A program made the translations under genes and the position numbers. Positions 1 to 64,000 of a DNA stretch of 64,000 nucleotides are shown here, one piece after another (positions within the stretch are counted from its first letter, which is position 1; every line of letters starts with the position of its first letter). This stretch comes from Calditrichaceae bacterium (GTDB lineage: Bacteria > Calditrichota > Calditrichia > Calditrichales > JBFXGD01). The stretch covers positions 98,913-162,912 of the forward strand of contig JBFXLE010000009.1 in assembly GCA_050173015.1 (NCBI GenBank), read 5' to 3'. The notes beneath the pieces were generated by a model, which had not been told where the DNA came from, ran no database searches, and worked only from the letters and a program-made list of their open reading frames with translations.

Positions 1-292
1 TTTTATCCGGGATTGTAAATATTGCCTTATACCCTCTAACCGCGGCTACAATGGCCAGCCCGGCCCCGGTGTTACCGGATGTGTTCTCGACAATCGTGCC
101 GCCTTTTTTGAGCGCTCCGGTTTTCTCCGCCTTGTTGATGATATGCAGGGCAATACGGTCTTTGATGCTCCCCCCGGGATTCAGAAATTCAAGTTTCGCG
201 TAAACATTTGCTTCGGAAGCGCCGGCTATTTTGTTTAGCCTGACTATTGGTGTCTCACCTATAACATCGAGAATATTATTATATACCTTCAT
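1..292 (-). CDS. PLP-dependent cysteine synthase / cystathionine beta-synthase family protein (N-terminal part; gene runs off the window start)
   Basis: Manual reverse translation from the ATG at 292-290 gives [22 protein letters not shown]...[20 protein letters not shown]...[12 protein letters not shown]. The GGSIKDR lysine motif and the SGNTG loop are hallmarks of the CysK/CBS PLP family. It is absent from the ORF track because the window edge truncates it. Confidence 0.8.
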
Positions 293-706
293 CAAAATTC
301 CTCTGAAATAATTTATATAATGCGGATCATTCTGTTTTGAACAACCACAATAATGTGGAAAATAATCCGTATTAGGCTCTAATTAATTTAGATATTAAGT
401 TAAATTTTCTGCTAAAATAAAGGAATCATATGATTTTTGCACAAAAAAGTTTCCCGAAAGTGATATTTTTTTATAAACCTGATGGTATGAATGGATGTTT
501 TTTGATATCTCATGAGGATATCAGCGGGAAATTGACCATTCAGTATATCGGGGAAAATCATGAAAAATATTTTGCGTCATATCCTTCGACAGGCGTATCT
601 TGTCAAACCAAAATCAATTCAAATTAACCGGATGACATCAATTTATTATTCTTACGATTTAAAATAATTATTTATATTTAATCTTTCTGTCAGGAAAGGA
701 AAAAAG

Positions 707-2176
707 ATGATTTATACGCGCATAATATTAATGATTATCATAGGTGTTAACGGATTATTCGCCGCTTCGAAGGTAAGTTTTAATGATTTTTTCGTTGACC
801 GTACCATGAGGATCGATTATTTCCACATCGGAAACGCGGTGGACGATATCATTACAGTTGACCGCATATACATGGGAGGAGTCTGGGCCGGGAATCCGGA
901 TAAACTGGTAGAAACAGTTAATACGGGAAGATATGTTGTCAAAGTATATGATGAAAAATCAGGGGCTCTTATTTATTCAAAAGGCTACGACAGTTATTTT
1001 GGAGAATATAAAACGACCGCTCCGGCGATAAACGGGATTCAGCGTGTTTACCATGAATCAGCCCTGATCCCTTATCCCAAAAACAAAATTTTGTTTACGA
1101 TCGAGGCACGGGATCGACAAAATAATATGAATGTGATTTTTAAAAACGTCGTGGAGCCGGATAACGTCGGGATCATTAGAGAAAACGCGGACAGCCGTAT
1201 AGAGGTGTATGAAATGGTGAAGAATGGAAATCCGCATAAAAAAGTTGATCTTGCTATCATTGCGGAAGGCTACACTGAAAGTGAAAGAGATAAACTTCAA
1301 AAAGATCTCACGCATTTCACCGAAGTATTTTTCAATAATGAGCCTTATAAATCCTATAAAGATCATTTTAACGTATATGGAGTATTCAGACCCTCCGCGG
1401 AATCGGGATGTGATCAGCCGACGCATAATGTTTACCGGAATACAAGTCTGAACGCAACGTTTAACTCTCTGGAATCACCTCGTTATTTGCTCACAGAAGA
1501 CAATAAAAGTTTACATGATATCGCCTCTGCCGTACCTTATGACGCGTTATTGATTATGGTAAATCATGAGCGCTATGGGGGAGGTGGAATTTATAATTTC
1601 TACCTGACTTTTACTACGGACAATGAATGGCGTGACTATGTGTTTTTACATGAATTTGGTCATTCCTTCGCCGGTCTCGCGGATGAATATTACTCATCTT
1701 CGACGGCATACAATGATTTTTATCCGAAGGGAATAGAACCGGTCGAACCCAATATTACGGCGCTGCTGGATCCTGCTAAACTTAAATGGGGCCATTTGGT
1801 CGAAAAAAATATGCCGGTTCCCACACCCTGGGACAAAGATGCCTATGATGGAGCCGAGATGGACTATCAGAAAAGCCGTAGGGACATCAATGAAAAAATT
1901 GCTGAAATGAACCGTCGTGGAGCACCGGAGGAGGAGATAAAAAAAATGCAGGAAACGGCGATCCTTTTATCAAAAGAAAACTCAAAAAAACTGGATTCAT
2001 TGTTGTATAACAGCAGATACAGCGGTAAAGTTGGCGCGTTTGAAGGCGCCGGATATTCATCAAAAGGACTGTACCGGCCGGCTCTTGATTGTACGATGTT
2101 CAGCAAGGGGAAAAAGGGATTTTGCCCCGTATGCCGGGAAGCGATAATCAGAACAATTGAGTATTACACTGAGTAA
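707..2176 (+). CDS. M64 family (IgA-peptidase-like) zinc metallopeptidase, secreted
   Basis: 489-aa ORF with an N-terminal hydrophobic signal and the zinc motif FLHEFGHSFAGLADEY, typical of peptidase M64. Confidence 0.75.
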   Translation: MIYTRIILMIIIGVNGLFAASKVSFNDFFVDRTMRIDYFHIGNAVDDIITVDRIYMGGVWAGNPDKLVETVNTGRYVVKVYDEKSGALIYSKGYDSYFGEYKTTAPAINGIQRVYHESALIPYPKNKILFTIEARDRQNNMNVIFKNVVEPDNVGIIRENADSRIEVYEMVKNGNPHKKVDLAIIAEGYTESERDKLQKDLTHFTEVFFNNEPYKSYKDHFNVYGVFRPSAESGCDQPTHNVYRNTSLNATFNSLESPRYLLTEDNKSLHDIASAVPYDALLIMVNHERYGGGGIYNFYLTFTTDNEWRDYVFLHEFGHSFAGLADEYYSSSTAYNDFYPKGIEPVEPNITALLDPAKLKWGHLVEKNMPVPTPWDKDAYDGAEMDYQKSRRDINEKIAEMNRRGAPEEEIKKMQETAILLSKENSKKLDSLLYNSRYSGKVGAFEGAGYSSKGLYRPALDCTMFSKGKKGFCPVCREAIIRTIEYYTE

Positions 2177-2267
2177 AAGTCCTTTTGGCATAAAAATTTC
2201 AATAAGGTTATCTGAGCCAGCAGGTTAGATAGAGATTAGACGATCAACCAGAGGAGAAGGAACTAGA

Positions 2268-3494
2268 GTGAATCCGGAATATGATGTCATTATTGTCGGT
2301 GGCGGTCCCGCCGGGGCGACTGCCGCGTTATACGCGAAAAGAGCCGGATTAAAAAGCTTGTTATTGGATAAAGACAAATTTCCCAGAGATAAGATCTGCG
2401 GCGACGCTGTTTCGGGAAAATCAATGAATATTCTGAAAGATCTCGGTTTGCTCGAAAAAGCATGCGCTCTGCCCGGCGCGGAAATCAGATCAATTACATT
2501 TGGCAGTCCCGCCGGCACAACGATCAATATCGGCCTGATGAGTGAAAAGCGGAAGGGGATGCCCGGCGGAATGGTCATCCGAAGGGAAGTGTTTGATCAG
2601 TTTTTACTTGCTGAAGCATCAAGAGCCGCGGATCGGGTGATCCAGGGATTTAAGGTTATAGATGTTGTTAAAGAGAACGGATTTGTACGCGGTGTTCGCG
2701 GAATTAATTCTGAAACGGCCAAAGAAGAAGTTTACCGCGGTAAAATAGTCATTGGAGCGGATGGTTTTAATTCGGTTGTGTCACGAAAAACAGGTCTTTA
2801 CCGGCACGAACCCGGCCACCTGATTATTGCCCTGAGACAGTATTATAAAAATGTTTCAGAGTTATCGGATCAGATAGAAATTCATTATTTAAAAGATGTA
2901 CAGCCGGGGTATTTTTGGGTTTTCCCGCTTGATAACGGCACGGCAAACGTTGGAATAGGAATGCTTCATGAAACGATTACAAAACGTAATATTGATCTCA
3001 AACTTTTGCTCAGGAAAGCCATTACAAGTGATAAATTCAAAGATCGTTTCGCGGAGGCGGAGCCGTTGGAGAGCCCAAAAGGCTGGAATCTTCCGATCGC
3101 CAGTAAACACAGAAAAATTCACGGCAATGGATTTCTGCTGATTGGAGACGCCGCGGGATTGATAGACCCGTTTACCGGAGAAGGTATCGGAAACGCCCTA
3201 TACTCCGCAAAAATAGCTGTCCGCTCCGCGGAGAAAGCAATTTCTTTTGATGATTATAGTGAAAAAATGCTTGCAGAATATGATCATCAGCTTTGGAAAA
3301 CAATGGGAAATGAATTTAAAACCAGTACCCGGTTACAAAAAATCGGACGTTTTCACTTCCTTTTAAATTTTGTTATAAACAGAGCAGCGCGCAGCGCTGA
3401 GGTCAGTGAGATTATCAGTGGAATGATGGCAAATCAAATACCAAAAACGAAACTGGCAAATCCGTTTTTTTATTTAAAAATTTTGTTTAGCTAA
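2268..3494 (+). CDS. Geranylgeranyl reductase family FAD-dependent oxidoreductase
   Basis: GTG start. Contains the N-terminal dinucleotide fold [16 protein letters not shown], then GADGFNSVV and [18 protein letters not shown], the typical GG-reductase family pattern. Confidence 0.75.
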
Positions 3495-3508
3495 ATTTTA
3501 TATCATTT

Positions 3509-3958
3509 ATGATAAGGATATCTAAAATGGAAGAATCTCATTACAGAAAACTCGAAAAAATGTATGCTTCGGCTCCGATCAACCATTTCTATCACCCTGA
3601 AATGGTGGTTAGTAATGGAATAAGTGAGATTACAATAACAAACCGTCCGGATTTCTTTCATGCCGCCCACGCGGTCCACGGCTCCGTATATTTTAAGATG
3701 CTGGATGACGCCGCTTTCTTTGCGGTCAATTCGCTTGTGCCCGATGTATTTGTGCTGACGGTATCATTTAATATCTATCTGATCAGACCTGTAACAGAAG
3801 GACAATTAATCTCCAGGGGCCGCGTTGTGAACGAATCTAAGCGTCTTTATATTGCCGAGTCAGAATTATATGATTCTGAGGGAAGAATCATCGCCCGCGG
3901 CAGCGGAACCTTTATGAAGAGTAAAATACCATTGTCCGCGGAAGTTGGTTACAGATAA
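3509..3958 (+). CDS. PaaI-family hotdog-fold thioesterase
   Basis: 149 aa. The HGSVYFKMLDDAAFFA segment resembles the PaaI/uncharacterized-domain-1 thioesterase core. The true start may be the internal Met at 3527. Confidence 0.55.
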   Translation: MIRISKMEESHYRKLEKMYASAPINHFYHPEMVVSNGISEITITNRPDFFHAAHAVHGSVYFKMLDDAAFFAVNSLVPDVFVLTVSFNIYLIRPVTEGQLISRGRVVNESKRLYIAESELYDSEGRIIARGSGTFMKSKIPLSAEVGYR

Positions 3959-4155
3959 TTTTCATCTTTTAATTGTTTTAAGAGCTGAGGCAAAATTGAC
4001 TATCAGTGTTTTTGATTTTTCTGACAAACTTGTTAAATTCAATAAAGAAGACCAATGGATTTGCACCGGTTCTGAAGAATGTGTTTCAGGTATATTATAT
4101 CCGATAATTTTAAGATTAAAACAGCAAAATAAATTTTCGAGAATGAGGAGAAATC

Positions 4156-5004
4156 ATGATCAAACGTATATTAGTACCCCTTGATCCGTCGCCTTACACC
4201 GATAAAGTGATAGAACTCGCCTGTAAACTGGCCAAAAACAATAAAGCTGAATTAACCGGACTGGTAATTCTTGATATACCCGGTATTGAAAAATCAATTG
4301 GACCGGTACCGGCGGGAGCGCTTTATTATGCTGAAAAACTGGAAAAGAAAAAAGAAACGCAGGCCTCAGAAAGAATAAAGGCGCTTCTTGAAAAATTCGT
4401 AGAATCCTGCAAAGCCTCCGGCGTCACTTGTCATACCGCTCATTCCCAGGGAAGCCCGAGCGAAAGAATTATCGCGGAATCAATATACTATGACGCCATC
4501 ATGGTGGGGCTGCGTACTTTTTACCACTTCCAGGCGGATGACAGGCCCGGGGATTCGCTCACCGAGATCATGAACCATTCAATTACTCCGGTTTATGGAG
4601 TCCCTGAAACATTTTCGGTGCCCGATATCCCTGCCGAAAAACTGAAAGTTCTACTGGCGTTTGACGGAAGTCTGCCGGCGGCAAGGGCCATGCAACGGCT
4701 GGCCCAGTTAGCCAACGCCGATTTAATGGAAGTGATGATTTTGACATCAAACGCGAACAAAGAGACGGCGGATTACTACCTGGATAATGCCGAAGCTTAT
4801 CTCAGGGCGCATAACTTCAAAAATATTCAAAAGACCCGGATTACCGGGAATATTATAGACGCGGTTGAAAAGAAATATCTGGATTGGGCGCACGTCGTGG
4901 TAGTCGGAGCTCACTCAAAGCAGGGTATCTTTGATTTTATGCTTGGGAGTTTGACCAAATTTCTGATCAAGGCAGATAAAAAACCCGTAATCATCGGGCA
5001 GTAG
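4156..5004 (+). CDS. Universal stress protein, tandem UspA domains
   Basis: 282 aa. It starts MIKRILVPLDPS and ends VVVGAHSKQGIFDFMLGSLTKFLIKADKKPVII. Both halves show the Usp pattern. Confidence 0.7.
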   Translation: MIKRILVPLDPSPYTDKVIELACKLAKNNKAELTGLVILDIPGIEKSIGPVPAGALYYAEKLEKKKETQASERIKALLEKFVESCKASGVTCHTAHSQGSPSERIIAESIYYDAIMVGLRTFYHFQADDRPGDSLTEIMNHSITPVYGVPETFSVPDIPAEKLKVLLAFDGSLPAARAMQRLAQLANADLMEVMILTSNANKETADYYLDNAEAYLRAHNFKNIQKTRITGNIIDAVEKKYLDWAHVVVVGAHSKQGIFDFMLGSLTKFLIKADKKPVIIGQ

Positions 5005-5064
5005 ATTTGTAAGAATGAAAGCGACTAATCGTATAAAATTTATTTTTTCGGCACTAAGCGATAA

Positions 5065-6786
5065 ATGAAAAATTTAATTTATTGTAATCCCGGAGTTTAT
5101 AAAAGGAACATGTTTATGAAAAATATTTTATCCTTAATGATGATAACGGTAACCGGATTAACAATTTTCTCGTGCGGCGGGAAACAAGGTGATGAGGTAC
5201 CTATGCTTCAGCAGAAAATTAACCAGTTCGCGTCAACCGAACTAAAATATGATGAATCTCTTCTCGACGACCGCCAAAAAATGGTCGTTGAAAAACTATT
5301 CATGGCGGCAAAAATCATGGATGAAATATACCTGGATCAAGTATATTCAAAAAATAATGATCTAAAAGCAACCCTTATGGAGGCTACAGACGAAAACAGC
5401 CGGCTCATCCTTGATTATTTTGACATCATGTTTGGTCCCTTTGACCGGCTGGACCATGATAAGCCATTTTACGGAAATGCCTCCAAACCCGCGGGCGCGA
5501 ATTTTTATCCGGAAGATATGACCAAGGAAGAATTTCAGGAATGGTTAAAAAATCATCCCGAAGATGAGCCGGCCTTTACATCGGAATTCACCGTCATCCG
5601 TCGGGATGGGGACAAACTTGTTGCCATTCCCTATTCAGAATATTATAAAGAGCCTTTGAGCAGAGCGGCAAAATATCTTCGCCAGGCCGCGGAATATGCC
5701 GATAACGCTTCCCTTAAAAAATATCTGATCACCCGGGCGGATGGATTTGAATCAAATGATTATTTCGAGAGTGACATGGCCTGGATGGATTTAAAAGATC
5801 ATTCTATCGAGTTCATCATTGGTCCCTATGAAGTTTACGAAGACGAATTATTTAACTATAAAGCATCCTTTGAGAGCTTTCTGACCTTGAAAGATCCTGC
5901 TGAAAGCGCGAAACTGGCTGTTTTTGGCAGTTATCTGAATGATATCGAAAAGAATTTGCCAATCCCCGATGAATATAAAAATTTTAGCAGAGGCAGTGAG
6001 TCACCCATTATGGTGGTCCAGGAAGTTTTTTCAGCAGGCGATACAAAGGCGGGAGTCCAGACTCTGGCATTCAATCTGCCCAATGATGAGAGAGTGCGTG
6101 AAGCCAAAGGGTCAAAAAAAGTGATGCTGAAGAATATGCATGAAGCAAAATATAATAAATTACTGTTACCGATCGCCGAGCTGATTATCGCTCCGGATCA
6201 GCTTCAGTATGTCAGTTTTGATGGTTTTTTCAATCATACTTTGATGCATGAGATGTCCCACGGAGTCGGACCGGGCAAAATCACTATTAATGGAAAACAG
6301 ACTGAGGTCAAAAAAGAACTCAAGGAAACCTATTCCAAGCTGGAAGAATGTAAAGCTGATCTCCTTGGTATGTATAACAATATGTTTATGATCAGTAAGG
6401 GCGTTTATCCCGAATCATTTGAAAAGGAAACATGGGTCACATTCCTCGCCGGTACATTTCGCTCAGTACGGTTTGGTATCAATGAAGCGCACGGCGCCGG
6501 CAACGCGATTATTTATAATTTCCTTCTGGAAAAAGGCGCGTATGCATATGATGAGGCAAGCCAGAAAGTCAGCGTCAATTTTGACCGGATATATGATGTG
6601 GTCACCGAGCTTTCTTCTCTTATATTGACAATCCAGGCGGAAGGTGATTATGAAGGGGCAAAAAAACTGATCGAAACATACGCGGTTGAGACACCTTCAA
6701 TGAAAACGCTCAGAGAAAAATTGACCGTGCTTCCGGTTGATATTAAACCGGTCTTCCAGATAGAGAAAACCCTGGCGTCGCGATAG
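5065..6786 (+). CDS. M49 (dipeptidyl-peptidase III)-like zinc peptidase, probable lipoprotein
   Basis: Has HEMSHG (HExxH) plus the downstream EECKAD motif (the EExK/RAE/D second zinc motif of M49). The lipobox-like LTIFSCGG lies near the N-terminus. The real start is probably an internal Met near 5110. Confidence 0.6.
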   Translation: MKNLIYCNPGVYKRNMFMKNILSLMMITVTGLTIFSCGGKQGDEVPMLQQKINQFASTELKYDESLLDDRQKMVVEKLFMAAKIMDEIYLDQVYSKNNDLKATLMEATDENSRLILDYFDIMFGPFDRLDHDKPFYGNASKPAGANFYPEDMTKEEFQEWLKNHPEDEPAFTSEFTVIRRDGDKLVAIPYSEYYKEPLSRAAKYLRQAAEYADNASLKKYLITRADGFESNDYFESDMAWMDLKDHSIEFIIGPYEVYEDELFNYKASFESFLTLKDPAESAKLAVFGSYLNDIEKNLPIPDEYKNFSRGSESPIMVVQEVFSAGDTKAGVQTLAFNLPNDERVREAKGSKKVMLKNMHEAKYNKLLLPIAELIIAPDQLQYVSFDGFFNHTLMHEMSHGVGPGKITINGKQTEVKKELKETYSKLEECKADLLGMYNNMFMISKGVYPESFEKETWVTFLAGTFRSVRFGINEAHGAGNAIIYNFLLEKGAYAYDEASQKVSVNFDRIYDVVTELSSLILTIQAEGDYEGAKKLIETYAVETPSMKTLREKLTVLPVDIKPVFQIEKTLASR

Positions 6787-6864
6787 CGGGTTACTTATCT
6801 GTTATACGCCGGTATCGACATAAGTATTGTATATAAGTTATAAACCGGAGGTTTGTCTTTTTGA

Positions 6865-7130
6865 AGACTCAGGGGTGGAAAGTATTCTGCCACAAGCATA
6901 GCAAATATTTTAAAAAAATCAGCTCAAAAAGCAGGAATAACAAAAACGATAACGCCGCCTACGCGGCGTTCTTGTTTTGCGACGCGGTTGCTTGCGCAGG
7001 GTAGGGATTTAAGGTATATTCAGGAGTAGTTAGGTCAAAATAGTCCCGGGAAGACTGAACTGCACCCGTTTCGAATAAGTCTATTGATTGAATAAGGAAT
7101 TCTGTTGATGATATTTTTGAAAAGGATTAG
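6865..7130 (+). pseudogene. 3' vestige of a tyrosine recombinase (integrase) gene, reading towards the cassette array
   Basis: The frame starting at 6865 reads ...GGKYSATSIANILKKSAQKAGITKTITPPTRRSCFATRLLAQGRDLRYIQE*LGQNSPGKTELH. After a frame shift it continues PVSNKSID*IRNSVDDIFEKD*. This parallels the box II C-terminus of Xer/integrase proteins (HTLRHSFATHLLE.G.DLRYIQELLGH...TTEIYTHVSNK...). It contains stops, has lost the His/Arg positions, and the catalytic Tyr codon is deleted. About three quarters of the gene is missing upstream. Confidence 0.7.
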
Positions 7131-7220
7131 TTAATTGTAAAAAAAATATATAAACAATGGTTCATACACCGCCAATTTGGGGGGATAAGAACAATGGGAT
7201 ATATACGAACGTTATGGGCA
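6951..7220 (+). repeat. Scaffold repeat copy 1: integrase vestige, hairpin, then GTT core (attI-like junction)
   Basis: About 270 bp that aligns with 11399-11669 and 20268-20540. It starts with the perfect hairpin AACGCCGC-ctac-GCGGCGTT followed by cttgtttt. It ends with the hairpin aatggttc..ccgccaatttgggggg..gaacaat and then GTTATGG at 7211. Confidence 0.85.
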
Positions 7221-7342
7221 AGGCAATGAAAGAAAACGCAATGGGAGTAATATTGTCAGGAAATAGAAAGTTGGAGACTAAAAATAGCTAATATAGATGA
7301 ATGTTTTGAGAAAATAAAAATAGATTCTAAAGAGAAAATATT

Positions 7343-7849
7343 ATGAGTATATACACAGATAAAACATATGTTGCTTTTGATGCTGATAATGATATCCACT
7401 ACTACAGATTGATGCAAGCTTGGAAAAAAAATGATAATTCTTCATTTAACTTTTATGATGCTCACGATTTGAATAATTTGATGTCTTGGTCTTCAGAAGA
7501 AACAATAAAAGCGAGACTTGCTGAAAGAATGAAAAACTCAAAAGTCTTTATTTTACTTGTAGGAAATAACACAAAATTTCTATACAAATTTGTTCGATGG
7601 GAAATTGATCAAGCTTTAAAAAGAGAAAAACCTATTATAGTTGTTAACTTAAATAAAAAGAGAAGCAGGGATACCGAACGATGTCCTGCTATTTTAAATA
7701 GTGAATTAGCGGTTCATATAAGTTTTAATCAAAAGATAATTGAATACGCAATAAATAATTGGCCTAGCTCTGAGGAGTATTACCGTAAGAACAATGAAAA
7801 AGGAGATTATTATTACAAAGATTCTGTTTATAAAGAATTAGGAATATGA
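7343..7849 (+). CDS. thsB: ThsB-like TIR domain protein (DUF1863/MTH538 TIR-like), type II Thoeris
   Basis: 168 aa. KTYVAFDADND...SKVFILLVGNNTKF..FVRWEIDQALKREKPIIVVNL matches the DUF1863 TIR-like pattern, including the conserved WEI glutamate. Its stop overlaps the next start (ATGA). Confidence 0.7.
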   Translation: MSIYTDKTYVAFDADNDIHYYRLMQAWKKNDNSSFNFYDAHDLNNLMSWSSEETIKARLAERMKNSKVFILLVGNNTKFLYKFVRWEIDQALKREKPIIVVNLNKKRSRDTERCPAILNSELAVHISFNQKIIEYAINNWPSSEEYYRKNNEKGDYYYKDSVYKELGI

Positions 7850-8751
7850 AAATGGGTATTTACAGATGGTTGTCGAAATATAAATCTATCCTTACAGATT
7901 TGATGTCTGGTATAGGCCTTTTTTGGCTATTTGTTGAAATAGCAAGTTATTCGACAAATGGACAAATTGACAAATACACGAAAAGCATAGCTTTTTTCTT
8001 AGTAGGGTTTGTATTAATCATTATTATAGTGCTAATAAAAAATAGGCCTAGAACATCTTTTTCCTATAAATTACGAGATAAAGATAATTTCATAGAAGTT
8101 AAAGTAGGTGATGCTTTTGATAATAATGGAGCTTTAATAATTCCATTCAATAATTATCTTGATGTATCTCTCGGTGGTAATGTAAAAAAGGCTAATAGTC
8201 TGCAAAACAAACTTATAAAACAATATTATTTTGATAAAGAAGAACATTTAGTTCAAGATATTTTAAAAAAAACAAATCTAACTGCACCATTTGATATTGG
8301 TACGACTGTAGAAATTGAACAAAAAGGTAAAAGTTTTTTTCTACTAGTTAATTCTCATAAAAAAGAAAATAACCGAGTTGTATCGACAGTTGATGACTTC
8401 TTATTGAGTTTATCGAAGGTTTGGGATTTCATTGCTTTGGAATCCGGAAGAAAAAGTATAGTAACAATTCCAATAATAAGTACAAATCACGGCAGAATAA
8501 CAGACTTAAACAGAATGAATGCGATAAAAGAAATTATTAATAGCTACGTTGAGGCTTCAAAGTTTCTAAATATTGCAGATAAATTGATAATCAGCATTTT
8601 TCCAGACGATATAAATAAAGGAAATATTAAACTTGATGAAGTAGATGAATATTTAAAGTTTCAGTGTAATCATTATAGAAAAGTTCATTTTTCACCTAAA
8701 CTAGAAGGTAAAGAAGTAAGTCCTTCAGTTACAAAGGGTATTAATAATTAA
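7846..8751 (+). CDS. thsA: ThsA-like effector: two N-terminal TM helices plus a Macro-like domain (type II Thoeris)
   Basis: 301 aa. Two hydrophobic helices (GIGLFWLFVEIASY and IAFFLVGFVLIIIIVLI) are followed by IEVKVGDAFDNNGALIIPFNN, which resembles the Macro-domain start (GDIT...AIVNAAN). It is translationally coupled to the TIR gene. Confidence 0.6.
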   Translation: MKMGIYRWLSKYKSILTDLMSGIGLFWLFVEIASYSTNGQIDKYTKSIAFFLVGFVLIIIIVLIKNRPRTSFSYKLRDKDNFIEVKVGDAFDNNGALIIPFNNYLDVSLGGNVKKANSLQNKLIKQYYFDKEEHLVQDILKKTNLTAPFDIGTTVEIEQKGKSFFLLVNSHKKENNRVVSTVDDFLLSLSKVWDFIALESGRKSIVTIPIISTNHGRITDLNRMNAIKEIINSYVEASKFLNIADKLIISIFPDDINKGNIKLDEVDEYLKFQCNHYRKVHFSPKLEGKEVSPSVTKGINN

Positions 8752-8811
8752 TTACAAGAATAATAGGAAATACAATAGGAAATTTTAATTAAGGAAATTA
8801 AGAAGCCCAGC

Positions 8812-8942
8812 CCATAACAATGCATATACTTTATGGCGGGTTCCGTTATGAAAATGAGTATTTTAGTTTCAAATATAAATCAGTGTGGACAGAAAGATTT
8901 GTCTTCCAAAGTCCGCCACAAAGCATATGCTTCCCGTTATGC
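8812..8942 (+). repeat. attC-like site 1
   Basis: The left arm cATAACaatgcatatactttatggcgg pairs with the right arm ccgccacaaagcatatgcttcccGTTATgc. It is an imperfect inverted repeat with a bulge and about 75 bp of variable centre. Confidence 0.65.
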
Positions 8943-8967
8943 ACAAGCTAAAAAAAGAATATAGTTA

Positions 8968-9825
8968 ATGATTATAATAAATGACAAGTCAATAGAGAAA
9001 CTCAGAGACCTGATAAATGAAGAAACTGAATATCGGTCAGGTCCGAAACTCATCGAGTTTTTTAAAGACTTGGGCTTCAATGACTCTTATGGTCAAGGAT
9101 TTCCTTCTCGTTGGAAATATACTGATGATCGCCTTCGCAAAATTAACGGTAAACCAGAATTAGATAAGTGCATCAGAAAATTATTCAATCCAGTTAATTT
9201 CATTGGCAAAACTTCTGAACTTGATAACCACATCAAAAATCTGAATCAATATTTAGCTTTTGATAAATGGCAGGTAGTTCGTAATGGTACAGAAATAACT
9301 TTCAAAAAGAAAGATAAGGTTGAACTGCATGATGATTATGCAGAACTGAAAGCAGATGAATTTTTAGATAAAGAATTTGATGATATTTCAATAGATGCTC
9401 TAGGTCTTGATTCTATAGTTTCAGAAGTTCTCAAAATTCGTTTTGTAGAAATAAAGAATTGTTTTGCAGCAAAAGCACATTTGTCGGTCATTTTTCTTTC
9501 AGGCAGTAGTCTTGAAGGAATCCTACTAGGAATTGCTTTGAAGTCACCTACGGAATTCAACCAAGCTAAATCTGCACCTAAAGACAAGGAAGGCAAAGTC
9601 AAACAATTTCCTGATTGGACTTTGAGCCAACTAATTGACGTTACGTTTGAAGTTGGTCTCATCAAGGATGATGTGAAAAAATTTAGTCATGCTCTTCGAG
9701 ACTTCAGAAACTACATTCACCCATATCAGCAAGTAAGCTCGGGATTTAATCCTGATCACCATACAGCAAAAATTTGCTTTCAAGTATTGAAGGCAGGAGT
9801 ATTTCAACTATCAAAAAACAAATAA
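8968..9825 (+). CDS. Possible HEPN-domain protein (Abi-like RNase candidate) with an uncharacterized N-terminal domain
   Basis: 285 aa. The C-terminal helical region contains SHALRDFRNYIHPYQQ, an R-x6-H arrangement compatible with the HEPN Rx4-6H motif. The N-terminus (EYRSGPKLIEFFKDLGFNDSYGQGFPSRWKYT) is reminiscent of N-terminal domains of Abi/HEPN proteins. No search was run. Confidence 0.4.
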   Translation: MIIINDKSIEKLRDLINEETEYRSGPKLIEFFKDLGFNDSYGQGFPSRWKYTDDRLRKINGKPELDKCIRKLFNPVNFIGKTSELDNHIKNLNQYLAFDKWQVVRNGTEITFKKKDKVELHDDYAELKADEFLDKEFDDISIDALGLDSIVSEVLKIRFVEIKNCFAAKAHLSVIFLSGSSLEGILLGIALKSPTEFNQAKSAPKDKEGKVKQFPDWTLSQLIDVTFEVGLIKDDVKKFSHALRDFRNYIHPYQQVSSGFNPDHHTAKICFQVLKAGVFQLSKNK

Positions 9826-10164
9826 ATGGATACTACACAATTTAAAAACGGCTATTTCATTGAGAGAGTTTATCAACCAATCTCAGAAACTGAATTCAAG
9901 TGTCGACTAATAGTTAAATCAAAGGCGAATAATCAAGAAATTACAGGAATAGAGACTAAAATAAATACCGTTGAGATTGGTCAGGGATTAGCAGACTCAC
10001 AATTTAGCGTTAATCCAATAAGTTGGGAGAGATATTTGAACCAGACAATTACAATGTTATTCAACATGTTGATGCTTCGTCTGAATATTACCGACTTGCA
10101 TAATGTTGACGGAGAAGATAAAATTTCTGAATTCTTTGACGAAAATCCGTTTCACCAAAATTAA
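9826..10164 (+). CDS. Hypothetical protein, partner of the putative HEPN protein
   Basis: 112 aa. Its ATG directly abuts the upstream TAA (TAAATG). It lies in the same cassette, between attC-1 and attC-2. I recognise no motif. Confidence 0.5.
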   Translation: MDTTQFKNGYFIERVYQPISETEFKCRLIVKSKANNQEITGIETKINTVEIGQGLADSQFSVNPISWERYLNQTITMLFNMLMLRLNITDLHNVDGEDKISEFFDENPFHQN

Positions 10165-10174
10165 AAAAGCCAGT

Positions 10175-10305
10175 GCCTAACATCGGCTATAGCAAATGCG
10201 GGCTAAAGTGCTATAATGAAAGTAATTACACATAATAAACCAACTGCTAGTCGGACAAGTAAGTACCTTGAAACCCCGCACTTTCCATAGCCATGACCGT
10301 TAGCT
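10175..10305 (+). repeat. attC-like site 2
   Basis: GCCTAACatcggctatagcaaatgcgggc pairs with ccccgcactttccatagccatgaccGTTAGCt. GCCTAAC/GTTAGC is the textbook inverse-core/core pair. Confidence 0.7.
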
Positions 10306-10345
10306 GCAAGGTTAAGAGCGATACTGCAAAATTGAAAATTAAGAA

Positions 10346-11230
10346 ATGATTTTAGACTATTTAAATAAAACATTTAATAACAGAGAAATCGTATTGATTT
10401 CCTATTTGACAATTTTCATTATATGGACACTTACACAGAAAAATATTAGACAGTCCATAGTGTCTGTGATTAAAGCATTTATGGCATGGAAGATACTTGT
10501 TTCAATATTTGTGTTGTTACTATATATTGCATTGATTGCTTTTGGATTATTTAAAATTGGACTTTGGGATAAATCCATGATTAAAGATACTGTTTATTGG
10601 ACTTTTGGGGTCGGATTCATTATTATGATGAATTTTGACAAAGCATTGAAGGAAGAACACTATTTTAAGAACCTTGTCAAAGAAAATTTTAAAGTCCTTA
10701 TAATCATTGAATTTATAGTTGGAATTTATGTTTTTGGTATCATCACTGAATTTATTTTAATGCCATTTGTGATTCTATTTTCAATGTTATTAGGATACAC
10801 TGAAGTTTATAAAGAGCATGGACAAGTTCGCAAATTTTTAAATGGAATCTTTGGCATCATAGGTACGATTTATTTAATTTATTCCGGTTATCATATTTAC
10901 TCTGATTTTACTGGATTTGCAACTCTGGGGAATCTTAAAACATTTTTATTCCCTTTAATAATGTTTGTTCTATTTTTACCATTTGCATATTCCTTTGCAC
11001 TATTGGCTCATTACGAGAGCTTATTCGTTCGATTAGGTTTTTTCCTTAAAGACAAAAAATTGAGAAGATTCGCTAAGTGGAGAATATTATTGTCAGTAAA
11101 TTTTAGCATTTTAAGATTAAAACGAATAACACCTGGAATGTTATTTAGTGACTGTTCTACTAGAGAAGATATAAAAAATGAGATAAAAAATAAAATAAAC
11201 CCAGCAGCTAACACACAATATAGCCAATAA
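10346..11230 (+). CDS. Polytopic membrane protein, unknown function (single-gene cassette)
   Basis: 294 aa with about 7-8 hydrophobic segments (for example IVLISYLTIFIIWTL, ILVSIFVLLLYIALIAFGLF, FILMPFVILFSMLLGY). Its last codons overlap the inverse core of attC-3. Confidence 0.55.
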   Translation: MILDYLNKTFNNREIVLISYLTIFIIWTLTQKNIRQSIVSVIKAFMAWKILVSIFVLLLYIALIAFGLFKIGLWDKSMIKDTVYWTFGVGFIIMMNFDKALKEEHYFKNLVKENFKVLIIIEFIVGIYVFGIITEFILMPFVILFSMLLGYTEVYKEHGQVRKFLNGIFGIIGTIYLIYSGYHIYSDFTGFATLGNLKTFLFPLIMFVLFLPFAYSFALLAHYESLFVRLGFFLKDKKLRRFAKWRILLSVNFSILRLKRITPGMLFSDCSTREDIKNEIKNKINPAANTQYSQ

Positions 11231-11340
11231 GGGTTTCAGTGGTATGCAAAGGGTTGTAGTGTAGCCCGCTCCAACTTTTCGTGTAACTTGATAGGAAATC
11301 ACCCGCAATCCCTTACTGGCCATATTGTCAAGCGTTAGCT
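11207..11340 (+). repeat. attC-like site 3 (subtype Y)
   Basis: GCTAACacacaatatagccaataaggg pairs with cccttactggccatattgtcaagcGTTAGCt. It shares the gcaatcccttac right arm and the gtaacttgata centre with the sites at 20082 and 28024. Confidence 0.7.
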
Positions 11341-11669
11341 CCAAGGCTAAAAAATAGAAACAAAAAGAATAAAATATTTGCCAAAAGGATGAAAATAGAA
11401 CGCCGCCTATGCGGCGTTATTGTTTTGCGACGCGGTTGCTTGCGCAGGGTACGGATTTAAGATATATTCAGGAGTAGTTATGTCATATTAGTCCCGGGAC
11501 GACTGAACTGCACACGTCTCAAATAAGTCAATTGATTGAATAAGGAATTCTGTTGATGATATTTTTGAAAGGGATTAGTTAATCGTAAAAAAAATATATA
11601 AACAATTGTTCATATACCGCTGATTTGGGTGGATAAGAACAATAACATATACACGCACGTTAGGTTGCA
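11341..11669 (+). repeat. Scaffold repeat copy 2: leader, integrase vestige, hairpin, GTT core
   Basis: Starts immediately after the attC-3 core. It translates as TPPMRRYCFATRLLAQGTDLRYIQE*. It carries the hairpin AACGCCGC-ctat-GCGGCGTT followed by attgtttt, and ends GTTAGGT at 11659, 25 bp before the next ATG. Confidence 0.85.
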
Positions 11670-11683
11670 TTAAAAAAGAAACC

Positions 11684-12268
11684 ATGAAACTATATCACAG
11701 ATACAACATAAAGAGAAAACAAGAACATTTATTTTTGGAGTTTATCTTGAATAATATTCCAGGAATAAATTATTTAAAAGAGAATTATCGTCTTACAGAA
11801 AATGAATATGATTCATCAATTGAGATAAAACCCATAATTGATTCATTAAAAAATGACACTTGGTTACCAAAAAAGCGTAAACAAAATTGCATTGACATTT
11901 TACAGGACATTAAACTTAATCATGACAAGGTCGTAGTATTTGAATCGGTTAATAAAATATCATTTGATTTCACTATTAAAATAGATAGTGACTTGTTTTT
12001 CTTTGAATTACACGAAGACCAACACAAGAAGTTAAAAGTAAATAGACAGTCAAAAATATTTGATATCCAAGGAAATGAAATTTTTGTTCCTCGTTATTTA
12101 CAAAGATTATTAAAGGATATTTGGCGCTGGGAGAATCTTGACAACTACAAGATAATTTGGGCTGACTGGTTTATTTCATCATCAAATAAACTTTCTAACT
12201 TGTTGGAAAAAGGAAAAATCGAATACGGAATAGATAATACATTTCAATTTAAAAACTTAGGAATATGA
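11684..12268 (+). CDS. Hypothetical protein, possibly a DUF559/Vsr-like (PD-(D/E)xK-fold) endonuclease
   Basis: 194 aa. SFDFTIKIDSDLFFFELHEDQHKK followed by RYLQRLLKDIWRWENL loosely resembles the DF...(hydrophobic)E.DG..H...D..R..L pattern of DUF559. This is weak, by-eye evidence only. Confidence 0.3.
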   Translation: MKLYHRYNIKRKQEHLFLEFILNNIPGINYLKENYRLTENEYDSSIEIKPIIDSLKNDTWLPKKRKQNCIDILQDIKLNHDKVVVFESVNKISFDFTIKIDSDLFFFELHEDQHKKLKVNRQSKIFDIQGNEIFVPRYLQRLLKDIWRWENLDNYKIIWADWFISSSNKLSNLLEKGKIEYGIDNTFQFKNLGI

Positions 12269-12717
12269 ATATTGAAGAATTGGAACAAAAGATTGCGAAA
12301 CTTAGAAACGAAATAAAAAAGGATACTCTAGAACTTGAGAATGTTCCCGAAAGATTTATTTCAGTAATCAAAGGAGAACTGAAAACAAAAGAAGGTAGAT
12401 TAATTGATTTGGAGTTAAAACTGGATGATTTAATTGAAAATGGAATTACTGATAGGCTGCAAAAGCCAATTGATGAATTACAAGAGAAAATTAAATCGTT
12501 TATTCTTGATTATCAATTTCAATATCCACAGGACAAAGAAATGTTTATCTATCAAATTGCATTTGAAGAAAATGATGATGAACTCTTGATAAGCTTAAAA
12601 CCAAAGGAAAAAACCACAAATCGATTGAACAAATACAACAAGGATTTACTAAAAGTTACAATAGAGAACAAAGTAATACAAGAACCAAAAGCTACTGACC
12701 TTTTATTAAGACTTTAA
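12265..12717 (+). CDS. Hypothetical coiled-coil protein
   Basis: 150 aa. ATGA start/stop overlap with the upstream ORF. The N-terminal 80 aa are heptad-like and charged (EELEQKIAKLRNEIKKDTLELEN...). No motif recognised. Confidence 0.5.
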   Translation: MNIEELEQKIAKLRNEIKKDTLELENVPERFISVIKGELKTKEGRLIDLELKLDDLIENGITDRLQKPIDELQEKIKSFILDYQFQYPQDKEMFIYQIAFEENDDELLISLKPKEKTTNRLNKYNKDLLKVTIENKVIQEPKATDLLLRL

Positions 12718-12792
12718 AGCACTTTTCAATTAAAAAAGTTAAATCACTTGACCTTGTATTCTTAGGAGTTCCCTTAATCGCTGAATATAGCC

Positions 12793-12932
12793 ATGACAAA
12801 TATCAATAGAAACAAATATCAAACAACCTTTTCGTTTTGACTCAGATTTCCAAAGATAAAAAGAAAGAAATTCTTGAATATATTGCAGAAAAATTCAATC
12901 AGAGTATAAAAATCGAATTTGTGAAGAAATAA
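12793..12932 (+). pseudogene. Possible frameshifted small ORF at the end of the cassette
   Basis: ATG at 12793 gives MTNINRNKYQTTFSF then a stop. The -1 frame continues LTQISKDKKKEILEYIAEKFNQSIKIEFVKK*. That stop (12930-12932) lies inside the inverse core of attC-4, mirroring the overlap of the 3' end of ORF 10346-11230 with the inverse core of attC-3. Confidence 0.25.
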
Positions 12933-13074
12933 CGCAACCTAGCACGCAATAAAAAACATAGGGCAGAAAGTGCAAAAATTGAACGACATAACATTTAATA
13001 AACGACTTGGTAACTTGACAGGGAAGTGCTTCGAAATGCCAAACGTTTCATATACGTAACCGATAGCGTTCATT
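12928..13074 (+). repeat. attC-like site 4 (subtype X)
   Basis: AATAACgcaacctagcacgcaataaaaaacatagggca pairs imperfectly with tgccaaacgtttcatatacgtaaccgatagcGTTcATT. It shares aataacgc and gaaatgccaaacg with the site at 21575. The core is weaker than in the other sites. Confidence 0.5.
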
Positions 13075-13149
13075 GTAAGGAGACAAAACAACCGTCAGAA
13101 TAATTATGGTATTTTTGCTGCATGAAGAAAAAAGAAAATATGGAAATAG

Positions 13150-13227
13150 CCACCGCACAAATGGCATATTTGGTTTTTGCCGACGCACAGCCAAACGCTG
13201 AAAAAACCAAAAGAGCCATTTCTTGCC
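13150..13227 (+). repeat. IR-B1: structured inverted repeat of about 75 bp forming the 5' leader of hsdR
   Basis: The arms aaatggcatatttggttttt and aaaaaccaaaagagccattt are 17/20 complementary around a spacer of about 23 nt (gccgacgcacagccaaacgctg). It is homologous to 21722-21795 through to the start codon. Confidence 0.75.
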
Positions 13228-13251
13228 ATCTCACGACTGAAAGATAATGAT

Positions 13252-16098
13252 ATGACAACATATAAAAATCAAAATCCTGAACAAATAGCCAGAGACAAAA
13301 TTGACAAAATGTTAATTGAAGCTGGTTGGATTGTTCAATCTAAAAATGAAGTTGACTTGGGTGCAGGCAGAGGTGTTGCGTTGAGAGAATACCAAACGGA
13401 AACAAAATTTGCGGATTATGTGCTGTTTGTTGACAAAAACCCTGTTGGAATTATTGAGGCAAAAAAAGAAGACGAAGGACATAAACTAACCGTAGCGGAA
13501 GACCAAGCCTCTGAATATGCCAAAGCAAAACTAAAATATTTGGATAACGACCCATTGCCTTTTGTTTTTGAGAGTACCGGAACAATAACCCGTTTTAGAG
13601 ATACACGAGACCCAAAACCAAGAGGGCGACATATTTTTTGGTTTTACCGTCCCGAAACATTGGCGGAATGGCTACAAAAAGATAAAAGTTTAAGAGGTAG
13701 ATTATTAGATATTCCGCAATTAAATGAGACTGGGCTTCGCCCTGCTCAAATTAAGGCGATTAATAACCTTGAACAATCTTTTAAAAAGAACAAGCCAAAA
13801 GCTTTAATACAAATGGCTACCGGAGCAGGTAAAACTTTTACTGCCTGTACTTTTGTGTATCGCTTATTGGAACACGCCAAAGCCAAACGGATTTTATTTT
13901 TGGTTGACACCAAAAACTTAGGAGAACAAGCAGAACAGGAGTTTATGGCTTTTCAGCCCAACGACAGCAATCGCAAATTCACAGAATTGTATAATGTACA
14001 GCGTCTTACTTCAAGCTACATAGCAAGCGATAGTCAGGTTTGTATCTCTACCATTCAACGGATGTATGCCATTTTAAAAGGTGAAGAACTAGACGAAGGA
14101 GCCGAAGATACAAACCCGAACGAATCGACCTGGATGGAACAACAGCGAAATAAAAAACAGGCAATGCCTGTGGAATATTCTGCCAAAGTACCCATTGAAC
14201 AATTCGATTTTATTGTAATTGATGAATGCCACCGCTCTATTTACAATCTTTGGAAACAAGTGTTGGATTATTTCGATGCTTTCCTTATCGGCTTAACTGC
14301 CACACCCGATAAGCGAACTTTTGGCTTTTTTGAGGAAAATGTAGTGAGCGAATATACCTATGAAGAATCTGTGTTGGATGGTGTAAATGTTCCTTACGAT
14401 GTGTACAATATTGAAACTGAAATTTCGCAAAAAGGCAGTGTGATAAAAGCAGGTTGGTTTGTGGACAGACGAGATAAGCTCACCCGAAAAACGCGTTGGC
14501 AACAAGAAGATGAAGACACCGAATATTTGAAAAACGATTTGGATAAAAAGGTCGTTAATCCAAGCCAGATACGGAATATTATTCGCCAATACAAAAAAGC
14601 ATTGGAAACCGAAATTTTCCCGAACAGAAAAGACGAAAATGGAGAATACGAAGTTCCTAAAACACTGGTTTTTGCAAAAACTGACAGCCACGCGGATGAT
14701 ATAATCAAAATCATTCGTAAAGAATTTGACGAAGGCGATGATTTCTGCAAAAAACTGACTTATAAAATAAAAGAAGACCCAAAATCGGTGTTAAACCGTT
14801 TTCGGAATTCATATCATCCCCGCATTGCGGTTACGGTAGATATGATTGCAACGGGAACCGATGTAAAACCTTTGGAAGTGTTGTTGTTTATGCGTGATGT
14901 TAAAAGCACCAACTACTTTGAACAAATGAAGGGTAGAGGAACACGCACCATTAACAAAGATGCTTTTCAGGCAAACAACACCAATGTAAAAGGGGCTTGC
15001 AAAACCCATTTTATTATTGTGGATGCAGTTGGCGTAACAAAGTCGAAGAAAACCGACAGCCGGCCTTTGGAACGCAAACCAACTGTAGCCTTAAAAGATT
15101 TATTGGGAGCGGTAACAATGGGAGTTACCGAAGAAGATTTGTTTCTTTCGCTTGCAAATCGTTTGATACGATTAGAAAAAGAAATTACCGACAAGGAAAA
15201 AGATAAATTACTGGAACATTCCAAAGGCAAAAATCTGAAACAAATCAGCAAAGAATTATTATCGGCTTTTGATAAAGATGAAATTGAAAACAGAGCACAG
15301 GAAAAAATTGAAAAATTCTGTAAAGACGCCCTACAGGGCGTCTCTTCTGCTGCCGATTTATCTCCGGCACAAATAGAATCTTTCCGACAGGACGCACAGA
15401 AAGAATTGATTAATACCGCCGCTTCTACTTTTAACGGAAAGCTGAACGATTATATTGAAAAAGTGCGTATGGAACACGAGCAAATTATCGACAGCCACAA
15501 TATCGACACCGTAACAAAATCGGAATGGGACACCGCTTCGGTGGATAAAGCCAAAGAAACTGTAAAAGATTTTAACGAATACCTCGAAGCCAATCAGGAC
15601 GAGATAAAAGCATTGACCATTTTTTACAAACAACCCTACAACCGCCGAAACATTACCTTTAAAATGATTAAAGATGTGTTTGATAAACTGAAATTGGATA
15701 AACCCACCCTTGCCCCCGATTATGTTTGGGCGGCATACAGCCAATTGGAAGAGGTAAAAAGCAAACAACCGATTGACGAACTCACCGCGTTAATTTCGTT
15801 AATTCGCAGGGCTTGCGGAATTGACAGCGAGTTGAAAGCTTTTGATTCCACCATTGACGAAAATTTCAAAAACTGGATTTTCAAACAAAACGCAGGCAAG
15901 CACAACCGCTTTACAACCGAACAAATGGACTGGCTGCGAGAACTGAAAAATCACGTAGTAAATTCGTATCACATAGAAATTGAAGACCTCGATTATACAC
16001 CCTTTGATGAAAAAGGAGGACGTGGCAAAATGTACCAACTCTTTGGTGCCGAAATGAACGATATTATTAATGAACTTAACGAGGTATTAGCAGCATAA
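13252..16098 (+). CDS. hsdR: Type I restriction enzyme R subunit (HsdR), with an EcoEI-type C-terminal domain
   Basis: The N-terminus KIDKMLIEAGWIV...ADYVLFVD..PVGIIEAKKE is the HsdR_N nuclease fold. It also has helicase motif I (MATGAGKTFT), DECH (IVIDECHRS) and TATP, plus a C-terminal tail like EcoEI_R_C. I prefer the ATG at 13252 over the track start at 13177, which lies inside IR-B1. Confidence 0.85.
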   Translation: MTTYKNQNPEQIARDKIDKMLIEAGWIVQSKNEVDLGAGRGVALREYQTETKFADYVLFVDKNPVGIIEAKKEDEGHKLTVAEDQASEYAKAKLKYLDNDPLPFVFESTGTITRFRDTRDPKPRGRHIFWFYRPETLAEWLQKDKSLRGRLLDIPQLNETGLRPAQIKAINNLEQSFKKNKPKALIQMATGAGKTFTACTFVYRLLEHAKAKRILFLVDTKNLGEQAEQEFMAFQPNDSNRKFTELYNVQRLTSSYIASDSQVCISTIQRMYAILKGEELDEGAEDTNPNESTWMEQQRNKKQAMPVEYSAKVPIEQFDFIVIDECHRSIYNLWKQVLDYFDAFLIGLTATPDKRTFGFFEENVVSEYTYEESVLDGVNVPYDVYNIETEISQKGSVIKAGWFVDRRDKLTRKTRWQQEDEDTEYLKNDLDKKVVNPSQIRNIIRQYKKALETEIFPNRKDENGEYEVPKTLVFAKTDSHADDIIKIIRKEFDEGDDFCKKLTYKIKEDPKSVLNRFRNSYHPRIAVTVDMIATGTDVKPLEVLLFMRDVKSTNYFEQMKGRGTRTINKDAFQANNTNVKGACKTHFIIVDAVGVTKSKKTDSRPLERKPTVALKDLLGAVTMGVTEEDLFLSLANRLIRLEKEITDKEKDKLLEHSKGKNLKQISKELLSAFDKDEIENRAQEKIEKFCKDALQGVSSAADLSPAQIESFRQDAQKELINTAASTFNGKLNDYIEKVRMEHEQIIDSHNIDTVTKSEWDTASVDKAKETVKDFNEYLEANQDEIKALTIFYKQPYNRRNITFKMIKDVFDKLKLDKPTLAPDYVWAAYSQLEEVKSKQPIDELTALISLIRRACGIDSELKAFDSTIDENFKNWIFKQNAGKHNRFTTEQMDWLRELKNHVVNSYHIEIEDLDYTPFDEKGGRGKMYQLFGAEMNDIINELNEVLAA

Positions 16099-17636
16099 TG
16101 AGAGAAGATTGGATTGACGTTGAATTAAAAGATGTTTGCCTAAGTTCAAAGGGAAAGAAACCAAGTGTTTTAGAAAAAAATAATTCTGAAACTGCTAATG
16201 TGCCATATATAAATATCAAAGCTTTTGAGAAAGGTATAATAGAAGAATACACTGATGGTGAAAAATGCAATTTATGTGAAGATGGTGACTTGTTAATGGT
16301 TTGGGATGGTGCAAGGGCTGGGCTTACAGGTAAAGCTAAAAAAGGTGCTGTTGGTTCAACACTAATGAGAATTGAAGAAGTAAAAGGTATTGAAAAGGAA
16401 TATTTATATTATTTTCTTTTATCACTTTTTACAAAGATTAATACAAATCCAAGAGGTGTTGGTATTCCACATGTTGAACCACGAATACTATGGTTGTCAA
16501 AAGTATTAATTGTTAGCAGTCCCATCCAACGAGCAATAGTATCCAAAATCGAAGCCCTGTTTTCCGATTTGGACAACGGCATCGCCAATTTAAAAAAAGC
16601 ACAGGAGCAATTAAAAATATACCGTCAAGCGGTTTTGAAAAAGGCCTTTGAGGGCGAACTCACAAAAGAATGGCGTGAAAAGATTGTACAGACGCCCAAT
16701 TTGGGCGTATCAACGCCCCTGCCAACAGCCGAAGAACTGCTAAAACAAATAAAAGAAGAACGCCAAAACCACTACAACCAACAAATTGAAGACTGGAAAA
16801 AAGCGGTTAAGGAATGGGAGAAAAATGGGAAAGTTGGGAAGAAGCCAAGTAAGCCTAAGCAGCAAAAAGAATTGCCACCTTTAAATGAGGAAGAATTGAA
16901 TGAGCTGCCGAAATTGCCAAAGTCAATGGTATGGACACAACTTGGAAATGTGGTTTGGTCTGTAAAAGATGGACCTCATTTTAGCCCTAAATATTCAAAA
17001 ACTGGTATACCCTTTATCTCAGGTGGGAATATTAGACCAGAAAAAATTGACTTTGAAAAAGTAAAATATATTTCAGAAGAGCTTCATAAGGAACTAAGTC
17101 GAAGATGTAAACCACAATTAGATGACATTCTATACACCAAAGGCGGAACAACTGGAATTGCAAAAGTTAATACATATAAATTTGATTTTAATGTTTGGGT
17201 GCATGTAGCAGTATTAAGACCAATCCAAATGATTTTACCATTATATTTACAACATGTTTTAAATTCTTCTCATTGTTATAAACAATCGCAAGAATATACA
17301 CATGGGGTTGGTAATCAAGATTTAGGTTTAACAAGAATGATTTTAATCACACTGCCTATTTGTTGTAAAGAAGAACAAACCCAAATCGTCCAAGAAATAG
17401 AAAGCCGTTTATCGGTTTGCGACAAAGTAGAGCAAAGCATAACCGAAAGCCTTGAAAAAGCCGAAGCCCTTCGCCAAAGCATTCTTAAAAAAGCATTTGA
17501 GGGCAAATTATTAAGCGAAGCTGAAATAGAACAATGCAAAAAGGCAGCCGATTACGAACCTGCGGCAAAATTGTTGGAACGAATAAAACAGGAAAAAATA
17601 AATAAGGATAATAATAAAAAAACAAAATCAAAATAA
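16098..17636 (+). CDS. hsdS: Type I restriction-modification specificity subunit (HsdS)
   Basis: 512 aa. Two target-recognition halves are each followed by the conserved helix LKKAFEG(E/K)L (at about aa 180 and about aa 470). TAATG overlap with hsdR. The central linker carries a REP-like insertion. Confidence 0.85.
   Translation: MREDWIDVELKDVCLSSKGKKPSVLEKNNSETANVPYINIKAFEKGIIEEYTDGEKCNLCEDGDLLMVWDGARAGLTGKAKKGAVGSTLMRIEEVKGIEKEYLYYFLLSLFTKINTNPRGVGIPHVEPRILWLSKVLIVSSPIQRAIVSKIEALFSDLDNGIANLKKAQEQLKIYRQAVLKKAFEGELTKEWREKIVQTPNLGVSTPLPTAEELLKQIKEERQNHYNQQIEDWKKAVKEWEKNGKVGKKPSKPKQQKELPPLNEEELNELPKLPKSMVWTQLGNVVWSVKDGPHFSPKYSKTGIPFISGGNIRPEKIDFEKVKYISEELHKELSRRCKPQLDDILYTKGGTTGIAKVNTYKFDFNVWVHVAVLRPIQMILPLYLQHVLNSSHCYKQSQEYTHGVGNQDLGLTRMILITLPICCKEEQTQIVQEIESRLSVCDKVEQSITESLEKAEALRQSILKKAFEGKLLSEAEIEQCKKAADYEPAAKLLERIKQEKINKDNNKKTKSK
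16691..16708. repeat. REP-like palindrome a (partial), in frame inside hsdS
   Basis: GACGCCCAATTTGGGCGT, translated as QTPNLGVS in the HsdS central linker. Confidence 0.8.
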
Positions 17637-17687
17637 TTGTGAAACGCGTTGGACGTATTTGTCGCATTTGACGCGTTGGACGCATTG

Positions 17688-17716
17688 GTAGAGACGCCCA
17701 ATTTGGGCGTCTCTAC
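17688..17716. repeat. REP-like palindrome b (29 nt)
   Basis: GTAGAGACGCCCAATTTGGGCGTCTCTAC. It lies between hsdS and the RAYT gene, flanked by cgttggacg motifs and gatccc/gacgac short repeats. Confidence 0.85.
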
Positions 17717-17788
17717 GACGACGATCCCTACGATCCCGATCCCGACGACGACAATATCGTTCACGTTCACAATAACGAAAACAAAAAT

Positions 17789-18400
17789 ATGCCCGATAAA
17801 TTTCAAAACAAATACCGCATACCATCGGCACGATTGCAAACATGGGATTATGGAAGCAATGGAACCTATTTTATAACCATTTGCACCCAAAACCGTGAAC
17901 ATTATTTTGGTGAAATTACAGACGGTAATATGATATTATCCGAAATAGGAATTTTGGCGAACAAATATTGGAATGAAATACCAGAACATTTTCCATTTGT
18001 CAATTTGGATGAATTTGTGGTAATGCCCAACCACGTGCATGGGATTATTATCATTGATAAACCCGATGATGGACGGGATGATGGGCGGGACGTTGGACGG
18101 GACGTTGGACGGGACGTAGAGACGCCCAAATTGGGCGTCTCTACCAATACCAATACCAATACCAATACCAATCATCAAACCGCCACGGCATCCGAAAAAT
18201 GGAAACCGGCATCATTGGGGGTAATTATCAACCAATATAAACGAATGGCAACCATTAAATCGCGTAAAATCCACGCTGATTTTGGTTGGCAATCCCGTTT
18301 TTACGACCAGATCATACGAAACAACGAATCGTATGAAAAAATCAGAAATTATATTGTCAACAACCCATTGAAATGGGAAGAAGATAAATTTTACAATTAA
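17789..18400 (+). CDS. IS200/IS605-family Y1 (HUH) transposase of the REP-associated (RAYT) type
   Basis: 203 aa. NKYRIPSARLQTWDYGSNGTYFITICTQNREHYFG, the HUH motif VVMPNHVHGIIII, and the C-terminal catalytic-Tyr region GWQSRFYDQIIRN. It is interrupted in frame by a low-complexity/REP insert of about 35 aa. Confidence 0.8.
   Translation: MPDKFQNKYRIPSARLQTWDYGSNGTYFITICTQNREHYFGEITDGNMILSEIGILANKYWNEIPEHFPFVNLDEFVVMPNHVHGIIIIDKPDDGRDDGRDVGRDVGRDVETPKLGVSTNTNTNTNTNHQTATASEKWKPASLGVIINQYKRMATIKSRKIHADFGWQSRFYDQIIRNNESYEKIRNYIVNNPLKWEEDKFYN
18071..18172 (+). repeat. Composite in-frame insert in the RAYT gene: 12-mer x4, REP hairpin, hexamer x4.7
   Basis: GGACGGGATGAT/GGGCGGGACGTT/GGACGGGACGTT/GGACGGGACGTA at 18071-18118, the REP palindrome at 18116-18144, and (CAATAC)n at 18145-18172. 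Together these translate as GRDDGRDVGRDVGRDVETPKLGVSTNTNTNTNTN. Confidence 0.9.
18116..18144. repeat. REP-like palindrome c (29 nt), in frame inside the RAYT ORF
   Basis: GTAGAGACGCCCAAATTGGGCGTCTCTAC. Identical to palindrome b except for the flipped centre (aaatt versus aattt). Confidence 0.85.
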
Positions 18401-18415
18401 ATTGAAAGAAATAAT

Positions 18416-19936
18416 ATGTCAGAAAGTGCAATAGTATCAAAAGTGTGGAATTTCGCCAATGTTCTTAGAGACGATGGAGTGGGTTATGGTGATTATTTAG
18501 AGCAAATCACCTATTTGCTTTTCCTAAAAATGGCAGACGAACTTAACAAACCGCCCTACAATAAAGGTTTAAAATTTCCGAAACTCAAAAATGCTGAGGG
18601 TGTTGAATTGCCCGATGCCGAAACCTGCGACTGGCAAACGCTGTCGCAAAAACGTGGTTTGGAATTGGAAAATTTTTACAACCAAATGCTACGAAGTTTG
18701 GGAAGCGAAAAAGGAACGTTGGGGCAAATTTTCGTAAAAAGTCAAAACAAAATACAAGACCCATCAAAACTCTTAAAAATCATTGATATGATTGATAAAG
18801 AGCAATGGAGCTTAATGGGAACCGATGTAAAAGGGAAAATTTACGAAGGTCTTTTAGAGAAAAATGCCGAAGACACCAAAAGCGGTGCAGGGCAATATTT
18901 TACGCCTCGTTCGCTCATCAAAACAATGGTGGCTTGTGTTCGTCCCAAACCCATGAAAACCATTATAGACCCTGCTTGTGGCACTGGCGGTTTCTTTTTG
19001 GCAGCTTACGATTATATCAAAAGTCAGAATTTAGACCAGGAAGAAAAGGAGTTTTTGAAAAACAAAACTTTCTACGGAAACGAAATTGTAGCCAATACAC
19101 GCAGAATGTGTTTGATGAACATGTTTTTGCACAACATTGGCGAAATTGATGGCGAAACACTCATTTCTTCAGCTGATGCTTTGGTTTCGGACAATGGCAT
19201 ACGCTACGATTATGTGCTGGCAAATCCGCCTTTTGGTAAAAAAAGCAGTATGACCATTACCAACGAAGAGGGCAAACTGGAAAAGCAGGATTATACTATC
19301 AATCGTCAGGATTTTGTGGCTACCACAGCCAACAAGCAACTAAACTTTTTGCAACACATAAAAACGCTTTTAAAACTCACAGGCGAAGCAGCCGTTGTAC
19401 TTCCCGATAATGTTTTGTTTGAGGGCGGAGCAGGCGAAACGGTTCGGAAAGAATTGATGAAAACAACCGAATTGCATACAATTTTAAGACTTCCAACAGG
19501 TATATTTTACGCACAAGGTGTAAAAGCAAATGTTTTGTTTTTCGACAACAAACCAGCTTCAAAAGAGGCTTGGACAAAAGATGTTTGGATTTATGATTAT
19601 CGAAGTAACATAAGCCACACATTAAAGAAAAACCCAATGCGATTTGAGCATCTACAGGAATTCGTAAAACTCTACAATCCCGAAAACCGAAATAAAAGAA
19701 CAGAAACGTGGAGCGAAACAAATCCCGAAGGCAGATGGAGAAAGTATAGTTATGCTGAAATCATTGAACGAGATAAAACCAACTTGGATATATTTTGGAT
19801 TAAAGACAAAAGCTTAACCGACTTAGATAATTTACCCGACCCCGATATTTTGGCAAACGAAATCATTGAAAACATTGAAGCCGGATTAAATAGTTTTAAA
19901 GAAATAATGGAAACAATAAACGGAGATGAAAGCTAA
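18416..19936 (+). CDS. hsdM: Type I restriction-modification N6-adenine DNA methyltransferase (HsdM)
   Basis: 506 aa with an HsdM_N-like N-terminus, the SAM motif IIDPACGTGGFF and the catalytic motif LANPPFG. Confidence 0.9.
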   Translation: MSESAIVSKVWNFANVLRDDGVGYGDYLEQITYLLFLKMADELNKPPYNKGLKFPKLKNAEGVELPDAETCDWQTLSQKRGLELENFYNQMLRSLGSEKGTLGQIFVKSQNKIQDPSKLLKIIDMIDKEQWSLMGTDVKGKIYEGLLEKNAEDTKSGAGQYFTPRSLIKTMVACVRPKPMKTIIDPACGTGGFFLAAYDYIKSQNLDQEEKEFLKNKTFYGNEIVANTRRMCLMNMFLHNIGEIDGETLISSADALVSDNGIRYDYVLANPPFGKKSSMTITNEEGKLEKQDYTINRQDFVATTANKQLNFLQHIKTLLKLTGEAAVVLPDNVLFEGGAGETVRKELMKTTELHTILRLPTGIFYAQGVKANVLFFDNKPASKEAWTKDVWIYDYRSNISHTLKKNPMRFEHLQEFVKLYNPENRNKRTETWSETNPEGRWRKYSYAEIIERDKTNLDIFWIKDKSLTDLDNLPDPDILANEIIENIEAGLNSFKEIMETINGDES

Positions 19937-19939
19937 GCC

Positions 19940-20020
19940 CAGCCCAAAAACCATACACATTTGCAATTCGCGCGAGCCAACGCTTGACCAAAAATTGCAA
20001 AAGAGTATGTCTTGCCAACG
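19940..20020 (+). repeat. IR-B2: structured inverted repeat immediately downstream of hsdM
   Basis: The arms catacacatttgcaatt and aattgcaaaagagtatg flank the spacer cgcgcgagccaacgcttgaccaa. The element is preceded by agcccagcccaaaaac and followed by cttgcc. Confidence 0.75.
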
Positions 20021-20081
20021 CACGGACAGAGAATGCAGCAAAAATGAAAGATAAATTGGCTGGAAAAATAAACAACGAAAC

Positions 20082-20209
20082 GCTAACACGCGGTATAAAA
20101 CATTGGGGTTTAAGTATTTATTCGAGCGTTCTACCCCGCATCAAGTTCGGTGTAACTCGACAGGATAGTAGCCCGCAATCCCTTACGAGTCATACACTCA
20201 AAGTTAGTT
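20082..20209 (+). repeat. attC-like site 5 (subtype Y)
   Basis: GCTAACacgcggtataaaacattgggg pairs with cccttacgagtcatacactcaaaGTTAGTt. The centre is homologous to attC-3 and attC-7. Confidence 0.65.
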
Positions 20210-20540
20210 CCAAGCCTAAAAAATAGAAACAACAAGAATAAAATATTTGCCAAAAGGATGAAAATAGAACGCCGCCTATGCGGCGTTATTGTTTTGCAAC
20301 GCGGTTGCTTGCACAGGATAGGGATTTAAGGTATATTCAGGAGTAGTTAGGTCATAATCGTTCCGGGACTACTGAAATTTGCGCACATCTCAAAAAAGTC
20401 TATTGATAAAAACAGTAATCCTACGGATGATATCTTTGAAAGGGATTAGATAATTGTAAAAGAAATATATAAACAATTGTTCATACACCGCCAATTTGGG
20501 CGGATAAGAACAATAGAATATATACGAACGTTGTGTGGCA
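20210..20540 (+). repeat. Scaffold repeat copy 3: leader, integrase vestige, hairpin, GTT core
   Basis: Same order as copy 2. It has the hairpin AACGCCGC-ctat-GCGGCGTT, the integrase-like frame FATRLLAQDRDLRYIQE*, the terminal hairpin ATTGTTC-ataca-CCGCC-aatttg-GGCGG-ataa-GAACAAT, and then GTTGTGT at 20530. Confidence 0.85.
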
Positions 20541-20572
20541 TTAGAAGTAACTTACATAAAAAAGGGTGACTT

Positions 20573-21160
20573 ATGGAAATAAAATTTGATGTGGAAATAC
20601 AAGATGAAGAGAAAGAACTTCTGAAAACGATATTACATTGTGATAATGATGAAGACTTAAATAATCTCTTGAATAAATTAGGCCGTTCTTCATTTGAAGA
20701 TATTAGAAGAATGACAATTGGACAAAAAGTATTTACTCGTGGAAGAGATATTTTAGAATATCGGTTATTTAATTTAATAAAGTTTTTCTTCGATGGGAAA
20801 ATACCAGACGAACAAAAAATATGTGATTTATTCCAAATAACGGCAACTGAAAGTCGAGCATTTATTCGCTCAATAATGTCAAAGTATCAATATGACTTAA
20901 AAGAAACAATATCTTCAACATTAAAAGAACAAGTAGAAAATATTCAAAAAGAAGAAAATGAAGAAGTTTATAAACTTTCCATTCAAAACCAGTATTTCAA
21001 AGATGAATTAAATAGAATATTAGGAACAATAGACACAAGTTTACCGATTATTGAAAAAGAGCGGGGAACTATTTCTACTTATGTAATTCAAACATCATCT
21101 TACCAGAAGTTATGTGAACATTTTGGCATTGAACTAGAAGAAGAAAACAATGAAAACTGA
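20573..21160 (+). CDS. Hypothetical protein (possible HTH-containing regulator or sensor)
   Basis: 195 aa with an acidic N-terminus. The ICDLFQITATESRAFIRSIMSKY segment looks like a helix-turn-helix. No family recognised. Confidence 0.45.
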   Translation: MEIKFDVEIQDEEKELLKTILHCDNDEDLNNLLNKLGRSSFEDIRRMTIGQKVFTRGRDILEYRLFNLIKFFFDGKIPDEQKICDLFQITATESRAFIRSIMSKYQYDLKETISSTLKEQVENIQKEENEEVYKLSIQNQYFKDELNRILGTIDTSLPIIEKERGTISTYVIQTSSYQKLCEHFGIELEEENNEN

Positions 21161-21569
21161 TTTACCTAATTTATTAACTGCATCAAGTATTCTATTGGGA
21201 ATTATTACTGCATTATATGGTTTATTTTTTCCTGCGATTAATTCAATTTTAGTAATAAAATCTAAGCCCCATAAGGTTGATAATAAGAAGGCCTACAGTG
21301 AAAGCAAGGATATTATAAAAGCAAAATATATTCCATTATTAATTGGTTCGTTAGTAATTACATTGATAAACATACCAGAGCTGTTTTCTCAATTAAGAAA
21401 TAGTTTTGTTGCAATAAAAACTAGTGGAATAGAGAACACAACATATGATACGTTAACAGCATCATTTATTGTCGTTTGCCTTTTTATGATTTTCATTACG
21501 ATAATGATGATAGCAACTGGTTTTAAGTTAAGAAAGAAAATAAAAGAACTTAATCCAAATGAACAATAA
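21150..21569 (+). CDS. Small 3-TM membrane protein, unknown function
   Basis: 139 aa. It overlaps the upstream ORF by 11 nt. Hydrophobic helices: SSILLGIITALYGLFFPAI, IPLLIGSLVITLINIP and FIVVCLFMIFITIMMIATGF. Confidence 0.5.
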   Translation: MKTDLPNLLTASSILLGIITALYGLFFPAINSILVIKSKPHKVDNKKAYSESKDIIKAKYIPLLIGSLVITLINIPELFSQLRNSFVAIKTSGIENTTYDTLTASFIVVCLFMIFITIMMIATGFKLRKKIKELNPNEQ

Positions 21570-21574
21570 CGCCA

Positions 21575-21704
21575 CACAACAAAAAATATAGTGCATTTGG
21601 CAGATGGTGCTAAAAATGAAAATGATTGCAATAAATGAACATAGTAGTAAATTGAAAGCTTGGAGCGTTGAAATGCCAAACGCACCATATTCAAACCGTT
21701 GTAT
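21575..21704 (+). repeat. attC-like site 6 (subtype X)
   Basis: CACAACaaaaaatatagtgcatttggca pairs with tgccaaacgcaccatattcaaaccGTTGTAt. It begins 6 nt after the stop of the 139-aa ORF. Confidence 0.6.
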
Positions 21705-21721
21705 GCCATGCTGGAAACGAG

Positions 21722-21795
21722 CTAACCGCACAAATAGCACATTTGGTTATTGCTGACACAAAAGCAAAGGCTGAAAAACTAAAAGAGCTATTTTA
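21722..21795 (+). repeat. IR-B3: structured inverted repeat forming the 5' leader of the STAND gene
   Basis: The arms aaatagcacatttggttatt and aaaaactaaaagagctattt form the repeat. It aligns with IR-B1, including the preceding accgcaca and the following ...acgcaca.agact.aaa...ATG. Confidence 0.7.
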
Positions 21796-21825
21796 TTGTC
21801 AAACGCACATAGACTAAAACTAAAA

Positions 21826-24800
21826 ATGAATGAAGAAATAGTATCAGCAAGTGGAGAAAGAGCAGCAATGGGAGGCTATTTGCCTCAATTTGATGAGTTC
21901 GCTTGGTTTGTCTATTTGAATCTAATAAATAAAAAGCTTGAATGGATACGAATAGCAGACTCCAAGGCTGAAAAACTAGATGATATACAGTATTCTACTC
22001 ATTCAGAAATTCATGCATACCAAGTAAAATGGACTATCGCTGATGCAAATATATCATTTGCAAATTTTACGGATTTGTTTCCTCTTATCACCTCTAGTTG
22101 GAAGAGTTTAAAAACAGCTAATCCTAGCAAAAAAATAATTCCTCATTTAATCACTAACAAACCTATTTCCTCCCACGACAGCTTAAAGGTAGGCGATACA
22201 AAAATCGGTTCATTTCAAGACTTCGTCTCAGAAGTTTGGGTAAAGCTAAAATCAAATCAATCAATTGATGATAAGTGGAAACAAGTTCTTGAGGAACTCA
22301 AAAAGAGTTCAAAACTCAATGATTCTGAATTTGGAGAATTTATCATCTCTTTTGATTTTCAACCAGACTATAAACAAAAACAGTTTAGTATAGGAAATAT
22401 TAAATACTCTAAAGAAGACGAAGACCTTCAACAGATCAGTCGATATATAGTACAAAAAGTTGCTAGCCCGAAAAGAGTCGTTGAATTTACTCGCCAAGAA
22501 ATTATTAAAGAATTAGGTTGGTCTGATAGATTTAAAACAATTTTTAATCACGAGTTAATAGTCGATAGACAAAGATACCAGCCGATTCAATCGACAATTG
22601 ACCTGTTAAATTCAAAGTTAGAGGAGCATAAAAATGGATACCTGTTTTTGCTAGGTGGCCCAGGTTCTGGAAAATCTACCTTATTGAATCAATGGTCAAA
22701 AGGCCTTAAAACACGAATAATACGATACTACGCCTTTGATTTCGTTAATCCATCTTCACACTTAAACTTTTATGAAAGAGGAAATGCTACCCATCTTTTT
22801 TTCGATTTAGTTTTTCAATTAAAGGAAGCTGGAATATATAAAAGAGACATTCTTCCATATAAAGACTTACTTTTTCTAAAAGATGTATTCAATGAGCAAT
22901 TAAGTGCAATTGGAGAGGACTTTGTGACAAATGGTCAATCGACCATAATATTGATTGATGGTCTAGATCATGTTCCTAGGGAATACAAATCAACAACTAA
23001 TAGTTTCCTACGAGAACTTCCTTTACCATCTTCTCTCCCAAACGGGGTCTTCATCATTTTAGGTAGTCAATCTTATGAACTTGAAGACATTCAACAGGAA
23101 ATTAAAACTGAATTTCAGAAAGGAAATAGAACCATTCAAATTGATCCACTTAAAAAGGAGGAAGTATACAAGTACATTGATAATCTTGATACTTCAATTC
23201 AACTTAATGGTTCTCAAAAGCTGCAAATATTTGAGAAATCAGAAGGACACCCGTTATACCTGTCATACTTAATTGAAAAAATCAATAACGCAGATTCTAT
23301 TAACGATACAATCGAATCTTTTGAAGTTATTGATGGTAGTATTGATAATTATTACAAAAAAATATGGGAGCCTATCCAGAAAGAAGATAGCCAAATTCAA
23401 TTCTTAGGTTTAATTGCGAGAATTAATGGTTTGATCAAACTTCAGTTCATTCAGGAATGGGACTTCCAACCGAGTGTTTTAAAGTCCTTTCGTGAAAAGG
23501 CCAGATTTCTGTTTAATGAAACCGAAAAAACTTTGTCTTTCTTTCATAATTCGTTCAAGCAATTCCTTCTTCATCATACCTCTTTAAATTACTTAACAGA
23601 TGAGTTTGATCCGACAATTAACGTCAATTATCATAGTCAACTTACTGATTATTATGTAAAATCAGAGATTGAAAAATCCTGGAAACAGAATCATCACCTA
23701 TTTCAGGCTAAACAATATGATAAGTTTATTTCAGAAGTTACCCCAAATAGTATTACTGAACAGTTACTTAACTTCAGACCAGCAGAAGAAATTAAGCAGG
23801 ATGCAAAATTGGGAGTTGAAATAGCAAGACAGAATAAGGACATTAATACTCTGGTAAGATATCTGTTTTCATTAGCAGAAATTGAAAGAAGATTATTCAA
23901 TATTGATCCCACATCCTTTATAGAAGAACTTTTGTACCTAAATAAATACGACTTAGCAAGGGATTATCTAAGAACTGGCAACACCCTCCATTGTAGCGAA
24001 TCGTACGCATTTAAAGCATGTCGATTGTTTATTGAATCTGGGCACAAATCAGAAGGAGCAACTTTATACAATTTGGCTTATCCAGAAATCATTACAGATT
24101 CCGGGATACATATTGATGATTCTCACAGATATGAAGAAATAAGAGATTCTTTAGAAGAATGGATTTATACTTCTCCCTATTTTGAAGCAACCGAGAATAT
24201 TTTCTCAATAATTGAGAAAATTCAATTCTCAGGTAGCATACGGAAAAACAGGTTTGAAGAAGAAGAATCTGATTTACTTTTAAGGTTACTCTCTAATCTT
24301 GGTTATAGTTTAGTGGATCAAAACAAGTGGGATGATTTTAATAAAGTCATAGAAAAAATAGATTCGAGGTCTTCAAGAGGAAGGAATTCTCTTTTCCAAC
24401 TTATAAAGTACGCTATCGAGCAATGCCTTGACTTAAAAGATAGTAGTCGAGTGAATGAATATCTGTCATTTTTAACCACTCATTTCACAAAAGAGAAGAC
24501 AAAATCCATTGGCAAAATATTCATTGCAGATTTAGTCTATAAAGTCACTAGAGACCTAAATGAAACATATAGTTGGATTAAGGAAGTTGAGCAACCATCT
24601 AATGTGGGTAAAGACCAGCTAGGATATGATGATTCGTTAGACGCCTTTCTTCCATTAATCAAACTTAACAAGTTACTTAACCTATGTGGAAAAGGAGTTT
24701 CGATTACGTCTGCAATTCCATCTGTTGCGAAAGGTACTGATGAAGAAGTTTTAGTGGAGTTTGAACGAATGTTATGTATTACCACTCAAATTCTAGCCGA

Positions 24801-27800
24801 GGGCATTCTTCAAACACCAATGCCAGGTGATCCTATTAAAAGAGTATTTCCAATTGTTCGGTTTTATTACAAAGAAATATCCCACCGAAACAGCTATTGG
24901 TATAAGCTGACACAAGCAAAAGGCCAATATTATGATTTTTTGATTTCGGCGGTGTCTGAATTGGGTACTGAAAAATTAGAATTATTAGGAGATTATTTGT
25001 TCAGTGAGTTTAAGAATATTCCAAAATATTGGAGTACAAGTGTCCAGCGGAAAATCATTAAATCCCTCTTGAATAAAGGGTTTAATGCTAAAAAAGCAGT
25101 AATAAAGTTGAGATCCATAGAGGATTCCATGTTGGAAGGTCACGATATAGATGGCCGTATAACCGAATGCTTGGCCCACTCAAAAGTATGGTTCATTTTA
25201 GGCAAGCTAGATGAAGGTGAAATATGGCTCAAACAGGCTATTCAAGAATCTATTGGAGTAGGATATAGAAAAGATTATCAATTTAGTACATGGATTGAAT
25301 GGTTAAGAAAAATAAACCATAAAGACCCATCAAAAGCTACTGAAAGAATAAAGTGGTTCTTATCTCATTTAAAACATATTAAAGAAACCACGGAGGGAAG
25401 GGCTTATTGGAATGCTTCTGAAGAATTATTAGAAGTCGCATATGAACACAATCTGGAAGATGGCTTAGAGCAGGCTATTTGGCAATTAAAGAACGATCTA
25501 ATAGACTTTAAAGATTCAATTGCTCTTTTCATAAAATATTTTATGATAAAAACAAAAAGTAAAGAAGAGTTCAAAAGTATTGTTCAACTATATAGTGATT
25601 TATATCTGCTTCTTGCTGAATCTGCCAATTCTTCCCTGCTCAAATCTATCTTAGAAAAAGGGCATGAAATTTTAAAAGAAGATTTTTTAGTAGAACATGC
25701 TCAAGCCATTATTTCGGCAATAGAAATTAAAGCTTACGAAGAAACCAGACATTACTTACTATCTGAAATTGATAACTTCTATACATCAAAAGGGCTAAAA
25801 GCAGAAGACTATTATTCACGGTTTAATATACCGGCAAAAAGCGAAAGAAATAGTTCATCAACATCTTCTAACACATTGACTTTAAAGACAGATCATGAAA
25901 AGATTGATGAAAGTGAAGTACTAAAACGAGTTACAAATTTTGAAGATTTCAAAAAAATCATTCAAGAAGAAGATCAGGCAAATTCATTTTTTAATTGGTC
26001 AAAGGTTATAGATAAAATAGCTCCATTATTGTCTTCAAGTCAAATTGAAGAAATCACCAAACTGGCTAGAATAGGAAGGAGAGAGTCAGATTTCTATGCT
26101 AAATTAAGTGAGGCTGCCTTGGAGCTAGAAAACACAGAACTCGCAACTAGTTTAGCCAATAAAAGTATTGAGTTATCGAGCGAATCGGGGTGGGTAAAAT
26201 ATTATGATGGAGGAACAAGAATCAATGCATTTAATGCACTAAAACGAATCAATCCTGCAATATCATCTAATAAGGCATTTGAAGTATTTGCTCATGATAT
26301 AGTAACCAGTAATTATCCAAGTTCATATATCGAACATCTTGAAGACATCGTTCCACTTTTAACAGAAAATTATGTTGAGGAAGAGCTTTGGCATGAAATA
26401 TATGGTTACCTGCAAAGACTGATGTCGAATAGTAAACCGGTTGAGGATTTACCTGTTCTTCCATCATTAAATCGTCCAATCATAGAAACCTTAGTCGATT
26501 ATATGGTGTATTTATCACAGAGTCCCGTCTCAATAATAAAGGAGCAATCTTTACAGCTATTGGCAAAATATATAAATCAAGATAATGACTATGCTTTGAC
26601 TCAATTACTGAATGGACGTTTAGATGATTACTCAAGTATGAACGTGATGATGAAATTAACTGCGTTCAACTCCCCCAAAGTCCATTTGCTTAAATCAAAG
26701 ATCAATAGTTTAGCTATATCAAATGACTATCAATTAAGAGAAAGCTCAAAACAAATACTTTCCTCAATTCAAGAAGAAATTCCAACTCCCAAAAACATCG
26801 AATTATCTAAAGTATACTCTTTCCATATTCCAGAAACTGAAAAACCAGATTTTAGAAAAGAGATTGACCCTTATTTCCCAGAAGTTGATACTAATGACCC
26901 CCGTGATCTGATACGACCATTTGAATTTTTAATCAAAATCTTATCTGAGGAGTCTGGGATTAATGAATCTAACCTTATATATAGAGCCTACTCGATCATG
27001 AAAGAAATTGGTCGAGAGGAGGAATGGTCCGTTGAGTATGAAAAAAAGCTTAGAAATCATTTAGAAGAAATTTACCTAAGATACTCTTACCCTAGACCAA
27101 GGGTAATTGCGGCTCGAAGAGCCATAATGCATGTCACCAATGAATTAATAGATTCTGGAACAATTGATGATGAGCGAATTCAGAAACCTTTTATATCACA
27201 TGATTATGCGGTTCTGTTTTTTAATGAAATAGCAAAACCTGAATTCATTCAAACTATTAAAGAGAGAGATTTTGGAGGAGTTGGCAATGATTGGTTAGAT
27301 CGAATAGGTGAATCAGAAAGATTAAACGAATCAATATTAGACTATAATGATAACTTCAAGATTATTGCAGAATATAATCAAGTTAAAAATTTAGATTGGG
27401 GTTCTCCTACTGAAGAATACATGTACCAAATTGCGGTTAATGAGGAGTTGGATGAAGAAGATAATTACATTTTTGGCTCTGTTTTTCACCAATTAAGCAG
27501 TAACTATCATGATTTGAGAAGTGGTGGACATTTTATTGTTGTAGTCAGGGATCATAGATTTGACCAATTTGATCTGAAATCTAAGTGGATTGCAATTAAC
27601 CCTGTTTTGGCTAGATACTTAGGATGGGAGCCTGAAACAACCAAATTATTTGCTTGGAAAAACTCGCAAGGTGAATTGATGGCGGAATCAATTTATTGGT
27701 CAAATGGAAATATTAACATGACACCTCGTAAGGATGGAGAAGTCGGGGAAGGGTGGTTTGTTATTGTTTCCAAAGATGGATTAGAGAAGATAAAATCTAT

Positions 27801-27897
27801 CGAGAAGAAATTGTTTCTGCAAAAGAAATTAACAAGATCTAAATTTGAAGATTCAGTTCTAATGAATAATCAAGCAATTAGTGTGACAAAAATTTGA
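21826..27897 (+). CDS. Giant STAND-type P-loop NTPase with an N-terminal Cap4/DUF4297-like PD-(D/E)xK nuclease and a long helical-repeat C-terminus (Avs-like antiviral ATPase candidate)
   Basis: The N-terminus SGERAAMGGYLPQFDEFAW...AEKLDDIQYS..EIHAYQVKW matches the DUF4297 pattern (GG..GF.YQ ... E..DD ... QVK). Walker A is FLLGGPGSGKSTLLNQW and Walker B is TIILIDGLDHV, followed by about 1500 aa of helical sequence. I prefer the ATG at 21826 over the TTG at 21796. Confidence 0.65.
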   Translation: MNEEIVSASGERAAMGGYLPQFDEFAWFVYLNLINKKLEWIRIADSKAEKLDDIQYSTHSEIHAYQVKWTIADANISFANFTDLFPLITSSWKSLKTANPSKKIIPHLITNKPISSHDSLKVGDTKIGSFQDFVSEVWVKLKSNQSIDDKWKQVLEELKKSSKLNDSEFGEFIISFDFQPDYKQKQFSIGNIKYSKEDEDLQQISRYIVQKVASPKRVVEFTRQEIIKELGWSDRFKTIFNHELIVDRQRYQPIQSTIDLLNSKLEEHKNGYLFLLGGPGSGKSTLLNQWSKGLKTRIIRYYAFDFVNPSSHLNFYERGNATHLFFDLVFQLKEAGIYKRDILPYKDLLFLKDVFNEQLSAIGEDFVTNGQSTIILIDGLDHVPREYKSTTNSFLRELPLPSSLPNGVFIILGSQSYELEDIQQEIKTEFQKGNRTIQIDPLKKEEVYKYIDNLDTSIQLNGSQKLQIFEKSEGHPLYLSYLIEKINNADSINDTIESFEVIDGSIDNYYKKIWEPIQKEDSQIQFLGLIARINGLIKLQFIQEWDFQPSVLKSFREKARFLFNETEKTLSFFHNSFKQFLLHHTSLNYLTDEFDPTINVNYHSQLTDYYVKSEIEKSWKQNHHLFQAKQYDKFISEVTPNSITEQLLNFRPAEEIKQDAKLGVEIARQNKDINTLVRYLFSLAEIERRLFNIDPTSFIEELLYLNKYDLARDYLRTGNTLHCSESYAFKACRLFIESGHKSEGATLYNLAYPEIITDSGIHIDDSHRYEEIRDSLEEWIYTSPYFEATENIFSIIEKIQFSGSIRKNRFEEEESDLLLRLLSNLGYSLVDQNKWDDFNKVIEKIDSRSSRGRNSLFQLIKYAIEQCLDLKDSSRVNEYLSFLTTHFTKEKTKSIGKIFIADLVYKVTRDLNETYSWIKEVEQPSNVGKDQLGYDDSLDAFLPLIKLNKLLNLCGKGVSITSAIPSVAKGTDEEVLVEFERMLCITTQILAEGILQTPMPGDPIKRVFPIVRFYYKEISHRNSYWYKLTQAKGQYYDFLISAVSELGTEKLELLGDYLFSEFKNIPKYWSTSVQRKIIKSLLNKGFNAKKAVIKLRSIEDSMLEGHDIDGRITECLAHSKVWFILGKLDEGEIWLKQAIQESIGVGYRKDYQFSTWIEWLRKINHKDPSKATERIKWFLSHLKHIKETTEGRAYWNASEELLEVAYEHNLEDGLEQAIWQLKNDLIDFKDSIALFIKYFMIKTKSKEEFKSIVQLYSDLYLLLAESANSSLLKSILEKGHEILKEDFLVEHAQAIISAIEIKAYEETRHYLLSEIDNFYTSKGLKAEDYYSRFNIPAKSERNSSSTSSNTLTLKTDHEKIDESEVLKRVTNFEDFKKIIQEEDQANSFFNWSKVIDKIAPLLSSSQIEEITKLARIGRRESDFYAKLSEAALELENTELATSLANKSIELSSESGWVKYYDGGTRINAFNALKRINPAISSNKAFEVFAHDIVTSNYPSSYIEHLEDIVPLLTENYVEEELWHEIYGYLQRLMSNSKPVEDLPVLPSLNRPIIETLVDYMVYLSQSPVSIIKEQSLQLLAKYINQDNDYALTQLLNGRLDDYSSMNVMMKLTAFNSPKVHLLKSKINSLAISNDYQLRESSKQILSSIQEEIPTPKNIELSKVYSFHIPETEKPDFRKEIDPYFPEVDTNDPRDLIRPFEFLIKILSEESGINESNLIYRAYSIMKEIGREEEWSVEYEKKLRNHLEEIYLRYSYPRPRVIAARRAIMHVTNELIDSGTIDDERIQKPFISHDYAVLFFNEIAKPEFIQTIKERDFGGVGNDWLDRIGESERLNESILDYNDNFKIIAEYNQVKNLDWGSPTEEYMYQIAVNEELDEEDNYIFGSVFHQLSSNYHDLRSGGHFIVVVRDHRFDQFDLKSKWIAINPVLARYLGWEPETTKLFAWKNSQGELMAESIYWSNGNINMTPRKDGEVGEGWFVIVSKDGLEKIKSIEKKLFLQKKLTRSKFEDSVLMNNQAISVTKI

Positions 27898-27904
27898 CCA
27901 TGAA

Positions 27905-27990
27905 TCCAAACGCTCGCATCCATACACATTGGCAAATCGCACAGGACAGCCACACCAGCCAAAATTTGCCAAAGAGTATGGCTGCACCAA
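27905..27990 (+). repeat. IR-B4: structured inverted repeat immediately downstream of the STAND gene
   Basis: The arms catacacattggcaaat and atttgccaaagagtatg form the repeat. Relative to IR-B2, both arms changed together (tttgcaatt/aattgcaaa became ttggcaaat/atttgccaa). Confidence 0.75.
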
Positions 27991-28023
27991 CGCCGCCAGA
28001 AAAGAAAATGAAAAAGCACGGGC

Positions 28024-28145
28024 ATACAACAATGTGTATAATTCATAAGGGTTTCAGCGGATTGCAAGCCGTATCACCCGCATCAAATTCGGGTGGTAAC
28101 TTGATAAGTAAAAAGTTCGCAATCCCTTACGAATCATAGTTAGCT
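28024..28145 (+). repeat. attC-like site 7 (subtype Y), last in the array
   Basis: catACAACaatgtgtataattcataaggg pairs with cccttacgaatcataGTTAGCt. The centre (gggtttcagcgg...ggtaacttgataag) is homologous to attC-3. Confidence 0.6.
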
Positions 28146-28285
28146 CCAAGGCTAAAAAATAGAAACAAAAAGAATAAAATGTTTGCCAAAAGAATAGAAA
28201 TAAAAGCCACCGCACAGTAAGCACATTTGCAATTCGCGCGAGCCGGCGCGAAAACCAAAAATTGCAAAAGATTGCAATCTTGCCG
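28146..28285 (+). repeat. Terminal scaffold leader plus IR-B5 (no cargo)
   Basis: ccaaggctaaaaaatagaaacaaaaagaataaaatgtttgccaaaag matches the leader of scaffold copies 2 and 3. It is followed not by the integrase vestige but by gccaccgcaca..cacatttgcaattcgcgcgagccggcgcgaaaaccaaaaattgcaaaag..cttgcc. That sequence combines the left edge of IR-B1/B3 with the body of IR-B2. Confidence 0.7.
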
Positions 28286-28659
28286 GCGCGTGACTGAATA
28301 CGAATAGAAAACTATATAATTTGGAATTGAACTAATGAAATTATCACCCGCGCGATTAGAGAACTTGATCCCGGAATTTATCGGATATCTTATCCGTTAA
28401 GTATAAATAATATCGAAATTATAACTGTACGACATAACACTTTTATCAGAAACAGATCCTAAAAAATAAATCAAAGGCGATACAACAACACAATCAAGGT
28501 AACAAAAAAGCGGTTACTGTAGATTGTCTCCCTATTATTACACACCGTGGTAGATCATCAGAAACCCGACAAGCGCCGGACGCCGGTTTTTTGCGCCAAA
28601 ACGTGGAGGTGATACCTTATGCAAAAAACGATTTTAAAAAATAGTACAGGATTTAAACT

Positions 28660-30057
28660 ATGATAAAAACGATCATTTTTCTCATCGCCATAAGTATTGC
28701 ATCGCAACTCAATGCTCAAAGCAAAGAATCTCTTTCTCCAATAATATTTATTTATGATGCCAGTGGCTCTATGTGGGGTCGGATACAAGGCGAAACAAAA
28801 ATGGAGATTGGCGCTGATGTCTTATCTGCCGCTGTAAATAGCCTTCCCGATAATCAAAAAACAGGATTTGTCGTCTACGGTCACCGTAAGGAGGGTGATT
28901 GCGCCGATGTGGAGTTTCTGGTTGATGTTGAAAGTGGAACAAAAGCTGATGTTATTCAAGCGGTTAAGGGGATAAAGCCGCTCGGAAAAACGCCTTTGGC
29001 ATATTCCGCTTTACAGGTGATGAATAGAATGCGTCAAACCAAATTTAAAGCAACCATTATATTAATTACTGATGGAATAGAATCTTGTGACGGAGATATT
29101 TGTGATGTGATACAAGCTGCTAAAAAAGAAGGTATTGATTTTAAACTTCATATAGTTGGGTTTGGTTTAAAAGACGCAGATACCCGGCAATTAAAATGCG
29201 CTGCCGACGCGGGAGGCGGAAATTATTATAACGCGGAAGATGCCGGTGGTTTAGGTGATGTTTTAGGTGAAGCGTCTAGTATGACTGTTGACGAGCCGAA
29301 AGGAAATTTTTCGGTATTTGCCGGAAAAAATGGTGTGGCTATAGATGCCTGGGTAAAAGCCTTTGATATTGTAAGCAAACGAAAGCCGGTCATGGTTCGA
29401 ACCTACCAGGATACCGCCTATTTTTATTTACCTCCCGGTACATACAATTTTGAAGTGGTCCCTTTGGAGGGGAGTGATATGGATATGATAACCGTTTCTA
29501 ACATTGAAAGTTTTGAAAATAAAATGACGCATCAAACCATTTCTTTCGATGGAGGAAAACTTGGTATTACCACAACCAACAATGGAAAAAACTGGGATTG
29601 TATCGTGAAATTAATCGACCAAAAAGGAAAGGTCGCCGCGTCAGTTCGAACCTACTCCGCGCCAAAAGAAGTGGAAGTAAATCCAGGCTCTTATAAAGTT
29701 TCCATTCAGGCATTAGCTATGGAAGGAATAAATACCTATACAGAATTAGAAAATAATGTTATCCGGGCTGGCGGTATGACACCGGTTTCGTATGATTTCA
29801 AAACCGGTAATTTTGAAATATTTACAAAAGCAGGTAATGAAAATATAGACGCTGCTGTCTCCTTAAAAGAAATGATTTCCGGTAAAAGCGTCGCCGGGTC
29901 ACGTACCTACACGAAAGGGGCAAAATTTCTGCTCAATCCCGGCACATATGAAGTAAAAGTTGTGCCGCTGGGATCTCATAAGGGTAAAGACGCTCAAATA
30001 TTTACTATACAGGTAAAACAAGGTGAACTTACCACTAAAGAAGTGAAATTTTTCTGA
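28660..30057 (+). CDS. Secreted von Willebrand factor type A (vWA) domain protein
   Basis: Signal peptide, the MIDAS motif IFIYDASGSMWG, ILITDGIESCDG, and a repetitive beta-rich C-terminus. Confidence 0.75.
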   Translation: MIKTIIFLIAISIASQLNAQSKESLSPIIFIYDASGSMWGRIQGETKMEIGADVLSAAVNSLPDNQKTGFVVYGHRKEGDCADVEFLVDVESGTKADVIQAVKGIKPLGKTPLAYSALQVMNRMRQTKFKATIILITDGIESCDGDICDVIQAAKKEGIDFKLHIVGFGLKDADTRQLKCAADAGGGNYYNAEDAGGLGDVLGEASSMTVDEPKGNFSVFAGKNGVAIDAWVKAFDIVSKRKPVMVRTYQDTAYFYLPPGTYNFEVVPLEGSDMDMITVSNIESFENKMTHQTISFDGGKLGITTTNNGKNWDCIVKLIDQKGKVAASVRTYSAPKEVEVNPGSYKVSIQALAMEGINTYTELENNVIRAGGMTPVSYDFKTGNFEIFTKAGNENIDAAVSLKEMISGKSVAGSRTYTKGAKFLLNPGTYEVKVVPLGSHKGKDAQIFTIQVKQGELTTKEVKFF

Positions 30058-30479
30058 TGAAAAAAGGATTTAAACCAGCCGGTATTGCCTTTTATTTTTT
30101 AACGCTTATTGTATTTTTTATTATTGGGATTTACATAGCGGGATTTGTCGGAGCAGGAAAGAATCAAATGTTAGCCGGGGGAGCCATCGTTGTAGGATGG
30201 GGAGTTTTATTTGCCGCTATTGCCTTTTTTGCTTCTTTCTTTATCGCTTATTATGCGCAGCACAGGAACATCGTACGCCTTAATTGGATATTATTAGTGT
30301 TGTTAGTGATTCTCTACGGAATTACTCAGTATCGTTATATCGAACGTCAAAAAGAAAAGAAAAATGAGGAGATCAGGAAAGAACAGCCCCAAAAGAAAAC
30401 GACAAAGTCTGTTCCTGTGGAGCCATCTTCAATGACCTATGAAAAAATTGCATTGAAAAAGAGTCCCATTGAAATATAG
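30057..30479 (+). CDS. Small membrane protein
   Basis: 140 aa. TGATG overlap with the vWA gene. Four hydrophobic helices and a charged C-terminal tail. Confidence 0.55.
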   Translation: MKKGFKPAGIAFYFLTLIVFFIIGIYIAGFVGAGKNQMLAGGAIVVGWGVLFAAIAFFASFFIAYYAQHRNIVRLNWILLVLLVILYGITQYRYIERQKEKKNEEIRKEQPQKKTTKSVPVEPSSMTYEKIALKKSPIEI

Positions 30480-30555
30480 CCCGAAGCATTTCAGGTTTGA
30501 GATTCAATAATGGGAATTGGTTTCTTTAGCCAACAATTATTTGAACATTCCAGTT

Positions 30556-32418
30556 TTATTGTCGTTCCATTGTTTTTTTTCCGAATTCCGAATCAAGTGG
30601 TATCAAAGTCAGCAAAATAAATCCGGGAATCGTGGCCAGCAGAATCCATATAAAAAAGTGCTGGTAACCAATAAGTTCCTGCAGCCAGCCGCTAAACATG
30701 CCCGGTATCATCATGCCAAGAGCCATAAATCCTGTTGTAATGGCAAAATGAGCCGTTTTATGAGTCCCTTCCGAAACATAGATCATATATAACATAAAGG
30801 CTGTAAATCCAAAACCGTAACCGAATTGTTCGATCGCGACACATAGATTGATTATCAGGAAATTATCCGGTTGGGCATAAGCGAGATAGATATAAACAAC
30901 ATTTGGCAGATTCATGGCGATTGCCATAGGCCACAACCAGAATTTTAATCCGTGCCGGGCGGCGACAAATCCACCCAGTAATCCCCCGGCAACAAGCATA
31001 ATTAATCCGGCGGTTCCATATACAACCCCCACCTGACCTGTTGTCAGAGCCAGACCTCCCGCTTCCTGGCTATCCAGCAGAAACGGCGCGGCGAGTTTCA
31101 CAAGCTGTGCTTCCGCAAAACGGTACAATAAAAGAAAACTGATAATTATGATAATTTTATCTTTTTTGAAAAATACCAGAAAAGTTTGAAAAAAATCCCG
31201 GATAAAGTCATCAGCTTTTCCTCTTTTTGCCGCGCGATCAGAATCAGGAAAGGGCAGCATATATTTATGATATATAAAAAAGATAACAAAAAGTACGGTG
31301 AGTATTGTGAAAGTCAGCGACCAGGCCAGCGGGATATTTCCCGACTGCGCTTTAAAATAAGCGCCGGCGGAGTGCTTTAGCCTGTGATCCGCCTGTATGA
31401 CCGCCACGGCAGGCCGGTTCCAGTTTGATTGATTAAAGACAAACCGGTTTTCGCCCGGGAGTGAAATACTTTTATCGCCTGATTCCCTTCCGAAATTAAC
31501 AACCACTTCCTTACCCGGTTCCGGAGGAGCGGAAAGTTTTAAAAAAATCAATCCGGCATTATCCGCCAGATCAGCATTTTTTTTAGGTTTTGTCTTGCCA
31601 AAATATTTTTTCAGAAAGGTCTCGATCCGGGATGATTTATCGGTTTTTGCGGCTTCCGGGGGATCTGAACCAGATATTTCGGGATTCTGTAGAACCTCGA
31701 TCTTTGCATGTCCGTTCAAGCTGTTTTGTAATTTGGCAAAATGAATCAGGGAGTCGATTACTTCTTTTGGACGCGGGATCGAACTGATCGTCAACACTTT
31801 AGGAGTTATGATAATTCCGTTTTGATCCTCCACGGTCAAATCCGGTATTTTATCCGGTGTCTGCTCCCGGGCAAGTTCCTGATTGACGGTTTTGACAACA
31901 ACTCCGGTATCAGGGAATCCGCTGTGGCTTTCAATGAATCCGGCAAAAATGATTAAAACACCCTGACCGGTAATCATCGCCAGGCGGTAAAATGTACTGC
32001 GCACTCCCACAAACCAGGCTTGCTGATGTTTGGTGAGACCGAGCATATAAAATCCATCGGCTGCGATGTCATGCGTTGCCGAACTAAACGCCAGTAACCA
32101 GAGAAATCCCAGTGTAAATTTAAAAAATCCGGGTAAAGGAAGAGTAAGGGCAACTCCTCCGAGTCCGGCGCCGATGATCAGCTGCATGGAAATAATCCAT
32201 AATCGCCTTGTTTTCAGAAGATCGACTACAGGGCTCCATAACGGTTTGATTACCCAGGGGAGATACAGCCAGCTGGTATATAGCGCGATATCAGTATTTG
32301 AAATACCCATCCTTTTGTACATAACCACCGATACCATCATCACAACGACATAGGGCATACCTTCGGCATAATAAAGAGATGGCAGCCACCACCAGGGTGA
32401 CCGTTTGTCTGAAGCCAT
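30556..32418 (-). CDS. AmpG-family MFS permease (muropeptide transporter-like) with a large hydrophilic central insert
   Basis: The N-terminus WWWLPSLYYAEGMPYVVV...YTSWLYLPWVIKPLWSPVVD is typical of AmpG. It is 620 aa, with about 200 hydrophilic residues between the two six-helix halves. Confidence 0.7.
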   Translation of the reverse strand: MASDKRSPWWWLPSLYYAEGMPYVVVMMVSVVMYKRMGISNTDIALYTSWLYLPWVIKPLWSPVVDLLKTRRLWIISMQLIIGAGLGGVALTLPLPGFFKFTLGFLWLLAFSSATHDIAADGFYMLGLTKHQQAWFVGVRSTFYRLAMITGQGVLIIFAGFIESHSGFPDTGVVVKTVNQELAREQTPDKIPDLTVEDQNGIIITPKVLTISSIPRPKEVIDSLIHFAKLQNSLNGHAKIEVLQNPEISGSDPPEAAKTDKSSRIETFLKKYFGKTKPKKNADLADNAGLIFLKLSAPPEPGKEVVVNFGRESGDKSISLPGENRFVFNQSNWNRPAVAVIQADHRLKHSAGAYFKAQSGNIPLAWSLTFTILTVLFVIFFIYHKYMLPFPDSDRAAKRGKADDFIRDFFQTFLVFFKKDKIIIIISFLLLYRFAEAQLVKLAAPFLLDSQEAGGLALTTGQVGVVYGTAGLIMLVAGGLLGGFVAARHGLKFWLWPMAIAMNLPNVVYIYLAYAQPDNFLIINLCVAIEQFGYGFGFTAFMLYMIYVSEGTHKTAHFAITTGFMALGMMIPGMFSGWLQELIGYQHFFIWILLATIPGFILLTLIPLDSEFGKKTMERQ

Positions 32419-32459
32419 GGTTTCTCCTGAATTAATCGTTAAGCAACAGCGGGGAAAAT

Positions 32460-33818
32460 TTATTCATAAATCCTTTTAAGATGGGCGCCGGGGTAGTAGT
32501 GAGAGAGAATCTGTTCTGTAGAATGGTTGCTTAGCGCCATTCCCAGAGCGCCGATTTGACATAATCCTACCCCATGGCCCCAACCGGCACCCTGTAAGGA
32601 AAAACTGACAGGAATCCCGGTCTGTCCCTCAATAGCGGTGACATTGAAAGCGGAACTATATAAAAACTTCCTGTATAATGACTGCCGGATTAAATATTCG
32701 CTATTCAGGACCAGATCTTTTTTTACGCGGTTTTGATCCAGATATTTGATTGCTAATTGTGTTATCCGGCCTGAATGTCCCCGTTTAAGGGGCTTTATAG
32801 ACAAAATGTATTTGGCGGAGATTTGATTAAATCGGTTAATTACAGAAGTGATTTCAACCTGCGGAATGGTAATGTTCCATCTGAAATATTGTCCCGATTC
32901 ATCCACTGTCCCAAGGAACTCTCCAAGCCGGTTTTCAGGTATGGTTAATGAACTGCAAAACGTTTCCGGTGTGTTCTCTACCCATTTCTGAAAAAAACGA
33001 TCATCGGTCAGCGGTCCTTCTAACTGAGGCGGTTTCGTTTCCGCGTCAATGATAGAAGTAAGATAGGGGACAGCCTCACCATTCCACAAGGATTCAAATG
33101 ACTCGGTAATGCCCCCACAGCTTTTTGAGTAACGGGCATCGCAAATATAGTCCTTAAACATCAGAACCAGTCCGGCGGTATTTTTGGCGCCATCAACGGA
33201 TTGATTTGTGAGTTGACCGGTGCCCTGGTAGCGTTGACAGCAGTCATCGTTACATACATCCATGTCCAGACTTCTGTGTTTCTGTTCGATATTGGCCAGT
33301 AGCCAGGAACGCGCGGCGATTGTTTGCGATTCAATCAGCGCGGAAGGGCAGGATGCTCCCATTTCCGATGTGGCCACGCACATAAGATACTCTTCAAGTC
33401 TCAGTTCATTTATCAATATTAAACGATCTTTATACGGTCTTATCTTTAGGCTGCCGGGCAAAAACACATCAATGTATTTATTCCAGTGAAAACCGCGTCC
33501 GGCAATGATGTTTTTAATGCGGATACCGTCTCCGGATTTTATTTTAGGGTCAGTTTTGGCGGGAAAAATGAAAACTTCTTGCTCGAATTTGTATTCTTTG
33601 CCCTGAAGCCGGAAATGGATCGATCCTTTTTCCAGGCGAAAATATATATCTTCTTCCGGGGGAATGGGGATACTACGCTCATAAAACTTTACAAGATAAG
33701 CCTTATCGGCCGGTGTCCTTATCGCGACCGAGGTAAAATCATCTTCAGGCAGAATAATGCCGACATTGATAATCGGTTCTGTTGAGGGTATAACATCCGG
33801 TGTAAGCATCTCCATCAA
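32460..33818 (-). CDS. SpoIID/LytB domain protein
   Basis: VCNDDCCQRYQG and GWGHGVGLCQIGA motifs. Confidence 0.8.
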   Translation of the reverse strand: MMEMLTPDVIPSTEPIINVGIILPEDDFTSVAIRTPADKAYLVKFYERSIPIPPEEDIYFRLEKGSIHFRLQGKEYKFEQEVFIFPAKTDPKIKSGDGIRIKNIIAGRGFHWNKYIDVFLPGSLKIRPYKDRLILINELRLEEYLMCVATSEMGASCPSALIESQTIAARSWLLANIEQKHRSLDMDVCNDDCCQRYQGTGQLTNQSVDGAKNTAGLVLMFKDYICDARYSKSCGGITESFESLWNGEAVPYLTSIIDAETKPPQLEGPLTDDRFFQKWVENTPETFCSSLTIPENRLGEFLGTVDESGQYFRWNITIPQVEITSVINRFNQISAKYILSIKPLKRGHSGRITQLAIKYLDQNRVKKDLVLNSEYLIRQSLYRKFLYSSAFNVTAIEGQTGIPVSFSLQGAGWGHGVGLCQIGALGMALSNHSTEQILSHYYPGAHLKRIYE

Positions 33819-35011
33819 TCCTTCTTTTGTTGTTTCCAGTTCAGAAAAGCGTCAATTCCCGCTCCAATAGCCGGCGCGTCGCGCAATTCGGAAATTTGAA
33901 TAAGCCTGCCGGGAGATTTGTAATATTCCTTCGCCGAGGAGTCGAGCGCGGGTTCTTTTTGGATTAAATCCTCCAGTGTCTTTTCAACCGGAACCCGGAT
34001 CAGCTTTTCTCCGGCCGGAGAATTCCACAATTCACCAAGCCGTTGACCGATGACAATCCGGTCAAGAATTTTCCCGCGGTACGGATGATTTTTTTTCGGC
34101 ATCTGCCGTCCCGGATTCAAAAAGGTGAACTTTGAGAGCCATCCGACATAGAGGGTAGTGATACGCTCAAATAAAAGCATGGCAAGATTTTCTGATATCT
34201 GACTAAACGTTTCCTGTGCCGCGGAATCTCCATTGATGGCGCGTATAGCTATCTCACTCGGGAATATATTCTTTTCTGTTATTTCAGCCGGTTCAATCCC
34301 CAGGTTGGCAGCGTATAATTTTTGAATACCCCCTGCGGAAGCAAATTGCTCCATCGAAATATTTTTGGAGTTTTTCATTTCCCAGGATTTCGCCATCCAG
34401 TCTTTAATTCCGTCAAAAGGGAAAAGCTCATTGTCTATTTTTAAGGCATCGGCGGCACCCGTGCCCCCTCCAAGATAATATGCGGTGGATACGTCCCTGA
34501 AAAGTCCGTCCTGAGAAAAATTCTCACCGATTCCGCAATAATCAGCATCACTCCCCAATTGATGAACAGGAGTAATAAAATTAATTGATCTCATCTTCAA
34601 CCGTTTTTCGAGCAACTCCGAAAAATGTACCATTCTCGGTCCGTTGGCCATTGCTTCTATGCCTCGTTTATCGCCGGTTTTCAGACCGGGAAAGCCGATA
34701 CCGGCAATGATATTCTTATGACCGCTTTTTTGAGTGATTGCCTCGATTGCCTGAGCACAGGCCTCGACGATTACCGCGCCTTGCTGCTCTTCTTCGGGAG
34801 TTGGTTTGACGGAATGATTCTCCCGTTCAAATAATTGTGCGCGTATGTCTACGGGAGTAAAATTACTAAGATAGCCTGGTATTTCCGAATACGCTAATTC
34901 AACAGAAAAATTTCCGCGTGAAAATAGTTTTGATTGATTTACATTGATAACACAGGCATTGATTTTCGTAGCTCCCCCGTCAACACCGATAAGTAAATAA
35001 TGATCAGGCAT
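33815..35011 (-). CDS. BadF/BadG/BcrA/BcrD-type ATPase (N-acetylglucosamine kinase-like)
   Basis: LIGVDGGATK phosphate-1 motif, GLGGGTGA-like YLGGGTGAAD, 398 aa. It overlaps the SpoIID gene by 4 nt. Confidence 0.6.
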   Translation of the reverse strand: MPDHYLLIGVDGGATKINACVINVNQSKLFSRGNFSVELAYSEIPGYLSNFTPVDIRAQLFERENHSVKPTPEEEQQGAVIVEACAQAIEAITQKSGHKNIIAGIGFPGLKTGDKRGIEAMANGPRMVHFSELLEKRLKMRSINFITPVHQLGSDADYCGIGENFSQDGLFRDVSTAYYLGGGTGAADALKIDNELFPFDGIKDWMAKSWEMKNSKNISMEQFASAGGIQKLYAANLGIEPAEITEKNIFPSEIAIRAINGDSAAQETFSQISENLAMLLFERITTLYVGWLSKFTFLNPGRQMPKKNHPYRGKILDRIVIGQRLGELWNSPAGEKLIRVPVEKTLEDLIQKEPALDSSAKEYYKSPGRLIQISELRDAPAIGAGIDAFLNWKQQKKD

Positions 35012-35041
35012 ATATTTTACCTTTACTCAATTTGCAGAGAT

Positions 35042-36604
35042 TTAATCCTGATTTTCGTTGCGTTCAGCTCTGCGCAGCATCGCCTCAAATCGCATGAAAT
35101 CTTTTGCTTCGTCATTTCGGTCAATTGTAATCTGATCTATGCTGTGATCGGTCCCACCGGAGTGCCTGATGACTTCATAGATAGGTTCCCATACGCGGCC
35201 GATGCGGTGTGTTTCGCTTATTTTTAGCACCATGGCATAATCTTCACCGTAATTACGCGCGAAGGGTTCCTCGTTTAAACCAAAACCGATTTGACGAATA
35301 AGGCTTATAGGTATTGATCGCGGCGCGCCGGCGCCGTTTATCCTTAAAAGATTGTTTCTGCCGTTTTCTTCGGTCCACTCATCATGCGTTACCACCGGTA
35401 TGTCACTCAGTCGTTTAATGCTGTCATCAGCTTGTTTCTCCCAGACTTCGTACGAACCGATTACCATTCCGATCAATGGATCGGATTCATAGACCTTGAG
35501 TATTTTTTCCACCGCATCCGGCTTCAAACGGTCATCCGAGTCAAGCTGGACGTAATATTCACCGCGCGCCGCCTTGGCGCCCATATTCAGACACAGACCG
35601 ATATTATTGATGTCGTAAACCAGAAGTACCACTTCAGGTAGAGATTCATCATAGCAATCTCCGCCCGGCATATGGCGCCTGACCTGCGCGGTTGTGGGAT
35701 CCGAAACGCCTCCATTGACCACGACAATGACTTCAATCTCCTTCACCGTTTGATTTTGTACACTTTCAATAGCGGCGCTGATAAATTCAGGACGATTGTT
35801 CACCGGGATGATAACCGATGCCTTTAGTGTCGCTTCTGCCGATGGGGAGGGGCGGGGGACAAAGTGTTTTCCCGGAGCAAGGTATGAACCTATCCGCTTC
35901 AGATGTTCCGTTAGCACCATTTCAGCTTCAAGCTGACTTTCTTTGCTTGCCATTAGATAATCAAAGACGTTATGTCTTTGGCCTTTTGCAACAACACGAT
36001 AGGCCGAACCCGCGTATCGGCTGGCAATATGGATTAATTCATAATTTTCAGAAATTTTTAAACGCAAATCATAAAGGGTCGCGTACTTGAGTGATTTATC
36101 AATATATCCGATATCCTGAAGAATACGTTTCCTAAAAAAATAAACTTTTCCAAAATCCTGATTATCCCGAACACGTCCAAAGTGGTGTTTGAGCAAGTGA
36201 ATATCTCTTGTCTGCCCATTTTCTTCAAGCTCGTAATCTGAATAAATCATACCTGCATTTCTATTACGCTTCGCGGCCGATAAAAACAAATCAATTGCCC
36301 CGTATTTCAGAAAAATCGGGATTTTCCTGTTATCCATATACAAGATAAAGGGAGTCTCGGCTTGTTTGAAGACCTGATAGAGAGAATCGCTATAGGAATT
36401 TTTCCCTGAAAAGAAGAACTTGACAGAGAACGATTCAGTGTTGATTTCGGAAACACTTCGTTTGAGTCTCTCATCCGGTTCCGCACCAATGATCAACACT
36501 TCAAAGTTGTTATTCGTTTGACCGAAAACGGTTTGAAGCAATTTAAGAAAAATGTCCTGTGGCTCTGAATAGTGCAAAACAATTGCAACACCTTTATCTG
36601 ACAT
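35042..36604 (-). CDS. Family 2 glycosyltransferase (two GT-A-like halves)
   Basis: SVIIPVNNRPEFISAAIESVQNQT and YVQLDSDD motifs. The N-terminal half also looks GT-like. Confidence 0.7.
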   Translation of the reverse strand: MSDKGVAIVLHYSEPQDIFLKLLQTVFGQTNNNFEVLIIGAEPDERLKRSVSEINTESFSVKFFFSGKNSYSDSLYQVFKQAETPFILYMDNRKIPIFLKYGAIDLFLSAAKRNRNAGMIYSDYELEENGQTRDIHLLKHHFGRVRDNQDFGKVYFFRKRILQDIGYIDKSLKYATLYDLRLKISENYELIHIASRYAGSAYRVVAKGQRHNVFDYLMASKESQLEAEMVLTEHLKRIGSYLAPGKHFVPRPSPSAEATLKASVIIPVNNRPEFISAAIESVQNQTVKEIEVIVVVNGGVSDPTTAQVRRHMPGGDCYDESLPEVVLLVYDINNIGLCLNMGAKAARGEYYVQLDSDDRLKPDAVEKILKVYESDPLIGMVIGSYEVWEKQADDSIKRLSDIPVVTHDEWTEENGRNNLLRINGAGAPRSIPISLIRQIGFGLNEEPFARNYGEDYAMVLKISETHRIGRVWEPIYEVIRHSGGTDHSIDQITIDRNDEAKDFMRFEAMLRRAERNENQD

Positions 36605-36826
36605 TGGATTCTCCTAAAATTCATCTTTGTAAGTTATAACTATGAATGCTGTGAATTTGAATTGCCGGTATCAGTCGTCATGATTTAAATCTGAATGTAA
36701 TCGGTCTATTCCTGAAATGATGATCAATGCTAAATAAAACAAATTAAATACCAATCCAATATTAATAATAACTTGGCTAAAATTCAAAAAGAATCATACA
36801 CAAACGATACTTCAAGTAAATAAATA

Positions 36827-38032
36827 TTAAAACACTCTGATACAATATCCCTTCAAATAAGCGGATTCAGGAAAGCTGGCGCTTACCGGATGATCCAGTC
36901 CCGCCCCAAATCCTTTAACATAGTGCAGATTGCGTCCTGATTCGACGCCTGCCGAGTGCAGCACCTGGCGGAATAGTTTTTCATCCATAAAATGAGAGCA
37001 GGAGAAAGTGAATAGCAATCCATCTTTCTTTAGCAGCTTCATCGCCAAACGGTTAAGATTTTGATAACCGCGGGCGCCGGCCTGAATTTGTGTCCTTTTC
37101 TTTATAAATGCCGGAGGATCAAGAATAATAATATCAAATTCACCGTCCTGCTTCCCGTTCAGATACTGGAAAACATCCCGAACGATAAGTTCATGTTTAG
37201 AAGGATCCTGCTCATTGCTCTCAATATTTGCCTTTGCCAGTTCGATAGCCTGAGAGGATGAATCTACTGAAATGACATTTCGGGCGCCGCCTGCGACAGC
37301 GTAAATAGAGAATCCGGCGCTGTAACTGAAACAGTTCAATATTTGAGTATCGTCGCAAAACTGACGAAGTATTTGCCGGTTTTCCCTCTGGTCCAAAAAA
37401 AATCCTGTTTTTTGACCTGCGGAAACATCGACTATAAAGTTCAGATCATTTTCTTTTATCGTAATCAGGGGAGTGTGCAATGTACCGCTGAGCAGGCCCT
37501 GAAATGGTTTAAATCCTTCGAGAAGGGCGGCTTTTTCATCCGCGTGCTCTAAAATAGCCGTTGGATGGAACATATCATTCAGGATTTGGATGACAACGGG
37601 TTTAATACGCTGCGCGCCCGCCGATAAAAACTGGCATGACAAAACATCGTTATACTTATCAATGATGACACCCGGAATTCCATCACTTTCGGAGAAAAAT
37701 AATCTGAATGAATCCGTTTTTGTCGGATCAATGTGACGATTCCTGAACGAATAGGCTGAATGGATTTGTTCTTTAAAATAATTTTCATCCGGTTCACCGG
37801 TTCCGAAGGTGACGATACGAGCGCGGATTTGAGAATTCGGGCTGTAGAATCCCGTCCCGAGCAGTTCTCCGGAAGAGCTTGTTATCCTAATATAGTCTCC
37901 GTTATCCGGTGTCCCTTTGAGCGAATGTATCGCGCCTGAAAAGATCCATGGATGCCTGTTTATGACAGATTTTTCCCGGCCTTTTTTCAATATCAGTGTA
38001 GGAGACATATAATCCCTTTCTTCAAAAATCAC
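36827..38032 (-). CDS. rlmI: Class I SAM-dependent 23S rRNA (cytosine-C5) methyltransferase, RlmI-like
   Basis: PUA-like N-terminus LKKGREKSVINRHPWIFSGAI, the methyltransferase core NCFSYSAGFS and DIIILDPPAF. The start may be the internal Met at 38008. Confidence 0.7.
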   Translation of the reverse strand: MIFEERDYMSPTLILKKGREKSVINRHPWIFSGAIHSLKGTPDNGDYIRITSSSGELLGTGFYSPNSQIRARIVTFGTGEPDENYFKEQIHSAYSFRNRHIDPTKTDSFRLFFSESDGIPGVIIDKYNDVLSCQFLSAGAQRIKPVVIQILNDMFHPTAILEHADEKAALLEGFKPFQGLLSGTLHTPLITIKENDLNFIVDVSAGQKTGFFLDQRENRQILRQFCDDTQILNCFSYSAGFSIYAVAGGARNVISVDSSSQAIELAKANIESNEQDPSKHELIVRDVFQYLNGKQDGEFDIIILDPPAFIKKRTQIQAGARGYQNLNRLAMKLLKKDGLLFTFSCSHFMDEKLFRQVLHSAGVESGRNLHYVKGFGAGLDHPVSASFPESAYLKGYCIRVF

Positions 38033-38214
38033 TTTTCTTTGCGAATAAGTTACAAAATTAAAAAAGCATAGATAATTAAACCATTATTTATTATATTTTT
38101 GTAGGCGCACTTTAATATATGCAAGAAAAAAATCAGACAAAATATCTTTATAAGCAGAATTGAACGGAAATGGTTAATTCCCGAATTTTTATTTAATTAG
38201 AATCGGAAAATGTT

Positions 38215-41200
38215 GTGAATTTTAAAATATTGGTTATAACACACAAATCTGCCATCGATGAAAATATCATAGAAGATCTTATTAAAAATAGTAGTGATAT
38301 CGAATATCTCTCTTATGAATCAATTGAAGAGTTACCATTAAGATACGACAACAAGTTATATGCCGGTATCATTTTTTTACGCAAAGAAATTGATAAAGAT
38401 ATCGTGAGGTACATTGATCTACTTAGAGCTGAGCACAATAAACACACTATATACGTTGTCGGAAAACCAATTGGAAAAGCAGTTTATCTGTCATTTGCCA
38501 AGTTCACAGATACGTTCCTGTTCGAAGCATCTGAATTTTTGTATGAGCAACTAAAATATATTGTTCAGCATCTGAAAAATATTTTTGACACAAAAATAAA
38601 ATATCAAAACAGGTATGATAAGTATTTAGGATTAATTCAGGAAAGTCCCATGCCTGTTCTCGCCGTTAAAAGGTCCGGAAAAATTGAATATACAAATAAA
38701 GCCTTTTTGAAATTATTTAAGTATGAGCCGAAGCTTTTATCTGAAGTCAATCTTGAAAATTGCGTACCCGCGAACATTTATGAAGAAATATCAGCCGGTT
38801 TTTTAAGCTCATCCGATCACAATTCGATCTATCTGCGGGAAACGACCTTCCTTGACGGTAAACAAAGCCTGATTCCATGCGGCATTTATGCAGTTTTTGA
38901 AAAGTTTTTAGATGAACCGCTTTGTTTTCTTTTCCTTTCTGATCACCGGCAATCTGATTCGGGACGTCAGGAACTGAAAAACCGGGTTGAGACTTTTAAA
39001 GAAGTTGCGGAGATTATAAAGATTATTTCTTTGACCCATGAACTGCAGTTTCCTCTGAAATCCCTTGCTGAACGTATAAAAAAAGTATTCAAAAGTGATT
39101 TTCTGCTCGTAAATATGGTAAATGATGATGAAACATCCCTTATGCGGAATCAGGAAGACAAAAATAATAATCATTTGCTTGATGATTTTGAAGAAATCAT
39201 TCTGAGCGGAGCAAAAACGATTGATGTCTGTTTGATCCATAAAAACAGGTTTCCTGCAGAAAAGGTAAATAAATCAAACATAAGCAGTATTATGATTTTG
39301 CCGCTTTCAGCAGGTGATAAGTTATATGGCGTCATTACTCTGTTTTTTGTCAATCCATATGAGGATCAAAAAAGCTGGTATGAGCCGGCGACAATCATAG
39401 GTAGAATAATTTCACTTGGAATAGCAAAATCACGTCTTATTTCTGAGCTCAGTATTTCAAGACAAAATTATAGGGAAATAGTGGAAAACGCTCTGGACGG
39501 AATATATAGAAGCAGCCCGGACGGAAAAATTCTCTATGCCAATCCCGCACTGCTCAAAATGCTTGAATATGATTCATTGGAAGACCTTCAGCAGTTACCC
39601 ATTGAAGACGCGCTGTACAGGGATGCCGTACAGAGGGAACAATTCACAACCGAAATTGAAAAAAATCAGAAAGTCCGGAATTATGTGCTCAATTTAAAAA
39701 CAAAAAATAATAGAGAACTGAAAGTTATTGAGCATGCCCATGTGATCACCGGAGCAAACGGCGCAAAGTTTTATGAGGGGATTATACGTGACATCACCGA
39801 ATATGCAGAACTCGAAAAGTCGTTAAAAAACACACAGAATTTCGCGGATGAACTTATTGAAAAAGCCAGTATCATTATGAATGCGTTCGATTCGGAAGGC
39901 AATATCATCATCTGGAATAAAAAAGCAGAAGAAATTACCGGTTATAAAAAAGAGGAAGTTCTGGGCCGGAAAGATTTTTTAAAAAAAATATATCGGGATC
40001 AATCATATTATCGCTATGTGATGGAATCTTCTGAAATTTCTAATAAGGATAATCTTAACGATCCTATTGAATATACGCTTACCGCGAAAAATGGTGAAGA
40101 AAAAAAGATTCGCTGGACAGGTATGCGGATCAAATCGGAACCTTACGGGGAAGTGGATGTCAGCTTCGGAGTGGACATGACGGAGACCCGTCGGTTAGAA
40201 AAAAGACTGCTCGACGCGCAAAAAATTGAAACTTACAGCTCTATATCGGCAAGTATCGCTGAAGATTTTAACCAGGTGCTCCGGTCAATAATTGAAAATG
40301 TCTCGAACGCCAAAGTCAATCTTGGCAGCGAAAATACTCTTTTAAAACATTTGGAACTCATAGACGAATCGGTTCACACCGGCGGCCAATTGACCGGTCA
40401 GCTTCTCAGCCTGACTCAAAAATCAGAGCCAAGGCTTATAATCGTTGATCCCAATCAGATAATTGAGCAGTCCGTAAATGTAATTGAACATACCATTCCG
40501 GAAGGAATTGAGATGGAGGCGGAACTGCAGACCAGGGATTATATTATGGTGGATCCGGCACAATTAAATCAGGTTATATTAAATCTGGCATTAAATTCTG
40601 TTGAGGCCATGCCTGAGGGCGGCAAGATTGTGATTCGGTCTGAATCGGTTAAAACCGCTCAGGAGGCGCGACTTACGGAAAATCATGCAGCCGGTGATCA
40701 ATATGTGAAGATTTCGGTTTCGGATACCGGTACAGGTATGAGCGATGATGTCAAAAATCGTCTTTTCGAACCGTTTTTCTCGACAAAAAAGGGTACTAGT
40801 TCAAAAGGTCTCGGATTATCATTGATTTACCGCGTCGTCAGCAGTCATAAAGGATTTATCTTTTTTGACTCGACAATAGGGAAGGGGACCGAATTTTCTC
40901 TCTACTTTCCCACCGCCTGGAAAAACCATGAAGAGGAACCAAAAAAACAGGTAAAATATACAATCCTGGTGGTTGACGATGAATCCATTATACGTGACTT
41001 AATACGTGATGTTCTTGTCACTAATGATTTCGATGTACTGTTAGCGGATGACGGATTGACGGGACTCGAATTGTTTGAGAAAAATATGGAAAAAATTGAT
41101 CTCGTGATATTGGATATCATCATGCCGAATATGGACGGACTTGCTCTTTATAACAAAATTAAAAAGATAAAACCTTCTGCCAGGGTACTTATTACATCGG

Positions 41201-41316
41201 GATACAGCAAATCTGATGTTAAAAATGAACTCGTGACAAGGGGAATAGACGGTTTTTTGCCAAAACCGTTTAATATTCGGAGTCTTATGGATATGATATC
41301 CAATATTTTGAAATAA
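38215..41316 (+). CDS. Hybrid sensor histidine kinase / response regulator with PAS and GAF-like domains
   Basis: 1033 aa. PAS-like segments, HATPase_c motifs (LNLALNSVEAM, DTGTGM, GLGLSL) and a C-terminal receiver (ILVVDDE...LDIIMPNMDG...KP). Confidence 0.8.
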   Translation: MNFKILVITHKSAIDENIIEDLIKNSSDIEYLSYESIEELPLRYDNKLYAGIIFLRKEIDKDIVRYIDLLRAEHNKHTIYVVGKPIGKAVYLSFAKFTDTFLFEASEFLYEQLKYIVQHLKNIFDTKIKYQNRYDKYLGLIQESPMPVLAVKRSGKIEYTNKAFLKLFKYEPKLLSEVNLENCVPANIYEEISAGFLSSSDHNSIYLRETTFLDGKQSLIPCGIYAVFEKFLDEPLCFLFLSDHRQSDSGRQELKNRVETFKEVAEIIKIISLTHELQFPLKSLAERIKKVFKSDFLLVNMVNDDETSLMRNQEDKNNNHLLDDFEEIILSGAKTIDVCLIHKNRFPAEKVNKSNISSIMILPLSAGDKLYGVITLFFVNPYEDQKSWYEPATIIGRIISLGIAKSRLISELSISRQNYREIVENALDGIYRSSPDGKILYANPALLKMLEYDSLEDLQQLPIEDALYRDAVQREQFTTEIEKNQKVRNYVLNLKTKNNRELKVIEHAHVITGANGAKFYEGIIRDITEYAELEKSLKNTQNFADELIEKASIIMNAFDSEGNIIIWNKKAEEITGYKKEEVLGRKDFLKKIYRDQSYYRYVMESSEISNKDNLNDPIEYTLTAKNGEEKKIRWTGMRIKSEPYGEVDVSFGVDMTETRRLEKRLLDAQKIETYSSISASIAEDFNQVLRSIIENVSNAKVNLGSENTLLKHLELIDESVHTGGQLTGQLLSLTQKSEPRLIIVDPNQIIEQSVNVIEHTIPEGIEMEAELQTRDYIMVDPAQLNQVILNLALNSVEAMPEGGKIVIRSESVKTAQEARLTENHAAGDQYVKISVSDTGTGMSDDVKNRLFEPFFSTKKGTSSKGLGLSLIYRVVSSHKGFIFFDSTIGKGTEFSLYFPTAWKNHEEEPKKQVKYTILVVDDESIIRDLIRDVLVTNDFDVLLADDGLTGLELFEKNMEKIDLVILDIIMPNMDGLALYNKIKKIKPSARVLITSGYSKSDVKNELVTRGIDGFLPKPFNIRSLMDMISNILK

Positions 41317-41427
41317 ATAAAAATTAATGGAAAAAATTGATTTTCCTTGGTATCTTTATTGATAGTTTACGTATTGTATTGTTTGGTACTTTTGAAGCGA
41401 CAGATCTGTAAGACGGAGAATCTATAA

Positions 41428-41847
41428 ATGAAAAGGGTGTTGGTGCTTGGAACGGATAATGCCTGCATCAGCCAGATGATGGCCGCACTTCTGAAACATA
41501 TTACTTTTAATCGTGTAGAAGTTGCTAGCGCAGGTGTAACACCAAAAAAAATTGACAAGACTTTGATTAAGGTATTGCAGGAAATAGGAATAGATCTTTC
41601 AAAAGAAAAATCAAAAATGTTTAATGAATTTGTGCATAACCGATTTGAGATAATAATTTCTACATCCGAAGAATCACGACCGCTTGTAGATCATTTTGTG
41701 GGCAGCATCACCAAAATTCATAAAGAGTTTGATGATCCGAGATATTTTAAGGGGAACTCACTTGAAAAAACCAATGAGTTTAGGAGACTTCGGGATGAAA
41801 TGAATGAATGGTTAAACGATTTTGTTTCGAGACACCGGTTGGTTTAA
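41428..41847 (+). CDS. LMW phosphotyrosine phosphatase / ArsC-fold protein with a degenerate active-site loop
   Basis: 139 aa. RVLVLGTDNACISQMMAAL aligns with the canonical (I/V)LFVCTGNSCRSQMAE P-loop, but the catalytic Cys is replaced by Gly and the Arg by Ile. Confidence 0.55.
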   Translation: MKRVLVLGTDNACISQMMAALLKHITFNRVEVASAGVTPKKIDKTLIKVLQEIGIDLSKEKSKMFNEFVHNRFEIIISTSEESRPLVDHFVGSITKIHKEFDDPRYFKGNSLEKTNEFRRLRDEMNEWLNDFVSRHRLV

Positions 41848-41987
41848 CCCATTAATAATTTAAAATTAATTGGAATATTATCTGAACTTTTGATAAAATT
41901 TGTAGTTTAGAACAGAATTGTTTTTGGTTATCTCGAACTTCAAAAAACTTCTGAGATTGAATTTCCTGTAATTTTCTGGAGGCGACA

Positions 41988-43514
41988 ATGAGTTTTCGTT
42001 TTGGTAGCGGATTGCGGACCGCGATAATTTATACTTTTCTATTCATTTTACCAGTTTTGGCAAATAATCCCGATAACGTCGCCGCATCGGCGGAAGGTGA
42101 CACCGTTCAAGCGAATGCAGTGATAGAACATTCCACGGATGGACATTCGGAAGGCCCCGCATTAGGTGAACAATTGGCTTTATGGACAACGATACCATTT
42201 ATTGGGATTCTGCTCTCAATCGCCTTGTTTCCATTAATCGCGCCGCATTTTTGGCATAAACATTTCCCAAAAGTCTCAGCATTTTGGGCGCTGCTGTTTG
42301 CAATCCCATTTTTGATCGCGTATAAGGATCAAGCCATCTATCAAATCCTGCACATATATTTACTGGATTACATTCCTTTTATCATATTGCTGTGGGGATT
42401 ATTTACCGTCTCGGGTGGCATTCTTGTCAAAGGTACCCTTAAAGGCACGCCCGTTGTCAATGTATTATTGATTCTCATAGGCACACTTCTCTCATCCTGG
42501 ATCGGAACAACAGGATCGGCAATGGTCATGATCAGACCTCTGATACGCGCGAACGAGCATAGAAAACACAAGGTTCACCTTATCGTGTTTTTTATCTTTC
42601 TTGTCGCCAATATTGGTGGATCGTTAACACCTCTTGGTGATCCGCCGCTCTTTCTGGGATTTTTGCATGGAGTCAGTTTCTTCTGGACGTTCAATCTCTT
42701 CCCGGATATGATGGTCGCGTCGGGTATCTTGTTAATTCTTCTGTACGCGTTTGACACCTACTATTACCGGAAAGAAAAGAATTTACCCACAGATCCGGAA
42801 GAAAAATCTCCGATTCGAATCGAAGGAGCATATAATTTTCTGATGCTTGGGGGAATTATTGCCGGTGTTTTGTTCAGCGGATTTGTCCACCTGCCACATG
42901 TAAATGTATTTGGCGTTCATATGGCGCTTCAGGGTATTGTAAGAGATGTCTGGATTATTTTTATGGGACTGCTTTCCCTTAAATTGACTTCAAAAGATAT
43001 CCGTGAAGGTAACGGATTCAGTTGGTTTCCCATTCAGGAAGTCGCTTATCTCTTTGCCGGTATTTTTATGACGATCATTCCGGCGCTGGCTATTCTGCAG
43101 GCCGGAGATAAGGGAGCGTTTGCTGCTTTGGTAAATGCTGTAAAAGAGCCGTCTCATTATTTCTGGGTCACAGGCGGCCTTTCGAGTTTTCTCGATAACG
43201 CACCGACATATCTCACGTTTTTTAATAGCGCCCTGGGAAAACTTGGCCTTACTGAGATGCAGATAAGGGAAGCCTTTATTGCCGGAGACGTGACCGCCAA
43301 ATTCCCGGAATTTATTTCCTATCTTAAAGCAATTTCTGTTGGCGCCGTATTTATGGGAGCCAATACATATATAGGAAACGCTCCGAATTTTATGGTGAAA
43401 TCCATTGCGGAAGAATCCGGCATATCAATGCCGAGCTTCTTTGGATATATTCTCAAATATTCCCTACCTATCCTGATTCCGGTATTTATTATCATTACGA
43501 TAATATTCTTCTAG
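41988..43514 (+). CDS. ArsB/NhaD-superfamily permease (sodium:proton antiporter-like)
   Basis: 508 aa and polytopic. The motifs GGSLTPLGDPPLFLGF and LDNAPTYLTF are typical of this family. Confidence 0.6.
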   Translation: MSFRFGSGLRTAIIYTFLFILPVLANNPDNVAASAEGDTVQANAVIEHSTDGHSEGPALGEQLALWTTIPFIGILLSIALFPLIAPHFWHKHFPKVSAFWALLFAIPFLIAYKDQAIYQILHIYLLDYIPFIILLWGLFTVSGGILVKGTLKGTPVVNVLLILIGTLLSSWIGTTGSAMVMIRPLIRANEHRKHKVHLIVFFIFLVANIGGSLTPLGDPPLFLGFLHGVSFFWTFNLFPDMMVASGILLILLYAFDTYYYRKEKNLPTDPEEKSPIRIEGAYNFLMLGGIIAGVLFSGFVHLPHVNVFGVHMALQGIVRDVWIIFMGLLSLKLTSKDIREGNGFSWFPIQEVAYLFAGIFMTIIPALAILQAGDKGAFAALVNAVKEPSHYFWVTGGLSSFLDNAPTYLTFFNSALGKLGLTEMQIREAFIAGDVTAKFPEFISYLKAISVGAVFMGANTYIGNAPNFMVKSIAEESGISMPSFFGYILKYSLPILIPVFIIITIIFF

Positions 43515-43643
43515 ATTTATTAAGGCGGATTGATGAAAATCAATCCGCTTTTTCCTACTTTCGATTTTCATTGCATTGCTATTTTATTTATATTTCACGT
43601 GGTTTCGAAAAGCGAATCCCGCAAACACAATTTTATTACAGGC

Positions 43644-45473
43644 ATGGATATGATTTCAGATCAGAAAGAAGTCAGAAATAAAATAAAAATTCTCCCGCAG
43701 AATTTAGCAAATAAAATAGCTGCCGGCGAAGTCGTTGAGCGTCCCGCCTCAGTCGTGAAAGAACTTGTCGAGAACGCCATTGATGCCGGTGCGACAAAGA
43801 TATCAGTTGTCATTGAAACGGGTGGAAAAAAGCTCATTCAGATTATTGATAACGGCAGCGGTATGAGCGTATCCGATTTAACACTGGCATTTGAGCGCCA
43901 TGCAACCAGTAAAATTCAGGATGAATCGGATCTTGGCCATATATTGACTCTTGGCTTTCGCGGAGAAGCTCTTCCCAGTATCGCCTCTGTTTCTCAGATT
44001 GAGATAAAAACACGCCGCAAAGAAGACAATATGGGAAGCGTTTTTACACTGAACGGCGGGAGAGATGGACAGATGAAAAAAATTGCAGCGAATGTCGGCA
44101 CCGGCATCTCTGTAAAAAATCTGTTTTTCAATACGCCGGCCAGAAGAAATTTTCTTCGCGCCGACAGTACGGAGAATCAGCAGATATTGATTGTCTTAAA
44201 AAGGTTTTTTTTAGCTTATCCTGACATCGCGTTTGATGTAGTTATTGATGACAAGCAGTTGTTTGATCTGAAAAGCGGCATGATTGATCAGCGGGTCAGG
44301 GATATTTTCGGCGATCAGATTTTTCCCGGATTGATTCCTTTGTCTGCAAGTGTCGGCGGCATCGAATTGACGGGATTTATAAGCCGTCCGGATGTGGTGA
44401 GGCGGTCAAGAGGAAACCAGCATCTGTATCTGAATGGCAGGCCCATTCAGGATAAAAGCCTTAACCATGCTGTTTTTCAGGGATACGCTAACCTGATTTC
44501 ACCGGGAGAGTACCCCATTTATGTGCTTTTTCTTGAAATAGACCCGGGCATGGTGGATGTAAATGTCCATCCCACGAAAATGGAAGTCCGTTTTTCCAAT
44601 GACAGAAGTTTGTACTATTTCTTTATGAGTACGGTAAAGAACGCTCTGAATAAAGAGGGGGTCATTCCCGAACTGAATGAAGGATTGACGGGGAGCGCTA
44701 TTCAAAAATCTCTGCAGGATTCGTCTTTCCCGACTGAAAACAAGCCCAGGGATATCATTGATGAATTAAAGACAAAAAACCGTTCCATGGCCAGGTATTC
44801 AGGCGATCAATTGAGCCTGACATACTTCAAACCGGATGTTAAAAAAGACGAGAATGAACAAAAGAATAACTGGGCGCCGGACAAGATTACTTTAGACAAT
44901 GTCGATGTTACCTTCTGGCAAATACACAGACGATATATTGTTTCTGAGATTAAAAGCGGTCTCGTAATAATAGATCAGCATGTGGCGCACGAGAGAATTC
45001 TTTTTGAACGTATCATGCATGTATTGAGGGAAGGCGGTCAGTCATTTGGACAAAAATTGCTCTTTCCACAAAAAATAACACTGGCGTATGATGATTTTAT
45101 GGTATTTAAAGACATATATCAGGTGTTGAATAAAATAGGTTTTAGTATAAAAGTCTTTAGCGGCACGACTATTGTAATCGAAGCAATGCCGGCTGACGTT
45201 AAAGTGGGTAGAGAATCTCAGATATTATTGGATATCATCGATTATTACCGGAATGAGCCTCTCCGGGATTTTGATCAGTATGAAAAAATCGGCGCTGCTT
45301 TTGCCTGTAAAAATGCCATAAAATCAGGCGAAGTTTTGTCTAAAGTTGAAATGCATAATATGGTGGATCAATTGTTTGCCTGCGAAACCCCGTTTTTTTG
45401 CCCGCATGGCCGGCCGGTGATCATTACGATAGACACCGAAGAACTGGATCGCAAATTTAAGCGGATTCCTTAG
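43644..45473 (+). CDS. mutL: DNA mismatch repair protein MutL
   Basis: IKILPQNLANKIAAGEVVERPASVVKELVENAIDAG, GFRGEAL and the C-terminal FACKNAIK...CPHGRP. I prefer the Met at 43644 over the track start at 43530. Confidence 0.9.
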   Translation: MDMISDQKEVRNKIKILPQNLANKIAAGEVVERPASVVKELVENAIDAGATKISVVIETGGKKLIQIIDNGSGMSVSDLTLAFERHATSKIQDESDLGHILTLGFRGEALPSIASVSQIEIKTRRKEDNMGSVFTLNGGRDGQMKKIAANVGTGISVKNLFFNTPARRNFLRADSTENQQILIVLKRFFLAYPDIAFDVVIDDKQLFDLKSGMIDQRVRDIFGDQIFPGLIPLSASVGGIELTGFISRPDVVRRSRGNQHLYLNGRPIQDKSLNHAVFQGYANLISPGEYPIYVLFLEIDPGMVDVNVHPTKMEVRFSNDRSLYYFFMSTVKNALNKEGVIPELNEGLTGSAIQKSLQDSSFPTENKPRDIIDELKTKNRSMARYSGDQLSLTYFKPDVKKDENEQKNNWAPDKITLDNVDVTFWQIHRRYIVSEIKSGLVIIDQHVAHERILFERIMHVLREGGQSFGQKLLFPQKITLAYDDFMVFKDIYQVLNKIGFSIKVFSGTTIVIEAMPADVKVGRESQILLDIIDYYRNEPLRDFDQYEKIGAAFACKNAIKSGEVLSKVEMHNMVDQLFACETPFFCPHGRPVIITIDTEELDRKFKRIP

Positions 45474-45475
45474 CG

Positions 45476-46423
45476 ATGGAAAAAATTGTTCCGTTTATAG
45501 TTGGTCCGACAGGAGTGGGGAAAACCGGACTTTCAGTATTGCTTGCGGATCGTTTGCCAGTCGAGATCGTTTCGGCCGATTCGCGTCAAATTTACAGATA
45601 TATGAATATTGGTACCGCAAAACCGGGCGAAGATATATTAAAAAGAATTCCGCATCATTTTATTGACACACTGGATCCTGAAGACTATTATAGCTCCGGC
45701 ATGTATTCTGATGAAGCCAGAAAAGTCATCGATGAGATTTTTGACCGGGGAAAACTGCCGGTAGTGGTGGGAGGGTCCGGTTTTTACATTAATTCGCTTA
45801 TGGACGGCATCTGCAAACTGGACGCGCGGGATGAAAAAGTGCGCGTATCACTCAGGCATCGGATCATGCAGGAAGGCGTTCATGCCTTATATGAAGAACT
45901 GGCGGGAATAGACCCTGATTTTGCGCGATCCATCACTCCATCAGACCGGCAAAGAATTATCCGAGGATTGGAAGTTTTCATTGTTACCGGAAAAAAACTT
46001 TCGGAATGGCATGAAGACGATGGCGAGGCGGCCGGTTTCAAGCCGATGATCATTGGTCTCCATACAGACAGAAAACTTTTATACGAAAGAATAAACAATC
46101 GGGTGGATCAAATGATGGAGGATGGTCTGATTGTTGAAGTTACGCGCCTTGAAAAAATGGGATACGGTCCGGAATTAAATTCATTGAATACGGTTGGCTA
46201 CAAAGAAGTATTTCAATATTTTCAGAATGAGATTACCTTAGAGGAAATGATAGAATTAATTAAGCGCAATACGAGACACTATTCCAAGCGGCAAATGACC
46301 TGGTTTAAAAAAGATGATCGGATTTCCTGGAAAGAAATATGGGATGAGAATTCTGTCAAAAGCCTTTCTGAAGAGCTGATACCGATACTGGAATCGATCT
46401 TAGAACAAAATAATAAAGAATAA
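45476..46423 (+). CDS. miaA: tRNA dimethylallyltransferase
   Basis: GPTGVGKT P-loop, SADSRQIYRYMNIGTAKP and YSKRQMTWFK. Confidence 0.9.
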   Translation: MEKIVPFIVGPTGVGKTGLSVLLADRLPVEIVSADSRQIYRYMNIGTAKPGEDILKRIPHHFIDTLDPEDYYSSGMYSDEARKVIDEIFDRGKLPVVVGGSGFYINSLMDGICKLDARDEKVRVSLRHRIMQEGVHALYEELAGIDPDFARSITPSDRQRIIRGLEVFIVTGKKLSEWHEDDGEAAGFKPMIIGLHTDRKLLYERINNRVDQMMEDGLIVEVTRLEKMGYGPELNSLNTVGYKEVFQYFQNEITLEEMIELIKRNTRHYSKRQMTWFKKDDRISWKEIWDENSVKSLSEELIPILESILEQNNKE

Positions 46424-46496
46424 TTACAGAAAATAGCAAACACAATAAATCAATCCCGATCATAATAACGTGATCGTAAAAATACGAGAAATAGAT

Positions 46497-47906
46497 ATGA
46501 AATTAAATAATTTAATCCGCATATCCATCGGCTTGATGGCAGCCCTTTCGTTTGGACACGCGAATGAACCGCTCAGTTCCGGAATGCGAGGAAATGTATT
46601 TAACAGCGCTTATCTCTCTGCTGACAGCCTGGAACAGATCGCTCTGCCGGAGAACAGCGATGACTACGGCCAAAGTGAAACAAAAAAATCAAAAATGAGC
46701 ATTACCGCTCTTCCGTTTGGTGTTTACAGTGAAATATTTAAATGGGGGGTTGGAGCTTTTGTTGGGATTCAGGGACTCTCACAGGAAAATATGTCTCTTT
46801 ATATGGGGGGACTGATCAGCACCAATGATACCCGCTATGGTTTTATACAATTCAGGGAATTTTATCTGCCGTTTTTTCCGAGACTGTATTTTGAACCGGA
46901 TATCCTTGGAGGCTATTTTGGTATTCTGAAAATGTACAGAGACATGCCCGGCATGTTTCCGGATGCTGAGGCCAGGCCCGGAAGTAATGAATCAGATGAA
47001 GATGACTATATGGAAGTCAGCGGATCTGATCAATGGTATGAATTCAATATTCGCTATCTTCTTCCCATCGGGCATGGTAAAGAGAAAGCGCGTTTTCATC
47101 CTATCTTGAAAAACGGTATTTTGGTGTCAGGTGAAACCGGAGGAACGCACTGGAATCCGCTGAAAAGCGGACGCACTTTTATCGATTTGATGCCCTTTTA
47201 CAGAAAACGGATTTCATTCGCCACAACCGGTCTTGAATTCGCTTTGACACATGAGAATATGGATTTTTTCAATAATCCTACCAGGGGTAGTTACAAAAAG
47301 TTCGCGCTCCGGAGGGACTGGGGAGCGTTTGATAGCTCAGCGCCATGGACAGTGGTAGAAACCGACTGGAGATGGTATCTTCCGTTGAATGAGATCCTTT
47401 TCGGTTACAGCCAGGACGACCCCTCTAAGCCTTTACCGCGTGTGCTTGCCCTGAACTTCTGGACTATTCAGACATTAACCTGGGATGCCTGGCATATAGA
47501 CGGCACTAATCCGGATGGATCGCCAAAAGTAGTATATCACCGTCCGCCATCATATACGGGCGCCTATCTCGGTGGCCGTTACCGTATGCGGGCATTTTAT
47601 GAAGGACGATTTAATGACCGGGCGGCAATTTACTACGGAGCGGAATACCGGCAAATTATTAAATGGAATCCATTCAATTCATGGTCATTAACGAGAAAAT
47701 TAAAGATACAGTGGGTCCAGCTTGCCGCGTTCGGAGAGCTGGGGAGAGTCGCGCCGGAATGGAAACCATCTACTCTGCATGAGGATATGAAATGGAGCGC
47801 CGGCGGCGGTTTCCGGATAATGATGAACAATCTTGTGCTTAGAGTTGACGCCGGGATAAGCAGGGAAGGTCTTCTGACACAGATGTATGTGGATCATGCA
47901 TTCTAA
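46497..47906 (+). CDS. Outer-membrane beta-barrel protein (Omp85/surface-antigen-like)
   Basis: Signal peptide MKLNNLIRISIGLMAALSFGHA, an aromatic-rich alternating pattern, and a C-terminal ...VDHAF ending in Phe. Confidence 0.5.
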   Translation: MKLNNLIRISIGLMAALSFGHANEPLSSGMRGNVFNSAYLSADSLEQIALPENSDDYGQSETKKSKMSITALPFGVYSEIFKWGVGAFVGIQGLSQENMSLYMGGLISTNDTRYGFIQFREFYLPFFPRLYFEPDILGGYFGILKMYRDMPGMFPDAEARPGSNESDEDDYMEVSGSDQWYEFNIRYLLPIGHGKEKARFHPILKNGILVSGETGGTHWNPLKSGRTFIDLMPFYRKRISFATTGLEFALTHENMDFFNNPTRGSYKKFALRRDWGAFDSSAPWTVVETDWRWYLPLNEILFGYSQDDPSKPLPRVLALNFWTIQTLTWDAWHIDGTNPDGSPKVVYHRPPSYTGAYLGGRYRMRAFYEGRFNDRAAIYYGAEYRQIIKWNPFNSWSLTRKLKIQWVQLAAFGELGRVAPEWKPSTLHEDMKWSAGGGFRIMMNNLVLRVDAGISREGLLTQMYVDHAF

Positions 47907-47926
47907 AATAAGGATATGGTATTGAG

Positions 47927-49354
47927 ATGAATAAATCACACTTTATGGAAAAAAGAGCCAAAATGGTCTGTACCATTGGACCGGCGAGTCAGTCAGAGGA
48001 AATAATGACACAACTGATTATGGCCGGTATGGATGTGGCGCGTTTAAATTTTTCGCACGGAACTCACGATGAACACCTGAAAAGTATTGAAATGATCCGT
48101 CGGGTATCCGATAAACTCAATAAACCAATTGCCATTTTACAGGACCTTCAGGGGCCTAAAATAAGAATCGGGAAATTTAGCGATGGACCGGTTACTATCC
48201 AGCAGGGTGATGAATTCACTATATCTACCAAGGATCGGCCGGGTGATTCAAAAGGTGTCAGTACAACCTACAAAAATCTCTCCAATGATGTGTCCGCGGG
48301 TGACACTATTCTTATCAATGATGGATTGATAAAGCTCAATGTTAAAGAAAAAAACGAAACCGATGTAATATGTATCGTAGTTAACGGCGGTGTCTTGTAT
48401 GATCATAAGGGTATCAATCTTCCCGGTGTTAAGATATCGGAACCATCTTTGACGAAGAAAGATGAGAAGGATCTGAAATTTGGGCTTGAACACGGTATTG
48501 ATTATGTGGCGTTATCCTTTGTGCGGAATGCGGAAATTCTTCGGGAAATCAAAAGGAAAATGGGAAATAATGTCATTCCCGTAGTCGCGAAGCTGGAAAA
48601 ACCGGAAGCTCTCGAAAATCTGGATGAAATTATTGAAGAAGCAGATGTGATAATGGTCGCGAGGGGTGATCTTGGGGTTGAGATTTTACCTGAGAAAGTA
48701 CCTGTCGTCCAGAAACAAATCATCGAAAAGTGCAGATCAGCGGGAGTACCGGTGATCACGGCGACACAAATGCTCGATTCCATGATGGTAAATCCGGTTC
48801 CTACACGCGCTGAGGCATCAGATGTGGCAAATGCCATATTTGATGGTTCGGATGCAGTGATGCTGTCCGGTGAAACCGCATTCGGAAAATATCCTGTTGA
48901 ATCAGTGCAGATGATGCACCGCATTATCTGTGAAGCGGAGAAGGGGAAATACTTTCGTCTGAATAGTGATATTCTTCAGCGAGAGAAGCCGGATTCATTT
49001 TCGGAATCGATCTGCCATTCCGCGGCGGTCAGCGCCCGCGATATTAATGCCCGATACATTGTGGTTTTTACCGAGAGCGGATATACGGCAAAAATCATGT
49101 CAAAATTCCGGCCGTGCGTTCCTGTCCTGGCCTTAACGCGTCATTCGAAAACCTTGAGACGTCTGGCTTTATATTGGGGAACGGTACCGCTGCATATGGA
49201 CAAAAAGGTGGAAGTGAAACAGGGGCTTGAAAATCTGGAAAACCGTCTTTCTCAGGATAATTTAATAAGTAGTGATGACACACTGGTAATTATCGCGGGT
49301 TCTATGATGGAAGAGGGTGGCACAAATATGATGCGTCTCCATCGAGTGAAATAA
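47927..49354 (+). CDS. pyk: Pyruvate kinase
   Basis: KMVCTIGPAS, ARLNFSHG, MVARGDLGVE and the rest of the pattern. The start may be 47945. Confidence 0.9.
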   Translation: MNKSHFMEKRAKMVCTIGPASQSEEIMTQLIMAGMDVARLNFSHGTHDEHLKSIEMIRRVSDKLNKPIAILQDLQGPKIRIGKFSDGPVTIQQGDEFTISTKDRPGDSKGVSTTYKNLSNDVSAGDTILINDGLIKLNVKEKNETDVICIVVNGGVLYDHKGINLPGVKISEPSLTKKDEKDLKFGLEHGIDYVALSFVRNAEILREIKRKMGNNVIPVVAKLEKPEALENLDEIIEEADVIMVARGDLGVEILPEKVPVVQKQIIEKCRSAGVPVITATQMLDSMMVNPVPTRAEASDVANAIFDGSDAVMLSGETAFGKYPVESVQMMHRIICEAEKGKYFRLNSDILQREKPDSFSESICHSAAVSARDINARYIVVFTESGYTAKIMSKFRPCVPVLALTRHSKTLRRLALYWGTVPLHMDKKVEVKQGLENLENRLSQDNLISSDDTLVIIAGSMMEEGGTNMMRLHRVK

Positions 49355-49368
49355 ATGATTTGTACATC

Positions 49369-50379
49369 ATGAGCAATAAATTTAAGAAACTGTTTTTTAT
49401 TGATAATATGGATCAAATGGATCCTGCGGTTAATCTTGCCATCGAGGAATTTTCTGTCAGGAACCTGAGTATTGAAAATGATTACTTTTTTGTTTATCGA
49501 AATAACCCTTCCGTTATTGTAGGCAGACATCAGAATATTTTTGAGGAAGTCGATCAAAAGTATGCCCGGTTGACTAAAACTCCTGTATTTAGAAGAATTT
49601 CAGGCGGAGGCACGGTCTATCACGACCCGGGAAATATTAATTTCACATATATAACCCGCCACACTTTCGAAAAATTTAATAATTATCGTATGTTTATAAC
49701 GCCGGTGATCCGCTCATTGAAAGAGATGTCCGTCCCGGCCGTTTTAAACAACAGAAACGATATTATGGTTGAAAATAAAAAGGTATCAGGAAACGCGCAG
49801 TTTACCAGCAGGGACCGCATGATGAGTCATGGGACTCTATTGTTCGATACGGATTTAGCGCGTCTTCGGAAAGCGTTAAAAAAAACTGACGGCGAAATAG
49901 AATCAAAGAGTACAAAATCCGTTCGAAGCTCGGTTACTAATATTCGGGAATATTTTAGTCAAAAAATCGATATAAATACATTTACGCGACTATTGATAAA
50001 TAATGTCTCAAGCGAATGGCATGACTTTTCAATATATAAGTTTGATGACGCGCAATGGGATGAGATTTACCGACTGGCCAGGAATAAATATGATTCCTGG
50101 GACTGGAATTACGGTCAATCTCCAAAATTTAAAATAAAGAAATGTGATTACATCTCGGGAACACAGATTAAAGCAGAACTTGAGATACTGAACGGAATAA
50201 TTCATAGTTGTTTGTTAATATCTTCCGCTGACCAAATGGCTGATATGAATGAACTGGGACAACTTTTTAACGGTCACAGATATTATTATGACGATATCTG
50301 GCATCTGTTAAGCGGTGTCGATTTAAAGCACTACTTTAAGAATGTGACAAATATTGAATTTATCAATTTGCTATGTTAG
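49369..50379 (+). CDS. lplA: Lipoate-protein ligase A
   Basis: NLAIEE, VVGRHQN, RRISGGGTVYHDPGN and KVSGNAQ motifs. I prefer the ATG at 49369 over the TTG at 49360. Confidence 0.8.
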   Translation: MSNKFKKLFFIDNMDQMDPAVNLAIEEFSVRNLSIENDYFFVYRNNPSVIVGRHQNIFEEVDQKYARLTKTPVFRRISGGGTVYHDPGNINFTYITRHTFEKFNNYRMFITPVIRSLKEMSVPAVLNNRNDIMVENKKVSGNAQFTSRDRMMSHGTLLFDTDLARLRKALKKTDGEIESKSTKSVRSSVTNIREYFSQKIDINTFTRLLINNVSSEWHDFSIYKFDDAQWDEIYRLARNKYDSWDWNYGQSPKFKIKKCDYISGTQIKAELEILNGIIHSCLLISSADQMADMNELGQLFNGHRYYYDDIWHLLSGVDLKHYFKNVTNIEFINLLC

Positions 50380-50403
50380 GATCCATAATACAGAAGGTGT
50401 GGA

Positions 50404-51156
50404 ATGAGACCATTGGCAATCATTACAGGCGCGGGCTCCGGCATAGGAAAAGCGCTCACTCTTCGTCTTGCGGAAAAAAATGTGGATGTGATCGCGGTGG
50501 GCAGGAGAATATCAAAACTTGAGTCAACTCAAAAGGAAAATCCGGCGCGAATAAAAATTGTACAGGCGGATGTGGGTAACGATGATGGCCGTGAAAAAAT
50601 TGTCAAAGCCATTCCTTCAGGTCAGACGTTAAAATATCTTGTCCATAACGCGGCGGTGTTGGATCCGGTCATTCCTCTTAGCAGAATCAATATTAATGAC
50701 TGGAGAATTCATCAGGCGATTAATGTGGAGGGGCCGCTATTTCTCACACAAAAACTATTACCATCCATTAACGGCGGAAGAATCTTACATATATCATCAG
50801 GGGCGGCGCATCATCCTTACTCCGGCTGGGGAGCATACAGTACGTCCAAAGCGGCTCTTTATATGTTGTATCTTGTATTACGCGAGGAACTTAAGGACTC
50901 TGATATTCGAATAGGCAGTATTCGCCCCGGTGTGGTTGATACGCCGATGCAGGATAAAATCAGGGAAGTTCCTGAATCCGATTTCCCGGCATTACAAAAA
51001 TTTATCAATCTCAAAGAGCAAAATAAGTTGAGCGCGCCATCGATTGTCGCCAAATTCATATCATGGATTCTTTTGGAAACAGCGGATGACGAATTTTCAG
51101 CGCGGGAATGGGATATCCGGGATGAATCGCATCAGGAATTCTGGATGGAAGATTAG
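50404..51156 (+). CDS. SDR family oxidoreductase
   Basis: ITGAGSGIGKAL cofactor motif and YSTSKAAL catalytic motif. Confidence 0.8.
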   Translation: MRPLAIITGAGSGIGKALTLRLAEKNVDVIAVGRRISKLESTQKENPARIKIVQADVGNDDGREKIVKAIPSGQTLKYLVHNAAVLDPVIPLSRININDWRIHQAINVEGPLFLTQKLLPSINGGRILHISSGAAHHPYSGWGAYSTSKAALYMLYLVLREELKDSDIRIGSIRPGVVDTPMQDKIREVPESDFPALQKFINLKEQNKLSAPSIVAKFISWILLETADDEFSAREWDIRDESHQEFWMED

Positions 51157-51188
51157 AAATCTTATTCATTAAAACAACCGGGAGAGAA

Positions 51189-51662
51189 ATGAAATACTGG
51201 CTGCTTAAAACGGAACCTAACGCGTTTTCATGGTCTGATTTAAGAAACGAAACAGACTTGTCAACATCCTGGGAGGGTGTTCGTAATTATCAGGCGCGGA
51301 ATTATATCCGCGATGATATGAAAAAGGGTGATTTGGCATTTATTTATCATAGTGTTGTTAAACCAATGGCCATTATGGGGATTTCTAAAATAATTAAAGA
51401 AGCGTATCCTGACCATTTTGCTTTTGATCCGGGGCATAAGTATTTCGATCCAAAAAGCAAACCGGAAAATCCGGCCTGGATGATGGTTGACATCCGGGCA
51501 TACAAGGAATTTGAGTCACCCGTTACACTGGATGAATTAAAAACCATCCCGGGTTTGGAAGACATGGTATTGCTGCAAAAAGGCAGCCGGTTATCCGTAC
51601 AGCCCGTCTCCGAAAAGGAATGGAATATAATCATTTCCATCAGAAAATTACTTGATCTCTGA
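51189..51662 (+). CDS. EVE domain protein
   Basis: MKYWLLKTEPNAFSWSDL...GVRNYQARNYIRD, typical of the EVE/PUA-like fold. Confidence 0.75.
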   Translation: MKYWLLKTEPNAFSWSDLRNETDLSTSWEGVRNYQARNYIRDDMKKGDLAFIYHSVVKPMAIMGISKIIKEAYPDHFAFDPGHKYFDPKSKPENPAWMMVDIRAYKEFESPVTLDELKTIPGLEDMVLLQKGSRLSVQPVSEKEWNIIISIRKLLDL

Positions 51663-51733
51663 GAATTATTTTTAGGATCAGGTTTTGATATTAAATGAGA
51701 CAATCAATTTTATCTGTGATCTGAAAGGTTTTT

Positions 51734-52261
51734 ATGGGGGAAGAGTTTCGTAAGGTTGAAGCATCGTCAAAAAAAGACATATACGATTTACTGGTAAGGC
51801 AAGTAAAAAGTCTGCTGGAAAGCGAAAGGGATTTAATCGCCAATATGGCGAATATTTCCTCTGTCCTTTATCATACTTTATCAGATATAAACTGGGCCGG
51901 ATTTTATCTGCTGAAAGATAATCAGCTTGTTCTCGGACCATTTCAGGGGCTGCCCGCCTGTGTCCGGCTGCCGATGGGCGGGGGAGTGTGCGGTAAAAGC
52001 GCGGAAAGCGGGAAGACGGTTATTGTACCGAATGTGCATGAATTTGAAGGCCATATAGCCTGTGACAGCGCGTCAAATTCGGAAATTGTCGTGCCCGTCA
52101 TCTCGGAAAAGGGATTGTTCGGGGTACTGGATTTGGATAGCCCGAAGATTGCCACCTTTGATGAAACAGATAAAACGGGTCTTGAGGAAATTATATCTGT
52201 TTTTATACGTCATACGGATTTTGGAGGAAGAAAAAATCTTACTACCCGGAAGTCTAAATGA
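51734..52261 (+). CDS. msrC: GAF domain protein, free methionine-(R)-sulfoxide reductase-like
   Basis: NWAGFYL...LGPFQGLPACVRLPMGGGVCG...HIACDSASNSEIVVP matches the fRMsr family. Confidence 0.7.
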   Translation: MGEEFRKVEASSKKDIYDLLVRQVKSLLESERDLIANMANISSVLYHTLSDINWAGFYLLKDNQLVLGPFQGLPACVRLPMGGGVCGKSAESGKTVIVPNVHEFEGHIACDSASNSEIVVPVISEKGLFGVLDLDSPKIATFDETDKTGLEEIISVFIRHTDFGGRKNLTTRKSK

Positions 52262-52803
52262 ATTACTGCAGTAATTGCGGAGAAAAAGTTGCTCTCATGA
52301 TTCCGGCCGGAGACACCATTCCAAGATTTGTCTGTGAATCCTGCGGCGCCATCCATTACATTAATCCCAGGATGATTGTTGGGTGCATTCCTGTACTCAA
52401 TGATCAAATTATGCTTTGCAGGAGATCCATTGAACCGTGCATGGGGTTGTGGACTATTCCAGCGGGATTTATGGAGAATGATGAAACCGTTGAGGAAGGG
52501 GCTGTCAGGGAGACCATTGAAGAAACAAATTCACTGATAGAAATTGAGCGATTACACACGGTTTACAGTATCCCTCAGATAAATCAGGTTTATTTATTGT
52601 TTTTGGCAAAAATAAATAATTTTATTGAAAAACCAGGGCATGAATGTTCCGAGGTAAAATTATTTCATATTACAGAAATCCCCTGGGATCATATTGCTTT
52701 TAGCGCGGTAAAATACGCGCTTAGAAAATATATCGAGGACAATGACTCAAATAGCAAATCCATGGGAAACCAAGCGGTTCATCTTGGTGTACATGAAGAC
52801 TGA
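52258..52803 (+). CDS. NUDIX hydrolase with an N-terminal zinc ribbon
   Basis: CSNCG...CESCG, and the Nudix box GFMENDETVEEGAVRETIEET. Confidence 0.8.
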   Translation: MNYCSNCGEKVALMIPAGDTIPRFVCESCGAIHYINPRMIVGCIPVLNDQIMLCRRSIEPCMGLWTIPAGFMENDETVEEGAVRETIEETNSLIEIERLHTVYSIPQINQVYLLFLAKINNFIEKPGHECSEVKLFHITEIPWDHIAFSAVKYALRKYIEDNDSNSKSMGNQAVHLGVHED

Positions 52804-52820
52804 ATGGAGATTATAACGGG

Positions 52821-53852
52821 ATGATGTCTGAAAAAAGTTTCGCCAGTGATAATAATTCCGGTGTTCATAAAAACATCATGAACGCTATCTTAAAATGTAA
52901 TTCCGGACATACGATTGGTTATGGGGAGGATCCATATACTGAATCAGCGATCAAAAAATTCAAGACTGTTTTTGGCGAAGACGCGGATATTTATTTCGTG
53001 TATGGAGGTACCGGCGCCAATGTGCTGGGTTTGACGGCGGCGACTCAAACATATAATTCAATCATTTGCGCGGAAACCGCTCATATTAATGTTGATGAAT
53101 GCGGGGCGCCGGAAAAATTCAGCGGATGTAAGCTGTTGTCTATTCCTACCGAAGACGGGAAAATCCGGATCGGCCAGATAAAACCCCATATGCATGGATT
53201 CGGCTTTCCGCACCATTCGCAGCCCGGAGTGATCTCCATAACTCAGCCAACTGAAATGGGAACCCTGTATACCATCGATGAAATCAGAGAAATTGCGGAA
53301 TTTGCGCACCACTATGGTCTTTTTCTTCATATGGACGGAGCCAGAATATCAAATGCCGCTGCTGCGATGAACACCGGATTTAGAGAGATGACGCGGGATG
53401 CAGGTGTGGATTTACTGTCATTTGGCGGAACAAAAAATGGTCTCATGTTTGGTGAAGCAGTTATTTTTTTTCACAAAAACATGTCCGAAAATTTCAAATA
53501 TATCAGAAAGCAGGGAATGCAGCTGCACTCAAAAATGAGGTATATAGCCGTTCAGTTTGAAGCATTTTTGTCGGAGGATCTCTGGCTAAAAAATGCCCGG
53601 CATGCTAACAGCATGGCCGCGTTGCTGGCCATGAAACTTAAGGGTTTTGATCAAATCATTTTGACCCAACCGGTTCAGACAAACGCCGTTTTTGCAGTAA
53701 TCCCTAAAAATATTATAAAACCGTTGCAAAACGAGTATTTCTTTTATGTCTGGAATGAGAATACCAATGAAGTAAGATGGATGACTTCGTATGATACGGA
53801 AGAACAAGACGTGGACCGTTTTGTGATGTCCATAAAACACCATTTAAAATAA
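52821..53852 (+). CDS. ltaE: Low-specificity L-threonine aldolase
   Basis: FASDNNSGVH, HMDGARISNA and SFGGTKNG (PLP lysine). Confidence 0.8.
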   Translation: MMSEKSFASDNNSGVHKNIMNAILKCNSGHTIGYGEDPYTESAIKKFKTVFGEDADIYFVYGGTGANVLGLTAATQTYNSIICAETAHINVDECGAPEKFSGCKLLSIPTEDGKIRIGQIKPHMHGFGFPHHSQPGVISITQPTEMGTLYTIDEIREIAEFAHHYGLFLHMDGARISNAAAAMNTGFREMTRDAGVDLLSFGGTKNGLMFGEAVIFFHKNMSENFKYIRKQGMQLHSKMRYIAVQFEAFLSEDLWLKNARHANSMAALLAMKLKGFDQIILTQPVQTNAVFAVIPKNIIKPLQNEYFFYVWNENTNEVRWMTSYDTEEQDVDRFVMSIKHHLK

Positions 53853-53881
53853 AAAAAGCCGCTGAAACTATCAACGGCTTT
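53848..53881 (-). terminator. Rho-independent terminator downstream of tRNA-Ala
   Basis: On the minus strand: aaagccgttga-tagtt-tcagcggcttt, an 11-bp stem with one G-U pair, followed by a T run. Confidence 0.7.
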
Positions 53882-53885
53882 GATG

Positions 53886-53958
<73 letters not shown>

Positions 53959-54020
53959 AAAAGAGATGCCAAATATAAAGAAGGAATAAATTTGAGTCAA
54001 GAATATTTTTGTTGATTTTA

Positions 54021-54356
54021 CTATTTATAAATTTTGGTCTTTGCGCGCGCATTGTTGATGTAAATGATTTGATCCACACTCTCCCGAAGTCGCGCGAAAG
54101 ATTTTTTGCTTGAAAAAACAATTTCTTCCCTGTATTTCATCCCGTGTCGCTGTACATCAGACGCGTCGGCATAAAACAAAATTTTAGCATGATAAATTTG
54201 CTCCCAATACGCGTCAGACAAAAAATATACTCCATTATCTTCAAAATATATGTGAAGCAATTTTTTAGAACCGAGGTTCTCCTGAATAATTTTTAGTACT
54301 GATTTAACGCCGGAGTTGGTAGGTTGGGCATTTATAATAAATAAAATCTGTTTCAT
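54021..54356 (-). CDS. DsrE/DsrH (TusB)-like family protein
   Basis: 111 aa. LLHIYFEDNGVYFL...ILFYADASDVQRHGM loosely matches the DsrH/TusB pattern (DGVY ... D..aRG). This is a by-eye call. Confidence 0.35.
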   Translation of the reverse strand: MKQILFIINAQPTNSGVKSVLKIIQENLGSKKLLHIYFEDNGVYFLSDAYWEQIYHAKILFYADASDVQRHGMKYREEIVFSSKKSFARLRESVDQIIYINNARAKTKIYK

Positions 54357-54584
54357 TGTCCTAATTTTCCAATTAATTGAAAGTGACAGAAAAATAATTT
54401 GACTGGTCAGTTTGTATATTTGTTTTACATATAAAATTTCTCAAACAATTCAGTTCCATTTATACCTTGCTTCTGTTTTTTATTGAGTAGAAGTGGCAAG
54501 AAGTGTACCAAAAAAACAGGAAATAGATGATCGCTGATTAGAGTTTAATGAACATCGAATTGTTAAAAATAACCTAAAAAAATC

Positions 54585-54613
54585 TTGACAGATTTAGTTA
54601 ATCACTTTATATT
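54585..54613 (+). promoter_or_regulatory. Sigma-70-type promoter of the Rrf2-suf operon
   Basis: TTGACA, a 17-nt spacer, then TATATT, located about 95 bp upstream of the Rrf2 ATG. Confidence 0.6.
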
Positions 54614-54616
54614 TAG

Positions 54617-54686
54617 AAATGCGACAAAATTAGTCGGGTATCTGTCCCGATATTTTTTGGGAGCTAAATGCGACAAATTTGGTCGG
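54617..54686 (+). promoter_or_regulatory. Two direct copies of a palindromic operator candidate (Rrf2 binding sites)
   Basis: AAATGCGACAAAATTAGTCGG at 54617-54637 and AAATGCGACAAATTTGGTCGG at 54666-54686. Each contains CGAC-N7-GTCG dyad symmetry. Both lie between the promoter and the start codon. Confidence 0.55.
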
Positions 54687-54704
54687 ATATGGAGTGATTA
54701 AAAA

Positions 54705-55169
54705 ATGTTGAAATTGAGCAAAAAAATTGAATATGCGTTAATTGCAATGCTGGATCTGGCAAATCGTAATAAATACGACCTTGTGACCACAAAATTTCTG
54801 GCTAACAATTATCATATTCCTCAGGAAATTTTGGGAAAAGTATTGCAGTCATTGTCAAAAAAAGGACTGCTTGAATCAGTGCAGGGTGTTAAAGGCGGAT
54901 ATCTGCTATCCGGATCGATCGATGAAATTAATATTCGCGATGTCATCGAAGCCGTGGAAGGGCCGATTTCACTGATTTCGTGCAGTACGGGAAACATATG
55001 TGATTGTGAGCAAATAGCGAGGTGTAATATCAAAACACCCATGGAAATAATTCAGTATGAACTGGCCGAATTTTTTGGGGAAATTTCTTTAAGGGATGTA
55101 AAAGATCGGTATAAAAATATATTTCCGGTTAAATATTACGGTGTTGAAGGATCAACAAGTACTAACTAG
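54705..55169 (+). CDS. Rrf2 family transcriptional regulator (IscR/SufR-like)
   Basis: MLKLSKKIEYALIAMLDLA...LESVQGVKGGYLL, plus a Cys cluster (CSTGNICDCEQIARC). Confidence 0.8.
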   Translation: MLKLSKKIEYALIAMLDLANRNKYDLVTTKFLANNYHIPQEILGKVLQSLSKKGLLESVQGVKGGYLLSGSIDEINIRDVIEAVEGPISLISCSTGNICDCEQIARCNIKTPMEIIQYELAEFFGEISLRDVKDRYKNIFPVKYYGVEGSTSTN

Positions 55170-55197
55170 ACAGACTATATGCAGGAGATGATTTAGT

Positions 55198-55509
55198 ATG
55201 ACTACTGAACAAGAAATATTAGAATCCATGATGGTTGTTTATGACCCTGAAATTCGTGTGAATATTGTGGATCTCGGGTTGATATACAGTGTTGATTTAG
55301 CAGAAAACGGCCATGTTAAAATACGAATGACGCTCACATCGCCGGGGTGTCCGGTAAGCGGGCAAATTGAACGGGATATAAAAAAAGTAGTCAAACAGCA
55401 GGATGGTGTGCAGGATGTTGAAATTGAATTTGTCTGGGATCCGCCATGGGGTCCGGCAATGATGAGTGATGAAGCCAAATTGATGCTCGGCTATGATGTT
55501 GATATGTAA
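55198..55509 (+). CDS. DUF59/SufT-like Fe-S assembly protein (copy 1)
   Basis: VYDPEIRVNIVDLGLIY...MTLTSPGCP, the MIP18/DUF59 motif. Confidence 0.75.
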   Translation: MTTEQEILESMMVVYDPEIRVNIVDLGLIYSVDLAENGHVKIRMTLTSPGCPVSGQIERDIKKVVKQQDGVQDVEIEFVWDPPWGPAMMSDEAKLMLGYDVDM

Positions 55510-55536
55510 TCATTTAAACAAAAAGGCCATCATTAT

Positions 55537-56982
55537 ATGAGTAGTGAAGTAGAAAAATTAGAATCCCTGGCTAACAGGGAGTATAAATACGGTTTTATAA
55601 CCGATATTGAAACGGATTCCTTGCCACCCGGCTTAAACGAAGATGTAATTCGGGCCATTTCCGCAAAGAAAAATGAGCCGGAATTTATGCTTGAATGGCG
55701 GTTAAAAGGCTATCGTAACTGGCTTAATATGAATGAACCCAATTGGGCGAAGGTGAAATATCCAAAAATTGATTATCAGGATATGGTTTATTATTCAGCG
55801 CCCAGGAAGAAACCGAAATATGAGAGCCTTGATGAGGTTGATCCTGAGTTGCTTAAAACCTATGAAAAACTCGGAATTCCCCTAAAAGAACAGGAAATGC
55901 TCGCCGGTGTTGCCGTGGACGCGGTTTTTGACAGTGTCTCTGTCGCGACAACCTTTAAGGGGAAATTGTCCGAAATGGGCATCATCTTTTGCTCAATGAG
56001 CGATGCGATTCAGAATCACCCGGATTTGGTGAAGGAATATCTTGGTTCAGTGGTTCCCACGACAGATAATTTTTTTGCGGCCCTGAATTCAGCGGTTTTT
56101 AGCGACGGATCGTTTATATATATCCCGAAGGGCGTTCATTGTCCGATGGAGCTTTCAACTTATTTCAGAATAAACGCCGCGGATACGGGACAGTTTGAAA
56201 GAACGCTTATCATCGCGGATGAAGGAAGTTATGTAAGTTATCTCGAGGGATGTACCGCTCCCATGCGTGATGAGAATCAGCTTCATGCCGCGGTTGTTGA
56301 GCTTGTCGCCTTAAAGGACGCTAAAATTAAATATTCGACCGTACAAAACTGGTATCCCGGTGATAAGGACGGGAAAGGCGGAATTTATAATTTTGTAACT
56401 AAGCGCGGTATCTGTAAAGGTGACAATTCAAAGATCTCCTGGACGCAGGTTGAAACCGGTTCGGCAATTACATGGAAATACCCGAGTGTCATTCTGAAGG
56501 GTAATAATTCGGTTGGAGAATTTTATTCCGTTGCTCTGACGAACAACTATCAGCAGGCGGATACGGGTACAAAAATGATTCATTTAGGTAAAAATACAAA
56601 AAGCACGATTGTATCAAAGGGAATTTCCGCCGGGAAGAGCAATAATTCCTATCGCGGTTTGGTAAAAGTGACAAAAAACGCAACCAACGCGCGAAATTAC
56701 TCACAGTGCGATTCACTTCTGATAGGTGACAAATGCGGGGCGCATACTTTCCCTTATATCGAAGTCAAAAATACGAGTTCACAGATTGAGCATGAAGCAA
56801 CGACTTCAAAAATCAGCGAAGATCAGGTTTTCTACTGCAATCAGAGAGGAATATCCACTGAAGATGCCGTTTCAATGATTGTAAACGGTTATTGTAAAGA
56901 AGTATTTCGAGAATTACCAATGGAGTTTGCGGTCGAAGCTCAAAATCTGCTTAGCGTAAGCCTTGAGGGCAGTGTCGGTTAA
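55537..56982 (+). CDS. sufB: Fe-S cluster assembly scaffold SufB
   Basis: 481 aa with family-typical sequence throughout ([29 protein letters not shown]). Confidence 0.9.
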
Positions 56983-57016
56983 GTTGTTATGAAAATTTGA
57001 ATTGGAGAAAAATCGA

Positions 57017-57754
57017 ATGTTAGAAATAAAGAATTTGCATGCTTCAGTAGAAGGCAATGAGATACTGAAAGGTATCGATCTGAAGGTAAACGCGGGCGAA
57101 ATACATGCCATAATGGGGCCGAACGGATCCGGAAAAAGCACTTTGGCTAATGTGCTGGCCGGGAAGGAAGAGTATGAAGTAACAGCGGGAGAAGTGATCT
57201 ATAATAACACGGACCTGCTGGATTTGGCGGCGGAAGACCGCGCAAAGAGTGGAATATTTCTCGCGTTCCAATATCCGGTCGAAATACCCGGAGTCAGTAA
57301 TATCTATTTTTTGAAAACAGCGTTAAACGAGGTTAGAAAATTCAAAGGTATGGAAGAAATTGATGCCGCTGACTTTCTCGCGCTCGTCAAAGAAAAATCC
57401 GCTTTTGTGGAAATGGATCGCAGCCTGCTTAACCGATCAGTCAATGAGGGATTTTCAGGCGGCGAAAAGAAAAGAAATGAAATTTTTCAAATGGCTATAC
57501 TTGAACCAAAACTGGCTATTCTTGACGAAACGGATTCGGGTCTGGATATTGACGCGCTTAAAATTGTCGCAAACGGTGTAAATAAATTAAAAAGCAAGGA
57601 AAACGCGACGGTGGTCGTGACCCATTACCAGCGTTTGCTTGATTACATCATTCCTGATTTTGTGCATGTTCTTTATAAAGGGCGCATCATTAAATCAGGC
57701 GGCAAAGAACTCGCGCTTGAACTGGAAGAAAAAGGATACGATTGGTTAAAATAA
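57017..57754 (+). CDS. sufC: Fe-S cluster assembly ATPase SufC
   Basis: MLEIKNLHASV, GPNGSGKST, the SGGEKKRNEI signature and ILDETDSGLD. I prefer the ATG at 57017 over the TTG at 57002. Confidence 0.9.
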   Translation: MLEIKNLHASVEGNEILKGIDLKVNAGEIHAIMGPNGSGKSTLANVLAGKEEYEVTAGEVIYNNTDLLDLAAEDRAKSGIFLAFQYPVEIPGVSNIYFLKTALNEVRKFKGMEEIDAADFLALVKEKSAFVEMDRSLLNRSVNEGFSGGEKKRNEIFQMAILEPKLAILDETDSGLDIDALKIVANGVNKLKSKENATVVVTHYQRLLDYIIPDFVHVLYKGRIIKSGGKELALELEEKGYDWLK

Positions 57755-57782
57755 CTCAAATCCCTTGAATTGAGGATCTAAG

Positions 57783-59105
57783 ATGTCGAAAGAAATAAAA
57801 GAAACAGAAACATATATAAGAAATTTTGCAGAATTTGAGAAGGATCTGGACGAACAGGCGACCGGAGAAATTCACAATATGCGAAGAAATGCCATAAACC
57901 TGTTCAGTAAAGTCGGTTTTCCCGGTACGCGGGAAGAAGAATGGCGCTACACCAATGTGGCTCCGATCGCCAAAACCGAATTTATGCTTTTTAATGATTA
58001 TGACCGCCACGATCTTGATGTTGCCAGTATGGATAAGCTATATTTTAAGAACTGGCAGGGCTGGGTCCTGGTTTTTATAAACGGATTTTTCTCTGAAGAA
58101 TTTTCAAAATTGGAAAACATTCCGGATGGAATTAAGATCCTGAACATGGCGGAAGCTCTTCGGTCGGATTCTGAGATCGTCAGGGAAAACCTGAACAAAA
58201 GCGCGGGATATGAAAATGATCCATTTTTTGCTCTCAATACGGCATTCATGCGTGATGGGGCATTCATTACAGTCGCCGATAATACAGTTATTGAAAAAGA
58301 CATACATTTGATGTTTGTCTCCACGGAATCGAAAACAAAAGCTCATATGGCTTATCCAAGGAATCTTATCTCTGTGGGCCGGAACAGCCGTTTACAGGTG
58401 GTGGAAACGTACGTCGGAATTTCGGATAATATCTATTTTAATAATCATGCCACTGAAATTTTTCTTGACGAGAACGCGCAATTAGAATATAACAGAATTC
58501 AAAACGAGAGCCGGAATGCGTTTCATATCGAAAATATCAACATTCATCAGAAACGTTCAAGCGTGTTCCATTCAAATTCAATCGATTTTGGCGGGGCGCT
58601 TGTAAGGAATAACATATATAACACGCTCGACGCTGAAGGGGCCGAGACGACTTTGAACGGAATATATGTGGGAAGCGGTCAACAGCATATTGACAATCAC
58701 ACTTTTATTGATCATGCAAAACCCTATTGCAACAGTAAGGAATTATATCGGGGTATTCTGGATGACAAATCCGGAGGCGTGTTCAGCGGAAAGATTATGG
58801 TGCGTCAGGACGCGCAAAAAACAGACGCGAATCAATCAAATAACTGCCTGCTGCTTTCTGAAGACGCCACGATAGATTCTAAACCACAGCTTGAGATTTA
58901 TGCGGATGACGTGCGTTGTACGCACGGGGCAACGGTTGGGCAACTGGACAAGGATGCCATATTCTATCTTAAATCGCGCGGCATTTCCGAGAAACAGGCG
59001 CACAGCATCCTGACTTATGCCTTTGTGAAGGAAGTAATCGACCATATAAAAATTGATTCTGTCAGAGAATCGATTGATGAGATTCTACGTGATCGGCTGG
59101 CGTAA
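57783..59105 (+). CDS. sufD: Fe-S cluster assembly protein SufD
   Basis: 440 aa, positioned after sufC, with the C-terminal beta-helix pattern (LEIYADDVRCTHGATVGQLD). Confidence 0.85.
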   Translation: MSKEIKETETYIRNFAEFEKDLDEQATGEIHNMRRNAINLFSKVGFPGTREEEWRYTNVAPIAKTEFMLFNDYDRHDLDVASMDKLYFKNWQGWVLVFINGFFSEEFSKLENIPDGIKILNMAEALRSDSEIVRENLNKSAGYENDPFFALNTAFMRDGAFITVADNTVIEKDIHLMFVSTESKTKAHMAYPRNLISVGRNSRLQVVETYVGISDNIYFNNHATEIFLDENAQLEYNRIQNESRNAFHIENINIHQKRSSVFHSNSIDFGGALVRNNIYNTLDAEGAETTLNGIYVGSGQQHIDNHTFIDHAKPYCNSKELYRGILDDKSGGVFSGKIMVRQDAQKTDANQSNNCLLLSEDATIDSKPQLEIYADDVRCTHGATVGQLDKDAIFYLKSRGISEKQAHSILTYAFVKEVIDHIKIDSVRESIDEILRDRLA

Positions 59106-59224
59106 AAAGCTTTTTTGAGTGTGTTCAATAAATGTCATTGATAATTTCCATAATTGGAATTTATTATTTACATTTGTCGAATCATAAATTATGAAAAACT
59201 AAATATAGCAAAGGCATTTATCTG

Positions 59225-59677
59225 ATGGATGAGTTTCGGGAATTATATCAGGAAATCATCATGGATCACAACCGGTCGCCAAAAAATTTTCGAAAAATCG
59301 AGAACGCGGGCCGGGTGATTGATGGTACCAATCCGCTTTGCGGAGATCATTATACAATCTACCTTGTTTTGGAGAACGGTGTCATAAAGGATATTAGTTT
59401 TCAGGGCGCGGGGTGCGCTATATCCAAGGCGTCTGCATCGGTTATGAGCGAAACGCTAAAGGGCAAAACGGTCCGGGAAGCTGAACATTTGTTCGAACTG
59501 TTTCATGGTATTATAACCGGGGAAAAGGAAGCGGCGGAATTTGCAGATGAACTCGGTAAATTAATCGCGTTCGCCGGGGTCGCTGAATTTCCGGTGCGTG
59601 TAAAATGCGCAACTCTTCCCTGGCATACAATGCATACCGCGCTTAATAGTGAGGCCGGTACAATATCAACGGAATAG
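59225..59677 (+). CDS. sufU: SUF-type NifU/IscU-like scaffold (SufU)
   Basis: NPLCGD, GAGCAISKASAS and VKCATLPW motifs. Confidence 0.8.
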   Translation: MDEFRELYQEIIMDHNRSPKNFRKIENAGRVIDGTNPLCGDHYTIYLVLENGVIKDISFQGAGCAISKASASVMSETLKGKTVREAEHLFELFHGIITGEKEAAEFADELGKLIAFAGVAEFPVRVKCATLPWHTMHTALNSEAGTISTE

Positions 59678-59679
59678 CA

Positions 59680-60003
59680 GTGAAGCGCATGAGTGCAAAA
59701 ACGATGATCAAGACAGATGATATCATTGGTGTTTTGAAAAGTATATTCGATCCGGAGATCCCTGTTAACATTTACGAACTCGGACTAATCTACGATATCA
59801 AAATTGAAGCATCTGATATCAAAATCCAGATGACATTAACTTCTCCGAACTGTCCGGCAGCGCAGTCGTTGCCTGTTGAGGTTAAGAATAAAGTTGCTGA
59901 ATTGTCCGGAGTAAGTGACGTAAAAGTTGATATTGTCTGGGAACCCGGATGGGGGCCCGAAATGATGTCGGATGCCGCGAAACTGCAATTAGGATTTATG
60001 TAA
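59680..60003 (+). CDS. DUF59/SufT-like Fe-S assembly protein (copy 2)
   Basis: IFDPEIPVNIYELGLIY...MTLTSPNCP. Paralogous to 55198-55509. Confidence 0.75.
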   Translation: MKRMSAKTMIKTDDIIGVLKSIFDPEIPVNIYELGLIYDIKIEASDIKIQMTLTSPNCPAAQSLPVEVKNKVAELSGVSDVKVDIVWEPGWGPEMMSDAAKLQLGFM

Positions 60004-60050
60004 TTTATTTTGATACCATCAAGTTTATTCAATAATTAAAGGCGATTATC

Positions 60051-61316
60051 ATGGAAGTTATGAGACGCATAGAGGATAAATCAAATATCAGTGAAAAATT
60101 TGAAACGAATCAAATAAGAGCGGATTTTCCCATTCTAAATGAGCTGATTCACGGTAAGCCTCTGGTTTATTTTGATAACGCAGCGACAACTCATAAACCC
60201 AAAAGTGTGATTGACCGAATAGTTAATTACTATGAACATGAAAATGCCAATGTACATCGCGCTATTCATCAATTGGGCGAGCGCGCCACTTTGGGATATG
60301 AAAATGCAAGACAAATAGTCGCCCGCTTTATCGGGGCAAAGTCGGGAAAACAGATTGTCTTTACAAAGGGAACAACTGACGCCATTAATCTTGTCGCCAC
60401 CGCGTGGGGGAGAAAATTTATCGGCCAGGGCGACGAAATCATACTCAGCGAAATGGAACATCACAGCAACCTGATACCCTGGCAGCTCCTGGCAAAAGAT
60501 GTCGGAGCCACTCTCAGATTTATTCCCTTCAGGGAAGACGGTTCGCTTGAATTTCCTGTATTTGAACAGATATTATCAAATAAAACGAAGATCATCTCTA
60601 TCACTCACATGTCCAATGTCTTTGGCACCATAAATCCCGTTAAAAAAATCATCCGGATGGCTCATGACAGAGGTATCCCTGTGATGTTGGATGCGGCTCA
60701 AAGTGTGCCCCATTTACCCATCAATGTTGAACATCTGGATTGTGATTTTCTGGCGTTTTCCGGGCATAAGATGCTTGGTCCCACCGGAATCGGAGTGCTG
60801 TATGCAAAGGCCAGGATTTTAGAAAACATGAATCCCTACCAGGGTGGGGGAGAGATGATAAATTCCGTCTGGCTTGAAAATGCCACATGGAATGAAATTC
60901 CACATAAATTTGAAGCCGGAACACCCAATATCGCCGGCGCGATAGGCTTTTCGGCGGCGGTTGAATACCTCGAAAATATTGGCATGAACGCGATAACCAT
61001 GTACGAACAGGATATCACTACCTATGCTCTTGATAAGATGAGAGAACTTGAGAACATCAAAATTTACGGATCTGCCCCGGAACGCGGCGGCGTGATCTCG
61101 TTTAATCTCGGAAACATTCATCCTCACGATCTTTCTCATTTTCTGGACCAACAGGGAATTGCGGTCAGAGCCGGTCACCATTGCGCTCAGCCGATTATGC
61201 GCAAACTGGATATAGCCGCTACGACGAGAGCCAGTTTTTATTTTTATAATACCTTTGAGGAAGTTGATTATTTTATCGATCAATTACAAAAGGCCCAGAA
61301 ATTTTTCAAATTTTAA
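60051..61316 (+). CDS. sufS: Cysteine desulfurase SufS
   Basis: YFDNAATT, MEHHSN, SGHKMLGPTG (PLP lysine) and RAGHHCAQP. Confidence 0.9.
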   Translation: MEVMRRIEDKSNISEKFETNQIRADFPILNELIHGKPLVYFDNAATTHKPKSVIDRIVNYYEHENANVHRAIHQLGERATLGYENARQIVARFIGAKSGKQIVFTKGTTDAINLVATAWGRKFIGQGDEIILSEMEHHSNLIPWQLLAKDVGATLRFIPFREDGSLEFPVFEQILSNKTKIISITHMSNVFGTINPVKKIIRMAHDRGIPVMLDAAQSVPHLPINVEHLDCDFLAFSGHKMLGPTGIGVLYAKARILENMNPYQGGGEMINSVWLENATWNEIPHKFEAGTPNIAGAIGFSAAVEYLENIGMNAITMYEQDITTYALDKMRELENIKIYGSAPERGGVISFNLGNIHPHDLSHFLDQQGIAVRAGHHCAQPIMRKLDIAATTRASFYFYNTFEEVDYFIDQLQKAQKFFKF

Positions 61317-61340
61317 TGTTAAATTTTAACCATATTTATG

Positions 61341-61370
61341 AAATGCGCAGGTATTGCGCATTTCTTTTAA
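61341..61370 (+). terminator. Rho-independent terminator of the suf operon
   Basis: aaatgcgca-ggtat-tgcgcattt (9-bp stem) followed by cttttaagtttg. Confidence 0.7.
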
Positions 61371-61488
61371 GTTTGTTGCTTCTCCGACCGAAAATTAGCT
61401 TTATGATACTATCCCCCGATTATATTTTAAATAAAGTGACTCCGGGAACTTTAGTGTTGATTGAGTAATTCCACTTTACTATATTACA

Positions 61489-62670
61489 TTGCTGAAATCT
61501 GGCTGGAGGTTTGGTTTGGATTCAAAGCGAAAACTGAGTCATAGTGAGCAGAAAAAGTATATCTCATTAAGAAGAGCATTTAACAAACCCGTCATTGGGA
61601 TCACCGGTTATCTTGGAAAATCCACAACGCTGGAGATGCTGAGTACGATACTGGAATCAAGGGGAAAAGTACTCAAAAACGCTCACGGATTCGGCAACTG
61701 GCAGAATAATATTGCCACTCTCGAAAAATTAAATTCCGAATATGATTATGCCTTATTTGAGTTTGATTATCAACGCGGAAATCATTTTAGTGAGATTCTA
61801 CGGCTGATCAAGCCTACAATTGGTATTGTCACAAACATCGGTGATGCGCATTTGAATTACCTCGGGAATATGATGGAAATAGCGCTTGAAAAATCCGCTG
61901 TGGTAAAATATCTCGCAAGGGACGGAGTTGCCATTCTTAATAAGGATGATGAATTAAGCTCATCACTTGCAAATTATATTACAAAGGCAAAAGTTGTAAA
62001 ATACGGACTTAGCCCAAACTCCGATTACTTTGCGACGGATATCAGACAAGTGGGGCCGGAAGGTATAAATTTCCGTCTGAACGGCCACTATGAAATAACT
62101 TTACCCTTGTTTAGCGTACCTGATGTTTATAATTTCCTCGGAGCGGCTGCATCCGCTGTAAATCTTGGCTTCTCATTGCAGGAAATCGTCAATATTTTTA
62201 AGTCCGGTTACCAGATGTCAAGAGGGCGCGGCCGACTGATAAAAATAAACAATTTTTATGTCCTTGATGAAAGTTACGTCGGGACTCCCCGTTCCGTAAG
62301 CAAAGCGGCACGATCTTTGATAGCTTTTAAACCATATTCTAAAAAATTGATATATATTGTTGGCGACATGACGGAATCTGGGCCAAATATTGAGGAGCAG
62401 CATTTGAATATGGGTTATTTTTTATCCGCGCTGCCTATTGATTATCTGATTACTGTAGGTGAGTATGCCGGGTACATCGCCAAAGGAGCATCTCTCATCA
62501 TGACAAATCACAAAAAGATATTTTCATTAAATACAATTGATGAAATTTTATCGGTTCTTGATGATATCGTGGATGATAACGCGGCCATCTCCGTAAAAGG
62601 CATCGGATCGGTCGCCATGCACAGAATTGAAAAATATTTACAAACCCGTTTAGAAAGTGTTCATTTATAG
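61489..62670 (+). CDS. Mur ligase family protein lacking the usual N-terminal domain (MurF-like)
   Basis: VIGITGYLGKSTT P-loop about 35 aa from the start, and IGIVTNIGDAHL. TTG start and 393 aa. Confidence 0.55.
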   Translation: MLKSGWRFGLDSKRKLSHSEQKKYISLRRAFNKPVIGITGYLGKSTTLEMLSTILESRGKVLKNAHGFGNWQNNIATLEKLNSEYDYALFEFDYQRGNHFSEILRLIKPTIGIVTNIGDAHLNYLGNMMEIALEKSAVVKYLARDGVAILNKDDELSSSLANYITKAKVVKYGLSPNSDYFATDIRQVGPEGINFRLNGHYEITLPLFSVPDVYNFLGAAASAVNLGFSLQEIVNIFKSGYQMSRGRGRLIKINNFYVLDESYVGTPRSVSKAARSLIAFKPYSKKLIYIVGDMTESGPNIEEQHLNMGYFLSALPIDYLITVGEYAGYIAKGASLIMTNHKKIFSLNTIDEILSVLDDIVDDNAAISVKGIGSVAMHRIEKYLQTRLESVHL

Positions 62671-62696
62671 ATCGGATACAAGTGAGAGAGGAATGT

Positions 62697-64000
62697 ATGA
62701 GGAAATTTAATAAAAACTGGCTGTTTTCAATACTGATTCTGATTTCTACAGGTAATATCGCATTCGCGCAAATGTCACCTAAAGATAAGTTTTTTCAGGA
62801 TTATGAGAAACTGATCGAGGAAGTGCGCGCGCAGAACGGTGAGATACTTTCTCCAAAAAATTTTAAAAAAGCAATTGAGAAATATGAAGAGGCGAGTCGG
62901 GATTATGATTCCAAGAAGAGTATTAAAACCGTCAGGGAGAGTCTCGATGAAGCGTCCAAATATGCAAACAGAACTCTGGAAGTGATTAATCTGGCGAAGG
63001 TATCCCTCGCTTCGGCTATAGAAGCCCGCGATGCCGCGTTGTCAGCTGAAGCGCCTTTATATTCGGAAAAAAACTGGGAGGAAGCTGAGAAAAAATTCAG
63101 TGACGCTGCGCGGGAGCTTGAAGATGATGATATGAACGGAGCCCGAAAAAAGGGAAACGAATCTATCACCCTATACAAAAAAGCTGAACTGCTGGCTATT
63201 AAGAACGGAATATTGGGAGAAGCGAGGGAGCAGATCGCTCTTGCGGAAGAGGCAAATGCTAAAGAGTATTGTTTCCATACACTGAGCAATGCGCAAAATC
63301 TTCTCGCACAGGCTGAGCAGACTTTAAACAGAGACCGTTACGCCAGAGATGAAGCGATCAAAAAAGCTCAGGAAGCGGCCTATCAGGGACGTCATGCGCA
63401 ATATCTTGCAAAAACCATCAGCGTTTTGACAAAAAAACAACAAAACTGGGAAAATGTGATTCTTAAATTTGAAGAAATACTAACCAATCTAAGTTCTCTT
63501 TTTAATTATCAGCCGTCTTTTGAAGCAGGCATGGATAACGGGGTTAAATCCTTAACCGCCTACATTCAAAGTTTAAAAGAAGAGAAAAAAAGGCTGGTGG
63601 AGGAAAATTCAGAACTTGAAGAAGAACTCAATGCCGTGAGAGAGAGAGAAGCCAATTATTCTGCAGAGCTTCAGAAAAAGCTTAACCGCGAGAAGAAAAT
63701 TGAGAAAGTAAAATCTCTGTTTACTCCTGAAGAAGCAAAAGTGATTTATGAAGGAGATAATCTGATTATTCGTCTCGCCGGTTTTAATTTTCCGTCAGGG
63801 CAGGCTATTATTCAACCGGAATATTTTTCTCTACTCACAAAGATTCAGCGCGCGATAAATGAATTTCCGGGGAGTCACATACTTATTGAAGGGCATACCG
63901 ACTCGGTAGGAGATGCATACAAAAACAAAGTTTTGTCTGAACAGCGCGCGGGGGCTGTAAGAGAATATCTATTGGCGAATATGGATGTTCAGCCTGAGCA
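62697..64000 (+). CDS. OmpA-family protein with a long coiled-coil N-terminal region (C-terminus beyond the window)
   Basis: Manual translation gives MRKFNKNWLFSILILISTGNIAFAQ (signal peptide). The end of the window reads LIEGHTDSVGDAYKNKVLSEQRAGAVREYL, the OmpA_C motif. It is absent from the ORF track because it is open at the window edge. Confidence 0.75.
   Translation, partial: MRKFNKNWLFSILILISTGNIAFAQMSPKDKFFQDYEKLIEEVRAQNGEILSPKNFKKAIEKYEEASRDYDSKKSIKTVRESLDEASKYANRTLEVINLAKVSLASAIEARDAALSAEAPLYSEKNWEEAEKKFSDAARELEDDDMNGARKKGNESITLYKKAELLAIKNGILGEAREQIALAEEANAKEYCFHTLSNAQNLLAQAEQTLNRDRYARDEAIKKAQEAAYQGRHAQYLAKTISVLTKKQQNWENVILKFEEILTNLSSLFNYQPSFEAGMDNGVKSLTAYIQSLKEEKKRLVEENSELEEELNAVREREANYSAELQKKLNREKKIEKVKSLFTPEEAKVIYEGDNLIIRLAGFNFPSGQAIIQPEYFSLLTKIQRAINEFPGSHILIEGHTDSVGDAYKNKVLSEQRAGAVREYLLANMDVQPE

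Follow-up and report, generated by a model that had tools for sequence, protein, structure and literature searches.

A Probable Integron-like Array of Defence Cassettes with a Decayed Recombinase and an Apparently Undescribed Hairpin Framing Its Long Cassettes

Layout of the Locus

The 64-kb stretch of Calditrichaceae DNA analysed here (the window) contains, from ∼6.8 to ∼28.3 kb, a run of cassettes that are all co-oriented and that are accompanied by seven attC-type hairpin sites and three units in which a recombinase vestige is joined to an attI-like site (Table 1). The usual cassette limit is an imperfect hairpin of roughly 131-135 nt (R''...AAC / GTT...R'); at three places it is instead an attI-like site that follows the co-oriented 3' remnant of a tyrosine recombinase. 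A first-pass annotation of the same DNA had placed the end of the array correctly at ∼28.3 kb, but its start at 11.3 kb was too late and left out a third vestige and attI copy, together with three cassettes (Thoeris and others), ahead of what it called module A. Each of its two 8-9 kb "modules", A and B, resolves into three cassettes: a pseudo-cassette of 325 nt, a small two-gene cassette, and a defence cassette of 6.4-7.1 kb that encodes either a type I restriction-modification (RM) system or an Avs-like STAND protein.

PADLOC identifies ThsB1 (1e-73) and ThsA1 (2e-39) in cassette 1. The two-gene cargos A and B are, as had been noted, unrelated to each other, and the second protein of cargo B (139 aa) looks like a membrane protein. 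The RM cargo has received insertions of its own, a RAYT gene and REP palindromes (inverted repeats I1-I3). Around each long cassette lie a 5' frame, made of a leader and an IR-B hairpin that shortly precedes the start codon, and a 3' frame, in which an IR-B hairpin abuts the stop codon and is followed by a spacer of ∼50 nt and then by attC.

The non-coding elements are repeated in the order that had been described, far beyond chance by self-BLAST, tblastn, and covariance models. Self-BLAST and a repeat search align 11281-11675 with 20150-20546 (85% over 398 nt), place a third attC and leader copy at 28045-28205, and pair 13152-13221 with 21725-21793 (83%) and 19956-20004 with 28222-28271 (88%). 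The proposed homology of the two modules holds closely for the vestige unit (86%), but the other shared parts reach only 52-69% (attC pairs 52-67%, IR-B pairs 54-69%), which is family-level similarity and the general level in the array.

Table 1. Features of the cassette array, in window coordinates (the slash marks the crossover)
Feature	Position	Strand	Remarks
Tyrosine-recombinase vestige, copy 1	6800-7130	+	C-terminal ∼110 codons; stops and frameshift
attI-like site 1	7131-7217	+	crossover G7211/T7212
Cassette 1: Thoeris thsB + thsA (Macro type)	7343-8751	+	Pfam ThsB_TIR, ThsA_Macro
attC 1	8809-8945	+	R' GTTATGC; crossover G8936/T8937; model R2 96.9 bits, E 2e-18
Cassette 2: 285-aa + 112-aa ORFs	8968-10164	+	weak match to Stk2 N-terminus
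attC 2	10172-10308	+	crossover G10299/T10300; R2 102 bits; fold computed
Cassette 3: 294-aa ORF, no family assigned	10346-11230	+	
attC 3, Y-type	11203-11343	+	crossover G11334/T11335; R2 90.6 bits
Pseudo-cassette A	11335-11659	+	leader 11335-11398, vestige 11399-∼11578, attI-like site to G11659/T11660
Two-gene cargo A: 194 aa + 150 aa, no family assigned	11684-12717	+	
attC X_A	12934-13071	+	R2 52.7 bits, E 4e-9; outside training set
IR-B upstream of RM cassette, GG-type hairpin	13129-13241	+	model R1 78.9 bits, E 3e-19
Type I RM cargo	13250-19936	+	hsdR from ATG 13250, hsdS 16098-17636, hsdM 18416-19936; Pfam
RAYT gene inserted in RM cargo	17789-18400	+	NCBIfam REP_Tyr_transpos 2.5e-16
IR-B downstream of RM cassette, GC-type hairpin	19920-20030	+	R1 99.6 bits, E 5e-25
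attC Y_A	20078-20212	+	crossover G20203/T20204; R2 56.8 bits, E 6e-10; outside training set
Pseudo-cassette B	20204-20530	+	leader, recombinase vestige, attI-like site to G20530/T20531
Two-gene cargo B: 195 aa + 139 aa, no family assigned	20573-21569	+	
attC X_B	21571-21707	+	crossover G21698/T21699; R2 104.3 bits; fold computed
IR-B upstream of STAND cassette	21702-21815	+	R1 53.1 bits, E 4e-12
STAND NTPase, 2023 aa, NACHT domain, Avs1b-like	21826-27897	+	Pfam NACHT; PADLOC Avs1b 2.4e-39
IR-B downstream of STAND cassette	27889-28002	+	overlaps stop codon; R1 67.9 bits, E 3e-16
attC Y_B	28021-28148	+	crossover G28139/T28140; R2 52.3 bits, E 5e-9; outside training set
Array end	28140-28298	+	third leader copy 28140-28205 and terminal IR-B without cargo; repeat family D3
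Terminal IR-B, no cargo	28186-28298	+	R1 71 bits, E 4e-17

attC Sites and Recombinase Remnants

We searched for attC with a covariance model (R2) whose training set left out X_A, Y_A, and Y_B. It finds seven sites in the 64 kb, all on the + strand and none outside the array, and the three withheld sites, representatives of the X and Y subtypes of the first-pass annotation, are recovered at E-values of 6e-10 to 5e-9. These three are degenerate, scoring 52-57 bits where the other sites reach 90-104, and the R' box of X_A is mutated (13062-13068 reads GATAGCG; the relative L129 has GTTAGCG). Compensatory changes are seen in 15 of 20 pairs in an alignment of 46 attC sequences. The bottom strand is the more stable one when folded (−20.3 vs −16.1 kcal/mol for attC 1; −24.2 kcal/mol for the bottom strand of attC 3), and conserved A·C mismatches on the top strand would be G·T wobble pairs on the bottom strand.

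The integrase vestige that had been noticed in both modules is borne out by tblastn with P0002, which matches at 6871-7065, 11400-11516, and 20269-20397 (63-68% over 39-65 aa). The first copy (68% over 65 aa) lies directly after a Peptidase_M49 gene and, together with its attI (6800-7213), is the longest of the three in the window; in NCBIfam it matches XerD/XerA and integron integrase best, its stop codon is at 7128-7130, and its translation contains GGKYSATSIANILKKSAQKAGITKTITPPTRRSCFATRLLAQGRDLRYIQE followed by a stop and LG. Behind the truncated integrases of L004 and L005, the attI-like region is conserved at ∼70%. The two pseudo-cassettes have G/TT at both ends. Homology among the three window copies of the vestige-attI unit and a copy in L129 ends at ACG/TT, before four different cassettes, and pseudo-cassette A, pseudo-cassette B, and the L128/L129 unit each stand behind a different attC.

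The 64-kb window holds no intact recombinase. An intact relative (L020) is closest to integron integrases (TIGR02249, 1.6e-57; PDB 2A3V IntI4, 9e-38), but it falls below the NCBIfam integron-integrase cutoff (195 vs 265 bits) and, unlike those enzymes, appears to lack the IntI-specific insertion and carries an extra N-terminal region of ∼105 aa. Because the insertion is apparently missing, recombination of folded attC by this relative is only putative. The recombinase gene reads toward the cassettes, with attI after its 3' end, in L004, L005, L007, L023, L041, and L112; divergent arrangements of the same family occur in L020 and L102.

The IR-B Hairpin

IR-B has genuine secondary structure over ∼110 nt and is apparently a conserved DNA hairpin that has not been described before; Rfam has no match to it. 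Compensatory changes occur in 10 of its 16 base pairs, 93.9% of the cells are standard pairs, and none of 500 shuffles reaches the observed score. Model R1 finds exactly the five copies that had been counted in the window (E 4e-12 to 5e-25), all on the + strand and all inside the array, and a motif scan would be expected to yield 0.01 matches by chance. The copy upstream of the RM cassette ends 9 nt before the hsdR ATG, and the 5' flank of the downstream copy overlaps the hsdM stop codon.

A pattern search of genome contigs returned >119 stretches, nearly all from Bacteroidota or Chlorobiota, and model R1 gives 148 copies at 100 loci, a sample built on one sequence pattern derived from this window, with some columns thereby fixed. 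In many genomes the same elements flank other genes, as the first-pass annotation had anticipated. Long cassettes (2.6-7.1 kb) have one IR-B before the first start codon and another abutting the last stop codon; the same framing is met again on cassettes of 2.6-7 kb across Bacteroidota, and the framed cargo sampled matches mostly restriction or defence families. All IR-B copies of one locus are co-oriented, and attC is co-oriented with IR-B in 184 of 184 cases. Counts of their association, which are limited by the sensitivity of nhmmer, place an attC within 150 nt downstream of 53 of 66 downstream copies (median 51 nt) and within 150 nt upstream of 26 of 66 upstream copies (median 33 nt). Successive attC sites lie a median of 1035 nt apart where no IR-B intervenes (n = 81) and 4446 nt apart where two IR-B do (n = 18). 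The 3' spacer has a motif that follows a detected IR-B in 41 of 44 occurrences and a diverged copy in one, the other two being chance matches in coding sequence.

Movement of Cassettes between Genomes

In a related metagenome genome (L128/L129), the RM cassette is present at 97.6% identity from window position 13061 onward, behind a different cassette and with its frames kept. The breakpoint is the attC R' box, and the T>A change in this box travels with the RM cassette. The leader-vestige-attI unit of the same genome stands behind another attC, is followed directly by a large framed cassette, and is 95% identical to pseudo-cassette B but only 87% to unit A. Because the RM cassette, frames included, occurs in another array context, frames move with their cassettes, and the proposed picture of an unchanging scaffold in which every module offers two docking slots does not hold. 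The different contexts further mean that module order varies, with breakpoints at the G/TT boxes of attC and attI. Exchange takes place in units of integron-type cassettes, each with a 5' frame (leader and IR-B) and a 3' frame (IR-B, spacer, and attC) of its own. The broader proposal of a defence-gene exchange locus stands, in that unrelated cargo has been exchanged between conserved non-coding recombination elements.

Discussion

We conclude that the stretch between 6.8 and 28.3 kb is probably an integron-like array of cassettes that no longer has a functional recombinase of its own; because the integrase is decayed, the array counts as a CALIN in IntegronFinder's terms. It shares with sedentary chromosomal integrons and CALINs, such as the Vibrio cholerae superintegron and its VCR attC, a co-oriented and promoter-poor run of cassettes, an imperfect palindrome with ...AAC / GTT... 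boxes and a G/TT crossover at the end of each cassette, and attC sites that resemble one another within one array; a decayed integrase is likewise found in CALINs. The Treponema denticola-type integrons that Boucher et al. are said to have described in 2007 reportedly have intI co-oriented with the cassettes. The three window units likewise have a recombinase that reads toward the cassettes with attI after its 3' end, but here only 3' remnants are present, and they recur as pseudo-cassettes bounded by G/TT inside the array. Integron cassettes are known to encode defence systems (Darracq et al., bioRxiv 10.1101/2024.07.02.601686), as they do here; however, integron defence cassettes have been described as compact, with long systems absent, whereas those of the window reach 6-7 kb, encoding an entire type I RM system in one case and an Avs-like protein in the other, and the long cassettes carry an extra pair of conserved hairpins. 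Integrons have been reported as nearly absent from Bacteroidota (IntegronFinder 2.0 paper, 10.1101/2022.02.28.482270).

For IR-B, the role that we tentatively favour is that of an accessory recombination element acting at the DNA level. A somewhat unlikely alternative is a function in RNA: long defence cassettes that may be toxic lie in a read-through array, and hairpins in the untranslated regions would process their mRNA, stabilise it, or insulate it. An RNA-level or insulating role is compatible with the same framing anatomy. All copies lie on the coding strand; the downstream hairpin directly adjoins the stop codon, and only 11-60 nt separate the end of the upstream hairpin from the start codon, too little for a promoter to fit in between. 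The cargo consists mostly of RM and other defence systems, which require autonomous control. The pairing itself points the other way, since G·U is not in excess over A·C (GT/TG 18 vs AC/CA 14, no RNA-type bias) and the downstream subtype keeps almost the same stem sequence from genus to genus instead of covarying freely. The element also carries three GCCAAC(GC) motifs (GCCAACGC) that resemble attC R'' boxes, no U-tract follows the hairpin, and no canonical Bacteroidetes promoter motif could be recognised by eye in the leader or in IR-B.

It is improbable that the array is a fixed, reusable scaffold into whose slots circles recombine IR-B by IR-B, with 28186-28298 as an empty slot. The IR-B copies are indeed direct repeats around the cargo, the topology needed for excision and insertion; conservation starts and stops tightly at the stop and start codons of the cargo; and in the terminal copy a flank of the upstream type is joined to a GC-type hairpin sharing 88% identity with the RM downstream copy. 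Yet the RM cassette in L129 moved with its leader and IR-B and broke at the attC R' box, and none of ∼160 IR-B copies stands alone between two attC sites. Solo copies apparently occur only at array ends, so the "unoccupied slot" is without support. Nor is the terminal copy the hybrid that it had been taken for: upstream and downstream IR-B are two phylum-wide subtypes with outer stems intact, and therefore not reciprocal hybrids, and the combination of upstream flank and GC-hairpin is a natural class that normally precedes cargo too (L099, L110, L069).

Segmental duplication of one 8-9 kb module, followed by replacement of both cargo positions, is very doubtful, although the order of element types is repeated twice and the leader-vestige-attI units A and B share their leader/vestige junction as well as 86% identity. 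Because most scaffold parts are 52-69% identical, a recent duplication is unlikely; the divergences are also discordant, unit B rather than unit A is the one close to the unit of another genome, where its neighbours are different, and the order of ΔintI, small, and large cassette is not kept in L129.

Least likely is a single-strand transposon in the style of IS200/IS605 or REP/RAYT, with the upstream and downstream IR-B as its left and right hairpin ends, mobilised in trans and inserting into short ORF-less cassettes. In its favour, each end is a hairpin, the two share one strand and a direct orientation and fall into two conserved subtypes, the short motif GCCAAC flanks the hairpins, and the RM cassette contains a RAYT gene. 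However, this RAYT has its own, unrelated REP palindromes, ORF maps show no Y1 or HUH gene regularly with framed cassettes, the RM cassette moved along with its leader and broke at an attC box, and the 3' spacer motif never occurs without IR-B, so that no empty target is seen. Like REP/BIME and IS200/IS605 hairpin ends, IR-B is a short, conserved, structured DNA repeat, intergenic and beside stop codons; unlike either of these, it accompanies each long cassette with one copy upstream and another downstream, is always co-oriented with attC, and is not scattered, its five copies in 64 kb all lying within the array.

In our reading of the array, a related recombinase would act in trans to excise and insert cassettes at attC and attI. 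The vestige-attI unit would itself have spread in the manner of a cassette, since attI can act as the 3' site of the unit, and it may also supply a promoter (conserved TAnnTTTG motif). Lambda-like arm-type att sites, and DR1/DR2 of attI1, are short motif repeats some tens of bases either side of the crossover core. A circular cassette would present a comparable order of IR-B, attC, and IR-B; in contrast to duplex arm sites, IR-B is itself a covarying hairpin, and the likeness is one of analogy only. In the excised circle, the two IR-B would flank attC as arms flank an att site and could help long cassettes to recombine.

Organization of the cassette array

The repeated elements from which the first-pass annotation built two consecutive modules, A and B, are real. 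Self-comparison of the window returns them as matches, with 85% identity over 398 nt for the best (11281-11675 versus 20150-20546), 83% for 13152-13221 versus 21725-21793, 88% for 19956-20004 versus 28222-28271, and a segment at 28045-28205 that is matched both by 11227-11400 and by 20135-20269. The repeat structure stands, but the proposed start at 11.3 kb does not, because a third copy of a 270-nt part, 91% identical to copy A, lies at 6951-7220, immediately 5' of a Thoeris gene pair, and moves the start of the array to ~6.8 kb. The array is bounded by a Peptidase_M49 gene on one side and a VWA gene on the other, and its cargo includes the signature domains of Thoeris (ThsB_TIR and ThsA_Macro) and type I restriction-modification (RM) (ResIII and EcoEI_R_C for HsdR, Methylase_S for HsdS, N6_Mtase for HsdM), as well as an Avs signature (a NACHT domain; PADLOC Avs1b, 2.4e-39).

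Features of the cassette array, its flanks and other parts of the window, with cassette limits drawn at crossovers set to G|TT
Feature	Position	Strand	Content
Array flank	5065-6786		Peptidase_M49 gene
Cassette 1	7212-8936		Thoeris
Cassette 2	8937-10299		285-aa and 112-aa ORFs
Cassette 3	10300-11334		294-aa ORF
Cassette 4	11335-11659		leader-vestige-attI pseudo-cassette
Cassette 5	11660-13062		194-aa and 150-aa ORFs
Cassette 6	13063-20203		type I RM
Cassette 7	20204-20530		second leader-vestige-attI pseudo-cassette
Cassette 8	20531-21698		195-aa and 139-aa ORFs
Cassette 9	21699-28139		Avs-like STAND
Unit 10	from 28140		truncated final unit, leader and IR-B
Array flank	28660-30057		VWA gene
attC	8812-8942	+	canonical imperfect hairpin
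attC	10175-10305	+	canonical imperfect hairpin
attC	11206-11340	+	canonical imperfect hairpin
attC	21574-21704	+	canonical imperfect hairpin
RAYT gene	17789-18400		REP-associated tyrosine transposase ORF, between hsdS and hsdM
REP repeats	16686-16726, 17684-17717, 18115-18148		34-nt perfect inverted palindromes (GTAGAGACGCCCAATTTGGGCGTCTCTAC); hsdS contains a diverged third copy
tRNA gene	53886-53958	-	distant from the array, no recombinase adjoining

The cargo pairs of the two modules had been described as dissimilar, and BLASTP found no match between them, which led us to reject the two small gene pairs as diverged homologues. The mechanical ORFs of hsdR and of the STAND protein begin at TTG codons (13177 and 21796) within the upstream copy of IR-B, the ~110-nt hairpin element that frames the long cassettes; their true starts are likely the ATGs at 13250 and 21826, directly after the hairpins.

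attC sites

Inspection by eye, DNA folding and an R''/R' finder identified four canonical imperfect hairpins of 131-135 nt, each with a bottom strand that folds more stably. The four were aligned with a further 42 sites taken from other loci, and RNAalifold gave a consensus of R box, spacer and three-part stem. Compensatory changes occur in 15 of 20 pairs, AAC and GTT are invariant, and two conserved top-strand A.C mismatches would be G.T pairs on the bottom strand; some R'' boxes read TGCCAAC. Run over the 64 kb, the attC covariance model built on this alignment (R2) gives seven sites and no others; every one is on the + strand, within 8.8-28.2 kb. Among them are sites X_A and Y_A of module A and Y_B of module B (E = 4e-9, 6e-10 and 5e-9), none used in training, in agreement with their initial assignment. 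These elements are attC sites: imperfect palindromes with R'' and R' boxes, conserved in structure over sequence, with the bottom strand favored. With seven attC sites and only pseudogene fragments of a recombinase present, the locus is a CALIN (cluster of attC sites lacking an integrase).

In several Flavobacteriaceae loci, a second attC-model match lies ~130 nt after the first and carries CGCCAAATTTTTAATTTGG, recalling the loop of the attI-like hairpin of the window (CCGCCAATTTGGGCGG) (L011, 2934-3064; L112, 3959-4089; L032, 1967-2098; L013, 5596-5721; also L023, L061 and L092). Such matches may be tandem sites or ORF-less cassettes.

Recombinase vestiges and attI-like sites

Translation of the 270-nt repeat gives a tyrosine-recombinase C-terminus with stops and a frameshift (..TPPTRRSCFATRLLAQGRDLRYIQE*LG....HVSNKSID.IRNSVDDIFEKD*), and the vestiges are 63-68% identical by tblastn to their database relative P0002. 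No complete intI was found in the window, which holds C-terminal vestiges only, with stop codons and frameshifts. The ~85 nt 3' of the vestige stop codon contain an inverted repeat of their own. The homology of the three window copies and of the copy in L129, from a related metagenome genome, stops exactly at ACG|TT, after which four different cassettes begin (GTTATGG at 7211, GTTAGGT at 11659, GTTGTGT at 20530 and GTTAGCG in L129). Judged from this comparison, such an end of homology before differing cassettes is an attI signature. Each of the three vestige units has a TAnnTTTG motif, which fits the Bacteroidetes -7 consensus, in an equivalent place (7112, 11560 and 20431; background 1 per 1730 nt), ~100 nt before the attI crossover. 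It could be a cassette promoter retained in the 3' end of the dead gene. No canonical TTTG...TAnnTTTG promoter was found in the leader or IR-B sequences, read by eye.

The database proteins closest to the vestige are fragments of at most 162 aa: among the matches listed, P0001-P0120 are all fragments (66-162 aa), several of which begin at the same internal MLIYSAGLRRSEL. In the three contexts fetched (L004, L005 and L007), vestige-like fragments head co-oriented small-gene arrays, and the region after the gene is ~70% conserved. The L004 fragment (153 aa, 2392-2853) adjoins a core GTPase gene at the array head. Widespread persistence of truncated 3' ends of this recombinase seems likely, unless candidate retrieval was biased to short proteins.

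An intact relative occurs in L020 (Flavobacteriaceae bacterium NBU2973), where a 376-aa recombinase gene is divergent from a cassette array that holds a framed cassette. Its best NCBIfam match is the integron integrase TIGR02249 (1.6e-57; 195 bits versus a cutoff of 265), split in two stretches with profile positions 177-255 skipped and only 22 residues in their place; among solved structures, IntI4 (PDB 2A3V) is the nearest. Pfam assigns it Phage_int_SAM_4 and Phage_integrase domains and leaves ~105 N-terminal residues unannotated. This intact relative appears to lack the IntI-specific insertion of a complete integron. Following a passage of Smyshlyaev et al., we file the locus as integron-like/CALIN, not as a proven integron.

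IR-B is a covarying hairpin with a phylum-wide family

The five IR-B copies of the window can be aligned with one another, and a single pattern made from them, which seeded the whole IR-B sample, matched more than 119 stretches among the matches listed from one-genome-per-species contigs. Nearly all are from Flavobacteriaceae, Bacteroidales, other Bacteroidota or Chlorobiota, with ~8 obvious chance matches in other phyla. Complete Bacteroidota genomes that contain IR-B include OZ251501.1, OY970287.1, OZ245940.1 and that of Polaribacter ponticola. An alignment of 114 copies reveals a two-part stem of 16 bp with standard pairs in 93.9% of cells; none of 500 shuffles attains the observed score. 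Ten pairs undergo compensatory changes, some with up to four pair types, in columns that the search pattern did not fix, and sliding the partner by 1-3 columns leaves pairing in just 32-54% of cells. Each side of the stem, 5' and 3', has one GCCAACGC motif, and the loop has another, three in all. There are two main subtypes: the downstream type carries a nearly invariant GCCATACACATTTGCAATTCGC, the upstream type a TTTGGTTTTT/AAAAACCAAA stem with a variable outer stem. A third class combines the flank of the upstream type with a GC-type stem.

The whole-window Rfam scan at gathering thresholds returned the tRNA gene as its sole match, a permissive scan of 19900-20300 gave only chance-level matches (E at least 0.4), none on IR-B, and the IR-B core sequence had no match in the searchable literature. 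We rejected three candidate origins. A decayed integrase coding sequence, suggested by a PH..TFAIR-like reading frame, does not fit a covarying hairpin with a phylum-wide family; a divergent attC does not fit AAC boxes that have no R' (GTT) partner and no R2 match; and homology to the attI hairpin was dismissed since the only match of R1, the IR-B covariance model, to an attI-like site is at chance level. That weak match (20436-20540, 13.6 bits, E = 0.32) lies on the third attI-like hairpin, and both hairpins have a GCCAA-containing loop.

Copies of IR-B also occur on short metagenome-assembled contigs labelled Gammaproteobacteria, Synergistaceae, Clostridia and Cognatiyoonia (L055, L077, L079 and L042). 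These are probably binning errors, with horizontal spread as the alternative. The viral-classed contig L127 (IMGVR_UViG_3300027852_000170) carries a complete framed cassette at 7563-10114, in which an upstream IR-B, 373-aa and 387-aa genes and a downstream IR-B follow one another.

A recurring order of attC, IR-B and long cargo

With model R1, the window yields its five copies and no more, and 100 loci yield 148; within a locus, all copies share one orientation. As the first-pass annotation had anticipated, the elements recur beside other genes in other genomes. Across ~40 locus maps the order is attC, ~33-40 nt, upstream IR-B, 11-60 nt, an operon of one to five co-oriented genes, downstream IR-B at or overlapping the last stop codon, ~50 nt, and attC. 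Every attC site (184 of 184) has the orientation of IR-B. Subject to the sensitivity of nhmmer, an attC lies within 150 nt downstream of 53 of 66 downstream IR-B copies (median 51 nt) and upstream of none, and within 150 nt upstream of 26 of the 66 other copies (median 33 nt). Where no IR-B intervenes, the distance from one attC to the next has a median of 1035 nt (n = 81); where two copies do, the median is 4446 nt (range 2625-7138, n = 18), and the window contributes the two longest.

The framed cargo sampled consists mostly of restriction and defence genes. Restriction is represented by an MvaI/BcnI endonuclease, type I and type III subunits, many type IIG enzymes of ~1000 aa and a type ISP enzyme, and other defence by a DrmE C-terminal domain match, Hhe/PDC-S37, IetA, GajB and RhuM; MerA, an ADP-ribosylglycohydrolase and a RecG-like helicase were found as well. 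The RefSeq-complete plasmid pPP2 of Persicobacter psychrovividus (NZ_AP025294.1; L131/L132) has an array of small genes that extends over more than 70 kb, apparently co-oriented and annotated as hypothetical proteins only, in which the 28 kb scanned hold 32 attC-model matches and no IR-B. This indicates that IR-B is an optional feature of long cassettes. A query of IR-B plus attC against plasmids matched through its attC part only, in Persicobacter megaplasmids.

Cassettes appear to move with their frames

A metagenome scan with the leader recovered a single related lineage (the overlapping loci L128 and L129) and one chance match (L130). The leader-vestige-attI unit of that lineage is 95% identical to copy B, with a different attC before it and a large framed cassette directly after it. 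This cassette opens with a second-type leader and an upstream IR-B whose covarying stem differs again. An HTH gene and genes of 692 and 959 aa come next, and a downstream IR-B, the spacer motif seen in the window and attC close the unit. The RM cassette of the window is present in the related genome at 97.6% identity from window position 13061, behind a different cassette (166 aa and 226 aa, Y-type attC). The shared sequence starts at the R' box, and a T>A change from GTTAGCG to GATAGCG has been carried along with the cassette: the R' box of X_A (13062-13068) reads GATAGCG, the related genome has GTTAGCG (L129, ~6676), and the same change stands before the RM cassette there (~8063). On this comparison the change marks the 5' end of the RM cassette, and the X_A site is probably inactivated. 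The two genomes together argue that cassettes move with their frames as units at G|TT, with the attC and attI boxes as breakpoints. The RM cassette of L129 also skips from window position 14216 to 17636, beside the REP repeats, which suggests a REP-associated deletion.

These data change the picture of two modules with exchangeable cargo. Only the pseudo-cassette is close between A and B (86%); the attC pairs are 52-67% and the IR-B pairs 54-69% identical, and this family-level identity makes a recent duplication of a whole module unlikely. A fixed scaffold with fixed slots was not borne out either, since the RM cassette and the vestige unit have other neighbors in L128/L129, and the order of units inside a "module" differs there. 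The cargo-free IR-B had been read as an unoccupied slot, but none of about 160 copies lies alone between two attC sites, no empty docking cassettes were found, and 3' spacer motifs lacking a preceding IR-B are essentially absent. Solo copies stand at array ends (in the window and in L126, L100, L086 and L010), and the 3' flank of the window copy resembles that of the upstream copy of the RM cassette. From its position and its flank, we take the solo IR-B to be the 5' frame that remains of a final, truncated cassette.

Possible function of IR-B

In the mechanism that we propose, cassettes would be excised and inserted at attC and attI by a recombinase of this family acting in trans. The pseudo-cassette would spread because an attC crossover bounds it on one side and attI on the other, and it may bring a promoter, with TAnnTTTG in the same position in three copies. 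In an excised circle, the two IR-B copies would flank attC. This geometry, the DNA-like structure, the R''-box-like motifs and the restriction to long cassettes lead us to favor an accessory role in recombination, although we give it somewhat less than even odds. The main rival is that IR-B acts at the RNA level as a UTR or insulator element, a reading we hold to be a real, if unlikely, possibility. Copies do sit just before the first gene and at the last stop codon of the operon; against this, the non-Watson-Crick pairs of the stem comprise 18 G.U and 14 A.C, and the lack of a G.U excess is a weak argument for structure in DNA over RNA. We think it improbable that IR-B is itself the exchange site, the breakpoints seen being attC and attI boxes, and equally so that it forms the hairpin end of a transposon: the REP/RAYT or IS200/IS605 arrangement was not found for IR-B, as the sole Y1 gene has other palindromes, and ORF maps revealed no recurring Y1/HUH-type gene with framed cassettes elsewhere.

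Integron cassettes are thought to be limited in size, as attC x attC recombination drops with increasing cassette length. Taking the accessory reading further, we tentatively envisage, as a proposal that is at present rather doubtful, a widespread and as yet undescribed integron-like system of Bacteroidota and Chlorobiota, with an IntI-related recombinase (no IntI insertion, extra N-terminal domain), attC sites of ~131 nt, and a pair of IR-B elements whose triple R''-box-like GCCAACGC would serve as accessory "arms", letting multigene defence systems of 3-7 kb be mobile cassettes.

Integrons have been described as very rare, almost absent, in Bacteroidetes (10.1101/2022.02.28.482270), and we found no literature specific to integrons in Flavobacteriia or Bacteroidota. 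The attC-type arrays seen here are common in Bacteroidota. Integron cassettes are known to carry defence genes, with only compact systems reported (10.1101/2024.07.02.601686), whereas the cassettes described here contain complete multigene systems of 2.6-7 kb, with a conserved covarying hairpin at both ends of each system. Such framing of long cassettes by IR-B appears not to have been described so far.

IR-B is open to direct testing in cultured Flavobacteriaceae under both readings. If the hairpins control expression, they would constitute a new cis-regulatory module of defence genes. If they aid recombination, the interval from upstream to downstream IR-B would provide a sequence handle for new Bacteroidota defence genes, and the shuffling and spread of large defence systems in Bacteroidota would be explained. 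Should the full proposal be true, type I, III and IIG RM, Avs, Gabija, Hhe and DISARM parts would escape the classical integron size limit.

Follow-up and report, generated by a model that had tools for sequence, protein, structure and literature searches.

What is the pair of small overlapping genes that stands between a vestige of an integrase and a type I restriction-modification (R-M) system in the genome of a Calditrichaceae bacterium, and could it be a defence system? A preliminary description of the window, by which we mean the whole 64-kb stretch of DNA analysed here, had proposed a nuclease together with a coiled-coil sensor or adaptor, encoded by genes of 194 and 150 codons and followed by a decayed third small gene. 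The value of the present analysis is for now corrective: the locus holds two genes, not three, and in the copy found in the window the second of them, here called B, is a recent pseudogene, while the first, A, is intact (Table 1).

Two genes and the remnant of a supposed third

Both overlapping reading frames that had been described exist, and their ATGA overlap was verified. In pairwise comparisons dN/dS was 0.06-0.20 in A and 0.08-0.13 in B, and values as low as these indicate that both genes are real. The second frame, as it stands in the window, is the front part of a longer gene. Among 5.8 billion proteins we found 13 homologues of B, ten of them 222 aa long and the others 219, 210 and, in the case of a fragment, 113 aa, with the intact full-length homologues spanning 210-222 aa. 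The homologues end in ...TDTFIKTLKHFSIEKVKSLDLVFLGVPLIAEYSHDKYQQKQISNN.FVLTQVSKEKKKEILEYIA.KFN..IKIEFVKK, and the window encodes the same C-terminus in another frame, from 12700 to 12932. Moreover, tblastn recovered B residues 147-222 at positions 12702-12929, the C-terminal 76 residues being 86% identical, and an HMM made from the B profile matched three consecutive frame segments in the window. DNA alignment with intact homologues located two lesions in the gene, a 1-nt deletion that shifts the frame and, further on, an in-frame stop codon.

From the homologue lengths, the tblastn matches and the DNA alignment, the sequence that had been taken for a decayed third small gene is the severed C-terminus of B, and a separate small regulator gene, which we considered, was rejected for that reason. 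The claim that the stop of this third frame lies in an AATAAC core also had to be revised: it is the original stop of B, at 12930-12932, and the R'' core ACCTA[G]C of the attC site that follows is 4 nt further downstream.

Table 1 Features of the A-B cassette and of the array around it (positions in the window)
Feature	Position	Strand	Remark
Thoeris ThsB and ThsA-Macro	7343-8751	+	
Three unannotated ORFs	8968-9825, 9826-10164, 10346-11230	+	
Copy 2 of the ~340-nt element	11334..11659	+	Between the R' of the previous cassette's attC and the A-B cassette
Terminator-like GC hairpin, then a T-run	11399..11418	+	Inside the repeated element
Integrase vestige (MRRYCFATRLLAQGTDLRYIQE, then a stop)	11409..11477	+	From translation; presumably what is left of the conserved C-terminal region of a tyrosine recombinase
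R' core site GTTAGGT, 5' boundary of the cassette	11659..11665	+	Crossover between G11659 and T11660
Gene A, intact	11684..12268	+	194 aa; basic protein of an unannotated family
Gene B, recent pseudogene	12265..12932	+	Of a 222-aa protein; first frame ends at 12717 (150 aa)
1-nt deletion shifting the frame of B	12699..12700	+	GAC-CTTTT against GACACGTTT (DNA alignment with intact homologues)
15-codon ORF	12793..12840	+	Chance ORF, out of frame with the B remnant
In-frame TAG in B	12807..12809	+	CAG in homologues; KYQQKQ becomes KYQ-stop-KQ (DNA alignment)
Supposed third ORF	12837..12932	+	Last 31 codons of B (LTQISKDKKKEILEYIAEKFNQSIKIEFVKK, then the stop)
Decayed attC of the A-B cassette	12937..13074	+	R'' ACCTAGC at 12937-12943; putative R' GTTCATT at 13068-13074
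Type I R-M system (7 kb)	13177-19936	+	After the A-B cassette
Pair without annotation	20573-21569	+	Behind vestige copy 3
NACHT ATPase, 2033 aa (6-kb gene)		+	In the array, after the 20573-21569 pair
VWA protein		+	In the array, listed after the NACHT ATPase

That the N-terminal half of B is charged held up well, since the region is strongly acidic and long helices are predicted for it with pLDDT values of 84-93. The model of B (pLDDT 75.7) has a confident N-terminal helical hairpin at residues 3-65, a third helix and then an alpha/beta domain, and the charge is divided along the chain, with the N-terminal 140 residues acidic and the last 80 basic. The search for structural relatives of B returned faint ferredoxin- or ACT-like neighbours only and no informative match, and full-length B matched nothing in Pfam, NCBIfam, PADLOC, PHROGs or the sequences of the PDB.

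An integron gene cassette and its boundaries

The pair is one integron gene cassette, a two-gene operon that occupies about 11660-13068. Only 22 nt lie between the crossover point and the ATG of A, which leaves no room for an internal promoter, so expression must come from upstream; the cassette is oriented like the rest of the array and is essentially devoid of a 5' untranslated region. In the window and in seven other loci (L005, L006, L007, L009, L014, L016 and L035) it opens with the same GTTAGGTTG(C/T)ATTA, about 22 nt 5' of the ATG of A, and in all of them the DNA 5' of this shared start is unrelated. At least seven unrelated contexts thus carry the same cassette, with junctions exactly between the G and the TT of the core, and at the other end L005 and L006 diverge exactly after GTTA. 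Shared boundaries with unrelated flanks are what is expected of an element that moves as a unit. Directly past the B stop the homologues read ...TAACGCAACCTAAC, where the core ACCTAAC is the reverse complement of GTTAGGT, and there follows an attC of about 135 nt that reaches up to a second GTT core, GTTAGCA or GTTACAG. These attC sites therefore have the inversely complementary R'' (RYYYAAC) and R' (GTTRRRY) of integron cassettes.

Folded as single strands, the A-B attC sites of L005 and L009 form the classical hairpin, in which an unpaired spacer separates the R box from an L box of about 17 bp and a large loop closes the structure, and hairpins with an R box and an L box are also formed by the neighbouring attC sites of the window at 11200-11345 (z -3.5) and 21567-21705. 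A simple, purpose-written scanner, which looks for AAC...GTT with R and L complementarity and uses 20 shuffled sequences as a control, found attC sites flanking the A-B cassette in L004, L005, L006, L035 and L039, and in the window it found three sites that outscored 20 of 20 shuffles (8812-8942, 11206-11340 and 21574-21704). The attC of the A-B cassette in the window failed the same scan that its neighbours passed. Its R'' reads ACCTAGC where the homologues have ACCTAAC, alignment with the homologues reveals an 8-nt deletion that removes half of L'' and a rearranged R' region, and its hairpin is weaker than that of shuffled sequence (z +2.1). Having lost a core and part of one arm of its attC, the cassette of the window is probably immobile. 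The preliminary description had seen the attC context; it had not treated the pair as a single mobile cassette, of which the window holds a decaying copy.

Upstream of the cassette lies a direct repeat of about 340 nt that is present in three copies (D1-D3, at 6886-7227, 11334-11675 and 20203-20546), which are 83-93% identical. Copy 2 lies between the attC R' of the previous cassette, GTTAGCT at 11334-11340, and the A-B cassette. All three copies end in ...TATAC(G/A)(A/C)AC directly before GTT, after which a different cassette begins in each case; copy 2, whose last nucleotide is the G of GTTAGGT at the crossover, acts in the manner of an attI-type junction. The earlier statement that the pair lies behind copy 2 of an integrase vestige is accurate, as judged from the translation of the vestige and from the threefold presence of the element. 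In copy 1 the vestige reads ...ILKKSAQKAGITKTITPPTRRSCFATRLLAQGRDLRYIQE, a stop and then LGQNSPGKTE, and this string up to LGQ presumably corresponds to the conserved C-terminal motif of tyrosine recombinases. The terminator-like hairpin inside the element recurs as inverted repeats (I3/I4) between the element copies. A box of the TAnnTTTG type (TATTTTTG, at about 11566-11573) is kept in three of three copies and, judged by its consensus, is a candidate promoter of the Bacteroidota type. A scan for sigma-70 promoters gave a lower number of sites than shuffled sequence did, and the + strand had none; the sigma-70 consensus is probably inappropriate for this phylum.

The array to which the cassette belongs is low in GC, extends from about 6.8 to 30.5 kb and has every called gene on the + strand. 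We searched the 64-kb window for an intact integron integrase (IntI) and found none, and the three C-terminal integrase vestiges with attI-like ends, taken with this result, make the array CALIN-like. Nor did a search for paralogy between A-B and the unannotated pair behind vestige copy 3 reveal any.

A-B is thus an integron gene cassette, a known kind of element, which carries rare and unannotated protein families. Like the cassettes of Vibrio and of clinical class 1 integrons, it has an attC with complementary R'' and R' cores and R-box/L-box hairpins, follows an array-wide orientation, occurs in different arrays with junctions at the same point of the core, and has defence cassettes nearby. 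Unlike in those integrons, the host is a bacterium of the FCB group (Calditrichaceae/Bacteroidota) known from a MAG, the cassette is a two-gene unit of about 1.4 kb known here from sequence alone, and the array has integrase vestiges only, tripled together with an attI-like end.

Protein A, its family and its predicted fold

Among 1.84 billion representative proteins, searched with a profile, the A family forms 96 clusters at 50% identity, almost all of them with proteins of 185-210 aa. The family is rare and has no annotation: single sequences, of up to 58 members, and profiles matched nothing credible in Pfam, NCBIfam, PHROGs or the sequences of the PDB. An alignment-based scan of genomes with a close alignment gave two genomes only, and tblastn with three family members found no homologues in annotated plasmids or phages. 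PADLOC-DB v2 returned no known anti-phage system, with zero matches for B and marginal ones for A (CARF3, 0.0028; HEC-02B in 3 of 58 members, best E 0.0023; PDC-M56B in 2 of 58). The fusion partners of A found in P0123, P0064, P0049 and P0055 contained zero Pfam domains and showed no similarity to B.

The protein is basic (pI 8.5-9.5). The string FDFTIKIDSDLFFFELHEDQHKK...RYLQRLLKDIWRW, which had been singled out in the preliminary description, is present in A and is the most conserved portion of the family. Across 58 diverse members D95, E108, E111 and D145 are invariant, and H110, Q113, H114, R137, R141, W147, R148 and D161 nearly so. The AF2 model of A (pLDDT 67.7, pTM 0.67) has a core, at about residues 41-160, that is well predicted except for residues 113-117, which lie beside the motif and are poorly predicted. 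In this model helices at 63-77 and 137-151 and strands at 82-84, 96-100, 103-110 and 155-159 follow each other in an order that would fit an alpha-beta-beta-beta-alpha-beta core like that of restriction endonucleases, with D95 predicted to head one strand and E108-x-H110 to lie on the strand after it, at moderate pLDDT. The second motif has His in place of the canonical Lys of (D/E)xK.

Comparison of the model with known structures by Foldseek gave no significant match to a nuclease (best E 0.2 in PDB and 0.03 in BFVD), and TM-scores were at most 0.33, mostly about 0.1-0.25. The named weak matches in the two databases are almost exclusively PD-(D/E)xK enzymes, among them HincII, Hjc, I-Ssp6803I, influenza PA, restriction enzymes, and DUF2726, VRR-NUC and Vsr-like proteins. 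On this model, a PD-(D/E)xK nuclease fold is weakly suggested for A, for which neither structure nor profile comparison gave significant similarity to a member of that superfamily or to any other nuclease. Like these nucleases (for example E. coli YcjD, of the DUF559/Vsr-like branch), A is predicted to have an Asp opening one strand and, on the next, a basic residue or His preceded at a distance of two positions by an acidic residue; it is likewise small and basic and occurs in mobile and defence settings, and its weak structural neighbours all, or almost all, come from that superfamily. It differs from them in lacking any significant sequence, profile or structure match and in having His for the canonical Lys. 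Two of its parts, an additional beta-hairpin at residues 122-136 and an N-terminal region of 60 residues, have no equivalent in DUF559.

The more specific suggestion of a DUF559/Vsr-like endonuclease core in A shrank to a short motif. With hhalign we compared a profile of 58 A sequences with E. coli YcjD, with an alignment of nine DUF559 genes from plasmids and with a Vsr protein from L020, and the probabilities stayed below 1% throughout (0.09%, 0.7% over 10 columns, and 0.8%, respectively), which gives membership in DUF559/Vsr no statistical support. The best local match was always the same 10 columns, FFELHEDQHK against VVELDGGQHD, and the resemblance may serve as a motif-level lead.

The lack of a significant nuclease match, together with a nearly invariant string H110-E111-D-Q-H114 that reads as HExxH, would also suit a protein that is no nuclease, either a zincin-like metal enzyme (H110-E111-x-x-H114) or a regulator that binds nucleic acids, with a cassette role unrelated to defence. 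Many integron cassettes serve non-defence roles, and some of the contexts of A are metabolic-looking arrays. As a zincin, however, A should have H110 and E111 in a long helix, whereas the AF2 model puts them at the end of a beta-strand (with low confidence at 113-117); no peptidase family was matched in Pfam or NCBIfam across 58 members, and the weak structural neighbours were PD-(D/E)xK enzymes throughout, with no zincins. We regard a non-nuclease A as unlikely, and prefer the reading in which A would be a metal-dependent, nuclease-like effector of about 190 aa, most likely of a divergent PD-(D/E)xK type, in which D95 would open one strand, E108-x-H110 would lie on the strand after it, and E111, Q113 and H114 would come next.

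Co-occurrence, decay and the possible role of the pair

At every B locus found, A lies immediately upstream, with a stop/start overlap of 4 nt, or of 11 nt in the L001 lineage. Protein look-ups gave 18 such loci, and a scan of 241 million metagenome records gave nine, five of them new. The more distant relatives of A that could be placed on contigs (26-38% identity) had no B-like ORF near them in any frame, which makes B a lineage-specific add-on rather than an obligatory sensor: B is confined to the closest clade of A, and the A family is usually solo. A distant A homologue, P0077, is found as a single-gene cassette between canonical GC-rich attC sites in L045; in L044 the array that contains it is short and adjoins a divergent integrase of the integron type (PF13495 and PF00589). 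A is therefore an autonomous unit repeatedly carried by integrons across phyla, to which B was added recently in one clade. Of the proposed nuclease with a coiled-coil sensor, what stands is the co-occurrence, since B is always found with A in the close clade; the distant relatives do without B, the nuclease found no significant match, and the regulator is absent.

The likeliest of the readings that we considered, which we put forward tentatively, is that A is an autonomous nuclease of the PD-(D/E)xK type engaged in genetic conflict, with B as a coupled accessory and the module decaying in the window. In this mechanism A would be kept as an integron cassette for use against phages or other mobile DNA. 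One clade would have acquired the translationally coupled B, with its acidic helical-hairpin N-terminus and basic alpha/beta C-terminal domain, and B would probably regulate or target A. In the window the frameshift and the nonsense mutation have recently knocked B out and the attC has eroded, so that the cassette is probably frozen in place and can now express A and a 150-aa stump of B only. A role in conflict or defence is plausible for the pair. A bolder form of the same idea makes A an unrecognised, integron-borne branch of the restriction-endonuclease-like proteins, an E-x-H variant that would serve, without a partner, as an effector against phages or plasmids; in one FCB-group clade the recruitment of the coiled-coil B would have given rise to a novel defence system of two genes, spread as a single cassette. 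This is possible, if on the doubtful side.

The fate of the two genes in other loci bears on these readings. Intact versions of the cassette are present in L005, L009 and L035. In L014/L015 B is split, and in L018 only 29 codons of it are left; A has a frameshift in L011 (with B intact) and is partial in L040, and in L016 both genes are damaged or missing. This pattern, in which B was lost (window, L014/15, L016, L018) more often than A (L011, L016, L040), would fit a toxin-antitoxin or addiction module stabilising the cassette array, with B as the toxin and A as the protein that neutralises it. Many chromosomal integron cassettes are addiction modules, two small overlapping genes with one basic and one acidic partner would be in keeping with one, and cassette arrays do carry such modules, for example HicA in L047, or a pair beside A in L018 which, from reading the sequences, we take to be RES/Xre-like. 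An antitoxin, however, would hardly remain intact and under purifying selection where its toxin is gone, stand solo in distant lineages and keep invariant, catalytic-looking residues, all of which A does, and the intact B beside a frameshifted A in L011 argues against B as a toxin. The converse assignment, A as a toxin that needs B, is ruled out by the persistence of A without B. In addition, neither protein matched a known toxin-antitoxin family, and at 194 and 222 aa both are above the typical size for such modules. Type II modules depend on both partners, whereas here A is intact without B (window, L014, L018) and B occurs with a broken A (L011). Because each gene outlives the loss of the other, and because A is widely solo, an addiction module is an improbable explanation.

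The copy in the window is a decaying cassette in which B was recently broken by two mutations. Its B remnant, the out-of-frame part included, still has a dN/dS of 0.05-0.10, which means that the inactivation is recent or, less likely, that it is an artefact of assembly. The latter, namely that the organism has an unbroken B and the window a working A-B pair, would be in line with the source being a MAG and with the dN/dS of the remnant, which is as expected for an error in an intact gene, but is very unlikely given that B has two independent lesions, which differ in kind and both lie outside homopolymer runs, and given three further degenerative changes in the attC of the same cassette, and independent decay of the cassette in other assemblies (L014/15, L016, L018 and L011).

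By raw count, known defence genes are present in about six of ten distinct A contexts. They comprise Thoeris and the type I R-M system in the window and, elsewhere, GmrSD, WYL/Mrr/REase-ARP, a type II R-M system with CBASS, and Dcm/Vsr with a helicase; the contexts L006, L009, L022 and L047 had no recognisable defence genes. Like two-gene defence or abortive-infection modules that join a nuclease effector to a regulator, A-B is a coupled pair of a basic putative effector and an acidic helical partner in a defence-island neighbourhood. Unlike them, it has no homology to any PADLOC model, its effector family is mostly solo, and its partner is restricted to one clade and was repeatedly lost without loss of A. 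Experiments have demonstrated genes for phage resistance among integron cassettes (10.1101/2024.07.02.601719; 10.64898/2026.03.17.712381). Should A-B, or A by itself, turn out to be a defence effector, an unannotated family would join these phage-resistance cassettes, and the idea would apply beyond Vibrio and clinical class 1 integrons, to environmental arrays of Bacteroidota and Calditrichota.

As a separate observation, the array around the pair is more striking than the pair itself, with Thoeris, a type I R-M system and a NACHT ATPase set among attC sites and the element with its integrase vestige and attI-like end present in triplicate.

Organisation of the cassette array

The entire low-GC region between 6800 and 30500 of the window is an attC array without an integrase, similar in this respect to a CALIN, and its units are defence systems of unusually large size: Thoeris, a type I R-M system, a NACHT ATPase gene and a VWA protein. 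The features of this region are listed in the table.

Within the array, the repeated element of ~340 nt carries the C-terminal vestige of a tyrosine recombinase, along with a terminator-like hairpin and a TAnnTTTG-like box that is conserved. Every copy ends exactly at the crossover point of the cassette boundary (between the G and the TT) and is followed by a different cassette, these being Thoeris, the A-B cassette (an integron gene cassette carrying the 194-aa protein A and its partner B) and a two-gene pair at 20573-21569. In front of copies 2 and 3 lie an attC R' and a 60-nt cassette-type leader. The element resembles a 'delta-intI + attI' module that has been triplicated and whose integrase points the same way as the cassettes.

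For the two-gene cassette lying between Thoeris and a 294-aa multi-TM protein, the first protein matched the Stk2 N-terminal region in PADLOC (5e-10) and, weakly, AbiJ, suggesting that this is a further candidate defence cassette.

Features of the array and its repeats, with window positions
Feature	Position	Remarks
~340-nt element, copies 1-3	6886-7227, 11334-11675, 20203-20546	
~340-nt element, partial copy	28134-28205	5' part
Thoeris unit	7213-8942	clean bounds: GTTATGG and attC with GCCCATAAC
Two-gene cassette	8968-9825, 9826-10164	unannotated
Type I R-M unit		~7 kb
REP-associated tyrosine transposase-like gene	17789-18400	between hsdS and hsdM; NCBIfam E 2.5e-16
GTAGAGACGCCCAA(T/A)TTGGGCGTCTCTAC palindromes	16686-16726, 17684-17717, 18104-18148	
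54-nt direct repeat	13152-13205, 21725-21778	83% identical
NACHT ATPase gene	21796-27897	6.1 kb
CCATACACATTTGCAATTCGCGCGAGCC...TTGCAAAAGAGTATG repeats	19951-19994, 27920-27940, 28217-28260	hairpin potential
VWA protein	28660-30057	

Other repeats associated with the R-M and NACHT units

The palindromes are located on both sides of the transposase-like ORF, with another copy within the 3' part of hsdS, and together with this gene they have the appearance of a RAYT/REP insertion within the R-M operon. For hsdR as well as for the NACHT gene, a copy of the 54-nt direct repeat is found directly 5' of the gene or where it begins; the repeat could be a leader or an N-terminal coding segment common to the two. 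The CCATACACATTTGCAATTCGCGCGAGCC...TTGCAAAAGAGTATG repeats, a second family located 3' of the R-M and NACHT units, may represent a shorter attC of a different type, or another intergenic element.

The A-B cassette and the A family in other genomes

In other loci (L009-L013) the insertion point of the A-B cassette follows ...AAAGTTATAAGTTTGGGATGAGATTCATTA, immediately before GTT, and the 3' end of an alpha/beta-hydrolase gene is present in two copies that flank the cassette; a comparable junction, ...AAAGTTATAAGTTTGTGCGGAGTTTTATTA followed by GTT, is present in L018 (5950-5990). These junctions look like a different attI-like target in which the upstream gene end has been duplicated, apparently echoing the vestige duplication of the window.

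A distant member of the A family (27% identity, GC 0.66; L045 1124-2015, L044 3379-6704) is a single-gene cassette with canonical attC sites on both sides, and the short array holding it adjoins a divergent integron-type integrase, indicating that integrons carry this family in very different lineages.

In the Bacteroidales lineage (L001, L004 and L017) the A-B cassette is followed by a conserved 289-aa ORF (for example L017 7387-8256) and then by the genes for a GmrSD_N protein and DUF6994. No family match was found for the 289-aa protein 3' of B, which may be a further unannotated defence-island gene.

Follow-up and report, generated by a model that had tools for sequence, protein, structure and literature searches.

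Paired DNA hairpins just within the two ends of large cassettes of defence genes, in an apparent integron-like capture system of Bacteroidota

The window, by which we mean the whole 64 kb stretch of DNA that was analysed, contains an array of gene cassettes spanning about 6.9 to 30.5 kb. With its filters off, a covariance model detected exactly five copies of a hairpin-forming element, here termed B, in the 64 kb window; all five were on the plus strand and within the array, with scores of 37.8 to 87.4 bits (B1–B5 had belonged to the training alignment of this model), and the best minus-strand score was 13.9 bits. The features of the array are as follows.

6886–7227, + strand: R1, pseudogene fragment corresponding to the 3′ end of an Xer-like tyrosine recombinase (…KKAGITKTITPPTRRSCFATRLLAQGRDLRYIQE*LG…), at the left array edge
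11202–11336, + strand: attC-like hairpin ending a Thoeris-containing cassette, from R″ CAGCAGCTAAC to GTT at 11334
11334–11675 and 20203–20546: further R copies, each at the head of a cassette without a B element
12935–13064, + strand: decayed attC-like site upstream of B1, with a diverged 5′ half and GTT mutated to GAT
13062–20205, + strand: type I restriction-modification (RM) cassette, carrying hsdR, hsdS and hsdM between B1 and B2
13147–13236, + strand: B1, B5′-type hairpin module at the 5′ end of the type I RM cassette; 87.4 bits
19936–20025, + strand: B2, B3′-type hairpin module starting at the hsdM stop codon (19936); 46.2 bits
20077–20205, + strand: attC-like hairpin of the RM cassette, from R″ GAAACGCTAAC to GTT at 20203
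21575–21700, + strand: attC-like hairpin upstream of B3, CACAAC-aaaa-AATATAGTGCATTTGGCA … TGCCAAACGCACCATATT-caaacc-GTT
21698–28141, + strand: STAND/NACHT cassette, with the 5′ end GTTGTATGCC (21698)
21720–21810, + strand: B3, B5′-type hairpin module; 78.7 bits
27908–27997, + strand: B4, B3′-type hairpin module; 37.8 bits
28020–28141, + strand: attC-like hairpin of the STAND cassette, with R″ GGGCATACAAC, L″ GTGTATAATTCATAAGGG, L′ CCCTTACGAATCATA and GTT at 28139
28204–28293, + strand: B5, solo or hybrid copy at the 5′ end of the last cassette (VWA operon); 49.6 bits

The RM cassette is ordered, from its 5′ end, as a GAT/GTT box, a promoter-like TATTTTTG (13110–13117), B1, hsdR, hsdS, hsdM, B2 and an attC-like site. 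B1 itself consists of box 1 (CCACCGCACA), a 7-bp outer stem, an internal motif (ATA/AGA, a variant of the ACA/AGA type), a 10-bp inner stem, a GC-rich loop and a TCTTGCC trailer. A preliminary description of this DNA had given the coordinates and arms of five elements, two of them directly upstream of hsdR and the STAND gene and two directly after the hsdM and STAND stop codons, so that they bracketed two large cargoes. All of this was confirmed: B1 and B3 each end 16 nt before the ATG (at 13252 for hsdR and 21826 for the STAND gene), B2 starts at the hsdM stop codon, and B4 starts 11 nt downstream of the STAND stop at 27897. The cassette-start GTT (21698) lies 22 nt upstream of B3, and the R″ box of the STAND cassette itself lies 23 nt past the end of B4. 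B5 combines a B5′-type 5′ flank (CCACCGCACA) with a B3′-type inner stem (TTTGCAATT) and outer arms (GTAAGC and TTGCAA) that do not pair. Two small ORFs that follow B2 (20035–20226) and B4 (28009–28139) overlap the attC-like hairpins, gave no Pfam match and were judged spurious.

A stem-agnostic pattern search extended the B family to at least 120 loci or genomes, nearly all from Bacteroidota. The copies fall into two subtypes: B5′, located a short way upstream of the first cargo gene, and B3′, which begins at the last stop codon. Since the search pattern fixed CCGCACA, GCAYATTTG and AAAAGA, the conservation of these strings in B5′ copies partly reflects selection; ACA…TTTG and CAAA…AGA were also kept in the B3′ copies, which were found by the covariance model alone. 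In the alignment of 119 copies, 96.6% of the cells of the 18-pair helix were paired, 12 of the 18 pairs had changed on both sides, and the observed covariation values were reached by none of 500 shuffles. Shifting the structure by 1–3 columns lowered pairing to 36–58%. The earlier proposals that the two arms change together with pairing kept, and that selection acts on a folded nucleic acid, were thus borne out across the family, the exception being the unpaired outer arms of B5. Among the 31 B3′-type copies, at least 10 different inner-stem sequences were present, every one of them complementary. Inside the helix, A·A / C-G / A·A (5′ ACA facing 3′ AGA) forms a conserved motif, which was kept in 27 of these 31 copies and whose central pair covaries (ATA/AAA in loci L032 and L057). 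The stem is AT-rich, the loop of about 36 nt is conserved, and three GCCRACNC boxes are located in the loop and flanks.

The outer stem is most commonly AAACAGC/GCTGTTT, with AAATGGC, ATTTAGC, AAGTGGC and CCATAC… among its variants; such differences between copies are unlike conserved transposase-binding repeats. An operator bound by a dimeric protein in duplex DNA was ruled out as a complete account of B, since such a protein would read two duplex half-sites without any need for complementarity between the variable outer stems, which is nonetheless maintained. The CTnDOT core GTANNTTTGC, which we take to resemble GCACATTTGS in B, was also set aside because its geometry misfits (arms more than 50 bp apart). 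Rfam gave no match over B, either in the window at the gathering threshold or in ten source loci (E ≤ 1, applied to five loci, or gathering); the matches obtained were to tRNA and group II introns only. BLAST against plasmid and phage collections gave no match to B5′, and we found neither the B element nor its cassette system described in the literature.

B5′–B3′ pairs enclose same-strand cargo, from about 2.8 kb up to more than 8 kb in size, that is rich in RM and other defence genes; cassette cargo includes type I, II and IIG RM, DISARM-like, STAND and Thoeris systems. The conserved B modules are common to unrelated cargo, in line with the initial view of them as homologous modules for unrelated genes. 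All 37 second B copies were on the same strand as the first copy. B5′-type copies (B1 and B3) come 16–90 nt after the cassette-start GTT, ahead of the cargo, and in at least 12 cassettes B3′ directly adjoins the final stop codon, often starting within 0–3 nt of it. B was seen on large cassettes only (from 2.8 kb to over 8 kb); the 0.55–0.78 kb cassettes of the same array had none. Together, these results show that the B copies are real, conserved DNA hairpins located just inside both ends of large defence-gene cassettes, and provide good support for regarding B5′ and B3′ as a conserved pair of hairpin-forming modules. No other signature of these cassettes is as conserved or as easily searched.

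Outside the brackets, at a distance of 16–90 nt, we detected a separate class of AAC…GTT hairpins of about 120–210 nt resembling attC sites. Stems scoring at least 22 were present in 37 of 70 regions versus 12 of 350 shuffles, with AAC within 9 nt of the stem in 32 of the 37. More than half of the stem mismatches (59/106) were top-strand A·C, that is, G·T on the bottom strand, and group II introns were inserted in these sites, likewise on the bottom strand. The spacing from B3′ to the attC-like hairpin was about 20–60 nt in short-spacer cassettes and approximately 147 nt in long-arm cassettes (L072). In the latter class, A-tracts after B3′ are the reverse complement of T-tracts before B5′ in the same cassette, and the boxes face each other, consistent with a composite fold.

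The first bases of a cassette appear to complete the site at its own 3′ end. In 12 of the 21 cassettes compared, 7–10 nt of the 5′ GTT extension were complementary to that cassette's own R″ box; among non-self pairs, only 3% reached 9 nt. In the window, the 5′ end of the RM cassette, G(A)TAGCGTT, which reads GTT in the relative L078, is complementary to the R″ box ACGCTAAC at 20080–20087, and GTTGTATGCC of the STAND cassette is perfectly complementary over 10 nt to its own 3′-end GGCATACAAC (28021–28030). The 3′ half of the decayed site upstream of B1, from 13010, is 92% identical to L078. The same rule of end complementarity applied to six consecutive cassettes of a Cellulophaga locus (L134), in which B is present on a 3.7 kb RM-like cassette alone. 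Cassettes without B in L134 and L121 look complete, suggesting that B is not required for recombination as such. Homology between related cassettes ends at a GTT 16–90 nt upstream of B5′. Comparison of these sequences gives good support to the AAC/GTT boxes of the attC-like hairpins outside B, and not B, as the putative crossover sites. The early suggestion of a link to integron-type recombination was right for the surrounding locus; the possibility it raised of B as the recombination site was not supported.

We also observed that CAT, CAC or CAA is conserved after GTTRNNNNN and that reading continues through attC (for example, in a 106-aa ORF at 21389–21709). A role of this triplet as a bottom-strand start codon was rejected, as peptide similarity simply tracks DNA conservation.

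The recombinase of the array is likely a co-oriented Xer-like tyrosine recombinase. In L047, L117/L121, L066 and L134, an upstream gene of the same orientation encodes it, and the window retains this gene as pseudogene fragments only; R1 includes, in addition, about 170 nt downstream of the recombinase fragment. The protein scored 179–194 bits against TIGR02249, below the integron-integrase cut-off of 265, and aligned to this model in two stretches that skipped positions ~179–254, so that the IntI-specific insertion is missing. Its best PDB matches were XerA and XerC-like proteins; IntI4 (2a3v) was likewise matched in two pieces. It has an extra N-terminal region of 100–220 aa, and metagenome contigs break 244–319 nt past its gene. 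A conserved, divergent zinc-finger-like protein of ~137 aa was also noted. No Y1/HUH transposase was linked to B at the 120 loci, where tblastn detected Xer-like recombinases only. We also considered B as a homologue of the recombinase-coding fragment in the R modules and rejected it; MAFFT aligned B5 to R with weak likeness.

Several features bear on whether B acts as DNA or RNA. G·T and A·C mismatches numbered 18 and 30 in B5′ stems and 1 and 5 in B3′ stems, and the 2,632 stem cells counted held no G·U excess, although these counts are not phylogenetically independent and the argument built on them is limited accordingly. B also lacks the strand bias of the attC-like stems (A·C far above G·T), and its A·A mismatches are conserved. 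Among 120 copies, a predicted −7 promoter box, called by motif match only, lay downstream of B5′ in 45, against 11 with an upstream box (9 of them with no downstream one), indicating that B5′ is not consistently inside a transcript. For B1, the sole predicted box is upstream, with the ATG just 16 nt off. Both cargo genes of L007 lie on the other strand, yet B keeps the polarity of the cassette, antisense to the cargo. Neither the structured RNA leader or trailer suggested in the preliminary description nor a generic structured cis-regulatory RNA is supported by these three observations (G·U counts, promoter position and polarity). An intrinsic (Rho-independent) terminator was rejected in view of the loop length, the AT-rich stem and the T-run lacking in several subgroups.

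A transcriptional function of a different kind, in which B delimits transcription units through RNA as a terminator-like insulator or an RNA-stability stem-loop, appears rather unlikely to us. B5′ would then block read-through into self-promoted, potentially toxic cargo, and B3′ would end or stabilise the cargo transcript ahead of the attC-like site. The start of B3′ 0–3 nt from the last stop in many cassettes fits this scheme, as does the 13-fold enrichment of a TAnnTTTG box 10–30 nt downstream of B5′, whose trailer TTTTTTGCC could provide a −33 TTTG. The restriction of B to large operon cassettes, which are probably self-promoted, is also consistent with it, and window cassettes without B carry another hairpin and a T-run (AACGCCGCCTATGCGGCGTT) at the equivalent place. 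The missing G·U excess counts against it, however, as does the L007 polarity, which tracks the cassette and not the cargo. A simple terminator scan flagged no B, although the loop of about 36 nt is beyond its reach, and whole subgroups have no T-run (…GCTAAATCACCC). In the long-linker class, which includes B1, the promoter box is upstream only and the ATG follows B by 16–30 nt, so a terminator at B would silence the cargo. Moreover, termination needs no conserved loop, three GCCRACNC boxes or A·A mismatches.

We also considered B5′ and B3′ as the directly repeated ends of a nested, non-autonomous mobile or exchange unit that is independent of the attC-like sites and moves by site-specific B×B recombination or by a hairpin-recognising single-stranded DNA route of the IS200/IS605 or rolling-circle kind. 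The same B5′ and cargo do follow GTT linkers that differ entirely (L083 versus L119, 89% identical; also L026, L055 and L066), with the 5′ edge of B5′ marking where homology starts; the window diverges from L078, to which it is 92% identical, within the B2 loop; and B5 looks like a hybrid, with its B5′-type flank, B3′-type inner stem and mismatched outer arms. A conserved loop with covarying stems also resembles the architecture of HUH-enzyme nick sites. Yet no HUH/Y1 transposase or other dedicated enzyme was consistently near B, a faint Y1_Tnp ORF (17789–18400) has its own, different palindromes, and neither an empty site nor a precise presence/absence polymorphism was found. BLAST end-points at B edges are weak evidence because B is so conserved, and the homology boundary is GTT, not B, in L016 versus L107, L032 versus L057 and L012 versus L073. 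We consider such a unit improbable. The earlier proposal that B is a short class of attC site is largely refuted and has very little probability left. The copies are imperfect hairpins of attC-like size in a cassette array, with conserved unpaired bases, and the commonest outer stem happens to hold AAC…GTT; but the other outer-stem variants have no AAC or GTT, B is present twice per cassette and internal to it, the bottom-strand G·T signature of true attC-like stems is missing, and both the complementary cassette ends and the homology boundaries map to the separate, longer AAC…GTT hairpin outside B.

The lack of conserved AAC/GTT and of G·U excess, the unfixed promoter position and the cassette-bound polarity lead us to read B tentatively, from sequence comparison and with not quite an even chance of being right, as hairpins with an accessory function at the DNA level, carried by the large cassettes of an integron-like array. 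Once a cassette is circularised or single-stranded, B3′ and B5′ would stand on either side of the attC-like site and could fold as hairpins or cruciforms, exposing the A·A / C-G / A·A motif and the GCCRACNC boxes of the loop and flanks. The folded modules might then serve as accessory, arm-like architectural sites at which no cleavage occurs, and may recruit the recombinase or a partner protein, shield attC folding from the cargo, or aid synapsis of two attC sites several kb apart. Against an accessory role, B3′ is pinned to the stop codon and B5′ is often close to a promoter, which would fit transcription-unit delimiting as well. A broader proposition, possible but on the unlikely side in our estimate, is that Bacteroidota have an unrecognised, phylum-wide integron-like capture system in which B is a folded, non-cleaved adaptation for multi-kb defence operons. 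An Xer-like recombinase without the IntI domain would act on attC-like sites of about 120–210 nt, and B would recruit it and let two distant attC sites synapse. B might even derive from a circularly permuted attC, its 5′ half resembling L′-spacer-R′ and its 3′ half R″-spacer-L″, with GTT/AAC changed to TTT/AAA.

Integrons are regarded as nearly absent from Bacteroidetes and as carriers of small single-gene cassettes; this locus and its relatives suggest otherwise. They look like parts of an as yet unrecognised gene-capture system of integron-like type in Bacteroidota. A major bacterial phylum appears to own a cassette-capture system that moves whole defence systems as cassettes. The B hairpins offer a practical probe for mobile defence operons in Bacteroidota genomes and metagenomes, as well as a concrete, mutable element for studying how a tyrosine recombinase handles multi-kb cassettes.

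Surveys with IntegronFinder have reported Bacteroidetes proper to be essentially devoid of integrons, and IntegronFinder 2.0 listed for Bacteroidetes only In0 elements and one Salinibacter integron. The locus nevertheless resembles integron cassette arrays and their attC sites, such as the Vibrio VCRs, in its co-oriented cassettes parted by long imperfect AAC…GTT hairpins, its first cassette bases that complete pairing with the cassette's own 3′ box, its better-pairing bottom strand, the bottom-strand group II introns in its sites, the recombinase gene at one end and the defence-rich cargo. Co-oriented cassettes with a folded end site completed by their first bases were found at 13062–20205 and 21698–28141. 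It differs in a recombinase that lacks the IntI-specific insertion and scores below integron-integrase cut-offs, in R-box pairing of up to 9–10 bp and in cassettes of more than 8 kb. B differs from integron attC in having no conserved AAC/GTT, in occurring twice per cassette and internally, and in its sequence conservation across the phylum.

Like REP/BIME elements, B is a short, imperfect, multicopy and strand-oriented palindrome found directly after stop codons. In contrast to them, however, its window copies are confined to the array and form 5′/3′ pairs around cargo, with a conserved 36-nt loop, flanking boxes and no associated RAYT transposase. Folded single-stranded hairpin sites are also known from the subterminal hairpins of IS200/IS605 and from the phage CTX attP used by XerCD, and B shares with these the similar, directly oriented hairpins at both ends and the conserved stem irregularities. 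Unlike IS200/IS605, it has no linked Y1 transposase and no conserved target tetranucleotide that we could find, and attC-like sites lie further out around its cargo. Accessory sequences that bind recombinases are known beside several core sites: DR1/DR2 of attI1, the arm sites of lambda-type systems and cer/psi of Xer recombination. B is comparable to these as conserved DNA that adjoins the crossover but is putatively not cleaved; in the circular form it would lie to either side of the core. It also carries repeated GCCRACNC boxes and is associated with an Xer-like recombinase. In the known accessory sites, which are recognised as duplex, stems do not covary, whereas the stems of B covary around conserved mismatches, which argues that B must fold.

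All five B elements of the window lie where the preliminary description had placed them, with the arms that it had quoted, and the gene context of B1–B4 (hsdR, hsdM and the STAND gene) was as it had reported. A covariance model run without filters over the whole 64 kb, whose training alignment included B1–B5 themselves, returned exactly five copies, all on the plus strand; the top score on the minus strand of the window was just 13.9 bits.

13147-13236, plus strand: B1 (87.4 bits), with the hsdR ATG 16 nt past its end
19936-20025, plus strand: B2 (46.2 bits), beginning at the hsdM stop
21720-21810, plus strand: B3 (78.7 bits), with the STAND/NACHT ATG 16 nt past its end
27908-27997, plus strand: B4 (37.8 bits), beginning 11 nt past the STAND stop
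28204-28293, plus strand: B5 (49.6 bits)

The B fold is a hairpin in two parts, in which a small motif separates the outer from the inner stem and a GC-rich loop of about 36 nt closes the end. The earlier claim that arm pairing is kept holds for the family and fails for the outer arms of B5, which are not paired. The loop box (28242-28250) and the trailer box (28282-28290) of B5 were altered alike, both from GCCAACGC to GCCGGCGCG, so that two direct repeats have changed together; B5 is a single case, and strict co-variation of these boxes was not seen across the B family.

Using a search pattern in which the unpaired parts were fixed and the stems left free (CCGCACA-N4-GCAYATTTG-N28-44-AAAAGA; one genome per species), we found at least 120 matching loci, against a rough chance expectation of about 1. 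Nearly all of the matches listed came from Bacteroidota (Flavobacteriales, Cytophagales, Chitinophagales, Saprospiraceae and Bacteroidales), with a few MAGs labelled otherwise, and contig ends lay near many of them. The two arms change together, as had been proposed: in an alignment of 119 copies, 96.6% of the cells of an 18-pair helix were paired, two-sided changes occurred at 12 of the 18 pairs, none of 500 shuffles equalled the observed values, and shifting the structures by 1–3 columns reduced pairing to 36–58%. The outer-stem variants (AAACAGC/GCTGTTT, AAATGGC/GCCATTT, ATTTAGC/GCTAAAT, AAGTGGC/GCCACTT and others) were complementary throughout. Between the outer and inner stems lies a conserved A·A / C-G / A·A motif, the central pair of which also covaries (ATA/AAA in the related loci L032 and L057), and GCCRACNC-like boxes are conserved at three places, the 5′ flank, the loop and the 3′ flank. 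No Rfam family and no plasmid or phage record matched B, and our literature searches found no description of such an element.

The bracketing of large cargo by B, first described for the window, was confirmed and recurs in related loci as paired same-strand copies: a model search found 37 second copies, all 37 on the strand of the first and most of them about 3–7 kb away. The B5′ type (high model scores, like B1 and B3) lies shortly 5′ of the first ORF, with a median of 71 nt from the end of the pattern match to the ATG, and the B3′ type (low model scores, like B2 and B4; consensus AGCCAACGCTAAAAGCCATAC-ACA-TTTGCAATT…) starts at the last stop codon or within about 3 nt of it. B5′ comprises two lineages, alpha and beta, with a short GTT linker in 0 of 31 and 49 of 74 copies, respectively. 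Defence functions abound in the cargo 3′ of B5′, among them restriction-modification of types I, II and IIG, DNA methylases, DISARM-like and Druantia-like proteins, NurA/HerA and reverse transcriptases; mercury-resistance genes occur too.

An integron-type setting had been suspected, and a cassette array with attC-like sites does surround B. A long imperfect hairpin was found 3′ of B3′ and 5′ of B5′, with the form …YAAC-(1-4 nt)-L''(18-22 nt)…~90-100 nt…L'-(4-6 nt)-GTTR…. Its stem score was at least 22 in 37 of 70 regions versus 12 of 350 shuffles, and in 32 of the 37 high-scoring regions no more than 9 nt separated AAC from the stem. Since 59 of 106 stem mismatches were top-strand A·C, that is, bottom-strand G·T, the bottom strand folds better. 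In 12 of 21 cassettes, the first 7–10 nt (GTT plus extension) were perfectly complementary to the cassette's own 3′ AAC box several kb away; a mere 3% of non-self end combinations reached 9 nt. We take this own-end complementarity as the decisive test; the two large cassettes of the window have these end pairs:

13062 and 20080-20087: RM cassette (hsdR, hsdS, hsdM), G(A)TAGCGTT and ACGCTAAC
21698 and 28021-28030: STAND cassette, GTTGTATGCC and GGCATACAAC

The GTT that starts the RM cassette is intact in L078, a relative 92% identical, and the homology of related cassettes with differing neighbours begins at GTT (L016 vs L107, L032 vs L057, L012 vs L073). Three loci carry group II introns on the bottom strand, counter to the orientation of the cassettes, within or adjacent to the AAC (R'') box of an attC-like site:

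L073, 5063-5140, minus strand: group II intron
L055, 5821-6043, plus strand: group II intron
L072, 1-131, minus strand: group II intron

Another, in L057, is inserted between CACAA and C. Group IIC introns that target attC sites offer a parallel. A CA(T/C/A/G) triplet is conserved 9–11 nt past the cassette-start GTT (GTTRNNNNN-CAT/CAC/CAA; 21707-21709 in the window, same position in most loci); read on the bottom strand it gives ATG, GTG, TTG or CTG and opens small ORFs that cross the attC-like site (for example 21389-21709, minus strand, 106 aa), and it is probably merely conserved DNA.

How B is placed among cassettes was seen most clearly in Cellulophaga sp. Hel_I_12 (chromosome; L134), whose recombinase gene is followed by six consecutive cassettes that all conform to the own-end rule. 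Its five small cassettes (551–776 nt, two with toxin-antitoxin-like gene pairs) all lack B, and its sole 3.7 kb RM-like cassette carries a B5′ 16 nt past GTT and a B3′ that runs from the last stop codon to 24 nt short of the AAC box. Because small cassettes there lack B and the bracketed cargo of all loci measures from about 2.8 kb to over 8 kb, B is a module that is optional and belongs to large cassettes. Its place is within the cassette, where it flanks the attC-like site on both sides in the circular form. Cassettes of the long-arm type have A-tracts 3′ of B3′ and, as their reverse complement, T-tracts 5′ of their own B5′, and the boxes face each other, a complementarity suggesting that the whole B3′–attC–B5′ region folds as one composite structure. 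L134 also contains three copies of a unit of about 470 nt that has no ORF (11392-11860, 12836-13300 and 15872-16340), starts GTTGTATTTAATAAGATCAGCC and ends with a small AAC…GTT hairpin; the first copy is situated right at the predicted attI.

Upstream of the arrays, and co-oriented with them, L047, L117/L121, L066 and L134 carry a tyrosine recombinase gene. In L121, the GTT of the first cassette is about 225 nt past the recombinase stop, with the matching box AAGCACAAC at the cassette end. Among metagenome contigs with close relatives of the recombinase (L122–L130), 9 of 10 stop 244–319 nt past the gene, coinciding with the predicted attI/first-cassette boundary, as a hypervariable array would cause. 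The array-linked recombinase is Xer-like. Its family has at least 7,445 members, named mostly XerD or tyrosine recombinase; the top NCBIfam match is 'tyrosine recombinase/integron integrase' (XerA-type; 203–218 bits against a cut-off of 220); and the integron-integrase model and the IntI4 structure match it in two pieces only, skipping the IntI-specific insertion. Its extra N-terminal region (100–220 aa) had no Pfam match. A conserved gene for a protein of about 137 aa is divergent from the recombinase gene (L134 9509-9916, minus; L135 9506-9919, minus; L137 9506-9919, minus; L117 6580-7002, plus), the L117 copy having a zinc-finger-like N-terminus (C-x2-C…C-x3-C) with only a faint Pfam match; it is a candidate partner or regulator. 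Since a CTnDOT-type integrase (Arm-DNA-bind_5 + SAM_5) lies a few kb 5′ of the recombinase in several loci (L134 2933-4267, L135 6443-7696, L117 7797-7997), the whole platform may sit in or beside an integrative element.

The window array starts at 6886 with a pseudogene fragment of a Xer-like recombinase, the R module (~340 bp):

6886-7227: R module
11334-11675: R module
20203-20546: R module
28139-28205: partial R module

The module consists of the decayed 3′ end of the recombinase gene and about 170 nt downstream, in which a promoter-like box, TAttTTTG, is found. The cassettes headed by the three copies lack B5′, and those headed by the two further copies after 6886 are without B; copies 2 and 3 are joined to a 66-nt leader (GTTAGYTCCAAGSCTAAAAAATAGAAAC…) that is also found 5′ of B5. 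The cargo of the array begins with a Thoeris pair (ThsB TIR and ThsA Macro-type; 7343-8751); three ORFs without a Pfam match come next, and an attC-like site (11202-11336) closes the block. The type I RM operon contains three copies of GTAGAGACGCCCAAnTTGGGCGTCTCTAC, a perfect palindrome of 29 nt (16686-16714, 17688-17716 and 18116-18144), which flank or overlap a 203-aa ORF (17789-18400) with a faint IS200-like Y1 transposase match (E=0.005) and a 12-nt tandem repeat (18053-18112); between hsdS and hsdM, palindromes and ORF may represent an insertion of the REP/RAYT-like sort.

That B acts as DNA, and not as the structured RNA leader or trailer proposed initially, is indicated by four lines of evidence. 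A G·U excess is absent from the stems, with G·T 18 vs A·C 30 in 2,136 cells of B5′ and 1 vs 5 in 496 cells of B3′, the copies not being phylogenetically independent. By motif match only, 45 of 120 copies have a perfect Bacteroidota −7 box (TAnnTTTG) in the stretch from B5′ to the ORF, and the box is 13-fold enriched at 10–30 nt; in the long-linker class, which includes B1, the sole −7 box is upstream of B and the ATG follows B by 16–30 nt. In one locus (L007), a single case, the two cargo genes, one with a clear T9SS sorting domain, are encoded on the other strand, and B still has the cassette polarity. A simple terminator scan of the window flagged none of the five copies.

The idea that B is itself a short attC class is essentially excluded. 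We infer instead that B is hairpin- or cruciform-forming accessory DNA that would itself stay uncleaved, would show its conserved mismatches and boxes to the recombinase (through the extra N-terminal region) or to a partner protein, and would aid the folding or synapsis of large cassettes. The main rival is that B copies, lying by the first ORF and the last stop codon, delimit transcription units; because the position of B5′ relative to predicted promoters is not fixed, B5′ cannot serve generally as a leader or as a terminator. A smaller rival, in which cargo modules would be exchanged at B copies, draws on identical B5′ and cargo behind differing linkers (L083 vs L119; L026, L055, L066), on the divergence between the window and L078, which falls within the B2 loop, and on the hybrid appearance of B5.

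Integron surveys report almost no integrons in Bacteroidetes. The locus falls outside the standard integron definition, which calls for an IntI with its extra domain, and its attC-like sites share a better-folding bottom strand with integron attC sites. We class the locus as a novel integron variant and B as an accessory element, likewise new, that belongs to it and has a putative function.
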